In this document: in pieces, positions 1 through 52,300 of the stretch
How positions within the stretch are numbered: position 1 is the stretch's first letter
Layout: every line of letters starts with the position of its first letter
IMG/VR virus record: IMGVR_UViG_3300047476_000672
Coordinates: 1-52,300 of that record
Strand: one strand, 5' to 3'
DNA: 52,300 nucleotides
Origin: a virus
Taxonomy: Duplodnaviria; Caudoviricetes
The notes under the pieces: generated by a model
Told to the model about the DNA's origin: nothing
What the model saw: the letters and a program-made list of their open reading frames with translations, nothing else
Databases searched by the model: none
Position numbers and translations under genes: made by a program

Positions 1-1
1 A

Positions 2-442
2 GAATTATGTACATATCCTGATTGGCAGGATGATGTTCTTTATCAATCATATAGTAACACAATTGTAAACAGAAATGGTAAACTCTATAAGGTTATTGCT
101 ACTAATACCAATGCTGACCCTTCGGTTCCTTCTAATTCTATTTATTGGAGTGAGTATATTTGTGACGGGAACTGTGACCAAACTAGATACTGTACTAAGG
201 AAAGAGTTGTTGTTTTATGCATTTCGCTCCTTAAATGCTATAAGAGCTTGGTTAAATCGGCTCTCTGCGAGGTAGAGTCAGCTCCTTGTGCTAAGAATCT
301 GTGTGACAATAAAAAGTTCATGGATGCAATGAAGTTTAAGGTTACATTAGACTCTATTGAGTTTAGTGCTTGTGACGAGAAGTGGAACTTAGTTAAGGAC
401 CAAGTTGATTTATTAAAAAGTATTTGTTGCTGTGATTCCTAA
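2..442 (+). CDS. 5'-truncated Cys-rich hypothetical (probable virion) protein
   Basis: Frame is open from base 2 into the tracked 248..442 ORF (ELCTYPDWQDDVLYQSYSNTIVNRNGKLYKVIATNTNADPSVPSNSIYW...); the W..Y..V..NGKLYK..P..W segment resembles a small carbohydrate-binding module. Confidence 0.6.
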   Translation, partial: ELCTYPDWQDDVLYQSYSNTIVNRNGKLYKVIATNTNADPSVPSNSIYWSEYICDGNCDQTRYCTKERVVVLCISLLKCYKSLVKSALCEVESAPCAKNLCDNKKFMDAMKFKVTLDSIEFSACDEKWNLVKDQVDLLKSICCCDS

Positions 443-1025
443 TTGTTGTTTAGTCATATCGGTACTTTTTCAAGGTGAAACATATAACCTGAATATATAT
501 CCTTTATATGGAGATAGTGGAGAAGTTATTTCTTATTATTTCTCTACTCCTTATGAGGATTTATATGTAAGCATAACATATTCTGATGGAGTGTGGTATA
601 TGCAGGACGTTAATAATGAACTGGTTTACTTTTCTCTTGAATCTAATGAATGTCCTGTTGGGAATCAAGATGTATGGCAAGAAAACCCAATAGATAAGCC
701 TCCATTTGTTACATTTGAAATATTTAATACTGGATGTGGTGAATCAATTGAGGACCCTGTTGTTGAAATAGAAATAAACAATACTGTATATAATCCTTGT
801 AAATATAAGAATGCATTGATTAAAGGTAAAAGAGGTTTGTCAGAAGATGTTGCTAAATTAAAAGGAGCAGAAGTTTTTCAGCTAGATAGTTGTAAATCTG
901 ATTGGTCTGCTGCTATTGCTAAATATTTAGCTATAGATGCTTTAAAATGTCCTCCATACAATGTGTATACGGAGAGTGACGAAAGATGTTTAATTAGCCA
1001 ATTGGCTACTAATTATAAATGTTAA
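432..1025 (+). CDS. hypothetical Cys-rich protein, tail region
   Basis: 197 aa ORF, tightly packed with its neighbours. Confidence 0.7.
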   Translation: MIPNCCLVISVLFQGETYNLNIYPLYGDSGEVISYYFSTPYEDLYVSITYSDGVWYMQDVNNELVYFSLESNECPVGNQDVWQENPIDKPPFVTFEIFNTGCGESIEDPVVEIEINNTVYNPCKYKNALIKGKRGLSEDVAKLKGAEVFQLDSCKSDWSAAIAKYLAIDALKCPPYNVYTESDERCLISQLATNYKC

Positions 1026-1028
1026 GAT

Positions 1029-2435
1029 ATGAGCTGTACAACTTGCGGAAGTAATAGCATAACTAGCTGTAATTGTAATGATAATTGCCCAAATAAGACT
1101 TCGGATATCACATTATTTGATGGTAATTTATCATATATAGAGGTTCCTGAAGGTGCTAGTTTAAATGATGTTCTATCATTGATGGAGCAATACATTAATA
1201 ATTCGTTAGATGATTTGAATTTAACGTATGTTTTAGCTCCTGGCAACTGCTTGAGTCTTTCGCCTGGGACATATGGTTATTCTCAGATACTAACTGCTAT
1301 TATAGAAAAACTATGTGAGGTAGCTACTGAGGCTATTGCTAGTGTTGACACTAATGATGTTGACTTAGTTGATATTGTATATCCTGATTGTTTTAGTGCA
1401 TTTACTGGTCTTACATCTACTGATTTATTTAATGCAATTCTTGAATCTATTTGTGAGGAGCAAAATAAGTCTATACCTCAAGGTGAAGCTTATGATTCAG
1501 ACCAGTTAGGAAAACTAATTCCTTTATCTATACTTTCTGATGTAGTAAGTGGATTGGTTGACAACGATACATTTGTATATAACCATACGACTGTTGTAAC
1601 AAGTCCTACATTATTGAATATCACAGTTAACCCAATGAAGGCTGTGGTAAATACTATTCCTGTTTATCGTTCTGGTTCTGAGGTATTTTCTTTAGGTCCT
1701 AATAAGGATATTTACTTCTTGTTAGCTGACGATGGAGTCATTACTAAGATTGAACAGACTATTGGAAACCCGGCTCCTTCTACGACTGGCTATGCTTATT
1801 TGTATAAGATTGTAACTAATGGAAGTGGAGTTGTAAGTTATACGGAGCAATTTGTTGCTACTGCGTTTAATCCGCCTTCATTTACTATTGCCCCTAACTC
1901 TATTACTACAGCAATGATTGCGAATGACCAAGTTACTTCTGCTAAATTAGCTGATGTAGTTGTTGGAACATCTGTTGGTAATCCTTCTATTATACGAATT
2001 GTATTTAACAATAAAGGGCAGATTATTTCTGCTTCATCAAATCTTGATTTATCAAGTGTAGCTGATGGAGACATTATTAAGTATGATGCTGGAACAAATG
2101 CTTTTATTGGTGGTCCGAACTTAAATACTGGTACTGCTGGATTTATTCCTATTTCTGTTGGTGGAGATTTTAGTTCTTCAGCTATTGAAGAGAATGCTTC
2201 ATATATTAATGCATATAAAAGTATTGAGATAAATACAACAGGTACTCCAGAGGCTAATGCTGATGCTGGATTAAACGTTGTAAGCGGAACATTTGTTGTG
2301 CCAAGGTATACGGCTGCTAATGCTTCATTGTTAACTGCTACTAATGGAACAATAATATATTTAACAAGTACTAACGTTACTTTTACTCAGAAAGGATTCT
2401 GGGGAGTAGAAGAAGGTGTTTGGGTTAAACTTTAA
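1029..2435 (+). CDS. putative tail fibre/structural protein with Cys-rich N-terminus
   Basis: 468 aa; N-terminal MSCTTCGSNSITSCNCNDNCP; fibre-type repeat NSITTAMIANDQVTSAKLAD; beta-rich C-terminus. Confidence 0.6.
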   Translation: MSCTTCGSNSITSCNCNDNCPNKTSDITLFDGNLSYIEVPEGASLNDVLSLMEQYINNSLDDLNLTYVLAPGNCLSLSPGTYGYSQILTAIIEKLCEVATEAIASVDTNDVDLVDIVYPDCFSAFTGLTSTDLFNAILESICEEQNKSIPQGEAYDSDQLGKLIPLSILSDVVSGLVDNDTFVYNHTTVVTSPTLLNITVNPMKAVVNTIPVYRSGSEVFSLGPNKDIYFLLADDGVITKIEQTIGNPAPSTTGYAYLYKIVTNGSGVVSYTEQFVATAFNPPSFTIAPNSITTAMIANDQVTSAKLADVVVGTSVGNPSIIRIVFNNKGQIISASSNLDLSSVADGDIIKYDAGTNAFIGGPNLNTGTAGFIPISVGGDFSSSAIEENASYINAYKSIEINTTGTPEANADAGLNVVSGTFVVPRYTAANASLLTATNGTIIYLTSTNVTFTQKGFWGVEEGVWVKL

Positions 2436-2446
2436 AAAAAAATAAA

Positions 2447-3136
2447 ATGGAATTACAATCTATTAATTTTCCTACTCGTTCAAGAAAAGAGCAATTAATT
2501 GACAATGATTTATACGCTTTGAATGAGTATAATAAATCTAATGAGCCTTATATTCACCCTTATAAAGTTTATACAGCATTATTAAGTCAAAGTGGTGGTG
2601 AAGAAATGTCTAATTTTTCATGGGCATATGGAGGACCAGAACCAGAATTGCCAAATCTTGAAGAAGGTAAGGTTTATGTAATATCAGAAAACAATTCTGC
2701 TACTGATTTTACAATATGCGGAGCATCTAGTAGTGAAGCAGATACTTATTTTATAGCTAATGGTATTCAGCCAGAATGGAGTAAGCCAGATATTGATGGT
2801 ATTATTTCAATTTCTTGGAATGAAATAGGTAATCCAGAGGCAACAGTATTAGAGAATACAGTAGGAGATATTAAGTTTATACGTGGTTCTTCAGGATTAT
2901 ATGCAGCTGTCACATCTAGTTATTTTGGTCCGAATTCATATATTTCAATACAGAATACTCAAGTAGAAAAAGCAGACGAATTTTCTTTAATTGCTTCAGA
3001 ATTATATAATAATAATACTATTTTAATTTCAACTAAACTATTTTCATTATTACCAGAGATAAGTTTAGAAAATGTAGATGATAAATTATATAATACACCT
3101 ATAGAAATTAGAGTATATCCAACTATTGAGTCATAA
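2447..3136 (+). CDS. hypothetical tail-associated protein
   Basis: 229 aa; YKVYTALLSQSG...VLENTVG...LYNTPIEIRVY motifs I recognise from Bacteroidota phage tail proteins. Confidence 0.6.
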   Translation: MELQSINFPTRSRKEQLIDNDLYALNEYNKSNEPYIHPYKVYTALLSQSGGEEMSNFSWAYGGPEPELPNLEEGKVYVISENNSATDFTICGASSSEADTYFIANGIQPEWSKPDIDGIISISWNEIGNPEATVLENTVGDIKFIRGSSGLYAAVTSSYFGPNSYISIQNTQVEKADEFSLIASELYNNNTILISTKLFSLLPEISLENVDDKLYNTPIEIRVYPTIES

Positions 3137-3158
3137 TAATACAATAAAGAAATAAATC

Positions 3159-3731
3159 ATGATACAAGTAAGCAATTCAAATAATCAGTTAGTAGTAACT
3201 TGGGCTACCAACCTTACCGACTACTATGCTTTTGAAGATATTAAATCAGTAACTCCTTATACCGGTGGCTCTACTGATTATGTTATAATTAACTTTATTA
3301 ATGAAAATAGAAATTCATCATTAAGAATTCCTTTTACTGAGATAAGCAATCAACCAGGGTGGACTGATGTTTCTGTTGCTTGTGCTGATATTTCTACTTG
3401 GATGGATACTTCTATCGGTGGAGGTTTGGCTACTGAAGCTACTCTACAGAATGTAGAAACAAATACAGCTGATATAGTCTCTAATACCACAGGTGCATTA
3501 AGAGTGCCTAGAATGCAGAGGGTTACTAGCTCTGGAAACTTATCTTCCCTTGGAATTCCTATATATTCTGTGTCTGTAGCCAATGTTGGTGCTGCCAATG
3601 GAACAATATTAGGAGAAATAATAAAGCCAGGAGAAATTATTAATTTTGATGCTAGTAGTATTAGTCATTATTTTAATGATTTTGCATATAACGCAACAGG
3701 AACTGAGTTTATTATTATATATGTTATATAA
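3159..3731 (+). CDS. hypothetical tail-associated protein
   Basis: 190 aa ORF in the tail gene run. Confidence 0.65.
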   Translation: MIQVSNSNNQLVVTWATNLTDYYAFEDIKSVTPYTGGSTDYVIINFINENRNSSLRIPFTEISNQPGWTDVSVACADISTWMDTSIGGGLATEATLQNVETNTADIVSNTTGALRVPRMQRVTSSGNLSSLGIPIYSVSVANVGAANGTILGEIIKPGEIINFDASSISHYFNDFAYNATGTEFIIIYVI

Positions 3732-3736
3732 TACGT

Positions 3737-4555
3737 ATGCAGTACTTTAATCTCGGTGGAGGAAATAGTATTAGAATAGCTTCTGGAACGGCTGCTCCTA
3801 CAGTCGACCCAGACGCACAAGCATTCATCACAGCAGCAGCTATAACAGACCCTACACAACAAAGTGCGGTTAATCAGTTGGTTGTTGACTTGAAAACTTA
3901 CGGTATTTGGACTAAGATGAAGGCAGTTTATCCGTTTGTAGGCGGTACTGCTAGTCAACATAAGTTCAATCTTAAAGACCCTAGAGATTTAGATGCTGCG
4001 TTTAGGTTAGTATTTAATGGTGGATGGACGCATTCAGCAAATGGAGCGCAGCCAAATGGCGTTAATGGATATGCTGATAGTAAATTCATTCCTTCAGTAA
4101 ATCAAAGTTTAAATAGTAATGGATTAGGAGTTTATATTACTCAAAATAGTTCAGCAACATCAGACCCTGTGACAATTGGTGTTTTTCAAAGTATTAGTCA
4201 AGCAAGTACACTTGTAGTAAATCCAACAACTGTAATTTCAAGATTAAATGGAGAGCCATTTATTTCTGGAACAATAAGTGGAGGTTTAGGTTCATTTGAT
4301 GCTCAAAGAACAAGTTCAACATTAACAAAAATATATAAAAATTCAACCGTAATAAATAGTGGAACATCAAGTGGTTCTCTTTCTGTATTTCCTATTTATT
4401 TAGGAAATATGAATTTTAATATGACAACCTATGGATTTGTAAACTCTCAATTTAGGTTTGCATATTTTTCAGACGGATTAAATGATACAGAAATAGCTAA
4501 TTTAAGGATTTCCGTACAAACATTCAATACTACGTTAAATCGCCAAATACCTTAA
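3737..4555 (+). CDS. putative lectin-like (ConA/LamG-type) receptor-binding or decoration protein
   Basis: 272 aa; DPDAQAFITAAAITD...GIWTKMKAVYPFVGG...FNLKDP N-terminus typical of aquatic phage proteins; beta-rich C-terminal half. Confidence 0.5.
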   Translation: MQYFNLGGGNSIRIASGTAAPTVDPDAQAFITAAAITDPTQQSAVNQLVVDLKTYGIWTKMKAVYPFVGGTASQHKFNLKDPRDLDAAFRLVFNGGWTHSANGAQPNGVNGYADSKFIPSVNQSLNSNGLGVYITQNSSATSDPVTIGVFQSISQASTLVVNPTTVISRLNGEPFISGTISGGLGSFDAQRTSSTLTKIYKNSTVINSGTSSGSLSVFPIYLGNMNFNMTTYGFVNSQFRFAYFSDGLNDTEIANLRISVQTFNTTLNRQIP

Positions 4556-4559
4556 TAAA

Positions 4560-4775
4560 ATGATACAAGTAGGACTTTTAACAGATGTACAGAAAGACGA
4601 ATTAGTCGGACAAATGTACGATGAGGATTCATATTACAACCCTATTCAAGACTTAAACGACAATTGGATAATCTCAGTTGAAGAAATAGACCAAACAGTA
4701 AATCCTAACTTTTCATGGGTTAAAGAACTTCCTTTGATTCCATACGAACCGAAACCAACACCACCAATTGAATAG
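4560..4775 (+). CDS. small acidic hypothetical protein (possible fibre chaperone)
   Basis: 71 aa ORF directly after the lectin-like gene. Confidence 0.6.
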   Translation: MIQVGLLTDVQKDELVGQMYDEDSYYNPIQDLNDNWIISVEEIDQTVNPNFSWVKELPLIPYEPKPTPPIE

Positions 4776-4777
4776 AT

Positions 4778-5332
4778 ATGTCAACATCAATAACTATAAC
4801 AGAACTTACTCCTGCTACTAATGTAGGTGGATTATATGCTCAGACAGCCAATAGCACTCCTATTACTGCTACAGTAGTAGAGACAACTCTTATTGACGGA
4901 GGCGTAGGTACTTTATCTGTACCAGCAAATGGCTTTCAAGTAGGAGATAGTTTCTCTGTTAGTATGGGTGGAATGATTTCTTCTGCTAACAACGAAGGAT
5001 TACAGATAAAAGTAAAATCTGGAAGTGTTATACTTGGTACAACAGGAGTAATTTCATTACCACAATGTACTAATCAAGTATGGGATTTAGAGGTTATATT
5101 TACGATTAGAGCAATAGGTGCAGCAGGTGTAGCCTCTATAGCTGTTAAAGGACAATTTACTTATTCTAAGGATGCTAGTAATGCATATGAAGGTGCAGAC
5201 TTCAGCACAATAAATAACACTACCTTTAATACTACAATAGGAAATACACTTGCTATAACAGCACAATGGGGAAGCAATAATGCTGCTAACTCTATATACT
5301 CACAAATATTTGTTTTAAGTAAAATATATTAA
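4778..5332 (+). CDS. hypothetical beta-rich virion protein
   Basis: 184 aa, Thr/Ser/Gly-rich. Confidence 0.6.
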   Translation: MSTSITITELTPATNVGGLYAQTANSTPITATVVETTLIDGGVGTLSVPANGFQVGDSFSVSMGGMISSANNEGLQIKVKSGSVILGTTGVISLPQCTNQVWDLEVIFTIRAIGAAGVASIAVKGQFTYSKDASNAYEGADFSTINNTTFNTTIGNTLAITAQWGSNNAANSIYSQIFVLSKIY

Positions 5333-5334
5333 TA

Positions 5335-5946
5335 ATGGGTACTAGAATAGAAATAATACCACAATCTACACCAACCGCTGCACCAGTAGGAGCAACCTTG
5401 ATGAAGACAGGTCAGACCACTTCATACCGTACAGGTGATGACGGTGATTTTGAAGCTGGTAGGGCAACTTCATTTACTGTACTTGCTAGTAATAATCCAT
5501 TTGGAAACACAAACAGATTTACAGATGAGTTAGGCGGACAGACATATACAAATAACATTGTTATTGATTGGTCTACATATAATGGGAGTACAGTGTTGGG
5601 GTATAGAAGGACATTGAATGGCGCTTTATCAACTTGGAACAGTGCAATTGATGGGGCTTTATCTGTTAGTATAGGTTCATTTACAAGCGGTTGGAGATTG
5701 CCTAATATTAGAGAGCTTCATAATCTACAAAATTGGCAATTATCTCAAACGTATAATTATAATCCTTTTAATTTAGTTTTAACGGATGCTTTATGGAGTT
5801 CAACAACTCCAAATATAGGTGGAGGTGCATTTGCTATTTGTATAACGTCAAATTATACAAGTACAATAATTCAAAAAGTTAATTCTAATAATTATCAATG
5901 GTTACCAGTCCGCACCTTCACAGTAATAGGAACAACTTTAACATAA
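5335..5946 (+). CDS. DUF1566 (Lcl C-terminal, C-type lectin-like) domain protein
   Basis: KTGQTTSY..GDDG, GWRLPNIREL, WSSTT and C-terminal LPVR motifs. Confidence 0.75.
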   Translation: MGTRIEIIPQSTPTAAPVGATLMKTGQTTSYRTGDDGDFEAGRATSFTVLASNNPFGNTNRFTDELGGQTYTNNIVIDWSTYNGSTVLGYRRTLNGALSTWNSAIDGALSVSIGSFTSGWRLPNIRELHNLQNWQLSQTYNYNPFNLVLTDALWSSTTPNIGGGAFAICITSNYTSTIIQKVNSNNYQWLPVRTFTVIGTTLT

Positions 5947-5952
5947 AAAAAT

Positions 5953-6189
5953 ATGGCAACTTATAAATTTGAACAGTTTAACGTAGAGATAGTCAACCCA
6001 ACAGTTGAGGTTGTAAACGTAGCAGATGCAATTAATGAAAAAACGTGTAGTGTTGATGTAGTATTGACTACTGACACAGCGACATTCGGAGTAAATTTGC
6101 AAGGCTTCACGTATGTAGAAGCATGGACAGATGAGGAAATTATCCTTTGGGTTAATGACGTAGAGCTTCCAAAGTACGAGATAAGCTAG
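5953..6189 (+). CDS. small acidic hypothetical protein
   Basis: 78 aa ORF. Confidence 0.65.
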   Translation: MATYKFEQFNVEIVNPTVEVVNVADAINEKTCSVDVVLTTDTATFGVNLQGFTYVEAWTDEEIILWVNDVELPKYEIS

Positions 6190-6223
6190 CTGTCATTAAA
6201 ATAACAGCATATAATATATTAAG

Positions 6224-6231
6224 TATATTTG
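6224..6231 (+). promoter_or_regulatory. Bacteroidota-type -7 promoter box upstream of the lysis cassette
   Basis: TATATTTG (TAnnTTTG consensus) about 30 nt before the ATG at 6260. Confidence 0.55.
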
Positions 6232-6259
6232 CGTATACATATAGAATATGATTTGAGAG

Positions 6260-6514
6260 ATGATAACACCTGATAATATTTTGAGACTAGCTAAAAAACA
6301 TGGGGCCTTAGGAGTTATGGCCCTATGGCTTTCTTACACAACGTATAGGCTAGATGTAGTAGAGAATAAACTGTATGGATGCTTTGACGAATTAAAACAG
6401 CGTCCTATAGCTGAAAGAACGACAGATAGATTCATTGAACAGACAAAGTTGTATGCTGTTCTACCATCAGAGTCAAAAGTTAGAGTAAATAAAAAGACAA
6501 TACTTATTTCATGA
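6260..6514 (+). CDS. single-TM membrane protein, possible holin/antiholin
   Basis: HGALGVMALWLSY hydrophobic segment; first gene of the lysis cassette. Confidence 0.45.
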   Translation: MITPDNILRLAKKHGALGVMALWLSYTTYRLDVVENKLYGCFDELKQRPIAERTTDRFIEQTKLYAVLPSESKVRVNKKTILIS

Positions 6515-6990
6515 GATTCTATTTAGCCATAGTATTGTTATTGTTAGGTTCATGTTCTGCTGAAAAGCACTTGGCTAAAGCTAAAAAACACATAGAAATC
6601 GCTAAGAAAAAAGGAGCTGTAGTAGTTCCGGATACTATTTGGCACTATGTTTACGATACCGACACGGTATTTAACTACACAAATAATACATTTGAAACAA
6701 AGCAGGTGATTAAGGATAGCTTTCCTTATACTGTAACCAATACAATTAGAGTCGGAATGACTCGTGAGGAGCGTAAGCATTTTGAGGATATGTTTAAGCA
6801 TATGGAACGAATGATGCGACTTCAGAATGATAGTCTTAAATTGGCATTAAAATATCAGACCAAGAAACATAAGCAGGATAAAAAGACTGATAGAGTAGTT
6901 ACTAGAAAAGAGAATAAGACTAATCCGTGGATATGGGTTATAATGGCTGCTCTATTGGTTGTTGCTATTTACCTTATCAAGTTAAAGTAA
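6511..6990 (+). CDS. lipoprotein with C-terminal TM, candidate unimolecular spanin
   Basis: Signal peptide with lipobox LLGSC; helical middle; C-terminal TM WIWVIMAALLVVAIYLI. Confidence 0.6.
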   Translation: MRFYLAIVLLLLGSCSAEKHLAKAKKHIEIAKKKGAVVVPDTIWHYVYDTDTVFNYTNNTFETKQVIKDSFPYTVTNTIRVGMTREERKHFEDMFKHMERMMRLQNDSLKLALKYQTKKHKQDKKTDRVVTRKENKTNPWIWVIMAALLVVAIYLIKLK

Positions 6991-7223
6991 TGGGAAAAAT
7001 TTTACGTGAGATATTTAGTGATGAGTCAGGATTGATTTCATCAAAGAGGATAGCTGGAATGTTATGTGTTCTAGCGTTAATTATTGCGTTAGTAGGTAAT
7101 ACTTTTTACCCTAAGGACATTACTCCATCTTCAAGGCTTATAGATGCTGTTGCGCTATTTGCTTTTGGAGCATTGGGTCTTACTTCTATTGACAAGTTTA
7201 CTAAAATTAAAAACAGGAAATAA
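6990..7223 (+). CDS. putative holin (2 TM)
   Basis: Start reassigned to the ATG at 6990 (TAATG overlap); SSKR motif, two TM segments, basic tail; overlaps the endolysin start. Confidence 0.65.
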   Translation: MGKILREIFSDESGLISSKRIAGMLCVLALIIALVGNTFYPKDITPSSRLIDAVALFAFGALGLTSIDKFTKIKNRK

Positions 7224-7828
7224 TGTACACTAGAGAGCAGATTGAGCGTTCAGTTAAGGCAAAGGGTTATAAATGGTTTGAAGGTGCGCCAAACAAGCCG
7301 TATGACGTAAATATAGTAGGTGTACGTAATAATGCACCATCTGTAGCCGATAAGGTAACAAATGTATTTGATGACCATATTACTATTTCATTTAAAGATG
7401 AGAATGGTGTAAAACAATTTTACTGTTGGAAAGCGACTGTTGACCCTGGAAAGAAGGGTGTTCAACAATTTGGCAATAAGAAAGGTGTTGCAAGACTTGT
7501 TCCTAATCAATATCGTTCTGTATGGATGATTGATAAGCATGGTGGTAAATATACTGCGTTATGCCAGAGAAAAGGTGATGTAACTGTTTATCGTGATGCT
7601 GACAAAAATTTAGAGTTTGATGAGTCTAAGTTAGATACTGGAATGTTTGGTATTAACATTCATAAAGCAGGACAAGATTCTACATGGGTAGAGAATTGGA
7701 GCGAAGGATGCCAGGTATTCAAAAGAGTCAAGGATTTTGATGAGTTCATGAAGATTTGTCAAAAGGCTAGAAAGATTTGGGGGAATGGATTCTCATATAC
7801 ATTATTAGAGTCTACAGATATTATATAG
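7223..7828 (+). CDS. putative endolysin, YkuD/L,D-transpeptidase-like Cys-His peptidase
   Basis: GINIHKAG...NWSEGCQV (H-x-SxGC catalytic motif); translationally coupled to the holin. Confidence 0.6.
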   Translation: MYTREQIERSVKAKGYKWFEGAPNKPYDVNIVGVRNNAPSVADKVTNVFDDHITISFKDENGVKQFYCWKATVDPGKKGVQQFGNKKGVARLVPNQYRSVWMIDKHGGKYTALCQRKGDVTVYRDADKNLEFDESKLDTGMFGINIHKAGQDSTWVENWSEGCQVFKRVKDFDEFMKICQKARKIWGNGFSYTLLESTDII

Positions 7829-7844
7829 TTGATAGTGAATACTT

Positions 7845-7985
7845 ATGGCAAAGATTAAAGAGACATCATTAAAGACGTTAGAGAAGAAGAAAATTGCAAG
7901 ACCTGGCGTACACGCTAAGACTAAGACTTCTCAATTGAAGAGCTCTAAGAACTATAAGAAACTATATAAAGGACAAGGGAAATGA
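7845..7985 (+). CDS. 46 aa highly basic peptide (not in ORF track)
   Basis: MAKIKETSLKTLEKKKIARPGVHAKTKTSQLKSSKNYKKLYKGQGK; ATGA overlap with the next gene. Confidence 0.6.
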   Translation: MAKIKETSLKTLEKKKIARPGVHAKTKTSQLKSSKNYKKLYKGQGK

Positions 7986-8263
7986 GAAATTCATTAGCAG
8001 GAACCAAGAAAGGCAAGAGTAAATCTGCTAAGTATTATCAGGAGAACCCTGAAGCTAAGAAGAAGAAAGATTCCTATAACAAGGAATATCATTCTACGGA
8101 GAAACGTAAGAAGTATAGAACTATTTTACAAGCTATTAATAGAGAGAAGGGAACTCATGGTAATGGTGATGGTATGGATGAGGCTCACGTTTCTAAAAAT
8201 AAAACTGTAAAGCAATCACAATCTAAAAACAGAGCAGATAAGAAGAGAAAATTCTTTCGTTAA
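7982..8263 (+). CDS. small basic protein, possibly a degenerate HNH-like fold
   Basis: 93 aa, Lys-rich; GNGDGMDEAH...NR motif. Confidence 0.6.
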   Translation: MRNSLAGTKKGKSKSAKYYQENPEAKKKKDSYNKEYHSTEKRKKYRTILQAINREKGTHGNGDGMDEAHVSKNKTVKQSQSKNRADKKRKFFR

Positions 8264-8412
8264 TCACCTTCTTCATTGTTTGTTCTTTTTTGTTCATTGA
8301 ACATTCTATTAACTATTTTTAGAACAATATTTCTATTTCTGTTTTCTACAGATAACCGTATTCCGGTTTGTTCCATTTTTTCTTTTCTAACTTTATATAG
8401 GTGCTTTCTCAT
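8260..8412 (-). CDS. 50 aa hypothetical protein (not in ORF track)
   Basis: MRKHLYKVRKEKMEQTGIRL...; ATGA overlap with the upstream gene. Confidence 0.45.
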   Translation of the reverse strand: MRKHLYKVRKEKMEQTGIRLSVENRNRNIVLKIVNRMFNEQKRTNNEEGD

Positions 8413-8642
8413 TGTAGTTCTACGTTTATTCTTATGTTGATGTTCCTAAATGCTTTGTTAATTTTCTTTAACGTAAGCAACCCATGAACGCTTTTACCAT
8501 CTTCGACTAGCAGAAGTGTCTTTTCTGACATACCAATACGTTTAGCGAATGGCTCTGCGTGCATTTTAACATACTGTATACGTATCATCTCAACCATTTC
8601 GCCAATATCTTTGGCCGTCATATCTACTAAATACTCATCCAT
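8409..8642 (-). CDS. XRE/Cro-like helix-turn-helix protein
   Basis: IGEMVEMIR...FAKRIGMSEKTLLLVEDGK pattern. Confidence 0.6.
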   Translation of the reverse strand: MDEYLVDMTAKDIGEMVEMIRIQYVKMHAEPFAKRIGMSEKTLLLVEDGKSVHGLLTLKKINKAFRNINIRINVELQ

Positions 8643-8931
8643 TTTGTCTGTTCTTTAATTCATTATCAAATAGTTGCTTTCTCATTCGTATATTTTCCTG
8701 AACCACTTTGTTACATTCTTTTCTACTTTTTTCAAGTTCTTTTTCAAGGTTTTTTACTCTACCTTCAAGATTAATTAATGTTTGTACCTTGACTTCTTTT
8801 GTATTAATTAATTTCATTCTTTCTTTAAGCTCTTGAATATAAGCATTTGCTTTGCCTAATTCTACACGTAATTCTTTAATAACAGCTTCACTTGGTATTT
8901 TTAATAACCCATAGTTTTCTTTATCTTTCAT
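8635..8931 (-). CDS. coiled-coil hypothetical protein
   Basis: 98 aa, heptad-like composition. Confidence 0.65.
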   Translation of the reverse strand: MKDKENYGLLKIPSEAVIKELRVELGKANAYIQELKERMKLINTKEVKVQTLINLEGRVKNLEKELEKSRKECNKVVQENIRMRKQLFDNELKNRQNG

Positions 8932-8945
8932 GTCTTACGTTTTTG

Positions 8946-9019
8946 TAGTCAGGGCCGACTCGAACGGTAAAGCAACCTTTAAAGGACTCGGCAACCACGC
9001 CTCATTACGCCACCTGACT
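8946..9019 (-). ncRNA. tRNA-like element (degenerate; possible TTA anticodon)
   Basis: Acceptor stem AGTCAGG/CCTGACT, TGGCG start, TTCGAGT T-loop; short T stem and oversized D loop. Confidence 0.5.
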
Positions 9020-9084
9020 AAATATTTGACTCAATTGTTTATCCTTATGTTGGGTTTCCGTTGAGTCATTACCTCCCAAATTTG

Positions 9085-9172
9085 TGGAGCAGACAGGATT
9101 CGAACCTGTAACAGGGACTTAAAGGAATTCTACACTCTAAGTTTGTTTGGCGACCAATTCCGCCACTGCTCC
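9085..9172 (-). ncRNA. tRNA-like element with extended non-canonical anticodon arm
   Basis: Acceptor GGAGCAG/CTGCTCC, D arm GGCG-GAATTGGT-CGCC, perfect T arm ACAGG-TTCGAAT-CCTGT. Confidence 0.65.
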
Positions 9173-9316
9173 ATGTCCCAAACGTCATTCAGCACGTCTG
9201 CTGAAGAGAGGTCTGGTAATCTACCATAACTTATGCCTTGGGCTATTCGTTTACGTAGAGAAACGACCACATAAGTGAGCTGTTCTAATGGTAAGCCTCG
9301 TGGTACTGTTAATTAT

Positions 9317-9724
9317 TTAGAACGGAGCTCCGTCATCCATCATCTCATCTACGAAAATTTTTGCTGGCTTACCTGCCGGCTTAGAGCCTTTATCTTGTGA
9401 AGCCTTAGAGAAAGTCTTAAACATAGTACATGAAATATCTTTGCGCTCTCTCTTCTCACCTTCTTTAGTGGTCCAAGAGTTAGTTGAAATACTTCCTTCT
9501 ACATAAATCTTATCTCCTTTAGAGATTGAAGAGGCTCTTTCAGCAAGGCCAGGTATAGCGAATATACACTTGTGCCATTCTGTTTTATCAACCCATTCAT
9601 TGTTCTTTTTGTAACCATCAGAAGTAGCTAATGATACCTCTACAATTTTGTTACCGCTTTGAAGTTCCTTAACCTCTACTGTTCCAACATTACCAAGTAA
9701 TGTCACTCTGTTTACTGTGCTCAT
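9317..9724 (-). CDS. ssb: single-stranded DNA-binding protein
   Basis: VNRVTLLGNVG...SLATS...KTEWH...KGDKIYVEGSI; acidic C-terminus DDGAPF. Confidence 0.95.
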   Translation of the reverse strand: MSTVNRVTLLGNVGTVEVKELQSGNKIVEVSLATSDGYKKNNEWVDKTEWHKCIFAIPGLAERASSISKGDKIYVEGSISTNSWTTKEGEKRERKDISCTMFKTFSKASQDKGSKPAGKPAKIFVDEMMDDGAPF

Positions 9725-10109
9725 CTTTTTTCTTTTTTAAATTATTAACGAACTCTATTGCTTGCTTCTGTGATTTCAACCATAAGACATCAGTATCCTT
9801 TTCATCTTTTAGCTGATTCTTTAGCATCTTATATTTAATTTTTGATACTTCCGTTGGGAATCCTTTAGAGTCTATGTAGTAAATAATATTGTTTACATTT
9901 AAAACAAAATCAACTATGATTGTTATAGCTCTAATTGATTCTCCATTGTACTTAAACTTATCTATTAGTGTTATTGTTTTCTGAAAATCAAAATCTAATT
10001 CATTGTTTTTGAATAGATTGTAACAAAACATCTCAAGCTTGGAGTCAAACTTAACTCCATCTACCTCAATCTTTTTGTTTCCGTATTTGCCTTTCTTATT
10101 AAATAACAT
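9690..10109 (-). CDS. DUF1064-like PD-(D/E)XK endonuclease
   Basis: KYGNKKIEVDGVKFDSKLE...VDF...IDSKG; start moved to MLFNKK. Confidence 0.8.
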   Translation of the reverse strand: MLFNKKGKYGNKKIEVDGVKFDSKLEMFCYNLFKNNELDFDFQKTITLIDKFKYNGESIRAITIIVDFVLNVNNIIYYIDSKGFPTEVSKIKYKMLKNQLKDEKDTDVLWLKSQKQAIEFVNNLKKKKDEHSKQSDITW

Positions 10110-10710
10110 AATTCTTTCCGTACACCTCAACAACTATCTTTCCGACACTTGTCTGTGGGTACTTAACGATTACTTTTTTCTTCAGGTAAGATTCAATCTT
10201 TTCAGAAATCCATAGTAAGGCTCTATGAAATATACTTAGTTTATCCTTAATAGTCTTTTCTATCTTCTTTGTTGTTTCTTCCTGATGCTTCTGTGCTATC
10301 TCCTGAAGGACTTCATTACCCTTATACATATCAAAGTCCCGGTCAATAATTAATCGTAGCTTAGGAGGGCTATATGACTCTGGCTTCATTACCTTTCCGT
10401 CTTCACGATACATAGGCTTTCCATCTTCACCCATCTTAGACATATTAGAACGATGAACTTCATCAAAAAGCATTACTGCTCTATCTGCTAATCCATACTC
10501 ATGTATTGTACCGAAGGTGATATACAATATGTCAATCAGCGCATCAGCAACATCAACAATATTGTCTGCTTGTTCTAGTTCATTTACTTCTTCGACAAGT
10601 AAATCCTGTCTTAATCTGGCTCTTTTAGAATCTAGAAGCTGAGGAGTCTTAGGCATTGGTGCTCCAAAAGCTACTTGAAACTCACGAACCTGCATTAGTT
10701 GCTTTTCCAT
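10099..10710 (-). CDS. MazG-like/PRA-PH nucleoside triphosphate pyrophosphohydrolase
   Basis: VREFQVAFG...EEVNEL...VADALIDILY...EVHRSNMSK...REDGKVMKP. Confidence 0.85.
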   Translation of the reverse strand: MEKQLMQVREFQVAFGAPMPKTPQLLDSKRARLRQDLLVEEVNELEQADNIVDVADALIDILYITFGTIHEYGLADRAVMLFDEVHRSNMSKMGEDGKPMYREDGKVMKPESYSPPKLRLIIDRDFDMYKGNEVLQEIAQKHQEETTKKIEKTIKDKLSIFHRALLWISEKIESYLKKKVIVKYPQTSVGKIVVEVYGKNYVI

Positions 10711-10736
10711 CGTTTATTTTCAAGTTATACTGTTTA

Positions 10737-10744
10737 CAAATATA
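10737..10744 (-). promoter_or_regulatory. -7 promoter box
   Basis: TATATTTG on the minus strand, 26 nt upstream of the ATG at 10710. Confidence 0.5.
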
Positions 10745-10759
10745 CAAAATTAGTTAACA

Positions 10760-11074
10760 CTAATGTTCTGAATAGTCGAACATATAGTTGAGTTTTGAAG
10801 AGAACTTAGCGTTGTCAATTGATTTAACCTCAAATATTATTGTATCAAAAGAACCTCTTGATATATACTTTTCGTATATACTATGAAAAAACTTTTTCTT
10901 GTATTTATTAGAAGGAAGTTTACCATCTAACAATATTATCGGATACTTTTCTAGCTTAATTATTCTTCTATCAAACTCTTTCTTTTTTTTTGACCTTGTT
11001 GGTATTGCAACATGAATAATTATGTCAGCTATATATAGACTAGGCTGAGGCTTCTCTTCAAAAATGTCAAACAT
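10760..11074 (-). CDS. hypothetical protein
   Basis: 104 aa ORF in operon. Confidence 0.6.
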   Translation of the reverse strand: MFDIFEEKPQPSLYIADIIIHVAIPTRSKKKKEFDRRIIKLEKYPIILLDGKLPSNKYKKKFFHSIYEKYISRGSFDTIIFEVKSIDNAKFSSKLNYMFDYSEH

Positions 11075-11402
11075 TTCTTTCGTGAATTATCATTATTATT
11101 ATTCTCTCAAGTTCTTTTCTATTCTCTCCAGATATACCATTGTATGCGCACCAGTGGTCCAAGTCATCAACTCCTAAGTGTGTACTGAACTCCTTTTTTA
11201 ATCGCTGAATGTATAGCGTAGCATCCTGAAGCTCTTCCTGAAGGTGATTAAGCCAATCGTATGTACTTAAATCTTCTCTGTCAAGTGTTACACCATACTT
11301 TTTTATTCCTGTGTAGGAGCGTCTGTTAAACTGTTCAATTACATCTTGAACTATAGAATCTTTCTTCATAAATCTGTTGTCGTTGTCGTGTGTTATATTC
11401 AT
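11067..11402 (-). CDS. conserved phage protein, possible all-alpha NTP pyrophosphatase-like fold
   Basis: RSYTGIKKYGVTLDREDL...WLNHLQEELQDATLY motif. Confidence 0.55.
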   Translation of the reverse strand: MNITHDNDNRFMKKDSIVQDVIEQFNRRSYTGIKKYGVTLDREDLSTYDWLNHLQEELQDATLYIQRLKKEFSTHLGVDDLDHWCAYNGISGENRKELERIIIMIIHERNV

Positions 11403-11404
11403 AT

Positions 11405-11767
11405 CTATTTAATTAAATCAATTAATGGGAGGGCTATCCCTTTACTTGTGTCATTGTCTCCTCCTAGTCTATCGTTTTTTGTATTTAAATATTTCCTACA
11501 TTTTTCTTTTAATTCTTTCGTAGAAACAAGAATATATCGGCTATCTGATATTACTATGCAGTAATACTCTGCTTCTGTTGTTGATATACCGCTTGCTTTT
11601 CCTCTGGAACTATATTCTATAAATACATTTCCAGTCTTTTGAGCCATAAAGTCTCTCTTAACTTCTATCTTTTTATCTGAGAATATTTCAGATAACTTAT
11701 CCTCGGCTAATTTACCAAGCTTTAAGTCAAATTTAAAATTAGAACTTCTTTCCATATTAAAAATCAA
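11405..11767 (-). CDS. PD-(D/E)XK-like nuclease fold protein
   Basis: DLKLGKLAE...IEVKRD...TGNVFIEY..RGKASGISTTEA. Confidence 0.55.
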   Translation of the reverse strand: MIFNMERSSNFKFDLKLGKLAEDKLSEIFSDKKIEVKRDFMAQKTGNVFIEYSSRGKASGISTTEAEYYCIVISDSRYILVSTKELKEKCRKYLNTKNDRLGGDNDTSKGIALPLIDLIK

Positions 11768-13136
11768 TATTAGGTTTTAATTGTGTTTGAACGTAGTTAT
11801 CTACGTATTCATCATCTGTATCATCTGGGTTTCTCCATGCCGGTATCCTTGAGTCAAACTTCAAATGTATATCCTCAAGCTCACCATCCCTATGTTTAGC
11901 AACTATCAAGTATCCATCATCAGCTATTATACTAGCGTCTCTTTCTTCTGGATTCATATAGTAACTATTTCTGTATAAGAATGTTACGATGTCTGCATCT
12001 TGTTCAATGTCTCCTGATTCACGTAAATCACTAAGCATAGGTTTCTTATCAACCCTATGTTCAACTGCCCTTGACAACTGAGCTAATGCAATTACTGGTA
12101 TCTTCAAATCGTTAGCCATGTCCTTTAGTTTCCTTGATACGTCACCAACTTCGTTAGTTCTGTTCTGTGTTCCTGGCGATGTTATCTTCTGAATGTAGTC
12201 TATCACAACATAGTCAAGCCCTTCAGAGTGTTTCATCTTATAGATAAGAGAGAGGACATCTGATATGGTGAATGAACCAGCTACTATCTTTAGATTCGAA
12301 GAGATTATACGTCTTCTGGACCTTTCGTATCTACCCCTCTCGCTTGGCGTTAGTATTCCTCTTTTGATTGAGTAACCTGATATGCCGCTGTCTACTGATA
12401 TTATACGCTTCATCACCTGAACATCGTCCATTTCGCATGATATGAATAAACCTTTGTAGTTGTTGCTTATGCTTGCGTTCTTCATTAATCCAAGAGCAAA
12501 TTGCGTTTTACCCATAGCAGGCCGTGCAGCAACTATAATAAAGTTAGTTGGGTGCATACCAGAAGTTATCTTATCAAATCTTTTGTATCCTGTTCTGATT
12601 CCGTTAATTCCACTATTTGTGGCTGCCTCAGACATTTTCTTATCTAACTCATCAAGAAGGTCTTGGTTATTCATTTCCTTCTTGTTGGTTATTGACTTGA
12701 ACTTATTATCTAGGATATGACCCTGCATTAAGTCAATTACTTTCTGCGGTTCATAGTCTTCTGAAGTAGATATTTCTTCTACTTTCTTAGCAAAATCAAT
12801 ATGCTCATGTCTAATACTTTCAGCTATAAGATAATTAATAGCATCCGGAACTTCTTGCTTTTCAGAAAAAGAAAACATACTATAAATCTTTGACGATTCA
12901 GATAGTGCGTTTTGCTTGTGAATTGATTTAGATTTTAGTAACTCTTTAGATACTGTTATTAAGTTTATTGGCTGTTGGTTCATGTACAGATAAACCATCG
13001 CTTCAAAAATTAATTTGTGGATAGGGAGTGAAAACATATCAAGGTTAACCTTTGACATTACAACGTGTGTAGATGATGAATCTGTAAATATCGTATTGAG
13101 AACTAATTGCTCGGAACGTATTTGCATTTGATTCAT
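11757..13136 (-). CDS. dnaB: replicative DNA helicase
   Basis: AARPAMGKT Walker A; VIDYIQ; LAQLSRAVE; LSDLRESGDIEQDAD; AKHRDG. Confidence 0.97.
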   Translation of the reverse strand: MNQMQIRSEQLVLNTIFTDSSSTHVVMSKVNLDMFSLPIHKLIFEAMVYLYMNQQPINLITVSKELLKSKSIHKQNALSESSKIYSMFSFSEKQEVPDAINYLIAESIRHEHIDFAKKVEEISTSEDYEPQKVIDLMQGHILDNKFKSITNKKEMNNQDLLDELDKKMSEAATNSGINGIRTGYKRFDKITSGMHPTNFIIVAARPAMGKTQFALGLMKNASISNNYKGLFISCEMDDVQVMKRIISVDSGISGYSIKRGILTPSERGRYERSRRRIISSNLKIVAGSFTISDVLSLIYKMKHSEGLDYVVIDYIQKITSPGTQNRTNEVGDVSRKLKDMANDLKIPVIALAQLSRAVEHRVDKKPMLSDLRESGDIEQDADIVTFLYRNSYYMNPEERDASIIADDGYLIVAKHRDGELEDIHLKFDSRIPAWRNPDDTDDEYVDNYVQTQLKPNIDF

Positions 13137-13138
13137 AT

Positions 13139-13561
13139 CTATTCTTTTAAGTTAAATTTCGGGGCTACAAATGTAGACTTTTGCTCAATATGTTTTGCGT
13201 TAATCCATTTGTCAATCTGTTCAAGCCTTGAGAAATATTCGAGCGTACAATACTTATAGCTGTTTTCCTTATGGAAATCATCTTCTTTTGCGTTACTCAT
13301 AGCTTCACGAATGTCATCTAATGAGTAGTACTTTAATATTTCTGTGTATTTGTTAGCCACTTTCTTAGTGACTACTCTTGATTTTTTATTGAAAATGGAG
13401 TTAAATATATCAAGAATAACAACTGAACTGTCTTGAGTTGATACTTTATTTAGTGATTCAAAGTCTTTCTCTACGGCATTTATTATTCTATCTTTTTGTG
13501 GACTTGAAAATATTCCAAATATTAAATCAAGTTCTTTCTCTAGGTTCTTGTACTTCTTCAT
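13139..13561 (-). CDS. putative replication initiator/helicase-loader C-terminal-like protein
   Basis: Directly upstream of dnaB; FNSIFNKK...YSLDDIREA...TLEYFSR resembles phage replication-protein C-termini. Confidence 0.45.
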   Translation of the reverse strand: MKKYKNLEKELDLIFGIFSSPQKDRIINAVEKDFESLNKVSTQDSSVVILDIFNSIFNKKSRVVTKKVANKYTEILKYYSLDDIREAMSNAKEDDFHKENSYKYCTLEYFSRLEQIDKWINAKHIEQKSTFVAPKFNLKE

Positions 13562-13928
13562 TGCTTTCCATTAAGAAGTCTTTTATACACTTTATGTTAT
13601 CATTGTAATAATGAGTTGGCTTTCTTTTAGTTATGTGATGTATAACTGTTGCGTGGTTTACCCCAAGAAGCTGGCCTATTCTTACATAAGAAACATAGTA
13701 CTTCATGTATTTTCTATTAGACATCCACCAGAGTAAAAAGTACTGGCATTTATCTTTTAATACAGCGTTTCTGTTTCTTTGGTTTAACTCATAACTACTA
13801 ACGGCAAGTTCGCATAGCTTGTCGTATGTGTTTAAAGCATACTTAGCCTTTTCATTACCAACTTTATCTGCTCCGTTATTGTGTAGCCATTCAAACCACG
13901 GGTTTTCAAATACACTATTCTCCTCCAT
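13527..13928 (-). CDS. HTH protein resembling the DnaA C-terminal DNA-binding domain
   Basis: SYVRIGQLLGVNHATVIHH compared with DnaA SLxxIGxxFGxDHTTVxH. Confidence 0.6.
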   Translation of the reverse strand: MEENSVFENPWFEWLHNNGADKVGNEKAKYALNTYDKLCELAVSSYELNQRNRNAVLKDKCQYFLLWWMSNRKYMKYYVSYVRIGQLLGVNHATVIHHITKRKPTHYYNDNIKCIKDFLMESNEEVQEPRERT

Positions 13929-14454
13929 CTTCTTCTTTATCAGTTAAAAACATTATTGCCTCTCCAAGATTGTCAAGAAAATCTATAACATACTGACAGC
14001 CATTGCCTTCAGTATCCTTTACTTCAAGTATTGGTTTATATTGTTTCTCTATTTGCTTAACAACCTTACCGGTGTAGTGATGAATAAACATAGGATAGAA
14101 TGTATTCCTATTGTTTGTCATAGAGTCTATGTCATTGAGCGCACTCTTTATCTTACAGTAGAATACAACTAGAGTTGTTTTATCTGGGCTGCCAGCATCA
14201 ATTTCTTCTGTTGATTTGTCAATACGTGAATAGACTTCCATTAGTAGCTTATCATCTTCTTCCATCAGTGAATTCATCAATTCATTCATGTGCTTATTCA
14301 TTGATTCTGACCACTTTACACACTCTGTCTTAAACTTATGCTTAAAGTATTTAGAGTCAAATGACATAGAGTCATACTCATTAAATGCTGATGATATTTT
14401 CATTACTGCTCTGAGTAACTTAACCGTGTCTTCGTTTAGTTCCTTTTTTTCCAT
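13915..14454 (-). CDS. hypothetical protein
   Basis: 179 aa helical ORF. Confidence 0.7.
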   Translation of the reverse strand: MEKKELNEDTVKLLRAVMKISSAFNEYDSMSFDSKYFKHKFKTECVKWSESMNKHMNELMNSLMEEDDKLLMEVYSRIDKSTEEIDAGSPDKTTLVVFYCKIKSALNDIDSMTNNRNTFYPMFIHHYTGKVVKQIEKQYKPILEVKDTEGNGCQYVIDFLDNLGEAIMFLTDKEEDGGE

Positions 14455-14933
14455 TACTTAGGTATTGATATTGCTATTGTTTTAGAGCCTTGCTTTTTGA
14501 TTTTAGCCGGTGGAATAACTTCTCCTGCTGAGTCTACCAACTGAGAGTAACCAATTGCATTAATCATTTCTTTCTCTCTTTCTTTAAGGATAACTTTAAG
14601 TGATTCAATCTTTTGGTTAATCATTTTCCATTGGTCATCGTGGCTAAAGTCGTATGTATTAGGTGAGCTTTTAACCTGAATACCACAACCATACACCTTC
14701 TCTCCATCAGAATAATTCTCAGCTTCAGATACGGCAAGGTCCTTAATCTTGTCCATTATTGATGAGGCCATTTCAGCTATACCTTTTGCTTTGATGTACT
14801 GTTCAATAGCGTATTCATTACCCTCCATGACTGAGTGAGCCACGGAGGATGATAGTTTGTCAATGTATTCTTTGGTTATCGTGTCAAAATTGATTGATAA
14901 GCCTGTCTCTTTTTCTTCAAAAATATTCATCAC
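14454..14933 (-). CDS. hypothetical protein adjacent to the recombinase
   Basis: 159 aa; YDFS...LKERE...GEVIPP motif. Confidence 0.7.
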   Translation of the reverse strand: MMNIFEEKETGLSINFDTITKEYIDKLSSSVAHSVMEGNEYAIEQYIKAKGIAEMASSIMDKIKDLAVSEAENYSDGEKVYGCGIQVKSSPNTYDFSHDDQWKMINQKIESLKVILKEREKEMINAIGYSQLVDSAGEVIPPAKIKKQGSKTIAISIPK

Positions 14934-15883
14934 TTCTTAATTATTTTAGCGTAATGCTCGTTACACAATGATTTAAAAGCTTCAATTACATCTTCTGGTT
15001 CTACATTAATGTATTTCTGAACGACTGATTTAGCCCAGGCTACAAACTCATTTGCATCAGAGTACTTAGATATCTCATCTGTATGGGCCATTATTCCAGT
15101 ATTAGACGGTACGTTTGGCTCTTCATCTTCTACTAAAGATTCTTTCTCTAGTTCTTTAGCTTGTCTATCTAGCTCTGCATCAATTTCTTTCTTGATGTTC
15201 TCAGTAGACATTCTGCCATGAGGACCTTTACCAAATACATTCTTGTACTCAAGTGATAGCATTTCACGTAGCGCATCACTTTCTTCTTTCTGAGGTAGCT
15301 CTTGTACTGGCTCTTCTTTTTTAACTTCAACAGGTTCTTGTGGCTTAACTTGCTTCAATTCTCCCCACTTAAATCTAACAGTCCCTTTTTCATCTTTAGC
15401 GGCTAGAAATGTTATTTTGTTATCAGTAAACTCTGCGTGCCACTTCCACTCTTTAATTTTTAGATTGTACGTCTGCTTTGGCCTGCCACCATCCTTAGTG
15501 AATTCATCTTCTCTAAGCTTCACAGATATCACAGGATAGTCGTAAAGCTCTCTACCTATACCAAGATTAAAGCAAGCACGTTTAAATGCGTCAGAAGCCT
15601 CTCCTTTAGCTGCTTCGGTCATTGATTCAGTTCCTACGTCCCATTTCCATACCCACTCACGAGTATTATCATTGTAAATACCTACACCACAGAATAGTTT
15701 ACCATCAATCAGTTTGTAGTCACGTTGCCATCCTGCCGGTGTTAGTACTTCATCTAGTCGGTTCATATCAACTCTGGCGTCCTTATAGGCAAGGATTGTA
15801 GCATAACCACCATTGTTAATTGATTGCACTCTGAAATCTACGTTTGAGATATCAAGAGGTCTTGATAATTGTTTTAAATTCAT
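14930..15883 (-). CDS. Rad52/Rad22 (Sak-like) ssDNA annealing recombinase
   Basis: LAYKDARVDMNRLDEV...WQRDY...WVWKWDVG...KGEASDAFKRACFNLGIGRELY. Confidence 0.9.
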   Translation of the reverse strand: MNLKQLSRPLDISNVDFRVQSINNGGYATILAYKDARVDMNRLDEVLTPAGWQRDYKLIDGKLFCGVGIYNDNTREWVWKWDVGTESMTEAAKGEASDAFKRACFNLGIGRELYDYPVISVKLREDEFTKDGGRPKQTYNLKIKEWKWHAEFTDNKITFLAAKDEKGTVRFKWGELKQVKPQEPVEVKKEEPVQELPQKEESDALREMLSLEYKNVFGKGPHGRMSTENIKKEIDAELDRQAKELEKESLVEDEEPNVPSNTGIMAHTDEISKYSDANEFVAWAKSVVQKYINVEPEDVIEAFKSLCNEHYAKIIKK

Positions 15884-15908
15884 AATTTAAAATGTTGATA
15901 GTGAATAA

Positions 15909-16148
15909 TTAAGCGTTGCCTTGTGTTTTTAAATTCTTGTATAAAGCTTCATTATGCTCTATATTTTCGAATGTCTCAGACATATCCTGCTCATTTGCTA
16001 ATTGTATTGCTGTCTTCATCATTGCCATAAAGTGTGGTGACTGATGAGCTATTACAGCGAGAGCATGAGTTATATCTAGTACGTCTCCGTTTATTTCTAC
16101 TTTAACACCTTCTTCAGTAGATGTTATTTTTAAAAGCTCTAGTTCCAT
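15909..16148 (-). CDS. hypothetical protein (paralogue of 16209..16424)
   Basis: 79 aa; similar hydrophobic pattern to its neighbour. Confidence 0.65.
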   Translation of the reverse strand: MELELLKITSTEEGVKVEINGDVLDITHALAVIAHQSPHFMAMMKTAIQLANEQDMSETFENIEHNEALYKNLKTQGNA

Positions 16149-16208
16149 TATATGCTTAGTAATATTGTTAATCCGATTACGTACCCAAGTACTTCAAAAA
16201 AGTTTTCT

Positions 16209-16424
16209 TTAATCTTCTCCTTCATAGCTGTTTAATAAGTTTCTTAAATTATCATCTAAATTTTCATGCACGCTGATTGCTGCTTCCATCATCTGCTTCA
16301 TAGATGGGTTAGCGTCTAGTAGCATTACAAGTCCGCTAACGATTTCTTCTCCTGTACCTTCTAATTCGACACGAGCTTTGTCTCCTTCAACTGAAAAGCT
16401 GAAGATAACCTTTAATTTTTCCAT
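16209..16424 (-). CDS. hypothetical protein (paralogue of 15909..16148)
   Basis: 71 aa. Confidence 0.65.
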   Translation of the reverse strand: MEKLKVIFSFSVEGDKARVELEGTGEEIVSGLVMLLDANPSMKQMMEAAISVHENLDDNLRNLLNSYEGED

Positions 16425-16435
16425 AAGTTAATTGT

Positions 16436-16702
16436 TTAAAATAAATCGCTATCTATTGTGGCGTAGCGAGTAACCTTCTTTGTATATCTGGACAGAATCT
16501 TCCTGATATCTTCACCTAAAAAATCTGATAAGAATATGTATACGTAACCATCACGAGGTACTGTGTTACCATTAATTAAGTTGTATACATTCTGACTTGA
16601 CAACCAGTTGCCTGGCACTTGTTCTTTAACTAATGCTTGCTGAATGTGTTTCTGGGTGTACCGTTTCTCATCTAACAAGTCTTTGATTCCCTTTTTTGAC
16701 AT
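16436..16702 (-). CDS. Cro/XRE-like HTH regulator
   Basis: IKDLLDEKRYTQKHI...LSSQNVYNLINGNTVPR; own TAAATTTG box at 16716-16723. Confidence 0.65.
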   Translation of the reverse strand: MSKKGIKDLLDEKRYTQKHIQQALVKEQVPGNWLSSQNVYNLINGNTVPRDGYVYIFLSDFLGEDIRKILSRYTKKVTRYATIDSDLF

Positions 16703-16829
16703 AGATTATTTTTTACAAATTTAGTGATTTAAAATTAAAATACAAGTATTATTTACAATTTATCGTTAATAAACTTACCTAGTAACATTCCGAAAGATGT
16801 TCCTAAGAAAAATCCACCGGCAAATAAAA

Positions 16830-17045
16830 TTATTTCCATAGCTCTACAATTTCTTTAATATTAAAATATAATTCTCTGATGTTTAATAAGGGAACAAGTG
16901 ATACTATCATGGTGTAAAGTATTACTTCTGATTGTTCTTTACTTGTTATCATTCCTTTGCTTGAGTATTTCCATTCAAGTAATATCATTCCTGAAAAGAA
17001 AGATAGTACTGAAATGAATAGGTGAGTGAATAAAAGTATGTCCAT
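16830..17045 (-). CDS. small two-TM membrane protein
   Basis: Two hydrophobic segments, VPLLN motif. Confidence 0.6.
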   Translation of the reverse strand: MDILLFTHLFISVLSFFSGMILLEWKYSSKGMITSKEQSEVILYTMIVSLVPLLNIRELYFNIKEIVELWK

Positions 17046-17046
17046 A

Positions 17047-17442
17047 TTATTTGTCCAGTTTTTTTTGTAATAAACTTAATCTGTAATCTATCTCTTTCCC
17101 AATTAAATCAAGGTGCCACGAAGCTCCACCATACTCTATTATCGCCTGTAGGTGGTCATCTTCTAAATCACAAATTGGAATCCATTTCAATGGTTGTTTA
17201 CCGTCCTTTCCTCTTGCTCCTCTGGTTGCATATTTGCGTACTGTTTCGAAGTCATCGTCTGCGTAGATATTTATCTTTTCAATCCTACTCATGTCTTTTG
17301 CTCCGTACCTTTCGTATGCTGTTCCTCCATCAACCATCGCTTCGTTCTGGCAACCGCACGTCTTGTAGTCATGCCTACTGTAGCTGACTATAGTCTCTTC
17401 ACAATCATGGCATTTTACTGCGTTGTAAACTAACTGTCTCAT
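17047..17442 (-). CDS. Zn-binding conserved phage protein
   Basis: CHDC...SRHDYKTCGC...VDGG..Y.R. Confidence 0.7.
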   Translation of the reverse strand: MRQLVYNAVKCHDCEETIVSYSRHDYKTCGCQNEAMVDGGTAYERYGAKDMSRIEKINIYADDDFETVRKYATRGARGKDGKQPLKWIPICDLEDDHLQAIIEYGGASWHLDLIGKEIDYRLSLLQKKLDK

Positions 17443-17636
17443 AGTTTATTTATTTCTTGTTTAACTTGCATATAGTATTGTTCTAATAAACTGCCTAGTG
17501 CGCCTGTGTTAATTAATTCATCACATACAATCAATGCAGCCTTTCGCGCATTCTCTTCCTGCTGTTCTGACGTCTGTGCCTCGACTAGTTCGAAGTACTT
17601 GTCATACAGTTCTTTCGCTTTTTCTTTTGCTATCAT
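17439..17636 (-). CDS. small hypothetical protein
   Basis: True start probably MIAKEKAKEL at 17636; the upstream extension runs through a structured non-coding element. Confidence 0.65.
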   Translation of the reverse strand: MIAKEKAKELYDKYFELVEAQTSEQQEENARKAALIVCDELINTGALGSLLEQYYMQVKQEINKL

Positions 17637-17653
17637 ATCTTTAAAGTTAAAAA

Positions 17654-17827
17654 TAAGTGGTGTTGTCTTAGGCACTTCATTGAGAGGTGCATTCCGTAAA
17701 TCAGCTGTTTTATTTGCATTGTCGACTTTAGCCACCGAACCAGCCACCACTTAGTTATAAAGTAGGCAACTCAAAAGGTCGACCTGTTGCCTCTGCTGGG
17801 TGACACCCCAACACTCGCTTCCTACTT
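17654..17827. ncRNA. two tandem closed stem-loop elements (candidate structured RNAs)
   Basis: TAAGTGGTG(17654)/CACCACTTA(17753) and AAGTAGG(17760)/CCTACTT(17827), each with internal hairpins. Confidence 0.4.
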
Positions 17828-17861
17828 AGTTATGTAAGTCGCAATTGCGCTTATATGCTAG

Positions 17862-18068
17862 TTATAAGAGATTTAAGCGAATCAAATCATCTTTATCAAA
17901 CATAACATCTCTTACTTCTTCGCCACAAGAAGGGCAATTATTAACTCTGTACATTACTGTATCAATCTTAAAATGTGGCATTGCTACAAATATTTTATTA
18001 TTTTCTGGAAATTGCATCCAATTAAATTCCCTTATTAATTTAGGAAAAACTTTACAACATGTATTCAT
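17862..18068 (-). CDS. small Zn-finger-like cassette protein
   Basis: CC...MPH...NNCPSCG; stop codon lies inside the attC-like core site. Confidence 0.7.
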   Translation of the reverse strand: MNTCCKVFPKLIREFNWMQFPENNKIFVAMPHFKIDTVMYRVNNCPSCGEEVRDVMFDKDDLIRLNLL

Positions 18069-18092
18069 ATCTATTAAATTAAAATTAAAAAC

Positions 18093-18176
18093 CTCTTATA
18101 ACAGTGGTTACAATCAAACGGGCGAAACGTACTGTGTTGATAGCCCGTCTGCTCGTAGCCACAAAACGTTATAAGC
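18093..18176. mobile_element. attC-like recombination site 1
   Basis: CTTATAAC-GTGGTTAC-ACGGGC...GCCCGT-GTAGCCAC-aaaac-GTTATAAG imperfect hairpin with AAC/GTT cores. Confidence 0.7.
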
Positions 18177-18194
18177 AAGGCTACATTAGTGCTT

Positions 18195-18464
18195 CTAATA
18201 TAAATCCTCACTGTATAAATTATCGCCTCTAATTTGTGAATGGTCAATAACTTGGGCATTCTCTAAAGCAATTCTCAATCCTTCTTTACGGTCAACAAAT
18301 CTGCCTTTACTTGTCAAAAATCCTTGATGATGTGGATTTCTACTAACCAACTTTGATTGCCATAAAATATTGGCGTGTCTTAATCCACAGTAAATCAATG
18401 GTTCTCCTGCCATATCTTTATCTTCTGGGTTGTGAATTGCTGCACAAATTATTTGTTCTTTCAT
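18195..18464 (-). CDS. conserved phage cassette protein
   Basis: IICAAI...CGLRH...QGFLTSKGRFVDRKEG...LYSEDLY. Confidence 0.8.
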   Translation of the reverse strand: MKEQIICAAIHNPEDKDMAGEPLIYCGLRHANILWQSKLVSRNPHHQGFLTSKGRFVDRKEGLRIALENAQVIDHSQIRGDNLYSEDLY

Positions 18465-18504
18465 TTTATCTTTCTATTTAAGTTTTTACTAATTAAACCG
18501 CCCA

Positions 18505-18572
18505 GCTTATAACACGGGTTTGGCGCAAGCCTCGTTCCTCAGCCTGTCGCCAAGCCGCAAAACGTTATACGC
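18505..18572. mobile_element. attC-like recombination site 2
   Basis: TATAAC-acg-GGTTTGGCG...CGCCAAGCC-gcaaaac-GTTATA. Confidence 0.7.
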
Positions 18573-18574
18573 AA

Positions 18575-18796
18575 TCAATCAAAACTTAAGTTTTCTTCAC
18601 TTCTTAACTCATGCAGTTTATACCTTGCCTCGTCTAGTGCCTTATATGCATTTTCAGATAAGTCTTCATGCTTTAGTTTGTTACGTAAGTATTGGTCAAA
18701 CTGCCAAGCTAAATAATACCACTTGCTACCGTTAAGACACATCTCCATTTCTTCTTTGTCTTCTATGCTGTCAAATTCTATTGTTATTTTTGCCAT
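18575..18796 (-). CDS. hypothetical protein
   Basis: Likely start MAKITIEFD. Confidence 0.65.
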   Translation of the reverse strand: MAKITIEFDSIEDKEEMEMCLNGSKWYYLAWQFDQYLRNKLKHEDLSENAYKALDEARYKLHELRSEENLSFD

Positions 18797-19046
18797 CTGT
18801 TTTATTGTTAAAAATATCATCTAAATAGTCAGACCTAAAAGAACTACCTCCAACCATATCTTCAGTAGGCGGCTCAATAACGTGGTCTTGCTTTATTTTA
18901 AAGTCTGGGAATACACTCGTAAATACCTTTACAGCATCACGTACAGTAGATGGTGCGTATGTGTGCCTACCGTGCGCGTACCTAGCTGCCATCCAGAGTA
19001 TATCATCTATCGCTGACTGCAATCTTTTTTCATCTGATTTTTTCAT
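18771..19046 (-). CDS. hypothetical protein
   Basis: MAARYAHGRHTYAPS motif. Confidence 0.65.
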   Translation of the reverse strand: MKKSDEKRLQSAIDDILWMAARYAHGRHTYAPSTVRDAVKVFTSVFPDFKIKQDHVIEPPTEDMVGGSSFRSDYLDDIFNNKTDGKNNNRI

Positions 19047-19347
19047 TCTATTCTGATTTAAAAATATGGTATTACATTGTTTTCAATACACCATAAGTAA
19101 TACTCTTCGTTGTTGTCAATATTTACTGTTTTCATTCTATTCTGATTTAAACGGTGAAATTCCTAATTCTATTTTTCCTTTGTGTTTTGACTTTTCTCCT
19201 GTAAAATGTACTAAAGAAACAGTTCCCCATACTTTTTTACCGTTTCTTATGAAATACATTTTTGCACCTAAGTCTGGTTGTCCTAACTTGTTGTAAGTTT
19301 CGGAGTCAAAATATCTTTTTGCCATTCCCATTCTATTCTGATTTAAA
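19044..19347 (-). repeat. three exact 19-bp gene-junction repeats TTTAAATCAGAATAGAATG
   Basis: Copies at 19044-19062, 19133-19151 and 19329-19347. Confidence 0.9.
19137..19331 (-). CDS. small hypothetical protein ending FKSE
   Basis: 64 aa, bounded by junction repeats. Confidence 0.65.
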   Translation of the reverse strand: MGMAKRYFDSETYNKLGQPDLGAKMYFIRNGKKVWGTVSLVHFTGEKSKHKGKIELGISPFKSE

Positions 19348-19554
19348 GGTTAATTCTTTTATCCAGTCTTCAAATTTAATTATAGGAAGATTTGCTCTAT
19401 CACATCTTATACAAAACTCCGCATATTCTTCTGCTATATCTTTCTCCATTTGTTTGGCTTGTTCAATTTCTTTCTGCCATTGTTCTGTGTGGTCTCCGCA
19501 TATCTGTTCAACCAACCATTCTACTGCTGTTAACTGTTTTTCCATTCCTTCCAT
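19333..19554 (-). CDS. small hypothetical protein (TAVEWL family) ending FKSE
   Basis: TAVEWL...IEQAKQMEK. Confidence 0.7.
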   Translation of the reverse strand: MEGMEKQLTAVEWLVEQICGDHTEQWQKEIEQAKQMEKDIAEEYAEFCIRCDRANLPIIKFEDWIKELTFKSE

Positions 19555-19688
19555 GTTTCAAAATCTTTTAGTTTATCTTCTTTCTCTTTAGCTTTCTTCA
19601 GCAACGAATGCCATCTAAACTTATCTTTAGGCTCGTCCCATAGTTTATAGAATAGCCATTCGACTGGACTTAAATTTTCTTTATCCAT
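19530..19688 (-). CDS. 52 aa hypothetical protein (xVEWL family; not in ORF track)
   Basis: MDKENLSPVEWLFYKLW...LKKAKEKE. Confidence 0.55.
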   Translation of the reverse strand: MDKENLSPVEWLFYKLWDEPKDKFRWHSLLKKAKEKEDKLKDFETWKEWKNS

Positions 19689-19828
19689 ATAACTTTATTT
19701 TAGAACATTTTTCACAAACTTCAAAGTCATGACCATAGTCTTTTCTTATTATCCATTTATACTTATGAATACAGAAAAAATGCTGGTGAAAAAACTTTTT
19801 AATACTTAGTACAATATCTCCAATCATA

Positions 19829-20143
19829 TTACTTAGTTTTAGTTAATACTTTATGTTTATACCTCCTGTGGTCTCTTTGAGTAGCAGCATGCTCTTCTTT
19901 ACTTTTGTAGTACTGCTTCCAACCACCTCTTTTTTCTCTGTCATCTAAATTCTTTTGCCTTCTTTCAGGAAATAATTCAAATTGAATTAATCGTTTATTG
20001 ACATTGAATTGTTTTGACAAAGAATGAATTGACATACCATCATTGTATAATACATGAATCATTTCCTTCATGCATGGTAGTAATTTAACTCTCCTATCAA
20101 AGAATGGAGAGTCTAGTTTCATCTTATCTGTCTTGTAGGGCAT
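19829..20143 (-). CDS. HTH-containing protein
   Basis: GMSIHSLSKQFNVNKRLIQF. Confidence 0.6.
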   Translation of the reverse strand: MPYKTDKMKLDSPFFDRRVKLLPCMKEMIHVLYNDGMSIHSLSKQFNVNKRLIQFELFPERRQKNLDDREKRGGWKQYYKSKEEHAATQRDHRRYKHKVLTKTK

Positions 20144-20144
20144 A

Positions 20145-20684
20145 TCACTTATATTTTTCTGCTATTTGCTTTAACTTACTTACGTAGTTAGGGTCTTCAG
20201 CATAGTTATCAGCAAGATACTGATAATAATCGTCTTCATTCTTAATTTTTCTTAAAAAAGCTGATTGGAATAATGCGTAATCCTGAACAGAGAAAGTCCA
20301 ATGTTGATAGTGAGCGTGACCTCTACTTTCTCCTAGAGCTGTAGTTGGTCTTGACTTAGCTACCTTCATTCCAAAAGCATTATGTGAATGAATAAAGATG
20401 TTAGATTTAAACCTTGCTGTTTCCACTAATGCTTGAGCCATTACTATATGAGGAAATTTAATTCCACATTTTTTAATGTACTGATAAAAGTTTTCTTGGC
20501 TAAAGGCTAAAGGTCCAACCTCTATTAACTTTTCTTTGTTAACTATCTTATGCTTAACAATAACATCTGGCTTTGCAGTACTCATCGTTAGCATTAAACC
20601 AAAGAATATTGCTATTAACACATAAATCAATTTAAGTTCTAATCTTCTATAGATTAAATCCTTGTTGTCGAAATAATAAATCAT
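20145..20684 (-). CDS. GH73 glucosaminidase-domain protein with N-terminal membrane anchor
   Basis: MAQALVET...HNAFGMK...YAEDPNYVSKL; TM LIYVLIAIFFGLMLTM. Confidence 0.85.
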   Translation of the reverse strand: MIYYFDNKDLIYRRLELKLIYVLIAIFFGLMLTMSTAKPDVIVKHKIVNKEKLIEVGPLAFSQENFYQYIKKCGIKFPHIVMAQALVETARFKSNIFIHSHNAFGMKVAKSRPTTALGESRGHAHYQHWTFSVQDYALFQSAFLRKIKNEDDYYQYLADNYAEDPNYVSKLKQIAEKYK

Positions 20685-20708
20685 AATGTTTAATTTTAAA
20701 GTTTATAG

Positions 20709-21065
20709 CTACGCTTTTATTAATACCTTATCATATTTTTCTTGTAGAAGTTTATCTTCCGGTGATAAAGAATTAATCATTTCAGCTCTTTTATTTTTTG
20801 TTTTTTGTTTGTGATAAGTGTAATATTTTACCTTGGTTGTTTTATGAATTTCATTGTGACATATTGAACATAGTGTTGTTAAATCACAATTAGAATATTG
20901 CCACGGCTTCTTGTTATGTATATATCTTTTGTGGTGAACTTGAAGACATGATTTAGAACCACATGATGTACATTTTCCGCAGTCTCTTTTTATTATTTCA
21001 ATTCTTTTTGATAACCATCTTTTGTCTTGAAGTAATAATCCGTAAGGTTGTTTATTTTTTCCCAT
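20709..21065 (-). CDS. HNH endonuclease
   Basis: RDCGKCTSCG...LQVHH...LTTLCSICHNEIH. Confidence 0.9.
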   Translation of the reverse strand: MGKNKQPYGLLLQDKRWLSKRIEIIKRDCGKCTSCGSKSCLQVHHKRYIHNKKPWQYSNCDLTTLCSICHNEIHKTTKVKYYTYHKQKTKNKRAEMINSLSPEDKLLQEKYDKVLIKA

Positions 21066-21343
21066 TATTGCTTTTGTTAGATTATGAAACTAAGCAAGGT
21101 GATAGAAAATAAGTCTAACCCCCTTCCCCCTAAAGAGAATTAGACTTATAATCACCATTATTGCTTCCGTTGAGTTACTCACATCGCTTTAGGCTGATGG
21201 CGGGTAATAAGTCTTTAGAACACCCATCTCCATCATTTAAGATTACATTATAGACACCACAGTAAAACAGGATGTCTGTTCCTTCCTTGTGAGTTGGAGA
21301 AGTACCTACGCTTATGTACGATGCCTCATCTAAGAATAGGGAT

Positions 21344-21454
21344 AAAAAAAAATCCCTGAAACGCTCCAACCGAATCAGGGACTTATCATGCTAAAAAAGG
21401 AAACTAAAACATGAAAAATATCTTACTGTCTGTTGGAGTGACAATGCAAATATA
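21344..21454 (-). promoter_or_regulatory. promoter plus leader RNA with 5' seed/terminator-loop pairing (copy B)
   Basis: TATATTTG 21454-21447; CTCCAAC 21438-21432; hairpin TCCCTGA/TCAGGGA with GTTGGAG in the loop; T9. Confidence 0.7.
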
Positions 21455-21496
21455 AATAAAAAATCATTCGTGGTTATTTTTTTTGAGTAAAAATTT

Positions 21497-21889
21497 TTAA
21501 TTCACCCATGAAGAATATCTTTCGTAGGCAGCCTGAGTAATAGATGAAAGATTGTTTTGTTCTATATCAAACTGTACGTTGATACCTGTACCGGCTGAGT
21601 TCATTACATATAAGCTGTCATCAGCTATAATGTAGGTAGAAGGTCTATATTCAATCTGTATTGGTAACTGTGGTAGTTCATCACCTTCCATTACTGCTTC
21701 GAGTACCTCTTCCCAAAAGTCATAGCATTCAAGTGAATCACTCCAATCAAATAGAGAAAGGAAATCTATTTCAAAACAGATTGCTTGCTGCTGTAAATCA
21801 GACGGTTTATCCATGTTATTGATAACCGCATCTACATATTTGTTGGGCAATTTTTCTAATAGCATTTCAAGTATTGTCATCTGATTCAT
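21497..21889 (-). CDS. acidic hypothetical protein
   Basis: 130 aa; FDWS...DFW motif. Confidence 0.7.
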   Translation of the reverse strand: MNQMTILEMLLEKLPNKYVDAVINNMDKPSDLQQQAICFEIDFLSLFDWSDSLECYDFWEEVLEAVMEGDELPQLPIQIEYRPSTYIIADDSLYVMNSAGTGINVQFDIEQNNLSSITQAAYERYSSWVN

Positions 21890-22086
21890 TTTATTACTAA
21901 TTTAATTATTAAATAAGAACTGGGCTTTGTAGTACGGAAACATATAGCAATTCACTAGACTTGAAATCTTTATTGAATAATGCTATTGCTTCAGCGTAAT
22001 CCTTAGCTTGAATGTTTACACCTGTGCACAATTCTTTGCCCACCATGTAACAGAAATGATAAATATTTTTTTTCATTTTTTATAAT

Positions 22087-22389
22087 TTAAAATTCACCGT
22101 AATTATACTCGTCATAGAAATCCCTTTCGTCTTTCTCATACTCATACCAGTCTATTGAATCATTGATATATTTCTCAACCTTTTCAAGTAAATCATCTGA
22201 TGGTGTAAATACAATGTAATCACCGATTTCATCGTCATACCTAGCAATATCAATGCTTTGAAGCTCTACATAATAGTCACTTGATATAGCATCAAATGTG
22301 CATTTATAATTTACATACTTAACTAGGTAATCTATTCCATCAATTGTTATTTCTTGCTCGTTTGAACTTCTATTGTCTAGCATAATCAT
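22087..22389 (-). CDS. acidic hypothetical protein
   Basis: 100 aa, D/E/Y-rich. Confidence 0.65.
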   Translation of the reverse strand: MIMLDNRSSNEQEITIDGIDYLVKYVNYKCTFDAISSDYYVELQSIDIARYDDEIGDYIVFTPSDDLLEKVEKYINDSIDWYEYEKDERDFYDEYNYGEF

Positions 22390-22561
22390 CTATTTACTTG
22401 ATACAAAATATTCTCTACTACTTCGCTCCAATTAGATGTTGTGTCATCTGCGTAAAAGCTTTCGTAGTTTTCCATAACGTACTGAATGTGGTCATCGTTA
22501 ACATACATATTAATGTTACTTGCCACGTTAATAACGTCTTGTCTATCTATGTGTCCCATAA

Positions 22562-22777
22562 CTATAAGTTTTTAAAGTGTTCTAAAAATTGTTCAAAGTT
22601 TTTATCGCTTGTGCCCATGCCGAATGATTCACCAGCTGCAAAAAATAATGATAATACTGCTTGTTCCCTTGCTAATAATAACAAATCAATTAGTTCAATT
22701 AGTTGTTCTTTAGTGTAACTCTCTTGCATTCTGTCTATACTTATGGAATGCATTAATGATTCTAGTGTTGTTTTCAT
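22562..22777 (-). CDS. hypothetical protein
   Basis: 71 aa ORF in operon. Confidence 0.6.
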   Translation of the reverse strand: MKTTLESLMHSISIDRMQESYTKEQLIELIDLLLLAREQAVLSLFFAAGESFGMGTSDKNFEQFLEHFKNL

Positions 22778-22779
22778 GG

Positions 22780-23145
22780 CTATTTATTTTCGTTGTACCA
22801 CTTAATGAATTCGCACACACAATGATAAGTTATACCAATCTTTTCGTTTACTTTATATCCTAGTAAAATTAATTCAGATAGCGAGTATGAAAACCTTAAT
22901 ACTCCAGTTCTTTCTCCTGTAATTATTTCTGTCTGAGTTTTATGAATTATTACTTCACATAGATTATTATTTGTTTTTTCAATATTCTCAACTACTGGCA
23001 TTAACCAATCCCATGAGGTATGGTATTTTAATTCGCTAGTCATGTATCCTTGTTCAAAGTAAATTCCGTCACTTCTCATCTCTTTTAATTCGCTGATATA
23101 ATCATCATCATTTTTGAATTTTAATCCCATAAACTCCGCAATCAT
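22780..23145 (-). CDS. conserved phage hypothetical protein
   Basis: IAEFMG...YHTSWDWLMPVVE...EFIKWYN. Confidence 0.75.
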   Translation of the reverse strand: MIAEFMGLKFKNDDDYISELKEMRSDGIYFEQGYMTSELKYHTSWDWLMPVVENIEKTNNNLCEVIIHKTQTEIITGERTGVLRFSYSLSELILLGYKVNEKIGITYHCVCEFIKWYNENK

Positions 23146-23168
23146 TGCGTTTTTCTCTTAAATTGTTT

Positions 23169-23510
23169 TCATGGCTCTATTATTTGATAATCGAATCCTA
23201 TTTCGTCCCAACCTGATGTTGGCTTTGTCCACTGGAATGATTCCGTATAAACGGCAACTACATTCATTAAATACTTTTCCTTTTCGGGGCGTTCTAAGAG
23301 TACTTTCTCTATTCCAGTAAGGTAATAGTCGTACCACTCATTAAAAACGTCCTGAACGTCCTCTTTGTAGAATAAAACGTCACCTGATTCCTTGTACATT
23401 TCCTCTTCGGTGATGTTAAGCTCAAACATTGTTCTTGCGTGAGCCAATTCTGATGCTAGTTCAATAATTCTTTCCATAGTTATTGTTTTATAGTTTTTCC
23501 ACTCCTTCAA
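23169..23510 (-). CDS. acidic hypothetical protein
   Basis: About 100-113 aa ORF in operon. Confidence 0.6.
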   Translation of the reverse strand: MKEWKNYKTITMERIIELASELAHARTMFELNITEEEMYKESGDVLFYKEDVQDVFNEWYDYYLTGIEKVLLERPEKEKYLMNVVAVYTESFQWTKPTSGWDEIGFDYQIIEP

Positions 23511-23718
23511 CGTCTGCGGCTACATCCATTGAGAACCATATTTGTTCGATTGTTGCGTCATTCCTCATTGTTGAGTGTAGTATATCCATTGCTGTATCTT
23601 CATCGCAATCGTAATTGTTCATTACATCGTCAATATGCCAAAGGTTATCTGTATAGTAACCGTATTTTTTAAGTATTAACTTTGCGTTTTCTACTTCTTC
23701 TTTTCTATTTTTTGCCAT
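23488..23718 (-). CDS. acidic hypothetical protein
   Basis: 76 aa; LWHIDDV...AMDIL. Confidence 0.65.
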   Translation of the reverse strand: MAKNRKEEVENAKLILKKYGYYTDNLWHIDDVMNNYDCDEDTAMDILHSTMRNDATIEQIWFSMDVAADVEGVEKL

Positions 23719-23721
23719 GTC

Positions 23722-23928
23722 TTATCTTTTTATTTGGTATTCGTTTTCTGTTACGTATTCAATTAAGGGAATAGGAATCCCTTTCTTGTATTGGTCAATT
23801 AATTCTAGGTCGCTAACTGTTCTGCTAAATGAAAGTGTTTGTTCATCTACAATTAATTCAACCATTACTGTATAAGCGAATTCGTTTATTGGTCGAATTG
23901 ACGCTAATTTAATTCTTGCTTGTTTCAT
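23722..23928 (-). CDS. hypothetical protein
   Basis: 68 aa. Confidence 0.6.
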   Translation of the reverse strand: MKQARIKLASIRPINEFAYTVMVELIVDEQTLSFSRTVSDLELIDQYKKGIPIPLIEYVTENEYQIKR

Positions 23929-23950
23929 ATTTAAAAGTGTTGATAGTGAA

Positions 23951-24838
23951 TTATGCTCCTAGACCCCATTCTTTTTTACAGTCATTACAGATAAAGCAAT
24001 TGTATTCGTGAAAGTAACTAGACTTTACATCTCTATCGCAGCAATCGCAACCGCTAACTTGATACTCTTCGTTCAATGCTTTGTCTGATTCCATGCACCA
24101 ATCGCATTTACCATTGTTTATCTCATTGATTCCGTATAGTTTTATATCGCAGTTAGTACATGAGTAAAAATCTTCTTCCTCATCTAGCCACATTGAACCT
24201 GCTGAATGATAAGTTGACTGTGTTTTGGGTGTGTACGCCCATGCGTTATATTGATTCTTGTAAACTTTTTTGCCTCCATAATCAACATAATTGTTTACTT
24301 GCTTATAAGATGAATTACTAAACCAACAATCCATATTCCAATGACCGGCTTTCTCGTTAACAATTCTGTATTCATTATCTGAATTAAGGAATACTAATTT
24401 AGAACCTTGACCTATATATAATTCAAGCATATCCATGATTACATCATTGTACTCAAATCCATCTTTCATATTCTTAAGTATTGTCTCATTGAACATATAA
24501 GTATCTGAAAAATCTTTGCTTGTTGGTACATCGTAAATCATTCCGTTATGGACAAAGCCTAAGTCATTATTAACTAAGAATGGGTGACAATTTGTTTTAT
24601 TTACCTTGCCATGAGTACTGATACGGAAATGTAAAACGATATTGTTTTTACCGTATTTTCTTTTGATGTCAATGTAGTTGGAATAAAAGTTCTCAAAAGA
24701 TTTCATTTCCTTGAACACTTGCATTTTGTTATTGTCAATGTAAAGTATTCCCGCACCATCGCCATTGTTTTCCCAACAGTTAGATAAAATATCTTTTGAT
24801 AATGTTGTTTTCTTCGTGTTTAAAATTGCTATACACAT
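23951..24838 (-). CDS. class II (Ntn) glutamine amidotransferase with C-terminal CxxC pairs
   Basis: N-terminal MC nucleophile, NGDGAG, HFRISTHG, NCHPF, HNG, SDT. Confidence 0.9.
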   Translation of the reverse strand: MCIAILNTKKTTLSKDILSNCWENNGDGAGILYIDNNKMQVFKEMKSFENFYSNYIDIKRKYGKNNIVLHFRISTHGKVNKTNCHPFLVNNDLGFVHNGMIYDVPTSKDFSDTYMFNETILKNMKDGFEYNDVIMDMLELYIGQGSKLVFLNSDNEYRIVNEKAGHWNMDCWFSNSSYKQVNNYVDYGGKKVYKNQYNAWAYTPKTQSTYHSAGSMWLDEEEDFYSCTNCDIKLYGINEINNGKCDWCMESDKALNEEYQVSGCDCCDRDVKSSYFHEYNCFICNDCKKEWGLGA

Positions 24839-24865
24839 GATTTCCTTTTTTAAAATGATTATTAA

Positions 24866-26353
24866 TTATGCACCTAGTTGGTTAGATGCGTTTTCTATTG
24901 TGTCAACTTTTACTTGTGACCTGATTAGTTTAGGTAATTGCTTATCGTTAAATGATTGACTATATTTTATGAACAATTCTACTTTGTCAATTAACTTTTC
25001 TTGTGAATATACAAGACGTAAATGTTTGTAAAGTTTACTCTTTGGATTCATCATCATTTGAAGTATTTCGATTTCGGATAAACCTTTGTAGTAAGATTCG
25101 AATCCTTTAATCTTTGTTTCTTTGATTGAAGAACACATGATACGTAGTAAATCCCTGCGCCACAATAAGTTAGTAACATTCTTTACTGCACTTGGTATTC
25201 TAAATTCAAGAACATTTGATTTGATATATACTGCTGAATACTTATCAGAAGAATATTTGTAGCTATGTTTCTTTCTTGCCTTAGAATAATTTGTTTCAAT
25301 CCTATGTTCATACATTGAATAGAACAATGGCAACCAACCTGATAAGTGTTCGAACAATGTTTCTGTATCGAATAAGCTAGAAGCTACATTGATATGACCG
25401 CCACATGAAGATGAAGTATTCGCATTGATTAATGTTTGCAAGTCTGAATCTTTAGCTATTTCGTCCTCAAGGTCTGATGAATAAAGGTCAAATGCTGGTG
25501 TTACAAGTTCGTATCCGCTACTGTCACAAAGAGAACCATCTTTTTCTTTAATCCAATCTGTTCTGTCGTAAAGGTCTTGATATTCTATTTCCACCGCATT
25601 ATCATCTTCCTTTTCTATTTCAAAACCAATTGAAAACTTAGGTGCTTCGTCAAATCTTTTTGTTCTTCTAAGGTCATGGTAACTAGCATTTTTTTCTATT
25701 GGATAGTCTTCATCAGTATACCATTCGTCATGACCTTCGTGGTATATTAAGCCATGATACCTAGCTGCGTCAGAATCCATATAGTTATCGCCATTTATTC
25801 TTAATGGTTGTCCGTAGCTCAATTGAAAATGTGTTTCATAGTCATGACCTTCTACATAACCGTAAAATACATCATCTCTATCTGTCTCAACCATTTCGCA
25901 ATGGTATTCAGAATAAGCAATATCTAGTTCACATTCTGTACTTTCAATGTATGTATTTCCATGTTTTGTTCTATAAACCTCATCAATTGGTGCGTATTCG
26001 TCATTAAGTGTAGCAAATTTACATTCGCTTTTCCAAGCATACTCACCGTTGTACATTTCAACAATAAGTTCGGGGTCTACATTCCTAACTATTTCGCCGT
26101 CATGTAGTACAAATTCATTTTCGAATTGCATAAATTTTTCGTTCCATTCTTGTATCGTTATTACCTGATATTCTTCTGACGGTTCACCAACACAATCTGA
26201 AAACATTACTTCATCGTCATATATGTAGAAACAGTTAACAGAATCTCCAGACCATGAATTGTTAGTCTTTCTGTTTATTAAATCAATGTAGCTTTGAAAC
26301 ATTTGTTTCTCACTAGAATTGAAATTTTCCGAGTTTAAAATTGCTATTTTCAT
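24866..26353 (-). CDS. putative amidoligase (COOH-NH2 ligase, glutamine synthetase/GCS2-like fold)
   Basis: IGFEIE, KDGSL, GYELVTP, SCGGHINV, KYSAV, LEFR motifs. Confidence 0.8.
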   Translation of the reverse strand: MKIAILNSENFNSSEKQMFQSYIDLINRKTNNSWSGDSVNCFYIYDDEVMFSDCVGEPSEEYQVITIQEWNEKFMQFENEFVLHDGEIVRNVDPELIVEMYNGEYAWKSECKFATLNDEYAPIDEVYRTKHGNTYIESTECELDIAYSEYHCEMVETDRDDVFYGYVEGHDYETHFQLSYGQPLRINGDNYMDSDAARYHGLIYHEGHDEWYTDEDYPIEKNASYHDLRRTKRFDEAPKFSIGFEIEKEDDNAVEIEYQDLYDRTDWIKEKDGSLCDSSGYELVTPAFDLYSSDLEDEIAKDSDLQTLINANTSSSCGGHINVASSLFDTETLFEHLSGWLPLFYSMYEHRIETNYSKARKKHSYKYSSDKYSAVYIKSNVLEFRIPSAVKNVTNLLWRRDLLRIMCSSIKETKIKGFESYYKGLSEIEILQMMMNPKSKLYKHLRLVYSQEKLIDKVELFIKYSQSFNDKQLPKLIRSQVKVDTIENASNQLGA

Positions 26354-26495
26354 CTTATTACCTTTTTTACTTTATACTTTTCCCTTTTACTTTCTTCGCT
26401 ATACATTCCATAGAAATACATAGCAAGTTCAACGGCATGATATTTTGTTTCCGCCATAATTAACCGTTGACTTTTGCCATTACTTACTAAATACA

Positions 26496-26735
26496 TTACA
26501 TATTTTTAAATGATTTTCCCCTACAATTATTCACGTTGAATAACTTTACCGCAATCCGGTGACGTTTCTGTTTTTTGTAGTGTTTTTTATAGTTAAAACC
26601 ATGTATCGGGTCAACATTGTTTGTTGTTGGTGCTGCATCTACTGCATAAGGCAATAGTAAAAATGCAATGGCTATTCCGTAGCCGATAATATACGCCCAA
26701 ACTTTGATGTCTTTGTTTTGATTTCCTTTTTTCAT
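26496..26735 (-). CDS. small membrane-anchored basic protein
   Basis: TM VWAYIIGYGIAIAFLLLPY. Confidence 0.55.
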   Translation of the reverse strand: MKKGNQNKDIKVWAYIIGYGIAIAFLLLPYAVDAAPTTNNVDPIHGFNYKKHYKKQKRHRIAVKLFNVNNCRGKSFKNM

Positions 26736-26746
26736 GTTGTTTATTT

Positions 26747-27016
26747 TTATAGATTATTACTTGCTTCTTCGTAGGTCTCGAAAAACATTTCTTTACGAGT
26801 TTCAAAGTCTATTGTTAAATACTCAACTTCTTGTCCCAACATTGAGCATATTGATATACCATTCTCAAGGGCAATGTAAGTGTATCCGCTATTCGGATTA
26901 AAGCCGATTTGCATAATTGATTCGCCTGAACAATTTTCAGCATAAGCATTGAAACAATTACTCAAACCTTTTGCCTCACAAAAAGCAATTGATTCATTTA
27001 AACCGATAATTTCCAT
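26747..27016 (-). CDS. hypothetical protein
   Basis: GFNPNSGYTYIALENG...E.FF.TYEEA. Confidence 0.7.
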   Translation of the reverse strand: MEIIGLNESIAFCEAKGLSNCFNAYAENCSGESIMQIGFNPNSGYTYIALENGISICSMLGQEVEYLTIDFETRKEMFFETYEEASNNL

Positions 27017-27027
27017 GATATTTATTT

Positions 27028-27210
27028 TTAATTATTAAACTGTTTCATCTTGCTATCTATGTATCCCAAAAATGACAATACAGATAAGCCCAAAGAGCCA
27101 TAGGATAACATAAAATTTTCAACGTATCCGAATATATTTACACCTACATTACTGAAAAATAAGGTAGTGCTAACAATCGCTAACACTACCGACAAGATTA
27201 AATATTTCAT
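27028..27210 (-). CDS. small two-TM protein
   Basis: 60 aa, hydrophobic. Confidence 0.6.
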   Translation of the reverse strand: MKYLILSVVLAIVSTTLFFSNVGVNIFGYVENFMLSYGSLGLSVLSFLGYIDSKMKQFNN

Positions 27211-27230
27211 TTCCTTTTTAGCTTGATTAA

Positions 27231-27602
27231 TTACTTTGTTGCGTAATATTTCTTAATTAATAAACACATTTCGTACACGCTGAAGCCCTCTTTTTGAGCA
27301 TTCTTTTCTGTTCTTAATGGTATTAAGTTTTTCGGCGTTAAATCGGCAACATTAAAGCCTTTTATACCTGCAAAAAATTCATCGCCGAATTCAATTACAC
27401 GCTTAATACAGTATGAAAAACTTTTCCCGTCTTGTTTATGCGCATTGTTTGTAGCATAAATTGCCGTCATTAAACTTTTTCCCGTTACTCCTTCATTAAG
27501 ATACCTTACTGCCTCTTTTGTTTTGTTGTTTACTACTTTTGTACCTTTTGCGATTTTAGTAGTAGTTACTTTTTTTCCGTTTGTTTTTACATTTGCTTTC
27601 AT
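27231..27602 (-). CDS. basic hypothetical protein, first gene of the leftward arm
   Basis: Start reassigned to MKANVKT at 27602; the tracked extension overlaps the ribozyme. Confidence 0.7.
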   Translation of the reverse strand: MKANVKTNGKKVTTTKIAKGTKVVNNKTKEAVRYLNEGVTGKSLMTAIYATNNAHKQDGKSFSYCIKRVIEFGDEFFAGIKGFNVADLTPKNLIPLRTEKNAQKEGFSVYEMCLLIKKYYATK

Positions 27603-27632
27603 AATAATTAAACTTAAATAGTTTAAATAATA

Positions 27633-27690
27633 AATTCCGTTTCGTCCTTTTGGACTCTTCAGGCAGGGCACTCACCCCACTACGGAAATT
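27633..27690 (-). ncRNA. hammerhead ribozyme, type III
   Basis: UUCCGU-A-GUGGGG-UGAGUG-CCCUGC-CUGAAGA-GUCC-AAAA-GGAC-GAAA-CGGAA: full core, three stems, GUA cleavage triplet. Confidence 0.93.
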
Positions 27691-27927
27691 AGTCTTACCG
27701 TCTTTTATACATTGCCGTTACACGTGATTAAGTGGCTGCATTTTTACCACAGTCTTTCGTTATTAATTACTCGCATTTCGCTTTCCAAAATAACTACTCA
27801 AGCCCTCGATTAAATGTACTTTATTAGTTATCGACTTTTATCGTATTAACATGCGGCTAATATGTCCCGCCCTCTACGCTTACCTAACCTTTCAAACATT
27901 TAGCGTTTCGCCGTTTGTTTGATGAAG

Positions 27928-27935
27928 CAAATATA
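27928..27935 (-). promoter_or_regulatory. -7 promoter box for the leftward (early) arm
   Basis: TATATTTG with an AT-rich upstream region. Confidence 0.6.
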
Positions 27936-28762
27936 AGAACATAAAATTTAATTAAACAAGAAAAAAATTAAAATTGTCAAAATAAAACGATAATTGCCTG
28001 AAAATCAATAAGTTATAATTCGATAAAAAATAGCTTGTAACCTAGAAAATAGGGTGAAATCGGGTTGAAGTTTTTAATTAAGCGCATTGAATGTTTACAC
28101 AAATAACAGTCAAAACTAGGTGATAAGATAGAAGAGTAGTACTCATAACCGTCTATAAATCAAGTAGTTAGGTCTATCTACTTAAAGCTTTGGATAAACT
28201 AAGCGAAGCTAATTAGCTGAAAGCTAGTAAGATATGTAAAGGAATATGAATGAATAGCTAACAAGCAAAGGGGCAAAGGGCAAACGGTGAAAGAAAGCCC
28301 GAAAAAAAGATAGTTAGCGCAATACATTTAGTATTTTCAGGGGTTCGGTTTTCCTTTTGAGAAGGGGAGGGGATATAGTACCACGAGTACTACCCTAAAA
28401 AACACATACTTTTTTCTGGACCGGAGGGTTATAGTTACGATATTGGCATATGGGGGTTAAATAAATAGGGGGAGGGATAGTAGTACTATAGGTTAGTATA
28501 TACGATATGAATATTTTTGTAGATTATCGTTTAAGGTTACGTTCCGTTAGTGTCGCTTCATTAGTCATTAGTCGGTATACTGCGTAACCGCCTAACGATA
28601 ATTACATCATTGATTTTCTCAAGTTGCACATGGGGAATAAACATATATAGGAGTTTTTTCTTAATTGATTGATTATTAATAAGTTAGGTGTGTAATTAGT
28701 GGTAACAGACTGTATCTAGCGATTAGTGGTAACACTTTAAAAGAAAAGTGTATTAATTTAAT

Positions 28763-28770
28763 TATCTTTG
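28763..28770 (+). promoter_or_regulatory. -7 promoter box for the rightward arm
   Basis: TATCTTTG 22 nt before the ATG at 28793. Confidence 0.55.
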
Positions 28771-28792
28771 CTTGTCTTATAAAAGGTTGTAT

Positions 28793-29098
28793 ATGATTAG
28801 TAAGGGAGGTATAGACTTGAGTGTCTGTATGTATTGTAAGACCTCTTTGGATGAGTATTCGAGAACGGTAGACCATTTGTATCCGAAGTCCAGGGGAGGC
28901 AAGTTAAGCAATGACAATAAGGTTCCTTGTTGTGGAGACTGTAATAAGTTGAAGGGGAACATGAGTATTGTTGAGTTTAGCAATGCTTTAAATTCTTTTA
29001 TATTTTTTAATCACCGGAGCATTTCTCATTTAAAGAAGATAAAGAGGAATGTTGATGAGTTGATTGAGTCTAGGAAAACTTCTGGTAATGGAAAATAA
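28793..29098 (+). CDS. HNH endonuclease
   Basis: CMYC...TVDHLYPKSRGG...NKVPCCGDCNKLKG. Confidence 0.9.
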   Translation: MISKGGIDLSVCMYCKTSLDEYSRTVDHLYPKSRGGKLSNDNKVPCCGDCNKLKGNMSIVEFSNALNSFIFFNHRSISHLKKIKRNVDELIESRKTSGNGK

Positions 29099-29633
29099 TA
29101 TTGTTTATGATTTAATCTTGTTAGAGGCTGACAGGATTATAAGTAGGAAGTTAAAATCACCTAAGTTGTATTATGAGAATGCTTATGGTGATATAGTTCC
29201 TTTGGCGGAGCCGTGGAGTGCGGAGGTTGATAATATGGTAAATAGCATATTTAAGAAAAAGAAGATGCGTTATCTTATTACCTTTGTGGATGCCTTGAAG
29301 ATTCAGGATGAGTTAAATCCTTCTTCTATAAAGATGTTGAGGTTTATGGCTGGTGAGATGAACTATGGTAATTATCTGAAGGGGTATGGACTGAGGGATA
29401 TTAGAAATGCTACTGGCATGAACATGAGATACGTGTTGAAGGCTATTGGCCAGTTATGTGAGCATGATATCATTAGGTTCTACACAGAAAAGGGAAGAAG
29501 AACATATATGGTGAATCCAATATATTTTTACAAAGGTTCAATGAAGAGTATCTTTAGCTCTGTAAAGAACTACAATGCCATACCTAAGAATACGGCTGAT
29601 GGCGATGAGGAATATGAATTTAACGAAGATTAA
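29088..29633 (+). CDS. RepL-like winged-helix protein
   Basis: HTH LRDIRNATGMNMRYVLKAIGQL followed by YMVNPIYFYKG. Confidence 0.6.
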   Translation: MENNIVYDLILLEADRIISRKLKSPKLYYENAYGDIVPLAEPWSAEVDNMVNSIFKKKKMRYLITFVDALKIQDELNPSSIKMLRFMAGEMNYGNYLKGYGLRDIRNATGMNMRYVLKAIGQLCEHDIIRFYTEKGRRTYMVNPIYFYKGSMKSIFSSVKNYNAIPKNTADGDEEYEFNED

Positions 29634-29635
29634 TT

Positions 29636-30655
29636 ATGAGTAGAGAACTTGGGGATAAGTCAATTTTAGTCAGAGAATACCTTGAGATGTATTCTGAATA
29701 CCCAACTAATGTTATTGCTAGAATGCTGCATAGTGAATTTCCTGATGTGTTTCATAGTTTTGATAATGCCAGGGGTAATGTTAGATACCATAGGGGAGAA
29801 ATACGTATGAATAGTAAGAGTAATAATATTATAAATAATCCTGTATCAATAAGGACAGAAGAGGAGAAGAAATATGCTATGAGTAGATTTAATGTTCCTA
29901 TATCTGACTATGAAAAGATAGACCCATTCATTGTTCCTAGACTGAATGATAGAGGATTAATTATGAATGATATCCATTTGCCATATCAAGATAATGAGGC
30001 ATTGGAAATTGCGATTAATTACGGTATCAATTTTAAACCAAACTTTGTTTATTTGAATGGTGATACTATTGATATGTATCAGGCATCTATGTTCTCTAAG
30101 GATAGGAGGTTAAGGGATTTGGCAGGTGAACTTGAGGTTACTCGTCATTTCTTAATGGAACTTAAATCTGTATTTGACTGTCCTATTTACTTTAAGATTG
30201 GTAATCACGAAGAGAGATGGCAGACTTATTTGAGAGCTAATGCTCCTGAGCTTTTAGGCATATCTGATTTTGAATTGGCTAATATCCTTAGGTTTGGAGA
30301 GTTAGGTATCCAAGAAGTTAAGAGTAAGCAGATTGCCAAGATAGGTAACTTTACACTTGCGCATGGACATGAGTTTGGTCAAAGTGTATTCAGCCCTGTA
30401 AATGCTGCTAGGGGATTATATACCCGGGCTAAGATTGATTGTGCTATAGGACATCACCACGTAACATCTGAGCACAGTGAAAAAGATATGGCCGGCAATG
30501 TAGTCACTACTTACTCTATCGGGTCACTTTGCGGACTTTCTCCGGAGTACCTTCCTTATAACAAATGGAATCACGGCTTTGCGACAATTGAAACGCAGCC
30601 TGATGGAACGTATGAGTTTAGAAACCTGAAGATTATTAATGGCAAGGTCATCTAA
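29636..30655 (+). CDS. calcineurin-like metallophosphoesterase
   Basis: DIHLPY, NGDTID, GNHE, HGH, GHHH motifs. Confidence 0.9.
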   Translation: MSRELGDKSILVREYLEMYSEYPTNVIARMLHSEFPDVFHSFDNARGNVRYHRGEIRMNSKSNNIINNPVSIRTEEEKKYAMSRFNVPISDYEKIDPFIVPRLNDRGLIMNDIHLPYQDNEALEIAINYGINFKPNFVYLNGDTIDMYQASMFSKDRRLRDLAGELEVTRHFLMELKSVFDCPIYFKIGNHEERWQTYLRANAPELLGISDFELANILRFGELGIQEVKSKQIAKIGNFTLAHGHEFGQSVFSPVNAARGLYTRAKIDCAIGHHHVTSEHSEKDMAGNVVTTYSIGSLCGLSPEYLPYNKWNHGFATIETQPDGTYEFRNLKIINGKVI

Positions 30656-30689
30656 AAAATAGTATTTGTATAATTTGTAATTTTGAATT

Positions 30690-30869
30690 ATGGACCCAAG
30701 AGCACCGAAAAAGAAAGGGGAGAGAATCCCGTTTGAAAAAAGAGAATATCTGCCAGGCAAGTGGCGCAAGGAAGACAAGAAGAAAATCGGAAAGTCAAAG
30801 AATCGCCCTGAAGATAAAATTGAAATTCAAAAGAAGCTTGACGCTGCTCTTAAAAAACTTAGGAAATAA
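30690..30869 (+). CDS. 59 aa highly basic protein (not in ORF track)
   Basis: MDPRAPKKKGERIPFEKREYLPGKWRKEDKKK...; TAATG coupling to the next ORF. Confidence 0.55.
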   Translation: MDPRAPKKKGERIPFEKREYLPGKWRKEDKKKIGKSKNRPEDKIEIQKKLDAALKKLRK

Positions 30870-30982
30870 TGTTAGGAAAAATGTCAGGCGTAGACCCTAA
30901 GCTTGTAAAGAAAGCTTACGAGATAGCTCAAAAAGTAAAGAAGAGCAAACCAATGAAAAAAAGTAAAAACTGTAAAAAATAA
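30869..30982 (+). CDS. 37 aa basic peptide (not in ORF track)
   Basis: MLGKMSGVDPKLVKKAYEIAQKVKKSKPMKKSKNCKK. Confidence 0.45.
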   Translation: MLGKMSGVDPKLVKKAYEIAQKVKKSKPMKKSKNCKK

Positions 30983-30987
30983 TAGTT

Positions 30988-31218
30988 ATGTTAAGCCCTA
31001 AGAAAATAAAAAAAATAGGAGAAGCTATGAATGCAGCAGCATCTGCCGCTAGTAAGTCTAAAGCAGTTAGCAATATGGTGAGTAACTATAAATTAGATTC
31101 TGCTCCTAAAAAACCATTATCTAATTCTCCTGTTTCTAAATCAGACACTTCATCACTTAAAGGAGGTAGAAAAACAGAAATGAAACCTGTAGTTTCAAAA
31201 TATTTGAGAAACAGATAA
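30988..31218 (+). CDS. small basic low-complexity protein
   Basis: 76 aa, K/S-rich. Confidence 0.6.
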   Translation: MLSPKKIKKIGEAMNAAASAASKSKAVSNMVSNYKLDSAPKKPLSNSPVSKSDTSSLKGGRKTEMKPVVSKYLRNR

Positions 31219-31220
31219 TT

Positions 31221-31520
31221 ATGGCAAAGAAATTAAAGCAAAAGACTTTGAATGATTCAAAGAAGATGCAAAGCACTACTTATTCTGTTCCTGCCAAGCC
31301 TACGAGACCTTATTTAAATCCTATTAATAAAAATGCGTTTGGAACAACATCATTTGAGAGACCAATGTCTAGCTTTGAGATGTCTTCTAAAGTTGATTCG
31401 GGTGTAGATAAAAGAGATTCTATAGTAAAAACAGGGCCTTTAAAAGAAGCACCTAGAAGTAGAAGAATTAAAGAAATTCTTTTAAAAGGTAATAATAAAG
31501 GTAAACCACTTGCCAATTAA
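31221..31520 (+). CDS. small basic low-complexity protein
   Basis: 99 aa, K/S-rich. Confidence 0.6.
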   Translation: MAKKLKQKTLNDSKKMQSTTYSVPAKPTRPYLNPINKNAFGTTSFERPMSSFEMSSKVDSGVDKRDSIVKTGPLKEAPRSRRIKEILLKGNNKGKPLAN

Positions 31521-31532
31521 ATAATTAAACTA

Positions 31533-33596
31533 ATGAGTTTTGATTTAGTTCAAGACGGTATTAGTTCAAAGGGGATAAGGACATCACAATGGATGCCAGA
31601 CCATCCGGAGTTTGAATATCCAAAAGAATTTGTTCAATGGATAGATTCAATAAATTCAGGCTGGCAGAACAAGATTAAATTCAAGCCCTTTGAGTTATAT
31701 CGCAAACAAGCAGAGATATGGTTATCTGATGATTCAACCATACTTGACTTTGAAACAGAAGAGGAGCAAATAGATTGGCTCAAGGTAGAGATTAAACGTT
31801 GTAAAGATAACACGCTATACTTCTGTAATAAGTACGGTAAAATCAAGGAAGATAAAGCAATGGATGGAACACTCCAGTACAAAGCCTGGGAGGCTCAGGA
31901 GGTTCTTTTATTCCTTTACGACTGTGGATACTCCATGATGATTGGTAAAGCCCGTCAGATTGGATTTACTACAACCATGTGTTTGGCCGGTATGAAACGT
32001 GTCAACCTCAATAAATCATACTTCATTAAGTTTGTTACCCACTCAAAGGATAAGGGTATAGAAATATTCCGCGATAAGGTGAAGTGGACATACACTAAGA
32101 TTCCTGGTTTTATTGCTCAAGAGGTTAAGAACTGGACCGACCAAGTAATGTCATTTGATAAGAAGGGTGATAGGAAAGGTAGGGAAGATGGTGGTGCGTC
32201 ACGCTTTCAGGTAGACTCTCCTCAGATAGATGCAATAAACGGGGGTTCTCCTTCAGCTGTATTTGTGGATGAGATTGGTTTGTTTGATATATTCGGTGAG
32301 ATGATGCGTGAGGGTCGACCTGCTTTGTTTAAGTTTAATCCAGAAACAGGAAAAATGACCATGCAGCAGCAGTTTATTGCTTGGGGTACTGGAGGTGAAA
32401 TGGATAAGGGTGGTTCTGTATTTGAATCAGAGTTTAAAATGTGTTTACGACAATGGGCAGAAGGTAATTATGAATATGGTATTATTCCATTGTTCTTTAA
32501 TGCCTATGCACGTAGAGGTGTTACCGATGAACATATAGAGAATGAGAAGAAAGCTTACTTAGCTGTAGGAGATACTAAGAAGGGAGAACTTGCAAGAGTT
32601 CAGTTCCATCAGCACTATCCGATTACAATAGATGATATGTTTATCAGGAAGGCTAGAACACTTGTTCCTATTCACTACTGTAACCAGAGATTGAATGACA
32701 TTTACAGTATGGAGGTCCCTATCCAATATGGTTTCTTTGACCCTATATTTGATATGAGTCAACCTACACCAGATTTGCATACGCCATACAGGATTATTGG
32801 AGCTAGATGGGTAGAAACTGGAGATAGAGATAATTCATCCACTACAGCAATGGTTGTTAACCATCCTCCTCATGGCGAGATATGGAAGAATAGATGGTAT
32901 CAAGGTACTGACCCTATTAACTCTGAGACTGGTCACTCTAAAATGTGTAGTGCAGTATGGGATGCATTGACTAATTCTGTAGCTTCTGTTGTTTTTAACA
33001 AGGATAAACGGTTTAAAAACGATTATCTACAGGTATTATTACAATCTTTATACTATGACCAACAGAAAAAAGGTGGAATTAAGGAGCTTGTAGAGAATAA
33101 CATTGGTGATATGCACGTAGACTTCCAAGAAATACATGGATTTAAGCATAAGTTTACGGCAAACGCACAGCTTCCTGACTATTTTCAGACGTATGGTGGT
33201 AAATGGTTTGGTATTTCCAATAAAGCAAACACGGCCCCACGTATAATTGCCAAGACAGAGGAGTTTTTGGATGCTTATGGCGATAGAATACACGTTCCGT
33301 GGCTATGGGAACAACTTAAAACATTCGTAGAGAAGGATTTAAAGTCTCAGAATACGCATAGACAAACAAGATACCAGGCATCTGACCTTAGATATGACTA
33401 TGATGATACGATATTTGCTATTACTTATGCTTATATCAATGCCCAGGCCCATGCTAAGTATGACCCAGTTAATATTTCTAATGAACAAACAGAATCAGCT
33501 GTAACTGTTAGATATGTACAAAGTAAAGAAACTAACTACAGAATGAGATTAGCCAGGGTTGACAAGAATGGTAAGATAGTTAAGATTCTAAAATAG
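31533..33596 (+). CDS. terL: terminase large subunit
   Basis: Walker A KARQIGFTT, Walker B VFVDEIG, GTGG coupling motif, nuclease GTDP, VENN and YDD. Confidence 0.9.
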   Translation: MSFDLVQDGISSKGIRTSQWMPDHPEFEYPKEFVQWIDSINSGWQNKIKFKPFELYRKQAEIWLSDDSTILDFETEEEQIDWLKVEIKRCKDNTLYFCNKYGKIKEDKAMDGTLQYKAWEAQEVLLFLYDCGYSMMIGKARQIGFTTTMCLAGMKRVNLNKSYFIKFVTHSKDKGIEIFRDKVKWTYTKIPGFIAQEVKNWTDQVMSFDKKGDRKGREDGGASRFQVDSPQIDAINGGSPSAVFVDEIGLFDIFGEMMREGRPALFKFNPETGKMTMQQQFIAWGTGGEMDKGGSVFESEFKMCLRQWAEGNYEYGIIPLFFNAYARRGVTDEHIENEKKAYLAVGDTKKGELARVQFHQHYPITIDDMFIRKARTLVPIHYCNQRLNDIYSMEVPIQYGFFDPIFDMSQPTPDLHTPYRIIGARWVETGDRDNSSTTAMVVNHPPHGEIWKNRWYQGTDPINSETGHSKMCSAVWDALTNSVASVVFNKDKRFKNDYLQVLLQSLYYDQQKKGGIKELVENNIGDMHVDFQEIHGFKHKFTANAQLPDYFQTYGGKWFGISNKANTAPRIIAKTEEFLDAYGDRIHVPWLWEQLKTFVEKDLKSQNTHRQTRYQASDLRYDYDDTIFAITYAYINAQAHAKYDPVNISNEQTESAVTVRYVQSKETNYRMRLARVDKNGKIVKILK

Positions 33597-33942
33597 GTAT
33601 TTCAAGCTGAACAAAGTTTATTACTTTATCTTTGTTGAATCCTATTTCTTTATGACTCCATATTTTACCATCTTCTGAATCTATATCAAGATTGTATTGA
33701 TTCATAGTTGAATGAAAAAAACGAATTTCTTTATTATTCATTCTTTTATAGGATAGATTTTTGTAATGAGTATCATCAGGGTCTACCCCTTTGTTTTTAT
33801 TGTACCAGTACAAATGATATTCACCTTTCTTTCTGTCGTAATCAAATATAGTAGTTATGTATGATAAGATAATGAAATGCTGCGTACTGTTATTTACGAC
33901 TTGGTTTAGTTTATTACTTGAATAGGCAGAAGATGTACTCAT
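33580..33942 (-). CDS. hypothetical protein
   Basis: 120 aa; ATGA overlap with the nuclease gene. Confidence 0.65.
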   Translation of the reverse strand: MSTSSAYSSNKLNQVVNNSTQHFIILSYITTIFDYDRKKGEYHLYWYNKNKGVDPDDTHYKNLSYKRMNNKEIRFFHSTMNQYNLDIDSEDGKIWSHKEIGFNKDKVINFVQLEIPILES

Positions 33943-34682
33943 GCTGCTAGATTATTGAATATAAAATCGACTTCGTTTACCATATCGGCCATTTTAAATG
34001 TTTTGTACGTGTCGTTTTGTTCGTTAATCCAGCAAATGTATGAATTTCCTAATTTTAAATTGGTATTTTTTTCAACAATCTTCTTGTATATGGCTAATTG
34101 GAGTGAATATGTGTTGTATTCACACTCATGTAAATGGCCTAAACCATTAGTCATTCTGTTCTTGTATTTACTGTAGGTATTTATCTCTTTATTCGTCTTA
34201 TAATCCCATATCTGAAGCTCATTTGCCTTTACATTGTAGAATAATTGGTCTATCATTCCGCAAAGTAAAAGGTCTTCATCACCAATAATCATTTCTGAAC
34301 GTATAGGGATAAGCCTACCCTTAGAATCATCATGAAATTTGTCTATCATTGACCTTAATGCCATTGGTAAATCTTCTTCTGATGGCGAATAAACCTTGTT
34401 AGCAAACTTTAATTCAGCATATTTATGAGCATGAGTTCCTTTGATTATTGATGTAAGCCTTTTATCATCCCATTCTTTAACTACATCTTCATATTCAAGT
34501 CCATGTTTCAAAGAATACCTTGTGGCTTGTTCTTCTACGTCAAAATGTTTTTTGTATTTATTTATGATTGAAGTTGTTGATACACATTCTTTTCCGTTGT
34601 ACAGATACTTGTGATTGTCTTCCTCAAATAGTATTGAGTTGAACTTATCTAATTCTTCGAATACTTCAAACATACTCAACAA
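33939..34682 (-). CDS. PD-(D/E)XK (RecB-like) exonuclease
   Basis: GTHAHKYAE, CGMIDQL, IWDYKT, YSLQLAIY. Confidence 0.9.
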   Translation of the reverse strand: MLSMFEVFEELDKFNSILFEEDNHKYLYNGKECVSTTSIINKYKKHFDVEEQATRYSLKHGLEYEDVVKEWDDKRLTSIIKGTHAHKYAELKFANKVYSPSEEDLPMALRSMIDKFHDDSKGRLIPIRSEMIIGDEDLLLCGMIDQLFYNVKANELQIWDYKTNKEINTYSKYKNRMTNGLGHLHECEYNTYSLQLAIYKKIVEKNTNLKLGNSYICWINEQNDTYKTFKMADMVNEVDFIFNNLAA

Positions 34683-34950
34683 GTGTTTCTTCCAAAAGTT
34701 CTGCTACAGCTTCCTCAGCTTCTAAATCTTCTTCTTCGTCAAATGGTTTAAATCTGTTTGAAAGATAATACTGGAACTTTGATTCGGGATGAATATTCTT
34801 TCCAGCAAGTTTGTATCCTTTGATGTTTCTTTGACGAATAAGCGTTACACATTCATCAACTTCATAAACTTCACCACTCTTAATCCAATCACCAATAAAG
34901 CCATCTGGCTTGTACTTATCATTGATGCAAATAACTTTAAAACTTTCCAT
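34666..34950 (-). CDS. hypothetical protein
   Basis: KVICIND...GEVYEV...RFKP, SH3-like pattern. Confidence 0.7.
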   Translation of the reverse strand: MESFKVICINDKYKPDGFIGDWIKSGEVYEVDECVTLIRQRNIKGYKLAGKNIHPESKFQYYLSNRFKPFDEEEDLEAEEAVAELLEETLVEYV

Positions 34951-34955
34951 AGGGT

Positions 34956-35057
34956 AAAAAAAAATAGCCTCAGCGAATGCAGTACCGAGGCTAAACCTAA
35001 TGTGTGGAAACTATCATCAAAGCAAATACCAGTCTGCATTACTGTGATACAAATTTA
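34956..35057 (-). promoter_or_regulatory. promoter plus leader RNA with 5' seed/terminator-loop pairing (copy C)
   Basis: TAAATTTG 35057-35050; AATGCAG 35040-35034; hairpin TAGCCTCG/TGAGGCTA with CTGCATT in the loop; T9; ATG at 34950. Confidence 0.7.
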
Positions 35058-35099
35058 GATATTGTTTTTTAATTTCCAAACAAAAGGCTAAAAAATTTA

Positions 35100-35245
35100 A
35101 TAAAGAAAAAAAGAAAAAGAAAAAATAAAGAAAGAAAGAAAAGAAGCAAAAGAAAGAAAGAAAAAGATAGTCTATATTTCGAATATATATAAATATATAT
35201 TCTCATATATCCTATCAAAAAAGAAAAAGAAAAAAAGAAACAACC
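35100..35245. repeat. polypurine A/G tracts flanking an AT palindrome
   Basis: (AAAG)n-like tracts; GAATATATAT-AA-ATATATATTC at 35181-35202. Confidence 0.8.
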
Positions 35246-35277
35246 CAAACCCACAAAATTTGAACAAAAAAAATAAT

Positions 35278-35285
35278 TATATTTG
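35278..35285 (+). promoter_or_regulatory. -7 promoter box for capsid genes
   Basis: TATATTTG upstream of 35362. Confidence 0.55.
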
Positions 35286-35361
35286 CATCAATCACAGTGT
35301 GTGTTAAAATTTAATTTATTAACCAACACAGATAGAGATATCGGTGTAAAAACAAAACAAA

Positions 35362-36156
35362 ATGATTACTTTCAAAATGCCTAAAATCCAGAATGACTTG
35401 GCGTTCAACTTGGACACTTATGCAGCTGGTGACATCGTTTTAGCTGACGGTGTATTGTCTATCAAAGACGAATCTGGAACAGTAGCAGCTAAAATCCGTA
35501 CTAACGACCTTTTGTCTTACTCTTACGATGCGTATGCAGCTGGTACTGCTAACGTAGTTGACGTAGATGTTACAGGAGCTTCTTTAGTGAAAGATTCTAC
35601 TTATTCACTTACGGTTTTTGCTCCTAACGTAGTTAACTTCTTCGCTGGAGGACAAGAAACTGGAGCTACTTACCAAGCTCGTACTTACGTAGTTGGAGTT
35701 GATGCTACTCCTACTGCTGCTGAACTTCAAGCTTTGTTTGTTGCTCGTATCAATGCTGACGTTAATGCTTACTTTAGTGCTGCTGCTGTTGCTGGTGATA
35801 TCATCCGTATTACTGCTGACAACGCTGGATTTGGTCCATTAACTGTTACTCATACAATCCCTGGAACTGTTACTGTAGCAGACTCTACTGCATGGGTTTC
35901 TCCAGTTGGAACTGTAGCTGAAGCTTCTCAGTATATTAATGCTAGCAAATTAACTGCTGCATCTTATGACCGTTATGTAATTACTTACAACAAAATGATT
36001 CGTCACAATGCTGTAACCGGTCTTCAAGTAATCAAACCGACTAATGTTCTTTTCTACATTGATTCAGCTGATGCTGCTGGTGTTACATTGTTGACTTCAA
36101 TTCTTAACGGTACTTACGCTACTGTAGCTGACTACTTAGGATGTCCAGCTGTCTAA
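35362..36156 (+). CDS. abundant structural protein (auxiliary capsid/decoration-like)
   Basis: A/T/V-rich; same strongly biased codon usage (GCT, ACT, TAC, AAC, CGT) as the MCP; followed by its own terminator. Confidence 0.6.
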   Translation: MITFKMPKIQNDLAFNLDTYAAGDIVLADGVLSIKDESGTVAAKIRTNDLLSYSYDAYAAGTANVVDVDVTGASLVKDSTYSLTVFAPNVVNFFAGGQETGATYQARTYVVGVDATPTAAELQALFVARINADVNAYFSAAAVAGDIIRITADNAGFGPLTVTHTIPGTVTVADSTAWVSPVGTVAEASQYINASKLTAASYDRYVITYNKMIRHNAVTGLQVIKPTNVLFYIDSADAAGVTLLTSILNGTYATVADYLGCPAV

Positions 36157-36177
36157 TCATATTTTGATTATATTTGC

Positions 36178-36210
36178 AGGGTAGGGGATTAATTTCCTCT
36201 ACCCTTATTT
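36178..36210 (+). terminator. intrinsic terminator-like hairpin
   Basis: AGGGTAGGGGA-ttaatt-TCCTCTACCCT followed by TATTT. Confidence 0.65.
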
Positions 36211-36217
36211 AGTAAAT

Positions 36218-36790
36218 ATGAGCAAGAAAGAAACAGTTGAAGTAGATGTTATCTTGTTTGGTTTAGATAACAGCTCAGACTTACGAAACGAATATCCAGA
36301 ACTTGCGGATATACCAGAGTTTCAAAAATTAAAAGCCAAAGAGGTACGACTCTGTTGGTTGCTTGGAAATAGAACTTCGCCTTTGTATAAGCTTGATAAA
36401 AGGCAAAGATTACACAAAGCACTTGAAATAATCTACGGAGTTAGATACCAAGAAAACGAAGACCTTACACCAATGCTTCATGGCGAGATACCAGAAGAGA
36501 TTAGAGAAGGCATAAAGCGAATGGAGTTGTTCAATCCAGAGTATCGCTTACGGGCTAAGTTGCTTAGTCAGTATATGTTTGAAACATTAAATTCAATGGT
36601 TGTCCTCTCTGACGCTGAAATAGTCCAGATGGACATTGATGAGAAAAAGAAATATACAGATTTGGTAGTAAAGATTCATTCAGAGCTGCCAGATATGGTT
36701 AAAAGACTTGAAGAATCCTATGGTGTGAAAACAACAGATAGGAAGACGAAGAAAAAAGTTATGGTTAACATTAACGATATTTTGAAATAG
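36218..36790 (+). CDS. hypothetical protein upstream of portal (possible small terminase-like)
   Basis: 190 aa, helical; function suggested by position only. Confidence 0.5.
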   Translation: MSKKETVEVDVILFGLDNSSDLRNEYPELADIPEFQKLKAKEVRLCWLLGNRTSPLYKLDKRQRLHKALEIIYGVRYQENEDLTPMLHGEIPEEIREGIKRMELFNPEYRLRAKLLSQYMFETLNSMVVLSDAEIVQMDIDEKKKYTDLVVKIHSELPDMVKRLEESYGVKTTDRKTKKKVMVNINDILK

Positions 36791-36791
36791 T

Positions 36792-38999
36792 ATGGCTTAC
36801 TTATTTAGCGACAGTAGAATACGCCCTAACAAACTGGAGGGTAAAAAAGACAAAAAATATCACAGAGACTACGCAAGGTTTTGTCTTTCGTCAATGAGTA
36901 GCTATCTATACAGACGATATATCAATAAATGTTTGATTAACTGGTCGTTCTTTAAAGGTCAAGATGGTCAATGGATTTTTGATGAAGATATCGAAGCTTT
37001 CTTCTTAGATGAATCAGGAGATATCCGTAACCGATTGAAATGGACTAAGAACGTAATTAAGCCAATGGTGCAACAATACGTTGGTAATGCGATACGTTTA
37101 GCATACGATGCAAGAGCTACTTGTATATCTGATTTCGTAATTAACAAGCGAGAAAAAGAACTCGCTAGAATGAAAGATTACTTTAAAATTGCTAAAAACT
37201 ATCCATATTTAGCAGACATCATTAAAGAATTTGTTCCTATCCAAGAAACAGAAGCTGAGACAGAAGAGATTTTTATGAATCTATTTGTTGAGGAATACGA
37301 GAAAGACATAAACAACTTAATTGAATATATAGCTCAAGAAGTAAATATTGATGAACTTAAAGTTCAGATTACAAGACACTTAGCTATTTGTGGAATGGGT
37401 ATCTACAAAGGATATGAGCTTAATGGTAATTATGTTGCTGAAGCTATTAATCCATTGTTTTTTCTTTGGGATATGTCTGCAAGAAAACCAGATTTATCTG
37501 ATTCAGAGTATATGGGTGAGTGGTATTATATGGATTCACCAAGTATCTTTGAGCGTTTTCAAGATTTAACAACTGAGCAGAGACAAGCTATTGAGAATTA
37601 CGGTAACAACAATCAAAATAATGGTATCCATAAGATTGTTAATGGTATTTATACTTTGGCTGGTAATAAAATACCTGTCCATGAAGTGTATTGGAAAGAT
37701 ATAGAAGTACGTGAGTACGGTTGGGTAATGGATGAATACGGATATCCTTACTACACAATGATTAATCATCCTGATTCAAAATATACAGATAAGGATTTGA
37801 TTGAGCCTATTACTGAAAAGCATAAAGAAGAAATGGGTAATAAAAAGAAGCATAAGATTTATGTAGACGTAATTCGATATGCTATTCTTATTGCTCAAGA
37901 AGATATGGGTAATGCTGACAACGATTTAGTTCTTGAATATGGTGTGTTGCCTTATCAAGAAAAGAATCTTTACGACCCAGCAAATGTTAAGTTCCCATAT
38001 AAGTGTTATACGTGGGTTTATGACCGTGGAGAGGTACTTACTCCACTTGATGATGTTATTGACCCTCAGCGTTTCTTAAACAGAACTATATCAGTTGTAG
38101 AATCTCACATGGCCAACATGAGAGGAACTGGTACAGTAATATCTAAATCAGCTGTAGACGATAGAGACGGAGAGGCAGATATCAACAGAAACATTAATGC
38201 ATCTAAACCTATTTTCGTAGACACAGACCGTGTAGGTTCTGTACAAAATGCTATTGGTACTTATGGTACTAATGTTGGAGCTGGAACATTACAATTATTT
38301 GATGTAATTAACAGCATACAAACAAGTATTCAGGACGTTACAGGTGTAAACGAAGCGATGACAGGTACTCAGGGTGCTTCAGATGCATTAGTTGGTGTTG
38401 TACAGGCTCAGATACAAAGAGGTTCATTAGTTCAGGAGCCATTCTATTGGGCACTTACATCAATACTTCGTCAAGCATACGAACACATGGCTACTGTAGG
38501 TAAAGCTATTTACCATGACAATCCACGTAAGTTGGCTATTATGCTTGGTGATAAAGGTCTTCAAAATATAATGATTACAGAGGACCACTTAATGCAAGAT
38601 TATAGAGTATTCATTAAACGTGGAGAATCTAAAGAACAAGGTATTGCTAATGGTAATCAATTGTTATTCACATTGTTGCAAGCTGGTATGATTGACCAGA
38701 TTATGTTCTCTAACTTATTTAATAGAGCTACTCCTGAGCTTATTGCTGATTCATTACGTGAACACTATAGAGCTGTTAAACAAGCTGAGGCAATGTCTAA
38801 TAGGGCTCAAATGGAAGGTCAGGCTATAGCTCAACAGGCTATGGCACAACAAGCTGCTGCTGCTCAAGAACAACAAGCTGCTCAATTAGAAACTGAAGTT
38901 GCTATGAAAGGTATGGACCATGATATGGAAATGGAAAAAATAGCATTAAAAGAAGCTGCCAAGACTGAGCGTGATATGCTTAAAAAACAGGGTATGTAA
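36792..38999 (+). CDS. portal protein
   Basis: 735 aa; N.IKP.VQQYVG motif, DVTGVNEAMTG, Q/A-rich C-terminal barrel; lies upstream of scaffold and MCP. Confidence 0.85.
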   Translation: MAYLFSDSRIRPNKLEGKKDKKYHRDYARFCLSSMSSYLYRRYINKCLINWSFFKGQDGQWIFDEDIEAFFLDESGDIRNRLKWTKNVIKPMVQQYVGNAIRLAYDARATCISDFVINKREKELARMKDYFKIAKNYPYLADIIKEFVPIQETEAETEEIFMNLFVEEYEKDINNLIEYIAQEVNIDELKVQITRHLAICGMGIYKGYELNGNYVAEAINPLFFLWDMSARKPDLSDSEYMGEWYYMDSPSIFERFQDLTTEQRQAIENYGNNNQNNGIHKIVNGIYTLAGNKIPVHEVYWKDIEVREYGWVMDEYGYPYYTMINHPDSKYTDKDLIEPITEKHKEEMGNKKKHKIYVDVIRYAILIAQEDMGNADNDLVLEYGVLPYQEKNLYDPANVKFPYKCYTWVYDRGEVLTPLDDVIDPQRFLNRTISVVESHMANMRGTGTVISKSAVDDRDGEADINRNINASKPIFVDTDRVGSVQNAIGTYGTNVGAGTLQLFDVINSIQTSIQDVTGVNEAMTGTQGASDALVGVVQAQIQRGSLVQEPFYWALTSILRQAYEHMATVGKAIYHDNPRKLAIMLGDKGLQNIMITEDHLMQDYRVFIKRGESKEQGIANGNQLLFTLLQAGMIDQIMFSNLFNRATPELIADSLREHYRAVKQAEAMSNRAQMEGQAIAQQAMAQQAAAAQEQQAAQLETEVAMKGMDHDMEMEKIALKEAAKTERDMLKKQGM

Positions 39000-39034
39000 T
39001 TAATTACTAATTTTGAAACCAAATAACAACTTAT

Positions 39035-40234
39035 ATGGAAGATAACTTCGAAAAAGAGTTGGAAAGAGTTGCTGAAACGTCAGCTCCAGAGATTGATTTT
39101 GAAGGTTTAGATTTGCCGGCTGATATGGCTGAACAAATCAGACAGATTGAGTCTTTGGCGCAGATTGATTCTGAATTCGCCAATTCACAAGAGTACAAAG
39201 ACTTGATGGCTAGTATTTCTAATAGCGGTCAAGCATCAAAGTCTAATTCAGAGGAAGAGGACGAAGATGAAGAATACGATGAGGAAGAAGAGGAAGAAGA
39301 TGAGGAAGAGTCTGTTGATTCTGATGACATTTTTGGAATCTTAAAATCACCTAAGAAGGAGAAGGAAGTAAAACTTTCTTTTGAGCCTCCTAAAGAGATG
39401 GTTAAAATGCTTTCTTCTAAGTATGGAATTGAAGACGCAAGTAAGTTCTTTGCTTCTGTAGATACATGGAGAAATCAGGCACAAGAGGGTTCTGAGATTA
39501 AGAGAGAATATGAAGCTCTTACTGAAGACCTTCAATCGTTACCTGCTGATATACGTACACAAATTCAATTGTGGGCAAATGGTGAAGACCATACACAATT
39601 TATGAATGTTCAACAAAGACTGGACTTCTCATCAGATTTCGATGACCAAGAAATTGACGGATTAGTTCAGCACTATCTTCCTGAACAGTATAATAAATTG
39701 ACTCGTTCTCTTGAGAATGGTGATATTGATGAAGCTGATTTTGAGGATAGAATAACTTTGTTAGCAGAGTCTACTAAACGAATGTTTATTGAAGACAAAA
39801 AAGCGTTAGAGGCCGAGCGTGAGCAGTTTATTGAACGTCAAAAAAATCAGTTTCAAAATCTGAAAAAGACGGCACTGCTTTCCGTGGAGAATCTAAGTAA
39901 GGCTTACCCTAACTTCAGCAAGTCGGAGATTAATAAAATCCGGAGCGTCTTGGTTGAGGGGAAGATAGACAGTTTGTTTACGAAGTCTGACGGAACATAC
40001 AATGAAGATGCAGCTGAATTGGTTGCTTACGCAATGTATGGAAAGAAGATGTTAGAATCTGTTAGAAAGATATCTGAACGAAAAGGAGAAAGTAAGGCTA
40101 ATCAGAAGATAGTCGACTCTAGTCCTAAGACAGTTAAAAAACAAAAGGCCGCTGGTGGAAACCAAGGTCTTGGAATGGAAGCTGTAGGACACTTGAGTGG
40201 AGTATTTAAAGGAGACCCTTACGCAAGTAGGTAA
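39035..40234 (+). CDS. acidic scaffolding-like protein
   Basis: Poly-E/D tract and coiled coils; between portal and MCP. Confidence 0.65.
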   Translation: MEDNFEKELERVAETSAPEIDFEGLDLPADMAEQIRQIESLAQIDSEFANSQEYKDLMASISNSGQASKSNSEEEDEDEEYDEEEEEEDEEESVDSDDIFGILKSPKKEKEVKLSFEPPKEMVKMLSSKYGIEDASKFFASVDTWRNQAQEGSEIKREYEALTEDLQSLPADIRTQIQLWANGEDHTQFMNVQQRLDFSSDFDDQEIDGLVQHYLPEQYNKLTRSLENGDIDEADFEDRITLLAESTKRMFIEDKKALEAEREQFIERQKNQFQNLKKTALLSVENLSKAYPNFSKSEINKIRSVLVEGKIDSLFTKSDGTYNEDAAELVAYAMYGKKMLESVRKISERKGESKANQKIVDSSPKTVKKQKAAGGNQGLGMEAVGHLSGVFKGDPYASR

Positions 40235-40257
40235 TGTAAAATTTAAAAACAAAAACG

Positions 40258-41493
40258 ATGGCGTTATACAATGACACAACGGCAAAGTTCACGAATCAAA
40301 ACTTAAACTCAGTTGGTTCTGAATATGCTAATCTTTACGGTCACGATTTGTCCCTATTGGTACAAAAGTTGACTAACCGTGCAATCTTTGATGCTGCTCC
40401 TCAGCAGTTCATGGATTTGAAATTATTGAACATGGTATCTCCTGAGCAAGTTAACTCTGACGAGTTCTTCTTCCAAGAGATGGCTTATCAGCGTGAGCCT
40501 CTAGTGGCAATTGCTGGTGCTGCTGGTGTTGCATACCCTGCTACACAAACAATCTCTGTTCAATCTGTAGACAATATTGCTACTAACACAATCATCTCTT
40601 ACCCTAATGGTCAGAAAGGTAGTGTTACTGCTGTAGATACTACTAACTTGACAGTAACTGTAACTCCTTACAACGGAGATACTTTGCCAGCTGTAAATGC
40701 TGACGATATTCTTGCTAACGTATCTTCTGTAGATTACGATGGTTCTGAAGGTTTCGCTCAGTACTTCCGCGCTTCTACAATTGAGCGTTCTAACTACGTT
40801 CAGTTGTTCAACAAGGCTATCCGTTACTCTGAAGTAGAGCTTCACAAGTTGAAAAACCAAGGAACTACTTCTAACTTCCTTGAAATGGAGAAAGCTGCGA
40901 TGTTTAACCAACACCGTATTGATATCTCTAACGCATTCTGGACTGGTCAAAAAGGTGAAATCATCACTCAGAACGGAACTCCTGCTAAAACAACTGGTGG
41001 TGTTTACACTTCTATGTTGGAAGCTGGTGCTCCTAACGCTTTGGCTACTACAGCTACGTTGGTAGATGCATTCGAAGATGTAGTATTATCTTCTGAATAT
41101 GGTGATTACGGTACTACTCGTATGGCGTTCATGACTCCACGTACACACCGTGCTCTTTCTTTGGCTTACAAAGAAGAATTGACTCGTTACCAACCTAACG
41201 ATGAAATCGCTTTGTTGAACTTGAAAGAAGTTAACCTTGGTTCTTCTCGTATCGTTCTTGTACCATTCAAGCGTTTCGAAGACCGTGCATCATTCCCTGG
41301 TTCTTTCGAGAACAAAATTGTTATCCTTGATATGAAAAACATCAAGCGTACACAACTTTGGGGTGAGCGTTCTGGAGATACTCTTAAATTAGAGGATGGA
41401 GTTCCTAAGCGTTATGGTGATGTTTGGGTTGATTGTAACATGGGTGTTAAAATGCACAACCCACTTGCGTGTGCATGGGTAGACATCGCATAA
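40258..41493 (+). CDS. major capsid protein (HK97 fold)
   Basis: 411 aa; NYVQLFNKAI, HRIDISNAFWTGQK, KTTGGV; strong codon bias; terminator follows. Confidence 0.85.
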   Translation: MALYNDTTAKFTNQNLNSVGSEYANLYGHDLSLLVQKLTNRAIFDAAPQQFMDLKLLNMVSPEQVNSDEFFFQEMAYQREPLVAIAGAAGVAYPATQTISVQSVDNIATNTIISYPNGQKGSVTAVDTTNLTVTVTPYNGDTLPAVNADDILANVSSVDYDGSEGFAQYFRASTIERSNYVQLFNKAIRYSEVELHKLKNQGTTSNFLEMEKAAMFNQHRIDISNAFWTGQKGEIITQNGTPAKTTGGVYTSMLEAGAPNALATTATLVDAFEDVVLSSEYGDYGTTRMAFMTPRTHRALSLAYKEELTRYQPNDEIALLNLKEVNLGSSRIVLVPFKRFEDRASFPGSFENKIVILDMKNIKRTQLWGERSGDTLKLEDGVPKRYGDVWVDCNMGVKMHNPLACAWVDIA

Positions 41494-41519
41494 TCAATAC
41501 CGATTAGCATAAATCATTT

Positions 41520-41551
41520 GGGGAGGGGCAAATAACTCCTCCCCTTATTTT
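41520..41551 (+). terminator. intrinsic terminator after MCP
   Basis: GGGGAGGGG-caaataa-CTCCTCCCC followed by TTATTTT. Confidence 0.75.
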
Positions 41552-41564
41552 AAATAATAACAAG

Positions 41565-42449
41565 ATGGCAATAGAGAAAAAAACAACAAAAAAAGACTTG
41601 AAGTTTGAAGGTAATCAGACATCAAGCAGCGTAGATTTTGATTTAAAATTAGGCCCATTTTCGCCAAATTCGAAAGAAGATGTGAAGCCTAAAGCTGAGA
41701 AGACAGTGTCTGAGGTTGCACACACAGAGGATATGTTTCCTGAAGTAGAAAGAGGTGAAATTAAACCTGAACCAAAAGAAGAGGCTGTGCCGTTATCTAT
41801 CGTTCAAAAGATGATGGAAGAGATGCAGCAAAAGTTTATGAATCAAATCAACAAAATCAAATTCGACAAAAATAAGAGCGAGCTTGATAGTGATTTAGAT
41901 TATGTTAGAGACCTTGAGGATGATTGGATGGAGAATCCTGCAATATTTTTTGCGTTTTCTTTAAACTTTTCAATCCACGGTGATAAGAAACGTGGTGCTG
42001 AAAGTATTCCACCTCAGGGGCCTATCCGTTTCCAACCATTGATTCGTACAAAACGTAAGGGTCAACGTGGTGTTCAAGTAGTATCTGTATCTTCTGTTAA
42101 AGTACATTCTAAAGAAGTGGCTGAATACTTACGAGGCCATAGTCAATATGGAATTGCTTTCTATGAGAATATGGATTCTGCATTGAATGTTGATTCTACA
42201 TGGGCACAAAAAATGATTGAAGCACAGCAGTCTATTAGTAGATTATCTGATTTACAAGTAGTTGCAAGAGCAAAACAAGAAGGGATGTCTGTATCTCAAA
42301 GTCCTGAGGCAATGCGTAAGCAGTTAGTGGAAATTACTGCTAAACGTCAAATTGCTCAACAAGACAATATGTTATACGGGTCTCTTCGTAAAGCTACAGT
42401 TGATAAGACTGGTAGAGAGATTATAGAAAAAACAATTCCTAATTACTAA
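41565..42449 (+). CDS. hypothetical protein downstream of MCP
   Basis: 294 aa; position matches the conserved post-MCP gene of crAss-like phages. Confidence 0.6.
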   Translation: MAIEKKTTKKDLKFEGNQTSSSVDFDLKLGPFSPNSKEDVKPKAEKTVSEVAHTEDMFPEVERGEIKPEPKEEAVPLSIVQKMMEEMQQKFMNQINKIKFDKNKSELDSDLDYVRDLEDDWMENPAIFFAFSLNFSIHGDKKRGAESIPPQGPIRFQPLIRTKRKGQRGVQVVSVSSVKVHSKEVAEYLRGHSQYGIAFYENMDSALNVDSTWAQKMIEAQQSISRLSDLQVVARAKQEGMSVSQSPEAMRKQLVEITAKRQIAQQDNMLYGSLRKATVDKTGREIIEKTIPNY

Positions 42450-42451
42450 TT

Positions 42452-43210
42452 ATGTTTACGGCATTAGAACTAAGAAATCAACTAGCCTTTGCATTAGATG
42501 CTGAAGGTTCTGACCATTATCGTGATGATTTAGATTATATCCCTGCGATTAATGCAGCGATGAAGTGGTTGACTTCTATTGTTAATGCCGCATACGGACA
42601 AGGTAAGATAGGTGAAGAGTTTTTTAGAGAATTGTCATACTCTGGGGTTTTTCAAACAAGTATTAACTCCAGAGTATCTCTTGACATCTTCCCATCTGAA
42701 GTGTGGAGTATATTAGCAGTATATGTAAATCCTGATGTTCAGGTTAATACAGGTATGCCTGTTCCTAATACTCCAGATGTTTACAGAAGTTATTATTTGA
42801 GTAACCTTACTCATTTATCAGCATCTTATAGTTGCAAAAGACTTAATGTTGAGGAGTGGGCTGTAAATAAAGTTAATCCATTTGAAGCTGGATTTGATGC
42901 AGAATATGTATGTGATGATTTAAAAAGATACGCATATATATCTCCGCTTAATTACAATGGAGTTTCAGAAGGATTCTTGTCTCAGGAAATAGAGATAAGA
43001 CCAAAGTTATCAAACAAAAAAGTTACTATCTTTTGGGTTAAGAAACCGGATAAGATTGTAAATATTACCGATGAGATTGGATTCCCTAATAGTGTATTCC
43101 AATTGTTATTCAATAAAGCATTGTTCTACATTAGCTTTAAACAAGGTGATGGAACAACTATTAATTCTGTTTCAAATGCAGATATTCAGCAACTATTAGA
43201 CGTATTATAA
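42452..43210 (+). CDS. putative head-tail adaptor/ring protein
   Basis: AINAAMKWL N-terminal helix, IEIRP...WVKKP, position. Confidence 0.55.
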   Translation: MFTALELRNQLAFALDAEGSDHYRDDLDYIPAINAAMKWLTSIVNAAYGQGKIGEEFFRELSYSGVFQTSINSRVSLDIFPSEVWSILAVYVNPDVQVNTGMPVPNTPDVYRSYYLSNLTHLSASYSCKRLNVEEWAVNKVNPFEAGFDAEYVCDDLKRYAYISPLNYNGVSEGFLSQEIEIRPKLSNKKVTIFWVKKPDKIVNITDEIGFPNSVFQLLFNKALFYISFKQGDGTTINSVSNADIQQLLDVL

Positions 43211-43211
43211 G

Positions 43212-43946
43212 ATGGCAACGTATAGATATGTAGTTTACGATTTAGAAAAGAGCTTAAACGCATCATTTGACGATGCTGACTTTACGTTTCCTCAAATAAT
43301 GTATTGGGTAACAGTAGTTGCCAATAGGTTACGTGTAGAACATAATAATTTAACTAATTCTGATTTATTTACGTCTACATTTCATTCTGTTCCTGTTTTA
43401 ACAGATGAAAAAGGAAGAAAGTACATAGACTTACCGGCACAGATAATGGATTTACCAAATAATGCTGGTGTAGTTTATATTACATATAATTATGAAACCT
43501 GTAAGTGCGATGGGCCTATGTTTGCTCAGAAGTTCTTTCAGCCTGTAAATGTTGGAGCTGTTCAGCATTTATATCTTGATGAATATACAAAACCATCTGT
43601 TAGTAATCCTTATTTCTACAGAATAGGACACATGGTTAATAACAATGGTGTAAATAGAATTTACCTTCTTGGCGTTGAATGTATATCAATTGAAGATGTA
43701 GAAATTGCTATTAAGGCAAGCATTGACCCAATGAAGATATGTGATTTGGATGAGCAAGTTCCTCTTCCAGATGAAAGAATACAAGAACTTATAAATGAGG
43801 TACTTAAACTTGGTAAATTCATTATGATGATGCCTACAGAGGGAATCAATGATGGTGAAGATTCAAGTAAGATTGCTAATCAGTATTCTGCTCGTGGAGC
43901 TACGTTATCTGATTTATCTGCTCAACAACAAGGACAAACTGAATAA
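43212..43946 (+). CDS. putative tail ring protein
   Basis: MATYRYVVYD...C.LDEQVPLP pattern, position. Confidence 0.55.
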   Translation: MATYRYVVYDLEKSLNASFDDADFTFPQIMYWVTVVANRLRVEHNNLTNSDLFTSTFHSVPVLTDEKGRKYIDLPAQIMDLPNNAGVVYITYNYETCKCDGPMFAQKFFQPVNVGAVQHLYLDEYTKPSVSNPYFYRIGHMVNNNGVNRIYLLGVECISIEDVEIAIKASIDPMKICDLDEQVPLPDERIQELINEVLKLGKFIMMMPTEGINDGEDSSKIANQYSARGATLSDLSAQQQGQTE

Positions 43947-43951
43947 TAGAT

Positions 43952-44722
43952 ATGAAGGCAAACGATTTCGTAAGTATAGAGCATATTTTAGCTGAAGTTA
44001 CTACTACCTTAGATGACAAGGAATTTAAGAAGGGATTCCCTAAAGGATGGTACATATCTCGTATTCAGGATGCTATGCAGGAGTTATCATTTGATACATT
44101 CTGGCTGACTATCCAAAAGGATTATGAGATGCCTAAGAATGGCCAGATAGAAATGCCAACTAATGTATTCAATATCAGAGAGATATATTTGTATACTGGT
44201 TCACTATGTAACCCTAATAAGACTCAAGTAGTTTATTGGAAGCGTCATTTTAACAATACATCTGATGGTACAGGATATACTGCCCGTGTAAAAGATGACG
44301 GAAGTAATGGTGGGGATATTTATCAGCCTAACCAGCGTATTTATTCTCGTAACATGGAAGGATTCTATGGTCCAAAGTTTTACTACAATGTAAACAATGG
44401 GCTTATGATGTTTAGTAAAGAATGTACTTCATTCCCTTACATACGTATTATATTCAATGGTATGGGTGTAGAGAATGGTGACTTGCCTATTATACCACGA
44501 TTCTTTGAAAGAGCTGTTGTTGAATATGTTGAGGAGCGATTCTATAATGCAATGAAAGCAAGAGACCCAAGAATCTATAGAGTTCTTTGGAGTGATGCAT
44601 ATGCGAGATTGAACGACCCTGTAAACGGTGGTTGGAATAAGGCTCGTAAGCGTATTAAGGCTATGGATTCTCAAGAGAAAGAATCTATGGAAGAATATAT
44701 CTCGAGTATGTTCCATAAATAA
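43952..44722 (+). CDS. putative tail tubular/ring protein
   Basis: FVSIEHIL...NGDLPIIP...AVVEYV pattern, position. Confidence 0.55.
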   Translation: MKANDFVSIEHILAEVTTTLDDKEFKKGFPKGWYISRIQDAMQELSFDTFWLTIQKDYEMPKNGQIEMPTNVFNIREIYLYTGSLCNPNKTQVVYWKRHFNNTSDGTGYTARVKDDGSNGGDIYQPNQRIYSRNMEGFYGPKFYYNVNNGLMMFSKECTSFPYIRIIFNGMGVENGDLPIIPRFFERAVVEYVEERFYNAMKARDPRIYRVLWSDAYARLNDPVNGGWNKARKRIKAMDSQEKESMEEYISSMFHK

Positions 44723-44728
44723 TATTTT

Positions 44729-45019
44729 ATGTTAGACAAGAAATCAATGCCATGTAATAAGCCACGTAAGTCACCTAATCCTAAAAAGAAGAAGGTGGTT
44801 AAGGCTTGTCAGAATGGTCAAGAAAAGATAATTCATTTTGGTGCTACTGGATATGGTCATAACTATTCATCAGCAGCAAGAAAGTCATTTAAAGCACGGC
44901 ACAATTGTTCAACAGCTACAAGCAAACTTACTGCTCGTTATTGGGCTTGTAAGAATCTATGGGCAGGAAAAGGTGGTGATACACAAAGCTCACCAAGTAA
45001 TAGAAGAGGTAAATATTAA
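44729..45019 (+). CDS. small basic conserved viral protein
   Basis: IHFGATGY...RKSFKARH.C...TARYWACKNLW. Confidence 0.7.
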   Translation: MLDKKSMPCNKPRKSPNPKKKKVVKACQNGQEKIIHFGATGYGHNYSSAARKSFKARHNCSTATSKLTARYWACKNLWAGKGGDTQSSPSNRRGKY

Positions 45020-45022
45020 TTT

Positions 45023-45211
45023 ATGACACCAAAGAATATTAAGAGAAAGCCAGTAGGTCTTGGAGATACTATTGCATCAGTTACTAAAGCTACTGGTATT
45101 GATAAAGTAGCTAAATTTGTTGCTAAAGCAGCAGGTAAAGAAGACTGCGGATGCAAAAAGAGACAAGATAAATTGAATAAGAAATTTCCTTATAGAAGTA
45201 ATAACAGATGA
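45023..45211 (+). CDS. small conserved phage protein
   Basis: GLGDTIA..TKATGI...DCGCKKRQDKLN. Confidence 0.7.
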   Translation: MTPKNIKRKPVGLGDTIASVTKATGIDKVAKFVAKAAGKEDCGCKKRQDKLNKKFPYRSNNR

Positions 45212-45213
45212 AA

Positions 45214-45666
45214 CTAGGTATTTATTGATTCTAATAATTTATTATATGCATTATGTGCCTCTTCTCTTGTTTTGAACCTTCCTATTCTTCTTGATTTTCC
45301 ATTAATAAAAATCCACTTTTCATATCTAGTGCATTTTTTTAATTTTATTTCTTTTATTGGCTTGTCAGATAAATAGTGTATGGTATTCTCTCTGCTGGTT
45401 ACCCATTCTAAATTTTCAACTCTATTATCTGTTTTTATACCATTTATATGATTTACAATTTCTTTATTTTGTTTTTTTTCTAAAAAATGGCTAGAAACTA
45501 TCCTATGTACAGATACTTGCTTTCTATTTATTGTAACTCTTTCATATCCCCTGTTACTAACATTTTTCTTTAAAATTCTTTCTGCAAAAACAGAATATAT
45601 ATTTCCAAAATTAGAAACTCTATACATTCCATTTGTTCCATCAATATCTTTCCAAATTTCTTCCAT
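45214..45666 (-). CDS. free-standing NUMOD4-HNH homing endonuclease with AP2-like tail
   Basis: EIWKDI..Y.VSNFG (NUMOD4); VHRIV..VNHINGIKTDNRVENLEW (HNH); IGRFKTREEAHNAY. Confidence 0.9.
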   Translation of the reverse strand: MEEIWKDIDGTNGMYRVSNFGNIYSVFAERILKKNVSNRGYERVTINRKQVSVHRIVSSHFLEKKQNKEIVNHINGIKTDNRVENLEWVTSRENTIHYLSDKPIKEIKLKKCTRYEKWIFINGKSRRIGRFKTREEAHNAYNKLLESINT

Positions 45667-45671
45667 AAAAC

Positions 45672-45763
45672 AAAAAACCCCATGAATCGGAGGTGGTAGA
45701 CTCTTCATCATAGGGATTTACTAATTTCTTAAAATGCTGCTACCACACAACAAAACAAAGATA
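45672..45763 (-). promoter_or_regulatory. promoter plus leader RNA with 5' seed/terminator-loop pairing (copy A)
   Basis: TATCTTTG 45763-45756; GTGGTAG 45746-45740; hairpin CCCTATGA/TCATGGGG with CTACCAC in the loop; T6; ATG at 45666. Confidence 0.7.
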
Positions 45764-45807
45764 GATATAATTTTAATATCTTTGTTAAAGAGATAATATA
45801 ATATATT

Positions 45808-48800
45808 ATGCGACAGCAACATCACGACATAGATTTAAAGACTTACGAGAAGGGCGTTAACTCCGATATGAACAAGGAGATTTTAGGCTCAAGAGAAGGT
45901 GAGCACGTTGACGCATTAAATATGCGTAGTATCTCTATGGATGGTGATAATTTTGCTAAAAAGAAAATAAAGGGAGAAGAGATACTATACGATGCTATAG
46001 ATAACCGTTGTTTTCTTGAGATTCCAGGCACTTTGAGTGATACTTATGAGTGTATGATGTCTCAGGAGATTAATGGCCACATAGTTGAGATATGGGCCTC
46101 TTCTGTTCCGGATAAAAATCCTCCGTTTATTCGTGTTAATGGAAAGATTGTGCTTATGAGCCCAGATTTTCCTGTTACTATAAACACTCCTCTTCAATAC
46201 GACAAGAATGAGAGTTGTGTTGGTGGGGAATTTTACGTAACTAATAACACTACTCCTCCAATGGTTTTTTCATTAAAAGACTTAATGGAAAATGGAGGAA
46301 TGACAGATATTTATCCTAATGCTGATTGTACTCAGAAATACTTTAGTGAGTTTAATCTTGAGCAGTATGTTATAGATATATCATCTCCATTGTATAAACC
46401 AATGTTTATCAATCAGGACCCTAGTACTACTGCTTATTCATATACGTCAATATTAGGTTCATTAGGCTTGCCTGTTGGTTCATATTCTTATTCATATAGA
46501 TATGTTACTCAAGAAGGGGATAGAGGTAGATGGTCTCCTGTTACGGAACTAATACCTGTGACAAGAAGTGTTGCATCTGCTGATGATATATTCCCTAATA
46601 GAAGAACTTATTCTGATAATCCAAACGTATCATCCGCTTCAGGATATGGTAACCATATTAGAATAAGAATTGAAAACTACAACAACTTTGATTTTATTGA
46701 AATACGAAGAGATTGCTGGTACACAGGTGAACTTATTGGTATAGCTCCAATATCTGAGCTTATAGGGTTTGTTGATGTTCAGCCTGGACTTTCAGTTATA
46801 GACGTTCTTGATAGATGTGCTGCATCTGAAATAGAAGAGTTATTGACTATTGAGGATACTGAGGTTCAAATGACTGGCATAGAAAGGTCTAAGTCTGTTC
46901 GTTATTTCAATGAGCGTTTGTATCTAATGAATATTGGATATGCATCAAGAGATATTGATGCTGATGTTGACTTTGTTCCAGGTACAGATTTAATATTCCC
47001 AGCTATTCAAAAGATTGGCAAATCTGGCCATAAATCTCCTTACAATGCTGCTCATTACAAGTCAAACATGAGAGGTGAAAGGGTTGGGTTTGGTATTATG
47101 TTATTTGATAAGGATGGTAATTATTCTTATGTTAAGCAAATACCTGGGGCTGAGAACTTTAAATTTCCAGAAAGAAGAACTGCTACTTCAGCATTGACTC
47201 AAGGTATTTCATATAATGGTACTGTAAGAGCTGCATTAGAGAATCCAGTAAACGGAGCTAAAGTTGGAAGTACTCATGAGGTATTTGACCATGAAAACGC
47301 AAAAGCAAGAAGCGGTCAGATATATGCAAATATATTTAATGATACAGCTTTAGATGTAAGTCAACAAATACCTTGGGCTCCATTTAATCCTACAGGTCAG
47401 AATGATACGACAAGTGATTATGGGTACAATGTGAATGTTGAGATTAAAACTTCATGCGATTTAACTAATGGAGAATGGAAAAATTATAACCCTAAAGCAT
47501 TTGGATTAAATTATTACTCAATGGGAGTTGCTTTCAGGGGTGTTGATACGTCTACTTTACCTTCTTGGGCTACTGCATTTTCTATAGTTCAGACACCTCC
47601 TGCCAATAGAGTTATTGCTCAAGGTCTTGGGTGGTATTCAATGATTCAACCTGCTAAGAATAATTTTACAGATGATTGGTTTGGTTCTCAGTCTGGTAAA
47701 GACTCGAATAAATTATGGGTTTATTTACCTGATGGCGATATTGATTGTGGTGGAATTAAGCCTCAGCTGATAGATGATTTACTTCAGAATTACGCTAATG
47801 GTGTATTTAAACTTCAAGCTGTTTCTCCATTAGGGTATTTTACTGAAGTATACTCATTGAATAATGAAATTGCAAAAGATGAGATAGGTGAATTAATTAC
47901 TTATGTTAGAGTTTTGCACGATGAGGGACAGATAAATCCAACAATGGGCATAGGTTATTATGGCCCAGGTCAAGACCAAGGTATATTGTCCGCAGGTAAA
48001 CAATATGTTGGATATGGTGCATTTAGAGCTAATATACCCCCGGCTGTTTATGCTGGCAACTCAAGTGGAGACCATTTATTTACAATTACAAATGTTCAAG
48101 AACAAGTAGGTATAAACGGAAGAGGTAATTACTTAATAATTACACTTGATGCTCCTATTTACTCAAAGGTATATGGTGACACATTTATAAATGAATTTAG
48201 AGAAGAGGTTCGTAAGTGGCAGGAGCCAATGTATGTTGTAAACATTATACGTGAAGAAGCTAATATTGCTGATTCAAACATAACGACATATAACTACGGA
48301 GGTCATTATCAAAGATTAAAGTCATTAATTGGAGAAGGAACTGGACTTCCTTTAGAATTAAAATTAGTATCTGAAAGATGGGAAGATTGTATTCCTGTCG
48401 CTCCTAATCAGACAACAAGTGGTTATACTGGTTTTTATAGATTCTTATGGATTGAAGATGCTCAATTAGTCCCTAGGAAATGGTTAAATGCTTATAGTTT
48501 AACTACTTCTCAAATAAATACTGTTCTTAATGATTTGCAGACTAATGGTGTAGCTACTGTATTTGATGCTTCCGGTTTCCATCAAATTTATGGATTGTAC
48601 AAACATCAATATAGCAATATTTTTAGCCATGTTGATGCATCTGTAATATTTGGAGCAATAAATGGTGTTTCTAACGAATATACGATTCCTCCTGTTGGAG
48701 CTAAAATATATGTGTATTATGACAATAGGATACCTGTAAGAGTATTTGCTGGTGATACATATATAAATGAAAGTATATGGGCTCCTGTTGATACTCAAAC

Positions 48801-50376
48801 AGACCAAGATGCTAAACCTATAAATGAAGTTAATGAGTTCAGATGGAATATGGCCATGCCTTATAATCAGCATAAATTATCTGATACTTATTATATATTA
48901 AAAAGAGCGTCTGGTATTTCTGACCATATACAATGGAATAACAACTGGAACTTTGATGTTACAGAGCCCGCAATTGTTCGCCAATGGGTAACAATGTGGA
49001 CAGCTGAGACAAGAACTAATCTTAGTTTTGCTTATAATATTGAATCTGGAAATAATAAGAATAGCAATCTTCAATACTTCCCATTAAAGAATTATGTGAT
49101 GAGGCCACTAAAATGGACTACATCAAATGACATAACCAATCCACAAGCATTCTTGGAAGATAATAAAATCTATTATCCTGAATATTATGATGCTTATGGA
49201 GCTGAGTGGGATAACTGGTCATGGGGTGGATTTAGATTTAAACCACAGACAAATCTTGATTATGCTAAATCTCAAACCAATATAAAACCTTCAAGTGTTC
49301 CTCAGTTTGGTTTTGAAGAACAAACAGAATATTGTACACGTATATTATGGTCAGAAAGAAGACCAATAAACGTACAGAATACACCTACTGTTAAAACATT
49401 CCCTTCAAATAATTACTACGATATATCAGATGATACCGGTTGTATTAATTTTGCTTGGAGTGCTATATCAGCAAGTAAGGGTAATAACCTTTACGCTATA
49501 ACTCAAGGTGGTGTTTGTTTACTACTTGTAGATAAGAGAATTATACATGAGATAAATGCTAATGAGTTAGCAACTGTAGGTTCTGATGTTGGAGGTATCC
49601 TTAATGAGCTTTGGATAGACAGAAACATAGGAATGAGTGATGAGACTTGGAGAAGCTGGGCTGAATACTCAAATATGTTATTCTTTGTCAATAATAAATC
49701 TGTTTATTCATTAATTGACAATGGATTAGTTGATATTGGAGGTAATGGGTTTATTGAATTGTTTAGACGCAAGTTCTTAGAAATATTAGGTCCTGGTTTC
49801 AGCTCAAGATTATCTGGTGGATTCAATGTATTGACTAAGGAATATATTATGAATGTATCTAATAACTCAAATAAAGATGAGCAGTTTAGTACATTGATAT
49901 ATGGTACACAACAAGAGTCTCTTCAATGCCAAAGCTCATACAGTTATGACAAGTATGTATATAGAGACAATTCATTGTTTGGCTCTAAAAATGCTAAGAC
50001 ATTTACGCTTGGCGTTGGAAACAAGATGAACGGTCAAGACATGGAATGTTATTTGACTGGTGTTTCTGATAAACAAATATACTTTGACAAAGAATTTATT
50101 CGTATTCGTGTAAACTCAAATAGCAAACCTGATAAGATTTATTTCTATGACTCTTATCAAGATTATATAAATGGTGTATCATCATCGGTTGTTGATGCAA
50201 CTATTAATCCAATAGCTATAAAGGATTACTTTGGATACGAATGTTATATACCAAGAAAGTCTATGCCTCCTCACTATAGACAACAAGGGCGAGTAGTTCT
50301 ATTTAGAATAACAAGTTCTGAGGATGAGGACTTCTTAATTACATCTACGGGTGTACAATATAAACAATTGAAATAA
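45808..50376 (+). CDS. large tail stabilisation/nozzle (muzzle-like) protein
   Basis: 1522 aa; N-terminal KGVNSD...DALNMR; beta-propeller-like composition; ERLYLMNI and RGERVGFGI motifs; follows the ring genes. Confidence 0.7.
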   Translation: MRQQHHDIDLKTYEKGVNSDMNKEILGSREGEHVDALNMRSISMDGDNFAKKKIKGEEILYDAIDNRCFLEIPGTLSDTYECMMSQEINGHIVEIWASSVPDKNPPFIRVNGKIVLMSPDFPVTINTPLQYDKNESCVGGEFYVTNNTTPPMVFSLKDLMENGGMTDIYPNADCTQKYFSEFNLEQYVIDISSPLYKPMFINQDPSTTAYSYTSILGSLGLPVGSYSYSYRYVTQEGDRGRWSPVTELIPVTRSVASADDIFPNRRTYSDNPNVSSASGYGNHIRIRIENYNNFDFIEIRRDCWYTGELIGIAPISELIGFVDVQPGLSVIDVLDRCAASEIEELLTIEDTEVQMTGIERSKSVRYFNERLYLMNIGYASRDIDADVDFVPGTDLIFPAIQKIGKSGHKSPYNAAHYKSNMRGERVGFGIMLFDKDGNYSYVKQIPGAENFKFPERRTATSALTQGISYNGTVRAALENPVNGAKVGSTHEVFDHENAKARSGQIYANIFNDTALDVSQQIPWAPFNPTGQNDTTSDYGYNVNVEIKTSCDLTNGEWKNYNPKAFGLNYYSMGVAFRGVDTSTLPSWATAFSIVQTPPANRVIAQGLGWYSMIQPAKNNFTDDWFGSQSGKDSNKLWVYLPDGDIDCGGIKPQLIDDLLQNYANGVFKLQAVSPLGYFTEVYSLNNEIAKDEIGELITYVRVLHDEGQINPTMGIGYYGPGQDQGILSAGKQYVGYGAFRANIPPAVYAGNSSGDHLFTITNVQEQVGINGRGNYLIITLDAPIYSKVYGDTFINEFREEVRKWQEPMYVVNIIREEANIADSNITTYNYGGHYQRLKSLIGEGTGLPLELKLVSERWEDCIPVAPNQTTSGYTGFYRFLWIEDAQLVPRKWLNAYSLTTSQINTVLNDLQTNGVATVFDASGFHQIYGLYKHQYSNIFSHVDASVIFGAINGVSNEYTIPPVGAKIYVYYDNRIPVRVFAGDTYINESIWAPVDTQTDQDAKPINEVNEFRWNMAMPYNQHKLSDTYYILKRASGISDHIQWNNNWNFDVTEPAIVRQWVTMWTAETRTNLSFAYNIESGNNKNSNLQYFPLKNYVMRPLKWTTSNDITNPQAFLEDNKIYYPEYYDAYGAEWDNWSWGGFRFKPQTNLDYAKSQTNIKPSSVPQFGFEEQTEYCTRILWSERRPINVQNTPTVKTFPSNNYYDISDDTGCINFAWSAISASKGNNLYAITQGGVCLLLVDKRIIHEINANELATVGSDVGGILNELWIDRNIGMSDETWRSWAEYSNMLFFVNNKSVYSLIDNGLVDIGGNGFIELFRRKFLEILGPGFSSRLSGGFNVLTKEYIMNVSNNSNKDEQFSTLIYGTQQESLQCQSSYSYDKYVYRDNSLFGSKNAKTFTLGVGNKMNGQDMECYLTGVSDKQIYFDKEFIRIRVNSNSKPDKIYFYDSYQDYINGVSSSVVDATINPIAIKDYFGYECYIPRKSMPPHYRQQGRVVLFRITSSEDEDFLITSTGVQYKQLK

Positions 50377-50404
50377 TTATTAACTTTGATTAAAAATATT
50401 TATT

Positions 50405-51277
50405 ATGGCTATATGGGCAGCTTTAGGTAAGGCAATAGGCGGCATCACAAAAGGTGTAGGCGGTAAAGCTATGGCTTCAACAGGAAAAAATGCTATAGGT
50501 TCTAATATTGGAAAATGGGCAAAAGGCGCTAATGTAGCTAAATCTGTTCAATCTTCTCAGTTTAGTCCAGCTGCTTTATCAGGTAATTATTCAAATAGCT
50601 TTAAAGGTTCAGCTTCAAAAGCAATGGAATCAAGTGTACCTAAAAATATGGGTGGGACTGGAGGAGAGTCACCTGGTTTAGAGCAAAAAAACAGATTCTG
50701 GGGAGGAGAAGGTAAAACTGGAGGGGCAATGGATTCTTTTGCTAAAATACTTGACCCTAGTGGTGTTCTAGTTGGAATGGGTCAAAAAACGATATCTGCT
50801 ATTCAAGCTAAAAATGCAAAATCAAGACTTTTTGGAGGAGCAACACCTCAAGAAGTGTCTCTTCTTAATGAAATTTCAAGAATGAGAAAATCAGCTCAAA
50901 CAAATCCAACTTGGGCTCAAATAGCATCAAATAGAATAGCTGAAAATACAGCGTTAAATAGAGCGTTTAAGGCTGGAGGAAGAGGTGCGATTCCTGCTGT
51001 AACCTCTTCTATAAACCAATCATTAGCTCAAATATCTGCTGATGCTACTGCTAGACAAATGGGTCTAATTCAACAAGAGAGCGAAGGAACTAAATATGGA
51101 GGTCAAATTAAAAGAGATTTAGCCACACTACAGTATGCTCAAGGAATGGCTGATAAATCTTTAAATCAACAAGCTGCTAACCAAAATTTATTGGCATCAT
51201 TATCTACATTACCATCATTATTAAAAAAGAATAATGATAAGTTAAAAGGTTCAGCAACAAAAACTATGAACGCATAA
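50405..51277 (+). CDS. putative internal virion/ejection protein
   Basis: G/A/Q/S-rich, helical; follows the tail genes. Confidence 0.5.
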   Translation: MAIWAALGKAIGGITKGVGGKAMASTGKNAIGSNIGKWAKGANVAKSVQSSQFSPAALSGNYSNSFKGSASKAMESSVPKNMGGTGGESPGLEQKNRFWGGEGKTGGAMDSFAKILDPSGVLVGMGQKTISAIQAKNAKSRLFGGATPQEVSLLNEISRMRKSAQTNPTWAQIASNRIAENTALNRAFKAGGRGAIPAVTSSINQSLAQISADATARQMGLIQQESEGTKYGGQIKRDLATLQYAQGMADKSLNQQAANQNLLASLSTLPSLLKKNNDKLKGSATKTMNA

Positions 51278-51338
51278 TTGCTTATATGAATTGATTTTAT
51301 TTAATAAAATTTGATTTCTTAAGATAAGAATATATACT

Positions 51339-52300
51339 ATGGCAGAAAATACTGATAGCAATCCTAATAAAATAGCTCGTGAAGAGCGTAAGGCTGAGAA
51401 GAAAAAACAAAGATTAGCAAAAGCTGTGGCTAAAGCTGATGAAAAACTTGGGATAGCTGGGAAAGAACCAGTTAATAATATTCAGCCATCTGAAGAAATA
51501 GAAGAGGTTACTGTTATAAATCCTCCTACTTCTGCTACTACGTATATAGATGCTACAGGGTCAAAACAGACTTCAAGAACAGTTCCTAATCAACCTACTT
51601 TTACAGGTACTCCAGGAGCTGCTGTCGTTAATGCCATGTCTACAATTACAGGTAGTAATTTATATGACAACGCTATTAGAAATAAAAAAGATGTAACCCT
51701 AGCGGAAGCTAATGAAGTTGCTAAAAGAGCAGTTAATGCTGATGAGGCTAAAAAAGAAGTAGAAGAAGAAAAAGGAGGTATGCTTACTAGCGCAGCAATG
51801 AATGCTATAGCAAGCAATCCTGAACTTCAAAATATGGCTCAACAAACTCAACCATTAGATGTAGAGCAAGTTGATATTAGCGAGCAAACAACTGGAGCTG
51901 GTGGCACTCCTTCGACTGGAGTTACTACAGGAGGTACAACTGGTGGTGCTCCATCTGGTTCTCCTGCTACATCAAATATAGGTGGTGTTGTTAGTTCAAC
52001 TGAACCTCAAAAACCAACATACGAAGGTACAGCTACAAAAGAGCAGGTAGCAAGAGACTTAGATACATTAGCATCTGAACTTGATTTCATTACTCCTGAT
52101 GCCGTAATGGAAAAGCTTGAGCTTACAGACTACTATCCAAATATAGGTAAAGATATTGCTGTAGGTAATTGGTCTGGTTCTGTTTTAGGTAGTCAAACTA
52201 TTTATTCTGGAGCTGGTGGGTTACTTCCTATGGGATTGTATGATGCTAGAAAAAGAGCAATAGCTAAAGCTGCTAAGGATAAGCAAGCCATCATAGATAA
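51339..52300 (+). CDS. 3'-truncated large protein, probable internal virion/cargo protein
   Basis: ATG at 51339 (MAENTDSNPNKIAREERK...), open to the window end; not in the track because it has no stop. Confidence 0.7.
   Translation, partial: MAENTDSNPNKIAREERKAEKKKQRLAKAVAKADEKLGIAGKEPVNNIQPSEEIEEVTVINPPTSATTYIDATGSKQTSRTVPNQPTFTGTPGAAVVNAMSTITGSNLYDNAIRNKKDVTLAEANEVAKRAVNADEAKKEVEEEKGGMLTSAAMNAIASNPELQNMAQQTQPLDVEQVDISEQTTGAGGTPSTGVTTGGTTGGAPSGSPATSNIGGVVSSTEPQKPTYEGTATKEQVARDLDTLASELDFITPDAVMEKLELTDYYPNIGKDIAVGNWSGSVLGSQTIYSGAGGLLPMGLYDARKRAIAKAAKDKQAIID

What the first reader, a model, noticed from the sequence alone, without database searches (positions are those of the whole stretch)
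17833..18572. Integron-like gene-cassette array (attC-like sites) in a phage early region, with no integrase in the window
Seen: two GC-rich imperfect hairpins of about 70-85 bp with TATAAC...aaaacGTTATA ends (18093-18176, 18505-18572) and a half-site remnant (17833-17870). Each interval holds exactly one small ORF. The core sequences match better across each gene than within each hairpin: GTTATAAGAG (17861) is the exact reverse complement of CTCTTATAAC (18093), and GTTATAAGC (18168) of GCTTATAAC (18505). The 68-aa gene's stop lies in the core. Established: this flank complementarity and stop-in-core arrangement are signatures of integron cassettes inserted as circles by an IntI-type tyrosine recombinase. 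Inference: the phage gains and shuffles accessory genes as cassettes, using a host recombinase or one encoded outside the window.
Basis: partly seen in the sequence, partly recalled or inferred. Interest (0 to 1): 0.85.

Follow-up and report, generated by a model that had tools for sequence, protein, structure and literature searches.

The report
Integron-like gene cassettes in a phage
Two structured hairpins between small phage genes belong to a large family of integron-like recombination sites that let unrelated Flavobacteria phages swap single genes, although neither the phages nor their hosts carry the usual integron enzyme.

Summary
Window 18093-18176 and 18505-18572 are two imperfect hairpins of one type: x'-TAAC-A-stem...stem-AAAAC-GTTA-x. 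GTTATAAGAG at 17861-17870 is a half-site.

They belong to a large family. A covariance model built from 26 relatives found 218 matches in 70 sources, as same-strand arrays of up to 12 units. These include cultured virulent Flavobacterium phages whose units carry DNA methyltransferase genes.

The cassette signature holds across the family. The 6 nt after GTTA of one element match the reverse complement of the 6 nt before TAAC of the next in 55 of 83 adjacent pairs (at least 5 of 6 positions; permutation 0 of 10000). Breakpoints of near-identical blocks cluster at the cores. Contigs from other sequencing runs start exactly at G18168.

It is not a canonical integron:
- The GTTRRRY consensus is met in 3 of 131 elements.
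- The unpaired spacer is 1 nt against 5 nt.
- Hairpin and gene units reassort separately.
- No tyrosine recombinase was found in three near-complete phages that carry arrays.
- No integron integrase was found in 301 Flavobacteriaceae genomes.

Attachment-site clusters without an integrase were reported in phages in 2023. This is best read as a new variant of that kind, with an unknown enzyme.

The parts
17637..17860 (.). About 225 nt of probably non-coding, GC-richer DNA with two further GTTA half-sites (17751, 17829) and a direct repeat ACTTAGTTAT (17746, 17824). It may be a decayed or ORF-less unit.
   Evidence: The PHROG match of the 103-aa ORF starts at residue 39, which moves its start to about 17636. 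A contig in run X4 has a piece boundary at 17751, with 108 nt skipped before it. The fold is not significant and the model gives no hit.
17861..17870 (+). Half-site GTTA+x (GTTATAAGAG). It is the outer end of the 68-aa gene unit and has no hairpin on its left.
   Evidence: Exact reverse complement of 18093-18102.
17862..18068 (-). Cassette gene, 68 aa, function unknown. Its stop codon is the TAA of the core.
   Evidence: ORF list. No Pfam or PHROG family.
18093..18176 (+). Element E1: x'-TAAC (18099-18102), A, imperfect stem-loop, AAAAC, GTTA (18168-18171), x.
   Evidence: Model R1 scores 65.7 bits, E 3e-12. Folds. The same hairpin lies in other contexts in runs X11 and X6, covering 18098-18174 and 18098-18171.
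18195..18464 (-). Cassette gene, 89 aa (phrog_839, unknown function). The gene unit runs from 18168 to 18513 and has 9-bp terminal inverted repeats.
   Evidence: Contigs in three other runs start at 18168, and one ends at 18514. A 93% identical copy in L104 lies between two different hairpins.
18505..18572 (+). Element E2: x'-TAAC (18510-18513), A, stem-loop, AAAAC, GTTA (18564-18567), x. It abuts the stop of the 81-aa gene (18575-18577).
   Evidence: Model R1 scores 55 bits, E 1e-9. Folds. An X4 contig piece begins at 18564.
14930..15883 (-). Context: Rad52-family single-strand annealing protein of the phage.
   Evidence: PF04098, 37.4 bits against a cut-off of 20.3.

Best explanation
E1 and E2 are recombination sites that work like integron attC sites. 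They bound two single-gene cassettes in the leftward operon of a Flavobacteriia phage.

Each site is a long imperfect hairpin. Its foot is the 4-bp pair TAAC/GTTA, followed by an asymmetric unpaired spacer (1 nt against 5 nt).

I infer that a folded single strand, exposed during phage replication or recombination, is cut and exchanged inside the TAAC/GTTA core. An excised circle would fold as a dumbbell: one stem (x'-TAAC-stem paired with stem-GTTA-x) and two loops, either of which can carry a gene. Because either strand can fold, exchange can fall at the left or the right core. Hairpin units and gene units then reassort separately, while each gene unit keeps its own inverted ends.

Shown: the structure, the covariation, the complementarity across genes, and the position of breakpoints.

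Inferred: the single-strand mechanism, the circle and the enzyme. The enzyme is probably a host factor, because unrelated carrier phages share no detectable protein. Cargo in cultured relatives is mostly DNA methyltransferases, so the system probably shuffles anti-restriction and other early accessory genes among phages that share hosts.
For: Structure. In 26 relatives 91.8% of cells pair, against 68.3% in shuffles (0 of 500 reach it) and 23-41% when slid. Ten of 12 stem pairs show compensatory changes.

Family. 218 model matches in 663 kb, in same-strand arrays. There are 12 matches at E<=1e-3 (plus one at E 0.094) in Flavobacterium phage filifjonk9-1 and 9 in snusmum6-1.

Cassette signature. 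Of 83 distinct adjacent pairs, 55 have at least 5 of 6 flank positions complementary across the gene. The mean is 4.29, against 2.55 within an element and 2.67 for random pairs (permutation 0 of 10000). Many non-consensus variants match. The same is seen in the named phages.

Breakpoints. Of 38 ends of blocks at least 93% identical inside arrays, 32% lie within 5 nt of a core, against 3% for random positions. snusmum6-1 carries a 728-nt unit that runs from GTTA to GTTA between two blocks that are adjacent in filifjonk9-1. Where the same gene unit sits beside a different hairpin, the shared tract on the hairpin side is often only 5-6 nt.

This window. Contigs from three other runs begin at G18168. 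E1 alone occurs in other contexts. In L104 the same gene unit sits between two other hairpins.

Layout. In 61 single-ORF units the median distance from stop to TAAC is 10 nt and from GTTA to ATG is 44 nt. In 14 of the 61 the stop lies in the core.

Literature. attC clusters without an integrase were reported in phages, including Polaribacter phage P12002L with methyltransferase cassettes, and one of its sites recombined with attI1 under IntI1 (PMC9892861, section 3.4 read). That phage holds elements of the same architecture beside its methyltransferase genes.
Against: - No recombinase has been identified. PF00589 is absent from three records at least 95% complete that carry arrays. Y1_Tnp was found in 0 of 5 records and a serine recombinase in 1 of 5. 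The integron integrase model was over cut-off in 0 of 301 Flavobacteriaceae genomes, and none of the control genomes scored over cut-off, so that search has no positive control.
- The canonical core consensus fits only 3 of 131 (GTTRRRY) and 9 of 131 (RYYYAAC) elements.
- The hairpin interior stays with a neighbouring gene in only 5 of 28 cases (left flank) and 1 of 21 (right flank). In 85 pairs the interiors are similar but both flanks are unrelated. A canonical cassette keeps its own attC.
- 28 of 83 adjacent pairs match at 4 or fewer of 6 positions.
- A 17-nt stretch at the right end is identical in 67 loci. It could support homology-driven exchange by the phage's Rad52-like protein.
- Which strand folds could not be decided.
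- No circle or excision product was seen. The laid runs were contigs only.
- I could not confirm that the P12002L sites tested in the paper are the elements I read (supplements closed).
Confidence: 0.6

Rival explanations
1. Regulatory intergenic hairpins, like the PeSL promoter/stem-loop cassettes of T4-type phages. They would act in RNA as terminators, processing sites or mRNA stabilisers. Gene shuffling would be a by-product of homologous or microhomology recombination between the conserved motifs, helped by the phage's Rad52-like annealing protein.
For: The elements sit between co-oriented small early genes, 10 nt after the stop and 44 nt before the next start. The gene-sense strand folds better in 101 of 131 elements and strongly as RNA (E1 z -5.3). 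E1 is followed by a T-rich run on the gene strand. A 17-mer is identical in 67 loci. The window encodes a Rad52-family protein. PeSLs are documented to flank non-essential genes, drive modular shuffling and form mini-circles (PMC2839356, abstract and outline seen).
Against: Homologous exchange does not explain why variable flanks pair across each gene. It also does not explain junctions that share only 5-6 nt on the hairpin side, gene-less units that are themselves hairpins, or genes sitting inside the hairpin loop. The foot of the hairpin is A/T-rich and E2 has no T-run, so these are not typical intrinsic terminators. No promoter was tested.
Confidence: 0.2
2. A fragment of a true bacterial integron: canonical attC cassettes picked up from a host and moved by a canonical IntI integrase encoded in the missing 23% of the phage genome or in the host.
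For: The signature across genes and the stop-in-core layout are those of integron cassettes. The window record is 77% complete. IntI1 recombined phage-borne attC sites in a published assay (PMC9892861, section 3.4).
Against: The elements are rare in host chromosomes: 4 of 101 Flavobacteriaceae genomes, with 1-3 hits each. No IntI over cut-off was found in 301 genomes of that family. Integrons are reported as rare in Bacteroidetes (PMC9024848, passages). Near-complete carrier phages have no tyrosine recombinase. The core consensus and spacer geometry differ from canonical attC. Exchange falls at both cores.
Confidence: 0.08
3. Self-mobile hairpins of the MITE or REP type, spread by an HUH or other transposase into a TAAC|GTTA target. 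The genes would be bystanders.
For: Near-identical hairpin interiors occur in 85 pairs of loci whose flanks on both sides are unrelated. E1 alone is present in other contexts in two runs. The conserved tetranucleotide at the foot of a hairpin recalls REP elements (recalled; listing only).
Against: An inserted hairpin would leave complementary flanks around itself. Instead the flanks pair across the gene (within-element mean 2.55 against 4.29 across). No hairpin-free TAACGTTA empty site was noted beside the shared units I read, though I did not search for them systematically. Y1 transposase was found in 0 of 5 carrier records. Whole gene-plus-hairpin units are gained or lost.
Confidence: 0.07

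Closest known systems
Integron attC sites and CALINs (clusters of attC sites lacking an integrase), including those reported in phages (Qi et al. 2023, PMC9892861)
   Same: Imperfect hairpin with conserved AAC...GTT ends and a variable centre of variable length. Co-oriented arrays with one small gene per unit. The sequence after G|TT pairs with the next site's left core. The stop can lie in the core. No integrase is nearby. Cargo includes DNA methyltransferases. A Flavobacteriaceae phage (P12002L) is already on that paper's list.
   Different: The 7-bp consensus is not met (3 and 9 of 131). The unpaired spacer is 1 nt against 5 nt rather than about 5 against 5. No bulged bases were evident. 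Exchange occurs at both cores, so hairpin and gene reassort separately. A gene can lie inside the hairpin loop. The right end is conserved over about 17 nt. The elements are largely confined to phages. The host family lacks IntI in the genomes searched.
PeSL regulatory cassettes of T4-type phages (Arbiol et al. 2010, PMC2839356)
   Same: Conserved stem-loop motifs between non-essential early phage genes. They mark the boundaries of gene gain, loss and replacement, and mini-circles are proposed as vectors.
   Different: PeSLs are a promoter plus a terminator and recombine by homology. Here the common sequence at many junctions is only 5-6 nt, and the variable flanks pair across genes. Promoter and terminator activity were not tested here.
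   Same: Gene modules are bounded by the same short recombination site in alternating orientation, so each module has inverted ends.
   Different: Those sites are about 28-bp or 19-bp double-stranded sites with a short central region, and they have known tyrosine recombinases. Here the two half-sites are separated by a 49-131-nt hairpin and no enzyme is known.
REP/BIME elements with RAYT transposases - recalled; abstract listing only
   Same: Hairpins with a conserved tetranucleotide at the foot, repeated in intergenic DNA.
   Different: No RAYT or Y1 transposase in the carrier phages (0 of 5). The elements carry genes between them and show the cassette signature.

Membership tests
Integron attC site | Inverted core sites with conserved AAC...GTT at the two ends of an imperfect palindrome | tested here: met
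   TAAC/GTTA are in register in 158 of 184 model hits and invariant in the 26-sequence alignment. E1 and E2 both have them.
Integron attC site | Core consensus RYYYAAC (R'') and GTTRRRY (R') | tested here: not met
   GTTRRRY fits 3 of 131 distinct elements and RYYYAAC fits 9 of 131. The commonest forms are GTTATAA and TTATAAC. The consensus itself is as quoted in PMC9892861.
Integron attC site | Second inverted pair (L''/L') set off by an unpaired central spacer, with extrahelical bases that mark the recombined strand | tested here: inconclusive
   A conserved asymmetric loop is present: A after TAAC in 128 of 131, and a 5-nt spacer before GTTA that is AAAAC in 73 of 131. There are position-specific mismatches and wobbles at stem positions 4, 5, 11 and 12. 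The geometry differs from the canonical form as I recall it, and no bulged bases were identified.
Integron attC site | Variable centre of variable length | tested here: met
   Core-to-core length is 49-131 nt, with classes near 49, 71, 88-97 and 126-128.
Integron gene cassette | The bases after G|TT belong to the next cassette and pair with that cassette's own left core | tested here: met
   55 of 83 adjacent pairs match at 5 or more of 6 positions (permutation 0 of 10000). In the window the matches are 10 of 10 and 9 of 9.
Integron gene cassette | Each gene travels with its own attC | tested here: not met
   When only one flank is shared, the hairpin interior is shared in 5 of 28 cases (left) and 1 of 21 (right). 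L104 holds the same gene unit between two other hairpins.
Complete integron | IntI integrase with attI and promoter next to the array | tested here: not met
   No PF00589 hit in the window or in three carrier records at least 95% complete. TIGR02249 was over cut-off in 0 of 301 Flavobacteriaceae genomes.
CALIN | Two or more attC sites called by the IntegronFinder/HattCI models, with no integrase nearby | not testable with these tools
   Neither program nor its attC model is available here. Rfam has no matching family.
Integron attC site | Recombined by an integron integrase at G|TT | not tested
   Only indirect. One P12002L site recombined with attI1 under IntI1 (PMC9892861). Whether it is one of the elements read could not be checked.
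PeSL | Early promoter plus a terminator stem-loop; exchange by homology between copies | tested here: inconclusive
   The stem-loop and the intergenic position are present. Promoter and terminator activity were not tested. Junctions with 5-6 nt of shared sequence argue against homology as the only route.

The most novel reading that the evidence does not exclude
Flavobacteriia phages run their own cassette-exchange system, independent of integron integrases.

- The mobile form is a dumbbell-folding circle with one TAAC/GTTA-footed stem and two cargo loops.
- Either strand can be used, so hairpin units and gene units reassort freely.
- The catalyst is a host factor or an unrecognised phage protein.

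The elements would then form a gene-sharing network across unrelated virulent phages. It would mainly trade anti-restriction methyltransferases, and it could be a model for how integron cassettes and attC sites arise.
Probability: 0.35. Interest if true: 0.9.

Novelty: new variant of a known kind. Interest (0 to 1): 0.74.

Why it matters
Phage genomes are mosaics, but the mechanisms that move single genes are mostly unknown. Here the unit of exchange, its exact boundaries and a structured site can all be read from sequence. The same sites occur in cultured virulent Flavobacterium phages with known hosts, where differences in methyltransferase genes were already linked to plating efficiency (PMC7077304, passages).

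That makes a long-standing question directly testable at the bench: how do lytic phages acquire and shuffle accessory and anti-defence genes?

It also bears on integron biology. attC-like sites thrive in a host clade that seems to lack integron integrases. Either another enzyme can process such sites, or phages are a place where cassettes are made.

Tried and rejected
- Rfam at gathering thresholds found only a tRNA at 9085-9172 (-), and nothing at the hairpins.
- blastn of window 14500-22000 against 50,697 phage records found no match. The window phage has no close named relative.
- The remnant zone 17740-17880 does not fold better than shuffles and gives no model hit with filters off.
- I looked for a closing left core (reverse complement of the sequence after E2) for the 81-aa gene. 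None lies beyond 18575. The 17 matches at up to 2 mismatches are no more than chance.
- AAAACGTTATA with up to 2 mismatches gave 31 matches against 40 expected. Only the two exact copies count.
- Which strand folds: G-T and A-C pairs are each enriched at particular stem positions (75 against 113 cells). The minus strand is more stable in 101 of 131. I judged this inconclusive.
- Linkage of hairpin to gene showed only a weak lean towards the gene on the TAAC side: 5 of 28 against 1 of 21. Some 'left flank similar' pairs differ in the last 22 nt, so they are not true junction cases.
- Cassette gene function: no Pfam family for the 68-aa and 89-aa ORFs. The 89-aa ORF matches only phrog_839, of unknown function.
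- Shared enzyme: blastp of all ORFs of at least 50 aa found no pair between the window and filifjonk9-1 at E<=1e-5. Between the window and P12002L it found only HNH-type and one other match.
- Bacterial genomes: 6 pattern hits. Two (Psychroserpens, Chitinophaga) were not confirmed in the whole-genome model search. The Neobacillus hit scored 23.7 bits.
- Laid runs: all were contigs. Parts without cover, depths and the many short joints with a side under 30 letters say nothing. The 17850-to-18564 joint has a side of 20 and unknown letters between, so I use only its piece boundary at 18564, and cautiously.
- Literature: searches found no description of this hairpin family in Flavobacteriia phages. 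PMC7077304 has no occurrence of hairpin, palindrom-, cassette or integrase. Supplementary Table S1 of PMC9892861, which lists its 17 phage CALINs, could not be seen. It may already include some of these phages.
- Structure prediction, complex prediction, the protein atlas and the large protein searches were not used.
Full report
**What is in the window.** All genes around the finding lie on the minus strand. Read on the plus strand, two elements have the same plan.
- E1, 18093-18176: CTCTTA-TAAC-A-stem...stem-AAAAC-GTTA-TAAGC.
- E2, 18505-18572: GCTTA-TAAC-A-stem...stem-AAAAC-GTTA-TACGC.

They stand out in GC, at 0.41-0.51 against 0.23-0.36. The two-ended pattern occurs twice in the record and never in the controls or shuffles. 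As single strands they fold better than shuffles, and the gene-sense strand folds best: E1 -17.4 kcal/mol, z -4.1; E2 -14.9, z -2.4. The intervals hold one ORF each, of 68 and 89 aa. GTTATAAGAG at 17861-17870 is the exact reverse complement of 18093-18102, and 18168-18176 is that of 18505-18513. The stop of the 68-aa ORF is the TAA of the core. The record holds only these two full elements.

**The window is the whole record.** It is a virus contig of 52.3 kb, estimated 77% complete. It has no tyrosine recombinase. It does encode a Rad52-family annealing protein at 14930-15883.

**A large family.** Exact words from the right end of E1 found 9 and then 67 viral-contig loci. A script paired each right end with a TAAC and a complementary arm. 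It gave 58 distinct elements of 49-131 nt. An alignment of the 26 shortest supports a 4-bp foot plus a 12-bp stem. In it 91.8% of cells pair, against 68.3% after shuffling (0 of 500) and 23-41% when slid. Ten of 12 stem pairs carry compensatory changes.

The covariance model built on this alignment found 218 matches at E<=1 in 663 kb. They form same-strand arrays spaced 300-1000 nt apart. After TAAC the base is A in 128 of 131 distinct elements. The 5 nt before GTTA are AAAAC in 73 of 131 and always end in C. Rfam has no such family.

**Hosts and carriers.** The right end matches 30 Flavobacterium phage records and 2 Nonlabens/Persicivirga phage records. In Flavobacterium phage vB_FspS_filifjonk9-1 the model finds 12 elements at E<=1e-3, plus one at E 0.094, between 1.9 and 10.2 kb. 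In snusmum6-1 it finds 9. There the minus-strand genes between the elements include five annotated DNA methyltransferases and many small hypotheticals, and no integrase is annotated.

Polaribacter phage P12002L has two weak model hits. By eye it has several elements of the same plan, with other spacers, beside its methyltransferase genes. The window phage shares no detectable protein with filifjonk9-1, so the carriers are unrelated phages. In bacteria the elements are rare: 4 of 101 Flavobacteriaceae genomes, with 1-3 hits each. The pattern hits in genome contigs are mostly small MAG contigs, or a single region of one 206-kb contig.

**The cassette test.** I took 83 distinct adjacent same-strand pairs. 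For each I compared the 6 nt after GTTA of element n with the reverse complement of the 6 nt before TAAC of element n+1.
- Mean matches were 4.29, and 55 of 83 pairs had at least 5.
- Within one element the mean is 2.55, and for random pairs 2.67.
- No permutation out of 10000 reached the observed mean.
- For gaps under 600 nt, 38 of 46 pairs had at least 5.
- Matching variants are diverse, so this is covariation and not a shared consensus.
- 28 of 83 pairs had 4 or fewer matches.

Genes lie antisense to the AAAAC-GTTA strand in 91 of 103 gaps. On the gene strand the median distance from stop to TAAC is 10 nt and from GTTA to ATG is 44 nt. In 14 of 61 single-ORF units the stop lies in the core.

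**Breakpoints.** Between two closely related arrays, blocks 99% identical end exactly at GTTA or a few bases after TAAC. One phage has a 728-nt unit (gene unit plus hairpin, GTTA to GTTA) between two blocks that are adjacent in the other. Over all loci, 38 internal block ends lie in arrays. Of these, 32% are within 5 nt of a core (random 3%) and 61% within 30 nt (random 14%). Where the same gene unit meets a different hairpin, the identical tract on the hairpin side is 5-17 nt at the GTTA side and 4-12 nt at the TAAC side, and often only the core plus one base.

For the window itself, contigs from three other runs in other studies start at 18168 and one ends at 18514. Contigs in two runs hold only 18098-18174 or 18098-18171. 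Another piece begins at 18564. A 93% identical copy of the 89-aa gene in L104 has the same unit ends but different hairpins on both sides.

**Where it departs from an integron.**
- The hairpin interior is not tied to either neighbour. In 85 pairs the interiors are similar but both flanks are unrelated. With one flank shared, the interior is shared in 5 of 28 (left) and 1 of 21 (right) cases.
- Gene-less units between hairpins are themselves small hairpins.
- In at least seven cases the arms of a TAAC...GTTA unit lie 186-440 nt apart. In the one read in detail (L106) a homologue of the 89-aa gene lies in the loop.
- The canonical 7-bp consensus is met in 3 and 9 of 131 elements.

These facts fit a symmetrical picture. 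Every segment between successive cores has inverted ends. An excised circle would fold as a stem with two loops, and crossover can fall at either core.

**The enzyme.** None was found.
- PF00589 is absent from three carrier records at least 95% complete, and present in one record that is 28% complete.
- Y1 transposase was found in 0 of 5 records and a serine recombinase in 1 of 5.
- The integron-integrase model was over cut-off in 0 of 301 Flavobacteriaceae genomes (best score 139 bits against a cut-off of 265). None of the control genomes scored over cut-off, so there is no positive control.
- IntegronFinder 2.0 reports integrons as rare in Bacteroidetes (PMC9024848, passages).

A host factor is the simplest inference, and it remains an inference.

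**What is known.** Qi et al. 2023 (PMC9892861; outline, section 3.4 and passages read) reported 17 attC clusters without an integrase in phages. These include P12002L with two methyltransferase cassettes. They showed that IntI1 recombines five of six tested phage sites at G|TT. Nilsson et al. 2020 (PMC7077304, passages) describe the vB_FspS phages and their variable methyltransferases, but no hairpins or cassettes. PeSLs of T4-type phages are the nearest phage-specific analogue (PMC2839356, abstract). My searches found no description of this family.

**Verdict.** The element is best filed as a new variant of phage-borne attC-like sites. It works like an integron cassette array, fails two defining tests of canonical membership, and has no known recombinase. 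The main rival is a regulatory hairpin with homology-driven shuffling. That rival cannot explain the covarying pairing across genes, but it is not excluded as a second function.

Noticed in passing
window 19033-19062, 19122-19151, 19318-19347: Three copies of a 30-nt direct repeat overlap the start codons of three successive minus-strand genes (a conserved leader ending in the ATG). Contigs from other runs have many loose ends and joints at 19329-19361, 19439-19467 and 19531. This looks like a second, hairpin-free kind of module boundary in the same operon.
   Followed up: partly
window 17746-17755 and 17824-17833, within 17637-17860: A direct repeat ACTTAGTTAT, each copy holding a GTTA half-site, lies in about 225 nt of probably non-coding DNA just outside the first cassette. 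It could be a decayed unit or an entry site analogous to attI. Nothing supports either reading yet.
   Followed up: partly
long elements, e.g. L005:1013-1154, L061:10294-10433: The commonest size class (126-128 nt) carries three or four spaced copies of a TTTGTGCT-like word in its loop, on the strand antisense to the genes. They may be protein-binding or promoter-like repeats.
   Followed up: no
L106:1142-1563 (also L078, L021, L064, L038, L030): The two arms of a TAAC...GTTA unit lie 186-440 nt apart. In L106, the only case read in detail, a 45% identical homologue of the window's 89-aa gene sits in the loop, followed by a gene-less unit with 11-bp inverted ends.
   Followed up: partly
L062 (minus strand) between elements at 2737 and 2588; L046:3151-3213; L087:29998-30065: The same 11-nt loop motif closes minimal hairpins in unrelated contigs and in Polaribacter phage P12002L. 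It also forms the whole content of a 29-nt gene-less unit.
   Followed up: no
window 9085-9172 (-): A tRNA gene (Rfam RF00005, 35.1 bits).
   Followed up: no
window 20145-20684 (-) and 20709-21065 (-): An endolysin-like protein (phrog_21890) and a weak HNH-like small protein (below the Pfam cut-off) lie in the same leftward operon as the cassettes.
   Followed up: no
G007:C18:101723-107200: Three elements lie within 6 kb in the middle of a 206-kb Bacteroidia MAG contig, possibly in a prophage. This would be a place to look for a linked recombinase.
   Followed up: no

Follow-up and report, generated by a model that had tools for sequence, protein, structure and literature searches.

Three leaders of one design lie on the minus strand of a 52,300-nt sequence from an uncultured Bacteroidota-type phage (record IMGVR_UViG_3300047476_000672, Caudoviricetes; all 52,300 nt are referred to as the window), at positions 21344-21454 (site 1), 34956-35057 (site 2), and 45672-45763 (site 3). 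The coordinates and letters given for the three leaders in an earlier note on this DNA all hold, and so do the parts described there. Each leader contains, in the same order, a TAnnTTTG box, a 7-mer seed starting 8-9 nt after the box (CTCCAAC, AATGCAG, and GTGGTAG), a GC-rich hairpin with the exact seed complement in its loop (GTTGGAG, CTGCATT, and CTACCAC), and a T6-T9 run. The nuclease genes reported downstream of all three sites are present: an HNH gene (20709-21065) about 280 nt downstream of site 1, a PD-(D/E)XK exonuclease gene that follows a 94-amino-acid ORF (34666-34950) at site 2, and a NUMOD4/HNH_3 gene (45214-45666) directly 3' of site 3, which belongs to a mobile HNH cassette.

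The start sites of the leaders were predicted by a position rule: TAnnTTTG is described as the Bacteroidota sigma-A promoter box that occupies -12 to -5 relative to the mapped start (PMC9723704). By this rule, the promoter-like -7 box of site 1, TATATTTG (21447-21454), would place +1 at G21442. A small hairpin, H1 (21425-21445, ATTGTC/GACAGT stem, loop aCTCCAACa), is present in the minimum free energy (MFE) fold and holds the seed (21432-21438, 8 nt downstream of the box) in its loop; about half of its stem is upstream of the predicted start, leaving only about 3 bp within the predicted transcript. An AT-rich spacer with a middle hairpin (21386-21414, found in the MFE and centroid folds) separates H1 from the terminator hairpin H2 (21353-21381, -13.7 kcal/mol), which has a 7-bp lower stem and a 15-nt loop, topped by a CG/CG upper step and the 7-nt apical loop GTTGGAG (21364-21370). 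The T9 run (21344-21352) was identified by a strict terminator scan. A second copy of CTCCAAC, 44 nt past the T-run (21293-21299), might be a rival to H1 for pairing with the H2 loop.

At site 2, the box TAAATTTG (35050-35057) predicts +1 at A35045, and the seed (35034-35040, 9 nt after the box) forms the 7-nt loop of H1 on a CAGT/ACTG stem (35030-35044); when the leader is folded in full length, however, the MFE structure favours a longer alternative 5' hairpin that hides part of the seed. H2 (34965-34993, -14.0 kcal/mol) combines a 10-bp stem that includes G-U pairs with the 9-nt loop aCTGCATTc (complement at 34976-34982), and is followed by a T9 run (34956-34964). At site 3, the box TATCTTTG (45756-45763) predicts +1 at G45751, the seed (45740-45746, 9 nt after the box) lies in the loop tGTGGTAG of an H1 with a TGTTG/CAGCA stem (45735-45752, -3.2 kcal/mol), and H2 (45678-45715, -12.9 kcal/mol) has an 8-bp lower stem and a 22-nt loop, within which an internal loop and a GAG/CTC upper stem carry the 8-nt apical loop tCTACCAC (complement at 45693-45699). 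A T6 run follows (45672-45677). In these two copies an ATG follows 5 nt after the T-run, as previously noted; it belongs to the 94-amino-acid ORF at site 2 and to the HNH gene at site 3. Two dimensions had to be revised: the spacer, given as 40-60 nt, measures 50, 40, and 24 nt between seed and hairpin, and a terminator stem of 7-8 bp describes sites 1 and 3 (7 and 8 bp) but not site 2. With GC-rich stems of 7-10 bp followed by T9, T9, and T6, all three H2 hairpins are predicted intrinsic terminators by sequence.

Across the window and related loci, the distance from box to seed start is 4-10 nt in 13 out of 15 box-bearing rows, which corresponds to +1 to +7 if transcription starts at box+5, as PMC9723704 suggests. 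Since the seed makes up a small hairpin loop at the predicted 5' end, its contact with the terminator apical loop would be a 7-bp kissing loop. The pairing between 5' bases and the terminator loop, earlier termed a pseudoknot, stands, whereas two hairpins joined by a kissing loop would be the more accurate description, the 5' hairpin around the seed having been overlooked. The pairing comprises exactly 7 bp without extension at each of the three sites, with a predicted kiss duplex energy of -7.1 to -9.1 kcal/mol. H1 is marginal in the window (0 to -3.2 kcal/mol). H2 is stable alone (-12.9 to -14.0 kcal/mol), so that it has no obvious need for the kiss.

The seed-loop complementarity was compared with 20,000 dinucleotide-preserving shuffles per leader. 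A 7-mer loop complement anywhere in the shuffled leader occurs with P = 0.0031, 0.0226, and 0.0079 (joint ~5e-7), and the joint probability of a complement at offset 5-12 is ~3e-9; shuffled controls thus do not produce such matches equally often, a possibility that had been raised in the earlier note. The strict scan of the genome returned five terminators, none of them on the plus strand, and the three with a loop of at least 9 nt are exactly sites 1-3. An upstream complement of at least 7 nt is found in 12 out of 43 distinct large-loop terminators from the window and the related loci L001-L080, compared with 2.2 +/- 1.4 (maximum 7) in 200 shuffles and 0-2 in reverse, complement-only, and same-sense controls. 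A box-linked complement is present at three out of four large-loop terminator-like sites of the window and at none of 137 such sites in 400 kb of one Flavobacterium genome. A chance origin of the complementarity is excluded.

The design is maintained with different letters in related phages. The promoter of the 94-amino-acid ORF could be evaluated at 40 orthologous loci, of which 28 carry the kissing design, eight carry a terminator leader in which no kiss reaches 6 nt, and four have no leader; the kiss is thus dispensable for the gene. At least nine different loop pairs occur among the 28 kissing loci (AATGCAG, GCGATAAAG, GCGATG, GTTAGGA, ATACGG, GTGCAG, ATGCAG, TGGTTGG, and AGAAATTGG), and compensatory changes in place are seen between L008 and L009 and among window site 3, L081, and L102. 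The last three leaders share the loop flanks GAGt...CTC around GTGGTAG/CTACCAC, GTGGAAG/CTTCCAC, and GTTGAGG/CCTCAAC, respectively. Between the window, L002, and L003 the spacer varies freely and is the least conserved part, whereas the pairing of H1, kiss, and H2 is retained, and the T-run is kept in every kissing type except L042/L044, where it is weak. Promoter-like box, 5' hairpin, spacer, loop-complementary terminator, covariation, and an adjacent ORF are found together at the three sites and in relatives; no convincing copy of the leader was found in the cultured Flavobacterium phage FpV4. The conserved geometry with changing letters seen within one genome is strengthened by this covariation, and any regulator would need to sense shape or a physical condition because the geometry is conserved and the sequence is not.

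These comparisons also bear on the explanation that the complementarity has no RNA role and reflects chance or a DNA-level feature, for instance a dyad bound by a protein or inverted repeats that a mobile element left on insertion. The borders of insertions often have short inverted repeats, and site 3 is located in a mobile HNH cassette. Nevertheless, this explanation is highly improbable: the shuffle probabilities and the Flavobacterium control contradict chance, the letters differ across sites and orthologues with the pairing kept, which a sequence-specific protein site would forbid, and one arm always falls in the loop of a hairpin that a T-run follows, on the same strand as the downstream gene.

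Our preferred reading, to which we assign a probability of roughly 55%, is that the leader is a promoter-proximal attenuator that doses the downstream genes via read-through. Each site would be the self-contained head of a transcription unit, in which a host-type Bacteroidota sigma-A promoter (TAnnTTTG) produces an 80-100-nt non-coding leader composed of H1, the AT-rich spacer, and the intrinsic terminator H2 with its U-run, followed after 5-14 nt by a start codon. The H1 loop, which falls in the first ~12 nt of the predicted transcript, would pair with the apical loop of H2 over 7 bp as a kissing helix, closing the leader to a compact knot. The majority of polymerases would then halt at the U-run and free a short RNA, and the read-through fraction alone would get to the downstream nuclease and recombination genes, so that the attenuator would dose and perhaps also time them. 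Upstream of the ORFs at sites 2 and 3, the only promoter-like box is the one that precedes the leader, and there is no room for another promoter; with the ATG 5 nt past the T-run, these genes are reachable only by read-through. We lean towards a kiss that fixes the fold of the terminator and protects the 5' end, although by analogy with the guanidine-IV riboswitch it may have the opposite effect on the terminator. A point against this reading is that a hairpin and U-run placed right in front of a start codon could act in translation instead of termination.

The earlier note had left open whether such leaders are attenuators or end-protected small RNAs. The layout (the ORF starts and the lone box at sites 2 and 3) favours the attenuator, and sequence alone does not separate the two. 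In the second case the terminated 80-100-nt RNA would itself be the product, a stable decoy or regulator with both ends locked, and gene expression a leaky by-product. The seed at the extreme 5' end and the compact fold of the leaders (z-scores of -4.4, -2.1, and -2.0) agree with such a product, and a promoter with a strong terminator is a hallmark of intergenic small RNAs in Bacteroides (PMC7366714). We nonetheless judge it rather unlikely, since the internal kiss occupies both loops and the free spacer is the least conserved part, leaving no conserved exposed target sequence; the element is always located 0-14 nt before a start codon without another promoter; and in L004-L007 the promoter and gene are kept while the leader is absent, which identifies the leader as an added control module.

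A further possibility is that the module works on the read-through mRNA, as a structured 5' cap that protects against 5'-end-dependent decay and licenses translation. The kiss would keep the region around the start codon clear of the pyrimidine-rich H2 loop, which could otherwise pair with it, and translation would take place only if the 5' seed is free, that is, on RNAs from the module's own promoter. Such promoter-dependent unmasking of the start region is known from T4 homing-endonuclease genes. In the predicted transcript, the first base of H1 is +1 or +2. Furthermore, a complement of the H2 loop of at least 7 nt is present within 60 nt downstream in seven out of 25 distinct kissing elements (mean of 1.06 and maximum of 5 in 500 shuffles), including GATATGGA (L011/L014/L016), TGGAAGA (L081), AGTATGGTT (L036), and TGTATGG (L059), which cover or abut a start codon and overlap the loop segment used by H1. 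However, the seven elements represent only about four to five independent families, the window has a downstream copy at site 1 only and not at a start codon, and the conserved U-run after a GC-rich stem is needed by a terminator and not by a 5' cap. This alternative is possible, if unlikely.

More speculatively, and with doubtful odds, the leaders could be a programmable, sequence-addressed RNA switch that reads the origin of a transcript. Only RNAs from their own promoter would expose the seed at a free 5' end and form the kiss, which would set termination and, in some relatives, unmask the start codon; a private 7-nt address per copy would prevent cross-talk and recombination, and mobile nuclease cassettes would spread the unit between phages.

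The suggested tie to toxic nucleases proved weak. In relatives the leader also heads the 94-amino-acid ORF of unassigned function and ORFs of 64-80 amino acids, so that non-nuclease ORFs are preceded by it as well, and among HNH relatives it is found in 6/80, 2/80, and 0/80. The association with nucleases is loose. In the window, the leaders probably limit the output of the downstream nuclease genes.

Comparison with Rfam 15 agrees with the earlier view that this is no named motif: only tRNA reaches the gathering threshold in the window and 20 related loci (19 kiss-bearing loci and L028, which has a leader without kiss), and no model matches the three sites even at E up to 10. Searching of full-text literature returned no description of this leader design. 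The lambda PR'-6S RNA-tR' unit resembles it in having a strong promoter with a terminator ~100-200 nt on and in making a short RNA until read-through is allowed. It depends on the Q protein, a Q-binding DNA site, and a sigma-dependent pause, and we know of no pairing between 5' end and terminator loop in that unit, unlike in the phage leaders; no antiterminator was found among the 10 of ~85 ORFs that were scanned against Pfam and PHROGs.

A close likeness is the guanidine-IV riboswitch (mepA motif), in which the loop of a 5' hairpin makes a kissing contact with that of a second hairpin, which grows into an intrinsic terminator, and the kiss sets termination versus read-through (PMC11611296). 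In that account the loops are conserved, the kiss depends on guanidine, and a short linker means that completion of the terminator stem is blocked; in contrast, the phage leaders have seven Watson-Crick pairs of free sequence, no visible ligand pocket, a linker of 24-50 nt, and nuclease or recombination genes. The guanidine-IV covariance model gave no match at the three sites (gathering threshold or E up to 10) or at the 19 other kiss-bearing loci, and the exporter or carboxylase genes associated with that riboswitch are replaced downstream by HNH endonucleases, the 94-amino-acid ORF, and the PD-(D/E)XK exonuclease.

Other systems share single aspects. The free-standing HNH gene mobE of T4 has a Rho-independent terminator at its 5' end that lowers its transcript and occurs only in mobE-carrying phages (PMC2790892). 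It is a precedent for an intrinsic terminator limiting a phage HNH gene, but is described without its own promoter or a partner hairpin, with the terminator inside the ORF and a 4-nt loop. The first bases of T7 phi10 abortive transcripts are complementary to T-phi terminator RNA and alter its efficiency (PMC2952870); that pairing acts in trans and leads to antitermination through contact with 5-6 nt in the 5' half of the terminator stem, whereas in the leaders the complement is a loop sequence within one molecule. In the zipper attenuator of the pLS20 family, a leader segment complementary to the terminator region sets termination, and the design is conserved across mobile elements while its sequence varies (PMC13401043), but there a long stem is extended at the terminator's cost in mutually exclusive folds, whereas the loop-loop contact of the leaders is compatible with the terminator stem. 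A pT181-type antisense attenuator was rejected: a search limited to TAnnTTTG found no plus-strand box inside the three leaders, and the closest such box, at 45777, faces away from them.

Attenuation by leaders and riboswitches built on kissing loops are both already known. Neither Rfam 15 nor the full-text searches yielded a leader with no apparent ligand and, as its only conserved feature, a freely varying 7-bp kiss that joins the first transcribed bases to the terminator loop, a design seen repeatedly, under many addresses, among uncultured Bacteroidota phages. The hosts do without Shine-Dalgarno control, and to our knowledge gene regulation in their phages is almost unexplored. Should the kiss modulate termination or translation, the leader would provide Bacteroidota with an RNA part that is compact, orthogonal, and easy to re-address, and it would offer a model for how selfish nuclease cassettes stay tolerable to the phage.

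The three minus-strand leaders at 21344-21454 (site 1), 34956-35057 (site 2) and 45672-45763 (site 3) represent a real, covarying and uncatalogued leader RNA design. All three contain the architecture that an earlier note had proposed from the sequence: a promoter-like TAnnTTTG box, a 7-mer (the seed) 8–9 nt downstream, a GC-rich hairpin whose loop carries the exact complement of the seed, and a T-run (T9 at sites 1 and 2, T6 at site 3). The pairing between seed and loop comprises exactly 7 bp at each site, without extension. The gene context confirms the claim that nuclease genes lie downstream of all three leaders: a NUMOD4/HNH_3 endonuclease gene directly downstream of site 3, a 94-aa ORF and then a PD-(D/E)XK exonuclease gene downstream of site 2, and an HNH gene ~280 nt downstream of site 1. 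Likewise, the ATG placed 5 nt past the T-run in two of the copies was recovered at sites 2 and 3. A strict search for terminators (perfect stem of at least 6 bp plus a run of T5 or longer) recovers only five in the whole genome, each of them on the minus strand; the three with loops of 15, 9 and 22 nt correspond to sites 1, 2 and 3, respectively.

Short inverted repeats (ATTGTC/GACAGT at site 1, CAGT/ACTG at site 2 and TGTTG/CAGCA at site 3) border the seed, which therefore forms the 7–9-nt loop of a small 5′ hairpin (H1). The terminator hairpin (H2) of sites 1 and 3 has two tiers, a lower stem of 7–8 bp and, beyond an internal loop, an upper step of 2–3 bp (CG/CG at site 1, GAG/CTC at site 3), and the complement constitutes its apical loop of 7–8 nt. 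With the seed in the loop of H1 and the complement in the apical loop of H2, the contact is thus a loop–loop (kissing) helix. The promoter box of F. psychrophilum is described as occupying positions −12 to −5 (PMC9723704), and this rule predicts RNA starts at G21442, A35045 and G45751, with H1 beginning at +1 or +2 and with RNA lengths of 99, 90 and 80 nt (sites 1–3) to the end of the U-run. The calculated energies at sites 1–3 are −13.7, −14.0 and −12.9 kcal/mol for H2, −8.9, −7.1 and −9.1 kcal/mol for the 7-bp duplex, and 0, −0.9 and −3.2 kcal/mol for H1, which is therefore predicted to be weak in the window. About half of the H1 stem at site 1 lies upstream of the predicted start, and the minimum free energy fold of site 2 favours a different 5′ hairpin over H1. 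The robust core of the proposed fold is that the first ~12 nt of the RNA would pair with the apical loop of the terminator.

The complementarity between seed and loop is not of chance origin. Based on 20,000 dinucleotide-preserving shuffles per leader, the probability of a 7-mer complement of the loop is 0.0031, 0.0226 and 0.0079 for sites 1–3, respectively; the shuffled controls that the earlier note had named as a check on these matches do not equal the three sites (joint P = 5e-7), and the joint probability is ~3e-9 if the observed offset is also required. The window and 80 related loci contain 43 distinct terminators with loops of at least 7 nt (kin loci are included and not all are independent), 12 of which have an upstream complement of at least 7 nt, compared with 2.2 ± 1.4 in shuffles (maximum 7, n = 200) and 0–2 in reverse, complement-only and same-sense controls. 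As a host control, 400 kb of a Flavobacterium genome (G003) were sampled, and 15 of 137 large-loop terminator-like sites displayed an upstream complement, mostly A/T runs. None of these 15 sites carries a box within 12 nt before the complement; by the same comparison three out of four large-loop sites in the window have a complement, all three with a box. A terminator-like hairpin in the Flavobacterium genome (L347, ~15824 on the plus strand) is followed by T7 and has a 9-nt upstream loop complement (AGTGATATG) without TAnnTTTG near the seed; it might represent host loop pairing, or chance.

A total of 138 confirmed relatives of the site 2 exonuclease were found in IMG/VR, and 80 of these were taken for the analysis (loci L001–L080). 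The 94-aa ORF is also present in 41 of the 80 loci, 40 of which extend far enough upstream to be judged. The full set of box, seed and large-loop terminator bearing the complement in its loop is present in 28 of the 40 evaluable loci, with loop pairs of the types AATGCAG, GCGATAAAG, GCGATG, GTTAGGA (including one variant with a single mismatch), ATACGG, GTGCAG, ATGCAG and TGGTTGG; the AGAAATTGG pair in L042 and L044 was read by eye, and the T-run is weak there. The U-run is near-universal among the leaders orthologous to site 2. Eight of the 40 loci (L027, L028, L031, L032, L040, L046, L051 and L052) carry a different terminator leader without a complement of at least 6 nt, and in four (L004–L007) the ATG is preceded at ~20 nt by the same TAACTTTG promoter and the leader is wholly absent. 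This presence/absence polymorphism shows the leader to be a putative control add-on that is separate from the gene.

MAFFT aligns only the closest members of the HNH-type leaders and of the L069-type leaders, and covariation was therefore judged and reported from an anchored comparison of leaders. The H2 stem and flanks are common to L008 and L009, whose seed and loop differ by matched changes. Among the window copy of site 2, L002 and L003, the spacer varies in sequence and length while H1, the kissing helix and H2 pairing are kept. Relatives of the site 3 HNH endonuclease in viral contigs are 35–54% identical and have the leader directly upstream in 6 out of 80 cases. The leaders of L081 and L102 are clear homologues of site 3, with the loop flanks GAGt...CTC retained; their loop pairs (GTGGAAG/CTTCCAC and GTTGAGG/CCTCAAC) differ from that of the window (GTGGTAG/CTACCAC) by one and three matched double changes, respectively. 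Further loop pairs were found in L087/L088 and L153/L155, and the families within L069–L079 display the same design, with H1 stems of 8 bp, ahead of 64–80-aa ORFs. Among HNH relatives the leader is present in 2 of 80 loci in metagenome contigs (L179 and L202) and in none of 80 in genome contigs, 15 Bacteroidota-labelled contigs included. Overall, 19 different loop pairs were read. A pattern search with the loop flanks of site 3 returned only L161 (the same contig as L081), L162 (with the 7-mer of L081) and one chance match. An orthologue of site 1 was not found: the 130-aa protein upstream has no relatives in viral contigs, and the terminator-stem pattern of site 1 matched just two places, both by chance, in GC-rich coding DNA.

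The window is a complete 52.3-kb virus record with a G+C content of 34.6%. No near relative was identified among cultured phages, either by DNA match or by a match to a 735-aa protein; the relatives of the exonuclease found there are <30% identical and include Flavobacterium, Prevotella and Bacteroides phages, and a whole-genome scan of the cultured phage FpV4 revealed no convincing leader copy. The TAnnTTTG motif, described as the −7 box of the primary sigma factor of the Bacteroidota (PMC7366714, PMC9723704), precedes many gene starts of the window, and this promoter type suggests a Bacteroidota host. Two sequencing runs, available solely as contigs, were found; their shares are small (0.17 and 0.06).

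The earlier note had not recognised the motif as a named one, which agrees with the Rfam 15 search, where no family matched sites 1–3 or the 19 other kiss-bearing loci searched. A search of the full-text literature, confined to articles without their supplements, found no description of kissing-loop terminator leaders in phages or Bacteroidetes. Lambda PR′-6S-tR′ is among the nearest known systems. The T7 abortive transcripts that act on T-phi (PMC2952870) and the pLS20 zipper attenuator (PMC13401043) also belong to these, and the T4 mobE terminator, described without a partner hairpin, serves the purpose proposed for the leaders (PMC2790892). The guanidine-IV system has a topology in common with the window leaders but differs, as described, in its conserved loops, its ligand and its mutually exclusive folds (PMC11611296). 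Three other identities were rejected: a tRNA-like acceptor mimic, considered for the L008 and L009 loops that end in ACCA, since the other types lack ACCA; an HDV-like or other ribozyme as the leader, since there is no Rfam match and the loops are too small; and a replication-primer RNA, considered for the polypyrimidine tract beside site 2, since sites 1 and 3 lack such a tract.

The start codons of sites 2 and 3 follow the U-run by 5 nt, their sole promoter-like box stands on the far side of the leader, and the next gene upstream runs divergently; the genes would therefore be reached only via read-through of H2. Based on this layout and the near-universal U-run, a promoter-proximal attenuator is the best reading, with a probability of slightly more than one half (roughly 0.55). 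Because H2 is already stable by itself according to its calculated energy, the kissing helix may secure the fold so that foreign flanking sequence does not disturb it, which would benefit a mobile cassette. Alternatively, the helix might hide the 5′ end from 5′-end-dependent decay, or it might delay or prevent formation of the complete terminator, in the manner of the guanidine-dependent kiss of guanidine-IV (PMC11611296); at linkers of 24–50 nt, no steric clash between the kissing helix and the full stem is estimated. Since only the geometry is conserved, a regulator of the putative attenuator could respond only to shape or to some physical variable, and a Pfam and PHROGs scan of 10 of the ~85 ORFs identified no regulator.

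A translational side of the module in some phages, a rival to the attenuator reading, is supported by complements to the H2 loop near the start region. Such a complement of at least 7 nt is located within 60 nt downstream in 7 out of 25 distinct kissing elements, which stem from ~4–5 independent families, compared with 1.06 on average and at most 5 in shuffles (n = 500). In L011, L014, L016, L036, L059 and L081 the 7–9-nt match lies across or directly beside a start codon, and its partner segment in the loop overlaps the one that pairs with H1, so that H1 and the start region would compete for the H2 loop, which suggests a possible three-way switch in these loci. In the window only site 1 has a downstream copy (CTCCAAC, 21293-21299), which is not placed at a start codon, and a translational reading leaves sites 2 and 3 unexplained.

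Several other elements were identified in the window and its relatives. A stretch of ~1 kb (27690-28680) between two gene blocks is without an ORF of at least 50 aa and contains two minus-strand TAnnTTTG boxes (28118 and 27935) and C-rich repeats. A candidate type III hammerhead ribozyme (27634-27688, minus strand; 37.1 bits compared with a gathering score of 48.5) with an intact core (CUGAAGAG ... CGAAAC, cleavage triplet GUA) ends a ~330-nt leader that begins at the TATATTTG box at 27935, with the ATG at 27600 following ~30 nt further on. An 89-nt tRNA (9084-9172, minus strand) with anticodon UUA was classified as tRNA-Stop by ARAGORN and scored 35 bits with the Rfam tRNA model; it is possibly an ochre suppressor, although the ORFs of the genome read normally under table 11. 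In L027–L040, an inserted block separates the 94-aa ORF from the exonuclease and contains one to three tRNA-like genes and a conserved structured stretch of ~150 nt (GTTCCCGAAGTACAAGGGATCGTAGG...), and the sole Rfam call within it is a tRNA in L028. A perfect 18-bp hairpin (21109-21149, minus strand), followed by TTTCTATC, is located in the 280 nt that separate the site 1 terminator from the HNH gene. Directly ahead of the site 2 promoter, ~100 nt of polypyrimidine CTT/CTTT repeats (35070-35175, minus-strand reading) are kept in L002–L019 and adjoin an (AT)n repeat in L004–L007; the tract may serve as an origin or as an UP-like element. On the plus strand at 36169-36215, a TATATTTG box is followed after 3 nt by a hairpin (GGGTAGGGGA/TTCCTCTACCC) without a kissing partner, a U-rich tail and an ATG, and the matching hairpin in relatives is followed by T6.

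Follow-up and report, generated by a model that had tools for sequence, protein, structure and literature searches.

What might a self-cleaving RNA do for the DNA phage that encodes it? Hammerhead ribozymes have been known in bacteria and phages since 2011. The question is raised here by one of them on the minus strand of a linear virus record of IMG/VR, 52,300 bases long and by estimate 77% complete, which was analysed over its whole length and is called the window hereafter. The kind is already in print, since phage hammerheads have been described, including one that precedes an early halovirus transcript (PMC3088659). In the excerpted text of that work, prophage examples flank genes, cleave in vitro and in E. 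coli and were proposed to process polycistronic RNA, and haloviruses HF1 and HF2 carry a hammerhead 13 nt ahead of the opening ORF of an early, polycistronic transcript, whose mapped 5′ end falls within 3 nt of the cut. The function of genome-encoded phage hammerheads is still called open in passages of two reviews (PMC6765202 and PMC6155905), and extracts of a 2026 report present type III as typical of infectious circular RNAs and type I as typical of bacteria and phages, with DNA-phage hammerhead matches set aside as already described (PMC13725137). For the window, we consider it probable that the element works as a compact type III hammerhead, placed where a long leader comes to its 3′ end, 34 nt before the first gene of a non-structural arm, where it likely defines the 5′ end of the mRNA. 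Its parts are as follows.

27634..27688, minus strand: complete type III hammerhead ribozyme; the span is that of the Rfam RF00008 alignment, supported by fold and descriptor
27682..27687, minus strand: 5′ strand of stem III, UUCCGU, with U27682 as U16.1; read from the letters and paired in the folds
27683-27681, minus strand: cut triplet GUA; read from the sequence
27681, minus strand: H17, an A; predicted cut 3′ of this base, between 27681 and 27680, from the sequence and the Rfam alignment
27663..27680, minus strand: stem I hairpin, GUGGGG (27680-27675) with CCCUGC (27668-27663) and loop 1 UGAGUG (27674-27669); from sequence, fold and covariation
27656..27662, minus strand: core strand CUGAAGA (C3 to A9; N7 is A); from the sequence and the Rfam alignment
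27644..27655, minus strand: stem II hairpin, GUCC (27655-27652), AAAA (27651-27648) and GGAC (27647-27644), in which G10.1-C11.1 closes the core; from sequence, Rfam alignment and fold
27643-27641, minus strand: core GAA, that is G12 A13 A14; from the sequence and the Rfam alignment
27640-27635, minus strand: 3′ strand of stem III, ACGGAA, partner of 27687-27682, with A27640 as A15.1

The preliminary description had claimed a complete type III hammerhead with all invariant core bases, cut between 27681 and 27680 at 78 nt upstream of the ATG at 27602. Every element that it listed is indeed present at its position, the cut agrees with both the sequence and the Rfam alignment, and G27680 to A27602 measures 78 nt. 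The conserved core is found in full (C3 U4 G5 A6 N7 G8 A9, G12 A13 A14, the A15.1-U16.1 pair and an H17 other than G), and the pairs that close the junction are intact, namely G27655-C27644 (10.1-11.1), G27680-C27663 (1.1-2.1) and A27640-U27682 (15.1-16.1). In the Rfam alignment as well as in the fold, stem III is open and stems I and II are closed by loops, which is the type III topology. Hammerhead cleavage leaves a 2′,3′-cyclic phosphate on the upstream product and a 5′-OH on the downstream one, and a cut at 27681/27680 would place the cyclic phosphate upstream and the 5′-OH on G27680. The helices, with 6, 4 and 6 pairs in stems I, II and III, agree with the acceptance criteria given in the excerpts of PMC3088659, which call for three helices around the core and exclude mispairs beside it. 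Two adjacent G.U pairs among the six of stem I were counted against a functional reading.

The Infernal search with Rfam hammerhead models that the preliminary description had proposed gave a divided result. RF00008 (Hammerhead_3) aligned end to end over 27688-27634 with 37.1 bits, at an E-value of 2.5e-6 in 701 bases and of 1.9e-4 in the whole 52.3-kb window, within which this was the sole ribozyme match of the Rfam scan. On the other hand, the score does not reach the RF00008 gathering cut-off of 48.5 bits, so that the site is absent from a default Rfam scan; the cut-off is a database threshold, not a feature of the ribozyme. The minimum free energy (MFE) and centroid folds of 27690-27633 are both the exact three-way hammerhead junction (-19.7 kcal/mol, z -2.72), an equally good fold being reached in 2 of 200 shuffles. 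Moreover, a type III descriptor, run on both strands, picked out a single site in the window and had no match in 300 shuffles that preserve dinucleotides. In the fold of the 331-nt leader, stems I and II are kept and stem III is displaced by long-range pairs in the MFE structure, a point that was counted against the ribozyme.

The search was then widened to IMG/VR viral contigs with a pattern made of the core, a fixed stem II and a fixed inner stem III. It returned 93 stretches with 98 matches in those loci, comprising 56 compact type III hammerheads of the build seen in the window, 5 doubtful cases and 37 other arrangements. The 56 kin sites and the window together amount to 42 distinct sequences, a set filtered by requiring at least three outer stem I pairs, in which stem I is paired in 98.4% of cells and shows compensatory change at 6 of 6 pairs. 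Over the whole structure 94.1% is paired, against 31-45% with slid partners, stem II and the inner stem III being fixed by the search pattern and their pairing thus carrying no information. Two letters of the window were counted against it, as the triplet is GUA in 5 and N7 is A in 3 of the 42 distinct members. Loop 1 begins with U in all 42, several of them having the UGAGUG of the window, and loop 2 is mostly NAAA. A tertiary contact between loops 1 and 2 is needed for fast hammerhead cleavage at cellular Mg2+, and the recurrent loop sequences are compatible with a conserved contact of this type. A Rfam scan of nine kin loci gave 11 Hammerhead_3 matches of 37.2-48.4 bits, none at or above the cut-off; they recovered eight of the nine pattern-defined sites (the one at L058:655-709 was missed) together with three further ones. 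Since all 11 are sub-threshold, the low score of the window is a property of the subfamily, and judged by its sequence the window ribozyme is a member of a populous compact type III family in viral contigs. The families dealt with here may already figure in the lists or figures of phage hammerheads in the supplements of PMC3088659.

Two side observations belong to this survey. Type I hammerheads (stem I GGUUAA) and type III hammerheads occur within one phage contig in L007 (11735-11764 and 13457-13511) and in L002. Two tiny records classed as viral, L023 (366 nt) and L036 (377 nt), carry a type III hammerhead near to this subfamily, its stem II being identical and its triplet GUA; in size and ribozyme they would resemble viroid-like satellite RNAs.

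The surroundings of the ribozyme in the window comprise the following features.

27231..27602, minus strand: first gene of the leftward arm, encoding 123 aa with a Lys/Thr-rich disordered N-terminus and an all-alpha domain; its start is supported by homologs
27603..27634, minus strand: A/U-rich spacer from the ribozyme to the start codon, without a Shine-Dalgarno-like motif; read from the sequence
27603..28771, no strand assigned: ORF-poor region of about 1.17 kb between the divergent arms; from the ORF map, with a similar gap in kin
27689..27920, minus strand: upstream leader that cleavage would release, its 5′ end approximate; RNA-library contigs lie on 27691-27911
27928..27935, minus strand: candidate -7 promoter box TATATTTG (TAnnTTTG type), conserved in aligned kin leaders

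The ribozyme is co-oriented with the 123-aa gene and lies directly upstream of it. Residues 1-28 of the protein are Lys/Thr-rich and predicted to be disordered, and residues 30-123 form a compact all-alpha domain in the AlphaFold2 model (pLDDT 73); the protein had no Pfam or PHROG match, no Foldseek match in the PDB at E<=0.001 and no usable match in the ESM Atlas. Between this gene and the divergent arm, the only minus-strand ORFs of at least 40 aa are 28199-28327 and 28676-28876. The ribozyme had been placed at the head of a leftward arm of roughly 19 kb, and so it is: the 123-aa gene leads an arm of about this length, which ends near 8635. This arm encodes a DnaB-type helicase, an Erf/Rad52-type annealing protein, a MazG-type pyrophosphatase, a glucosaminidase, a class-II glutamine-amidotransferase-like protein and a 495-aa protein, and the rightward arm a metallophosphoesterase, a terminase-like protein and a portal. 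From the gene content of both arms, the ribozyme heads the non-structural arm; the leftward genes fit an arm of replication or other non-structural functions, and its 'early' timing is plausible from this gene content, which holds no timing information of its own. Among cultured phages, blastn of 27200-28200 gave no match, and tblastn gave none for the 495-aa protein; its matches to the terminase-like protein (687 aa) covered no more than 28% of the query, with identities of just 23-39%.

An extension of the 123-aa ORF to a GTG at 27671, which would overlap the ribozyme, was also considered. Three homologs (L096 and L098 among them) start at the same Met-Lys as the ATG at 27602, so that the longer form is not supported.

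Other elements of the leftward arm deserve mention in their own right. The 495-aa protein lies near Amidoligase_2 clusters in the ESM Atlas, which is a lead only; it and the adjacent glutamine-amidotransferase-like protein, which together occupy 23951-26353 on the minus strand, have distant homologs, of 22-28% identity, in many hammerhead-bearing viral loci. A type III hammerhead stands within tens of nucleotides after the amidoligase-like gene in L037, L076 and L093, and about 90 nt before it in L026 and L082. At 9084-9172, also on the minus strand, ARAGORN predicts a tRNA of 89 nt whose anticodon, UUA, may make it a suppressor of UAA; against the Rfam tRNA model it reaches 35.1 bits, with an insertion of 36 nt. 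Translation table 11 leaves the large ORFs of the window open, and recoding is not evident.

Is the ribozyme kept in place among relatives? Positional conservation had been put forward as a check, and the outcome was negative, with a type III hammerhead at the orthologous site in none of the kin loci examined. Four loci with the 495-aa protein (48-49% identity) have no Hammerhead_3 match, either locally or in their whole records, one of which is 94% complete. The 123-aa protein retrieved no related loci as a single query; an alignment query retrieved 15 loci with homologs of 42-68% identity. In 12 of the 15 the Rfam scan had no ribozyme match, and the other three are among the records with the 495-aa protein, also negative. 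With no type III match across the kin loci, the window ribozyme is not conserved in place. The ORF-free gap before the homolog is present in 11 of 13 loci examined, where it measures 0.9-1.4 kb.

A hammerhead core was first recognised in the aligned kin leaders, and a type I descriptor was then run, giving 7 matches in 78.6 kb against 4 in 100 shuffle sets. Canonical type I hammerheads precede the 123-aa homolog in four loci (L102:2402-2470, L105:2310-2378, L109:2284-2350 and L113:2360-2428), ending 19-27 nt before its ATG. Four of the type I hammerheads found by the descriptor were folded and have the hammerhead junction as their MFE structure, and stems II and III differ by compensatory changes. 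The same type I element is present with U4 changed to C in L106 and L107, and L104 has a C.A pair at 10.1/11.1, which makes four canonical and three variant hammerheads before the homolog among the 15 loci, type III being found in the window only. In L095 a type I hammerhead lies 25 nt before a different gene of the same arm, after a small upstream ORF. A focused Rfam scan of L102 returned only a partial type III alignment of 17.4 bits; as Rfam is blind to the four type I-bearing kin loci, a negative cmscan in kin is weak evidence.

In three further relatives the place of the kin hammerhead is taken by a conserved three-way junction without a hammerhead core (L099:2330-2400, L103:2330-2400 and L108:2339-2409). 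It consists of a 6-bp closing stem and two hairpins, with four compensatory pairs among the three sequences, and is followed by the flank UAACCAAU as in kin; it matched no Rfam family. L101 has at about 2385-2455, some 20 nt before the ATG of the homolog, a tRNA-like acceptor stem and T-arm (T-loop UUCGAAU) with a degenerate middle. ARAGORN found no tRNA on the kin leaders; it makes no call on L101 at the default or at 80%, and a tRNA appears only once the thresholds are lowered to 70%, with other coordinates. We treat the likeness of L101 to a tRNA as no more than a lead. On inspection, the leaders of L110-L112 had no recognisable element.

Some observations were made in passing on these loci. 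In L102 (2402-2470 and 2879-2952) and L105 (2310-2378 and 2783-2855), type I copies bracket the 123-aa homolog, the second copy following right after the stop codon. The bracketing copies have identical stem I halves, GGUUAA/UUAACC; if cut at both, the transcript would give up an RNA of this one gene, with ends able to pair again. Circular or spliced products are raised as a possibility for phage hammerheads in the excerpts of PMC3088659. The DUF805b RNA motif (RF02914) scores above its gathering cut-off at L101:4450-4482 and at 4104-4136 in both L106 and L107, 1.3-1.6 kb downstream of the 123-aa homolog.

The relation of these ribozymes to the gene that follows was measured over both families. 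An ATG of an ORF of at least 40 aa occurs 10-45 nt after the ribozyme in 42 of the 56 type III kin (median 26), compared with 13.7% of random positions in the same loci; in the window the spacing is 34 nt, counted from the end of ...GAAACGG to the ATG. Upstream, a co-oriented ORF of at least 60 aa is found in 52 of the 56, usually ending 8-65 nt before the ribozyme, two others having an opposite-strand ORF and two none in the locus. Most kin are thus intercistronic, and the position of the window copy behind a leader is the exception. For type I, a pattern with stem I GGUUAA was found in at least 120 viral stretches, and among the matches listed 133 of 150 type I core matches are full type I hammerheads, in 107 loci. 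Among these same listed matches, 111 of the 133 would be cut 15-40 nt before the ATG of an ORF of at least 40 aa (median 22), against 9.3% of random positions. As a side observation, the listed matches also include dense arrays, with five type I cores in 1.7 kb at L175:1258-2933 and four in 1.5 kb at L184:3733-5199, which would chop the transcript into very short pieces.

What lies upstream of the cut in the window is a leader behind a candidate promoter. T-A-T-n-T-T-T-G is invariant in eight of eight aligned kin leaders, in a region that is otherwise poorly conserved. The window shows no enrichment of the TAnnTTTG box, with 81 sites where shuffles have 69 +/- 8; as the motif is common in AT-rich DNA such as this, its weight lies on conservation and not on occurrence. 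We infer that 27935-27928 acts as a promoter, which would give a leader of about 320 nt, with some 240 nt upstream of the cut. A sigma-70 scan of the window found 7 sites for 8.2 expected and no terminator-like sites, and is uninformative. Shine-Dalgarno-like 4-mers precede 6 of 62 ORFs in the window, compared with 9.5% of random positions, and the regions upstream of its ORFs are 44% A. The window combines TAnnTTTG boxes with a lack of Shine-Dalgarno sequences, a combination typical of Bacteroidota.

Two metatranscriptome runs of one study (X1 and X2) contain short contigs about 95% identical to the window on 27691-27879 and 27720-27911; contigs of RNA libraries are no proof of transcription, and the ends of the RNA are not visible in them. 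The X1 contig departs from the window at 27691/27690, which is the 5′ edge of the ribozyme, with 15 unlike letters beyond, and by this comparison the nearest strain in the RNA libraries may lack the ribozyme. No X1 or X2 contig lies on 27000-27690 or 27912-28360, hence none over the ribozyme or the cut; as contigs drop rare sequence, these holes are not interpretable. An exact 34-mer of the leader had no match in viral or metagenome contigs, and DNA of the strain with about 95% identity was not found there. The fold of the 331-nt leader is no better than that of shuffles (z -0.69), which gives no evidence for a global leader structure.

How the element would work can be proposed from these parts. 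Transcription would start about 240 nt upstream of the cut, from the promoter whose -7 box at 27935-27928 is conserved in kin, and the 55-nt ribozyme would presumably fold as soon as it is transcribed. It would then cut after A27681, with the chemistry known for the class, and the leader would depart with its 2′,3′-cyclic phosphate, leaving an mRNA that begins with the 5′-OH of G27680. Owing to the type III topology, nearly the whole ribozyme would stay on the mRNA, whose new 5′ end would be base-paired in stem I and followed by the unstructured A/U-rich spacer and then by the AUG. The gain would likely be a 5′ end that is defined, near the start codon and rid of leader and 5′ triphosphate; translation would be insulated from leader structure and the RNA protected from 5′-end-dependent decay, as with the engineered insulator RiboJ. 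Type III and type I elements alike would give a 5′ end near a start codon, which favours a role in defining or protecting the 5′ end of the mRNA, and trimming a long leader off the mRNA is most likely what the ribozyme of the window does.

This reading has to be weighed against others, beginning with doubts about activity itself. It is very improbable that the site owes its likeness to chance, or has decayed, and does not cleave. It falls short of the Rfam gathering score and is not kept in place among kin, and some kin copies look damaged (U4-to-C in L106 and L107, C.A at 10.1/11.1 in L104); yet all invariant bases and junction-closing pairs of the window copy are intact, it matches a covarying family, and neither the E-value of 1.9e-4 for the window nor the absence of matches in 300 shuffles is what a look-alike would give. 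An active ribozyme might instead be a selfish or neutral cassette, moved among phage genomes by recombination and persisting without benefit to the gene. Its distribution is patchy, the same site being type III, type I, variant or non-hammerhead in sibling phages, the strain with about 95% identity diverges exactly at the 5′ edge of the ribozyme, and almost the same ribozyme turns up in phages with only 22-28% identity between their shared proteins. We hold such a cassette to be improbable in view of the tight and non-random spacing to start codons (75% for type III and, among the matches listed, 83% for type I, against 14% and 9%), of the cores that are intact in most copies, and of the surroundings of the site, which hold neither flanking repeats nor transposition genes.

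Other explanations accept a function and place it elsewhere. The 5′-OH product of the glmS ribozyme is degraded by RNase J1, and by analogy cleavage could lower expression, with a 5′-OH product that decays faster and cleavage that is perhaps conditional. Regulated cleavage is indeed raised for phage hammerheads in the excerpts of PMC3088659, and alternative long-range pairing can displace stem III in the leader fold. However, a new 5′ end paired in stem I would be a poor substrate for a 5′ exonuclease, the window ribozyme has no ligand-binding extension, and its engineered analogue raises stability according to the excerpted text of PMC7536230, so that a lowering of expression has little likelihood in our estimate. 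It is rather unlikely, too, that the ribozyme serves its upstream product, freeing some 240 nt of leader as a separate, stable non-coding RNA that ends in a 2′,3′-cyclic phosphate, and affecting the mRNA only secondarily. The lineage is marked by leaders of 320-490 nt that follow a conserved -7 box, those of L099, L102, L103, L108 and L113 have conserved blocks in common, and the RNA-library contigs of the region lie only on the leader, at 27691-27911. Yet RNA ends are not visible in those contigs, the leader of the window resembles only that of L101, without the conserved blocks of the others, and folds no better than shuffles (z -0.69), and across the family the tie is to the downstream start codon, 52 of 56 kin ribozymes having a co-oriented ORF upstream and thus mostly following a coding gene and not a leader.

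Definition of the mRNA 5′ end, the preferred reading, may be extended to the lineage in a tentative way. It is possible, though we would not put it higher, that selection acts on a processed RNA 5′ end 20-35 nt before the start codon in a lineage without Shine-Dalgarno sequences and with TAnnTTTG boxes, the site being filled interchangeably. With the same reserve, the fillers might be the type III hammerhead of the window, the type I hammerheads of L102, L105, L109 and L113, their damaged forms in L104, L106 and L107, the three-way junction of L099, L103 and L108 and the tRNA-like element of L101. If true, hammerheads would be natural makers of 5′ ends near start codons, in the service of translation or mRNA stability, and a concrete, testable function would be at hand for those of phages.

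Comparison with known systems sets the window ribozyme apart in several respects. It shares with the type III family RF00008 the full catalytic core, the three helices, the open stem III, the capped stems I and II and an end-to-end alignment, and differs from it in loop 2 (4 nt against a consensus of 8), in a loop 1 that is 5 nt longer, in the GUA triplet and the A at N7, in being encoded in a DNA phage and in its 37.1 bits against a cut-off of 48.5. The HHphage of HF1 and HF2 also immediately precedes the opening ORF of a polycistronic, non-structural transcript, whereas in the excerpted account it is a structural variant related to the high-Mg2+ form, in an archaeal virus and 13 nt from the start codon (PMC3088659); the cut in the window is 78 nt from the ATG, and the body of the ribozyme would stay on the mRNA. 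Prophage hammerheads, of which the ardA triple of Agrobacterium tumefaciens is one case, likewise belong to phages, run in the direction of their genes and were proposed to process long transcripts; they flank genes, as do most kin of the window, whose own copy is single and lies in a leader behind a divergent promoter region (PMC3088659).

A likeness of working, as opposed to family, exists with RiboJ, in which a 5′ UTR hammerhead cuts off the leader and leaves a structured 5′ end on an mRNA that is more stable once cleaved and whose expression is normalised (PMC7536230). In the parts of that article drawn on here, RiboJ normalises the 5′ UTR, most variants have an in vivo cleavage efficiency of 0.84-0.94, and uncleaved RiboJ mRNA is modelled with a twofold faster decay. 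Unlike the window ribozyme, RiboJ is engineered, has an added 23-nt hairpin and was used in E. coli only; the RiboJ-like anatomy fits the window ribozyme, for which an insulating effect on expression would follow by analogy. The viral type I hammerheads with stem I GGUUAA/UUAACC occupy the orthologous site in L102, L105, L109 and L113 and share the proximity to a start codon, whereas they are circularly permuted, their body stays on the upstream fragment, the mRNA receives a bare leader of 18-26 nt, and there is no sequence continuity with the window ribozyme beyond the core. Taken alone, the locus is one more example of a phage hammerhead, and its interest comes from its context, which adds three things. 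In two large viral families the distance from hammerhead to start codon follows a strong rule, one orthologous site carries ribozymes of different topology in different phages, and the Rfam thresholds or models used here miss a whole type III subfamily and a type I family. The three together make a simple test of function possible.

The divergent intergenic region has, finally, features apart from the ribozyme. Two exact 13-nt direct repeats stand 27 nt apart at 28695-28734 of the window, and a similar repeat pair, GTTACCACC, is found in kin at L096:1100-1140. C-rich blocks resembling CCCCTCCC occupy 28340-28480 and are partly kept in L095, which aligns with 28415-28348 of the window at 75% identity. 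These intergenic repeats and C-rich blocks may be operator or origin sites.
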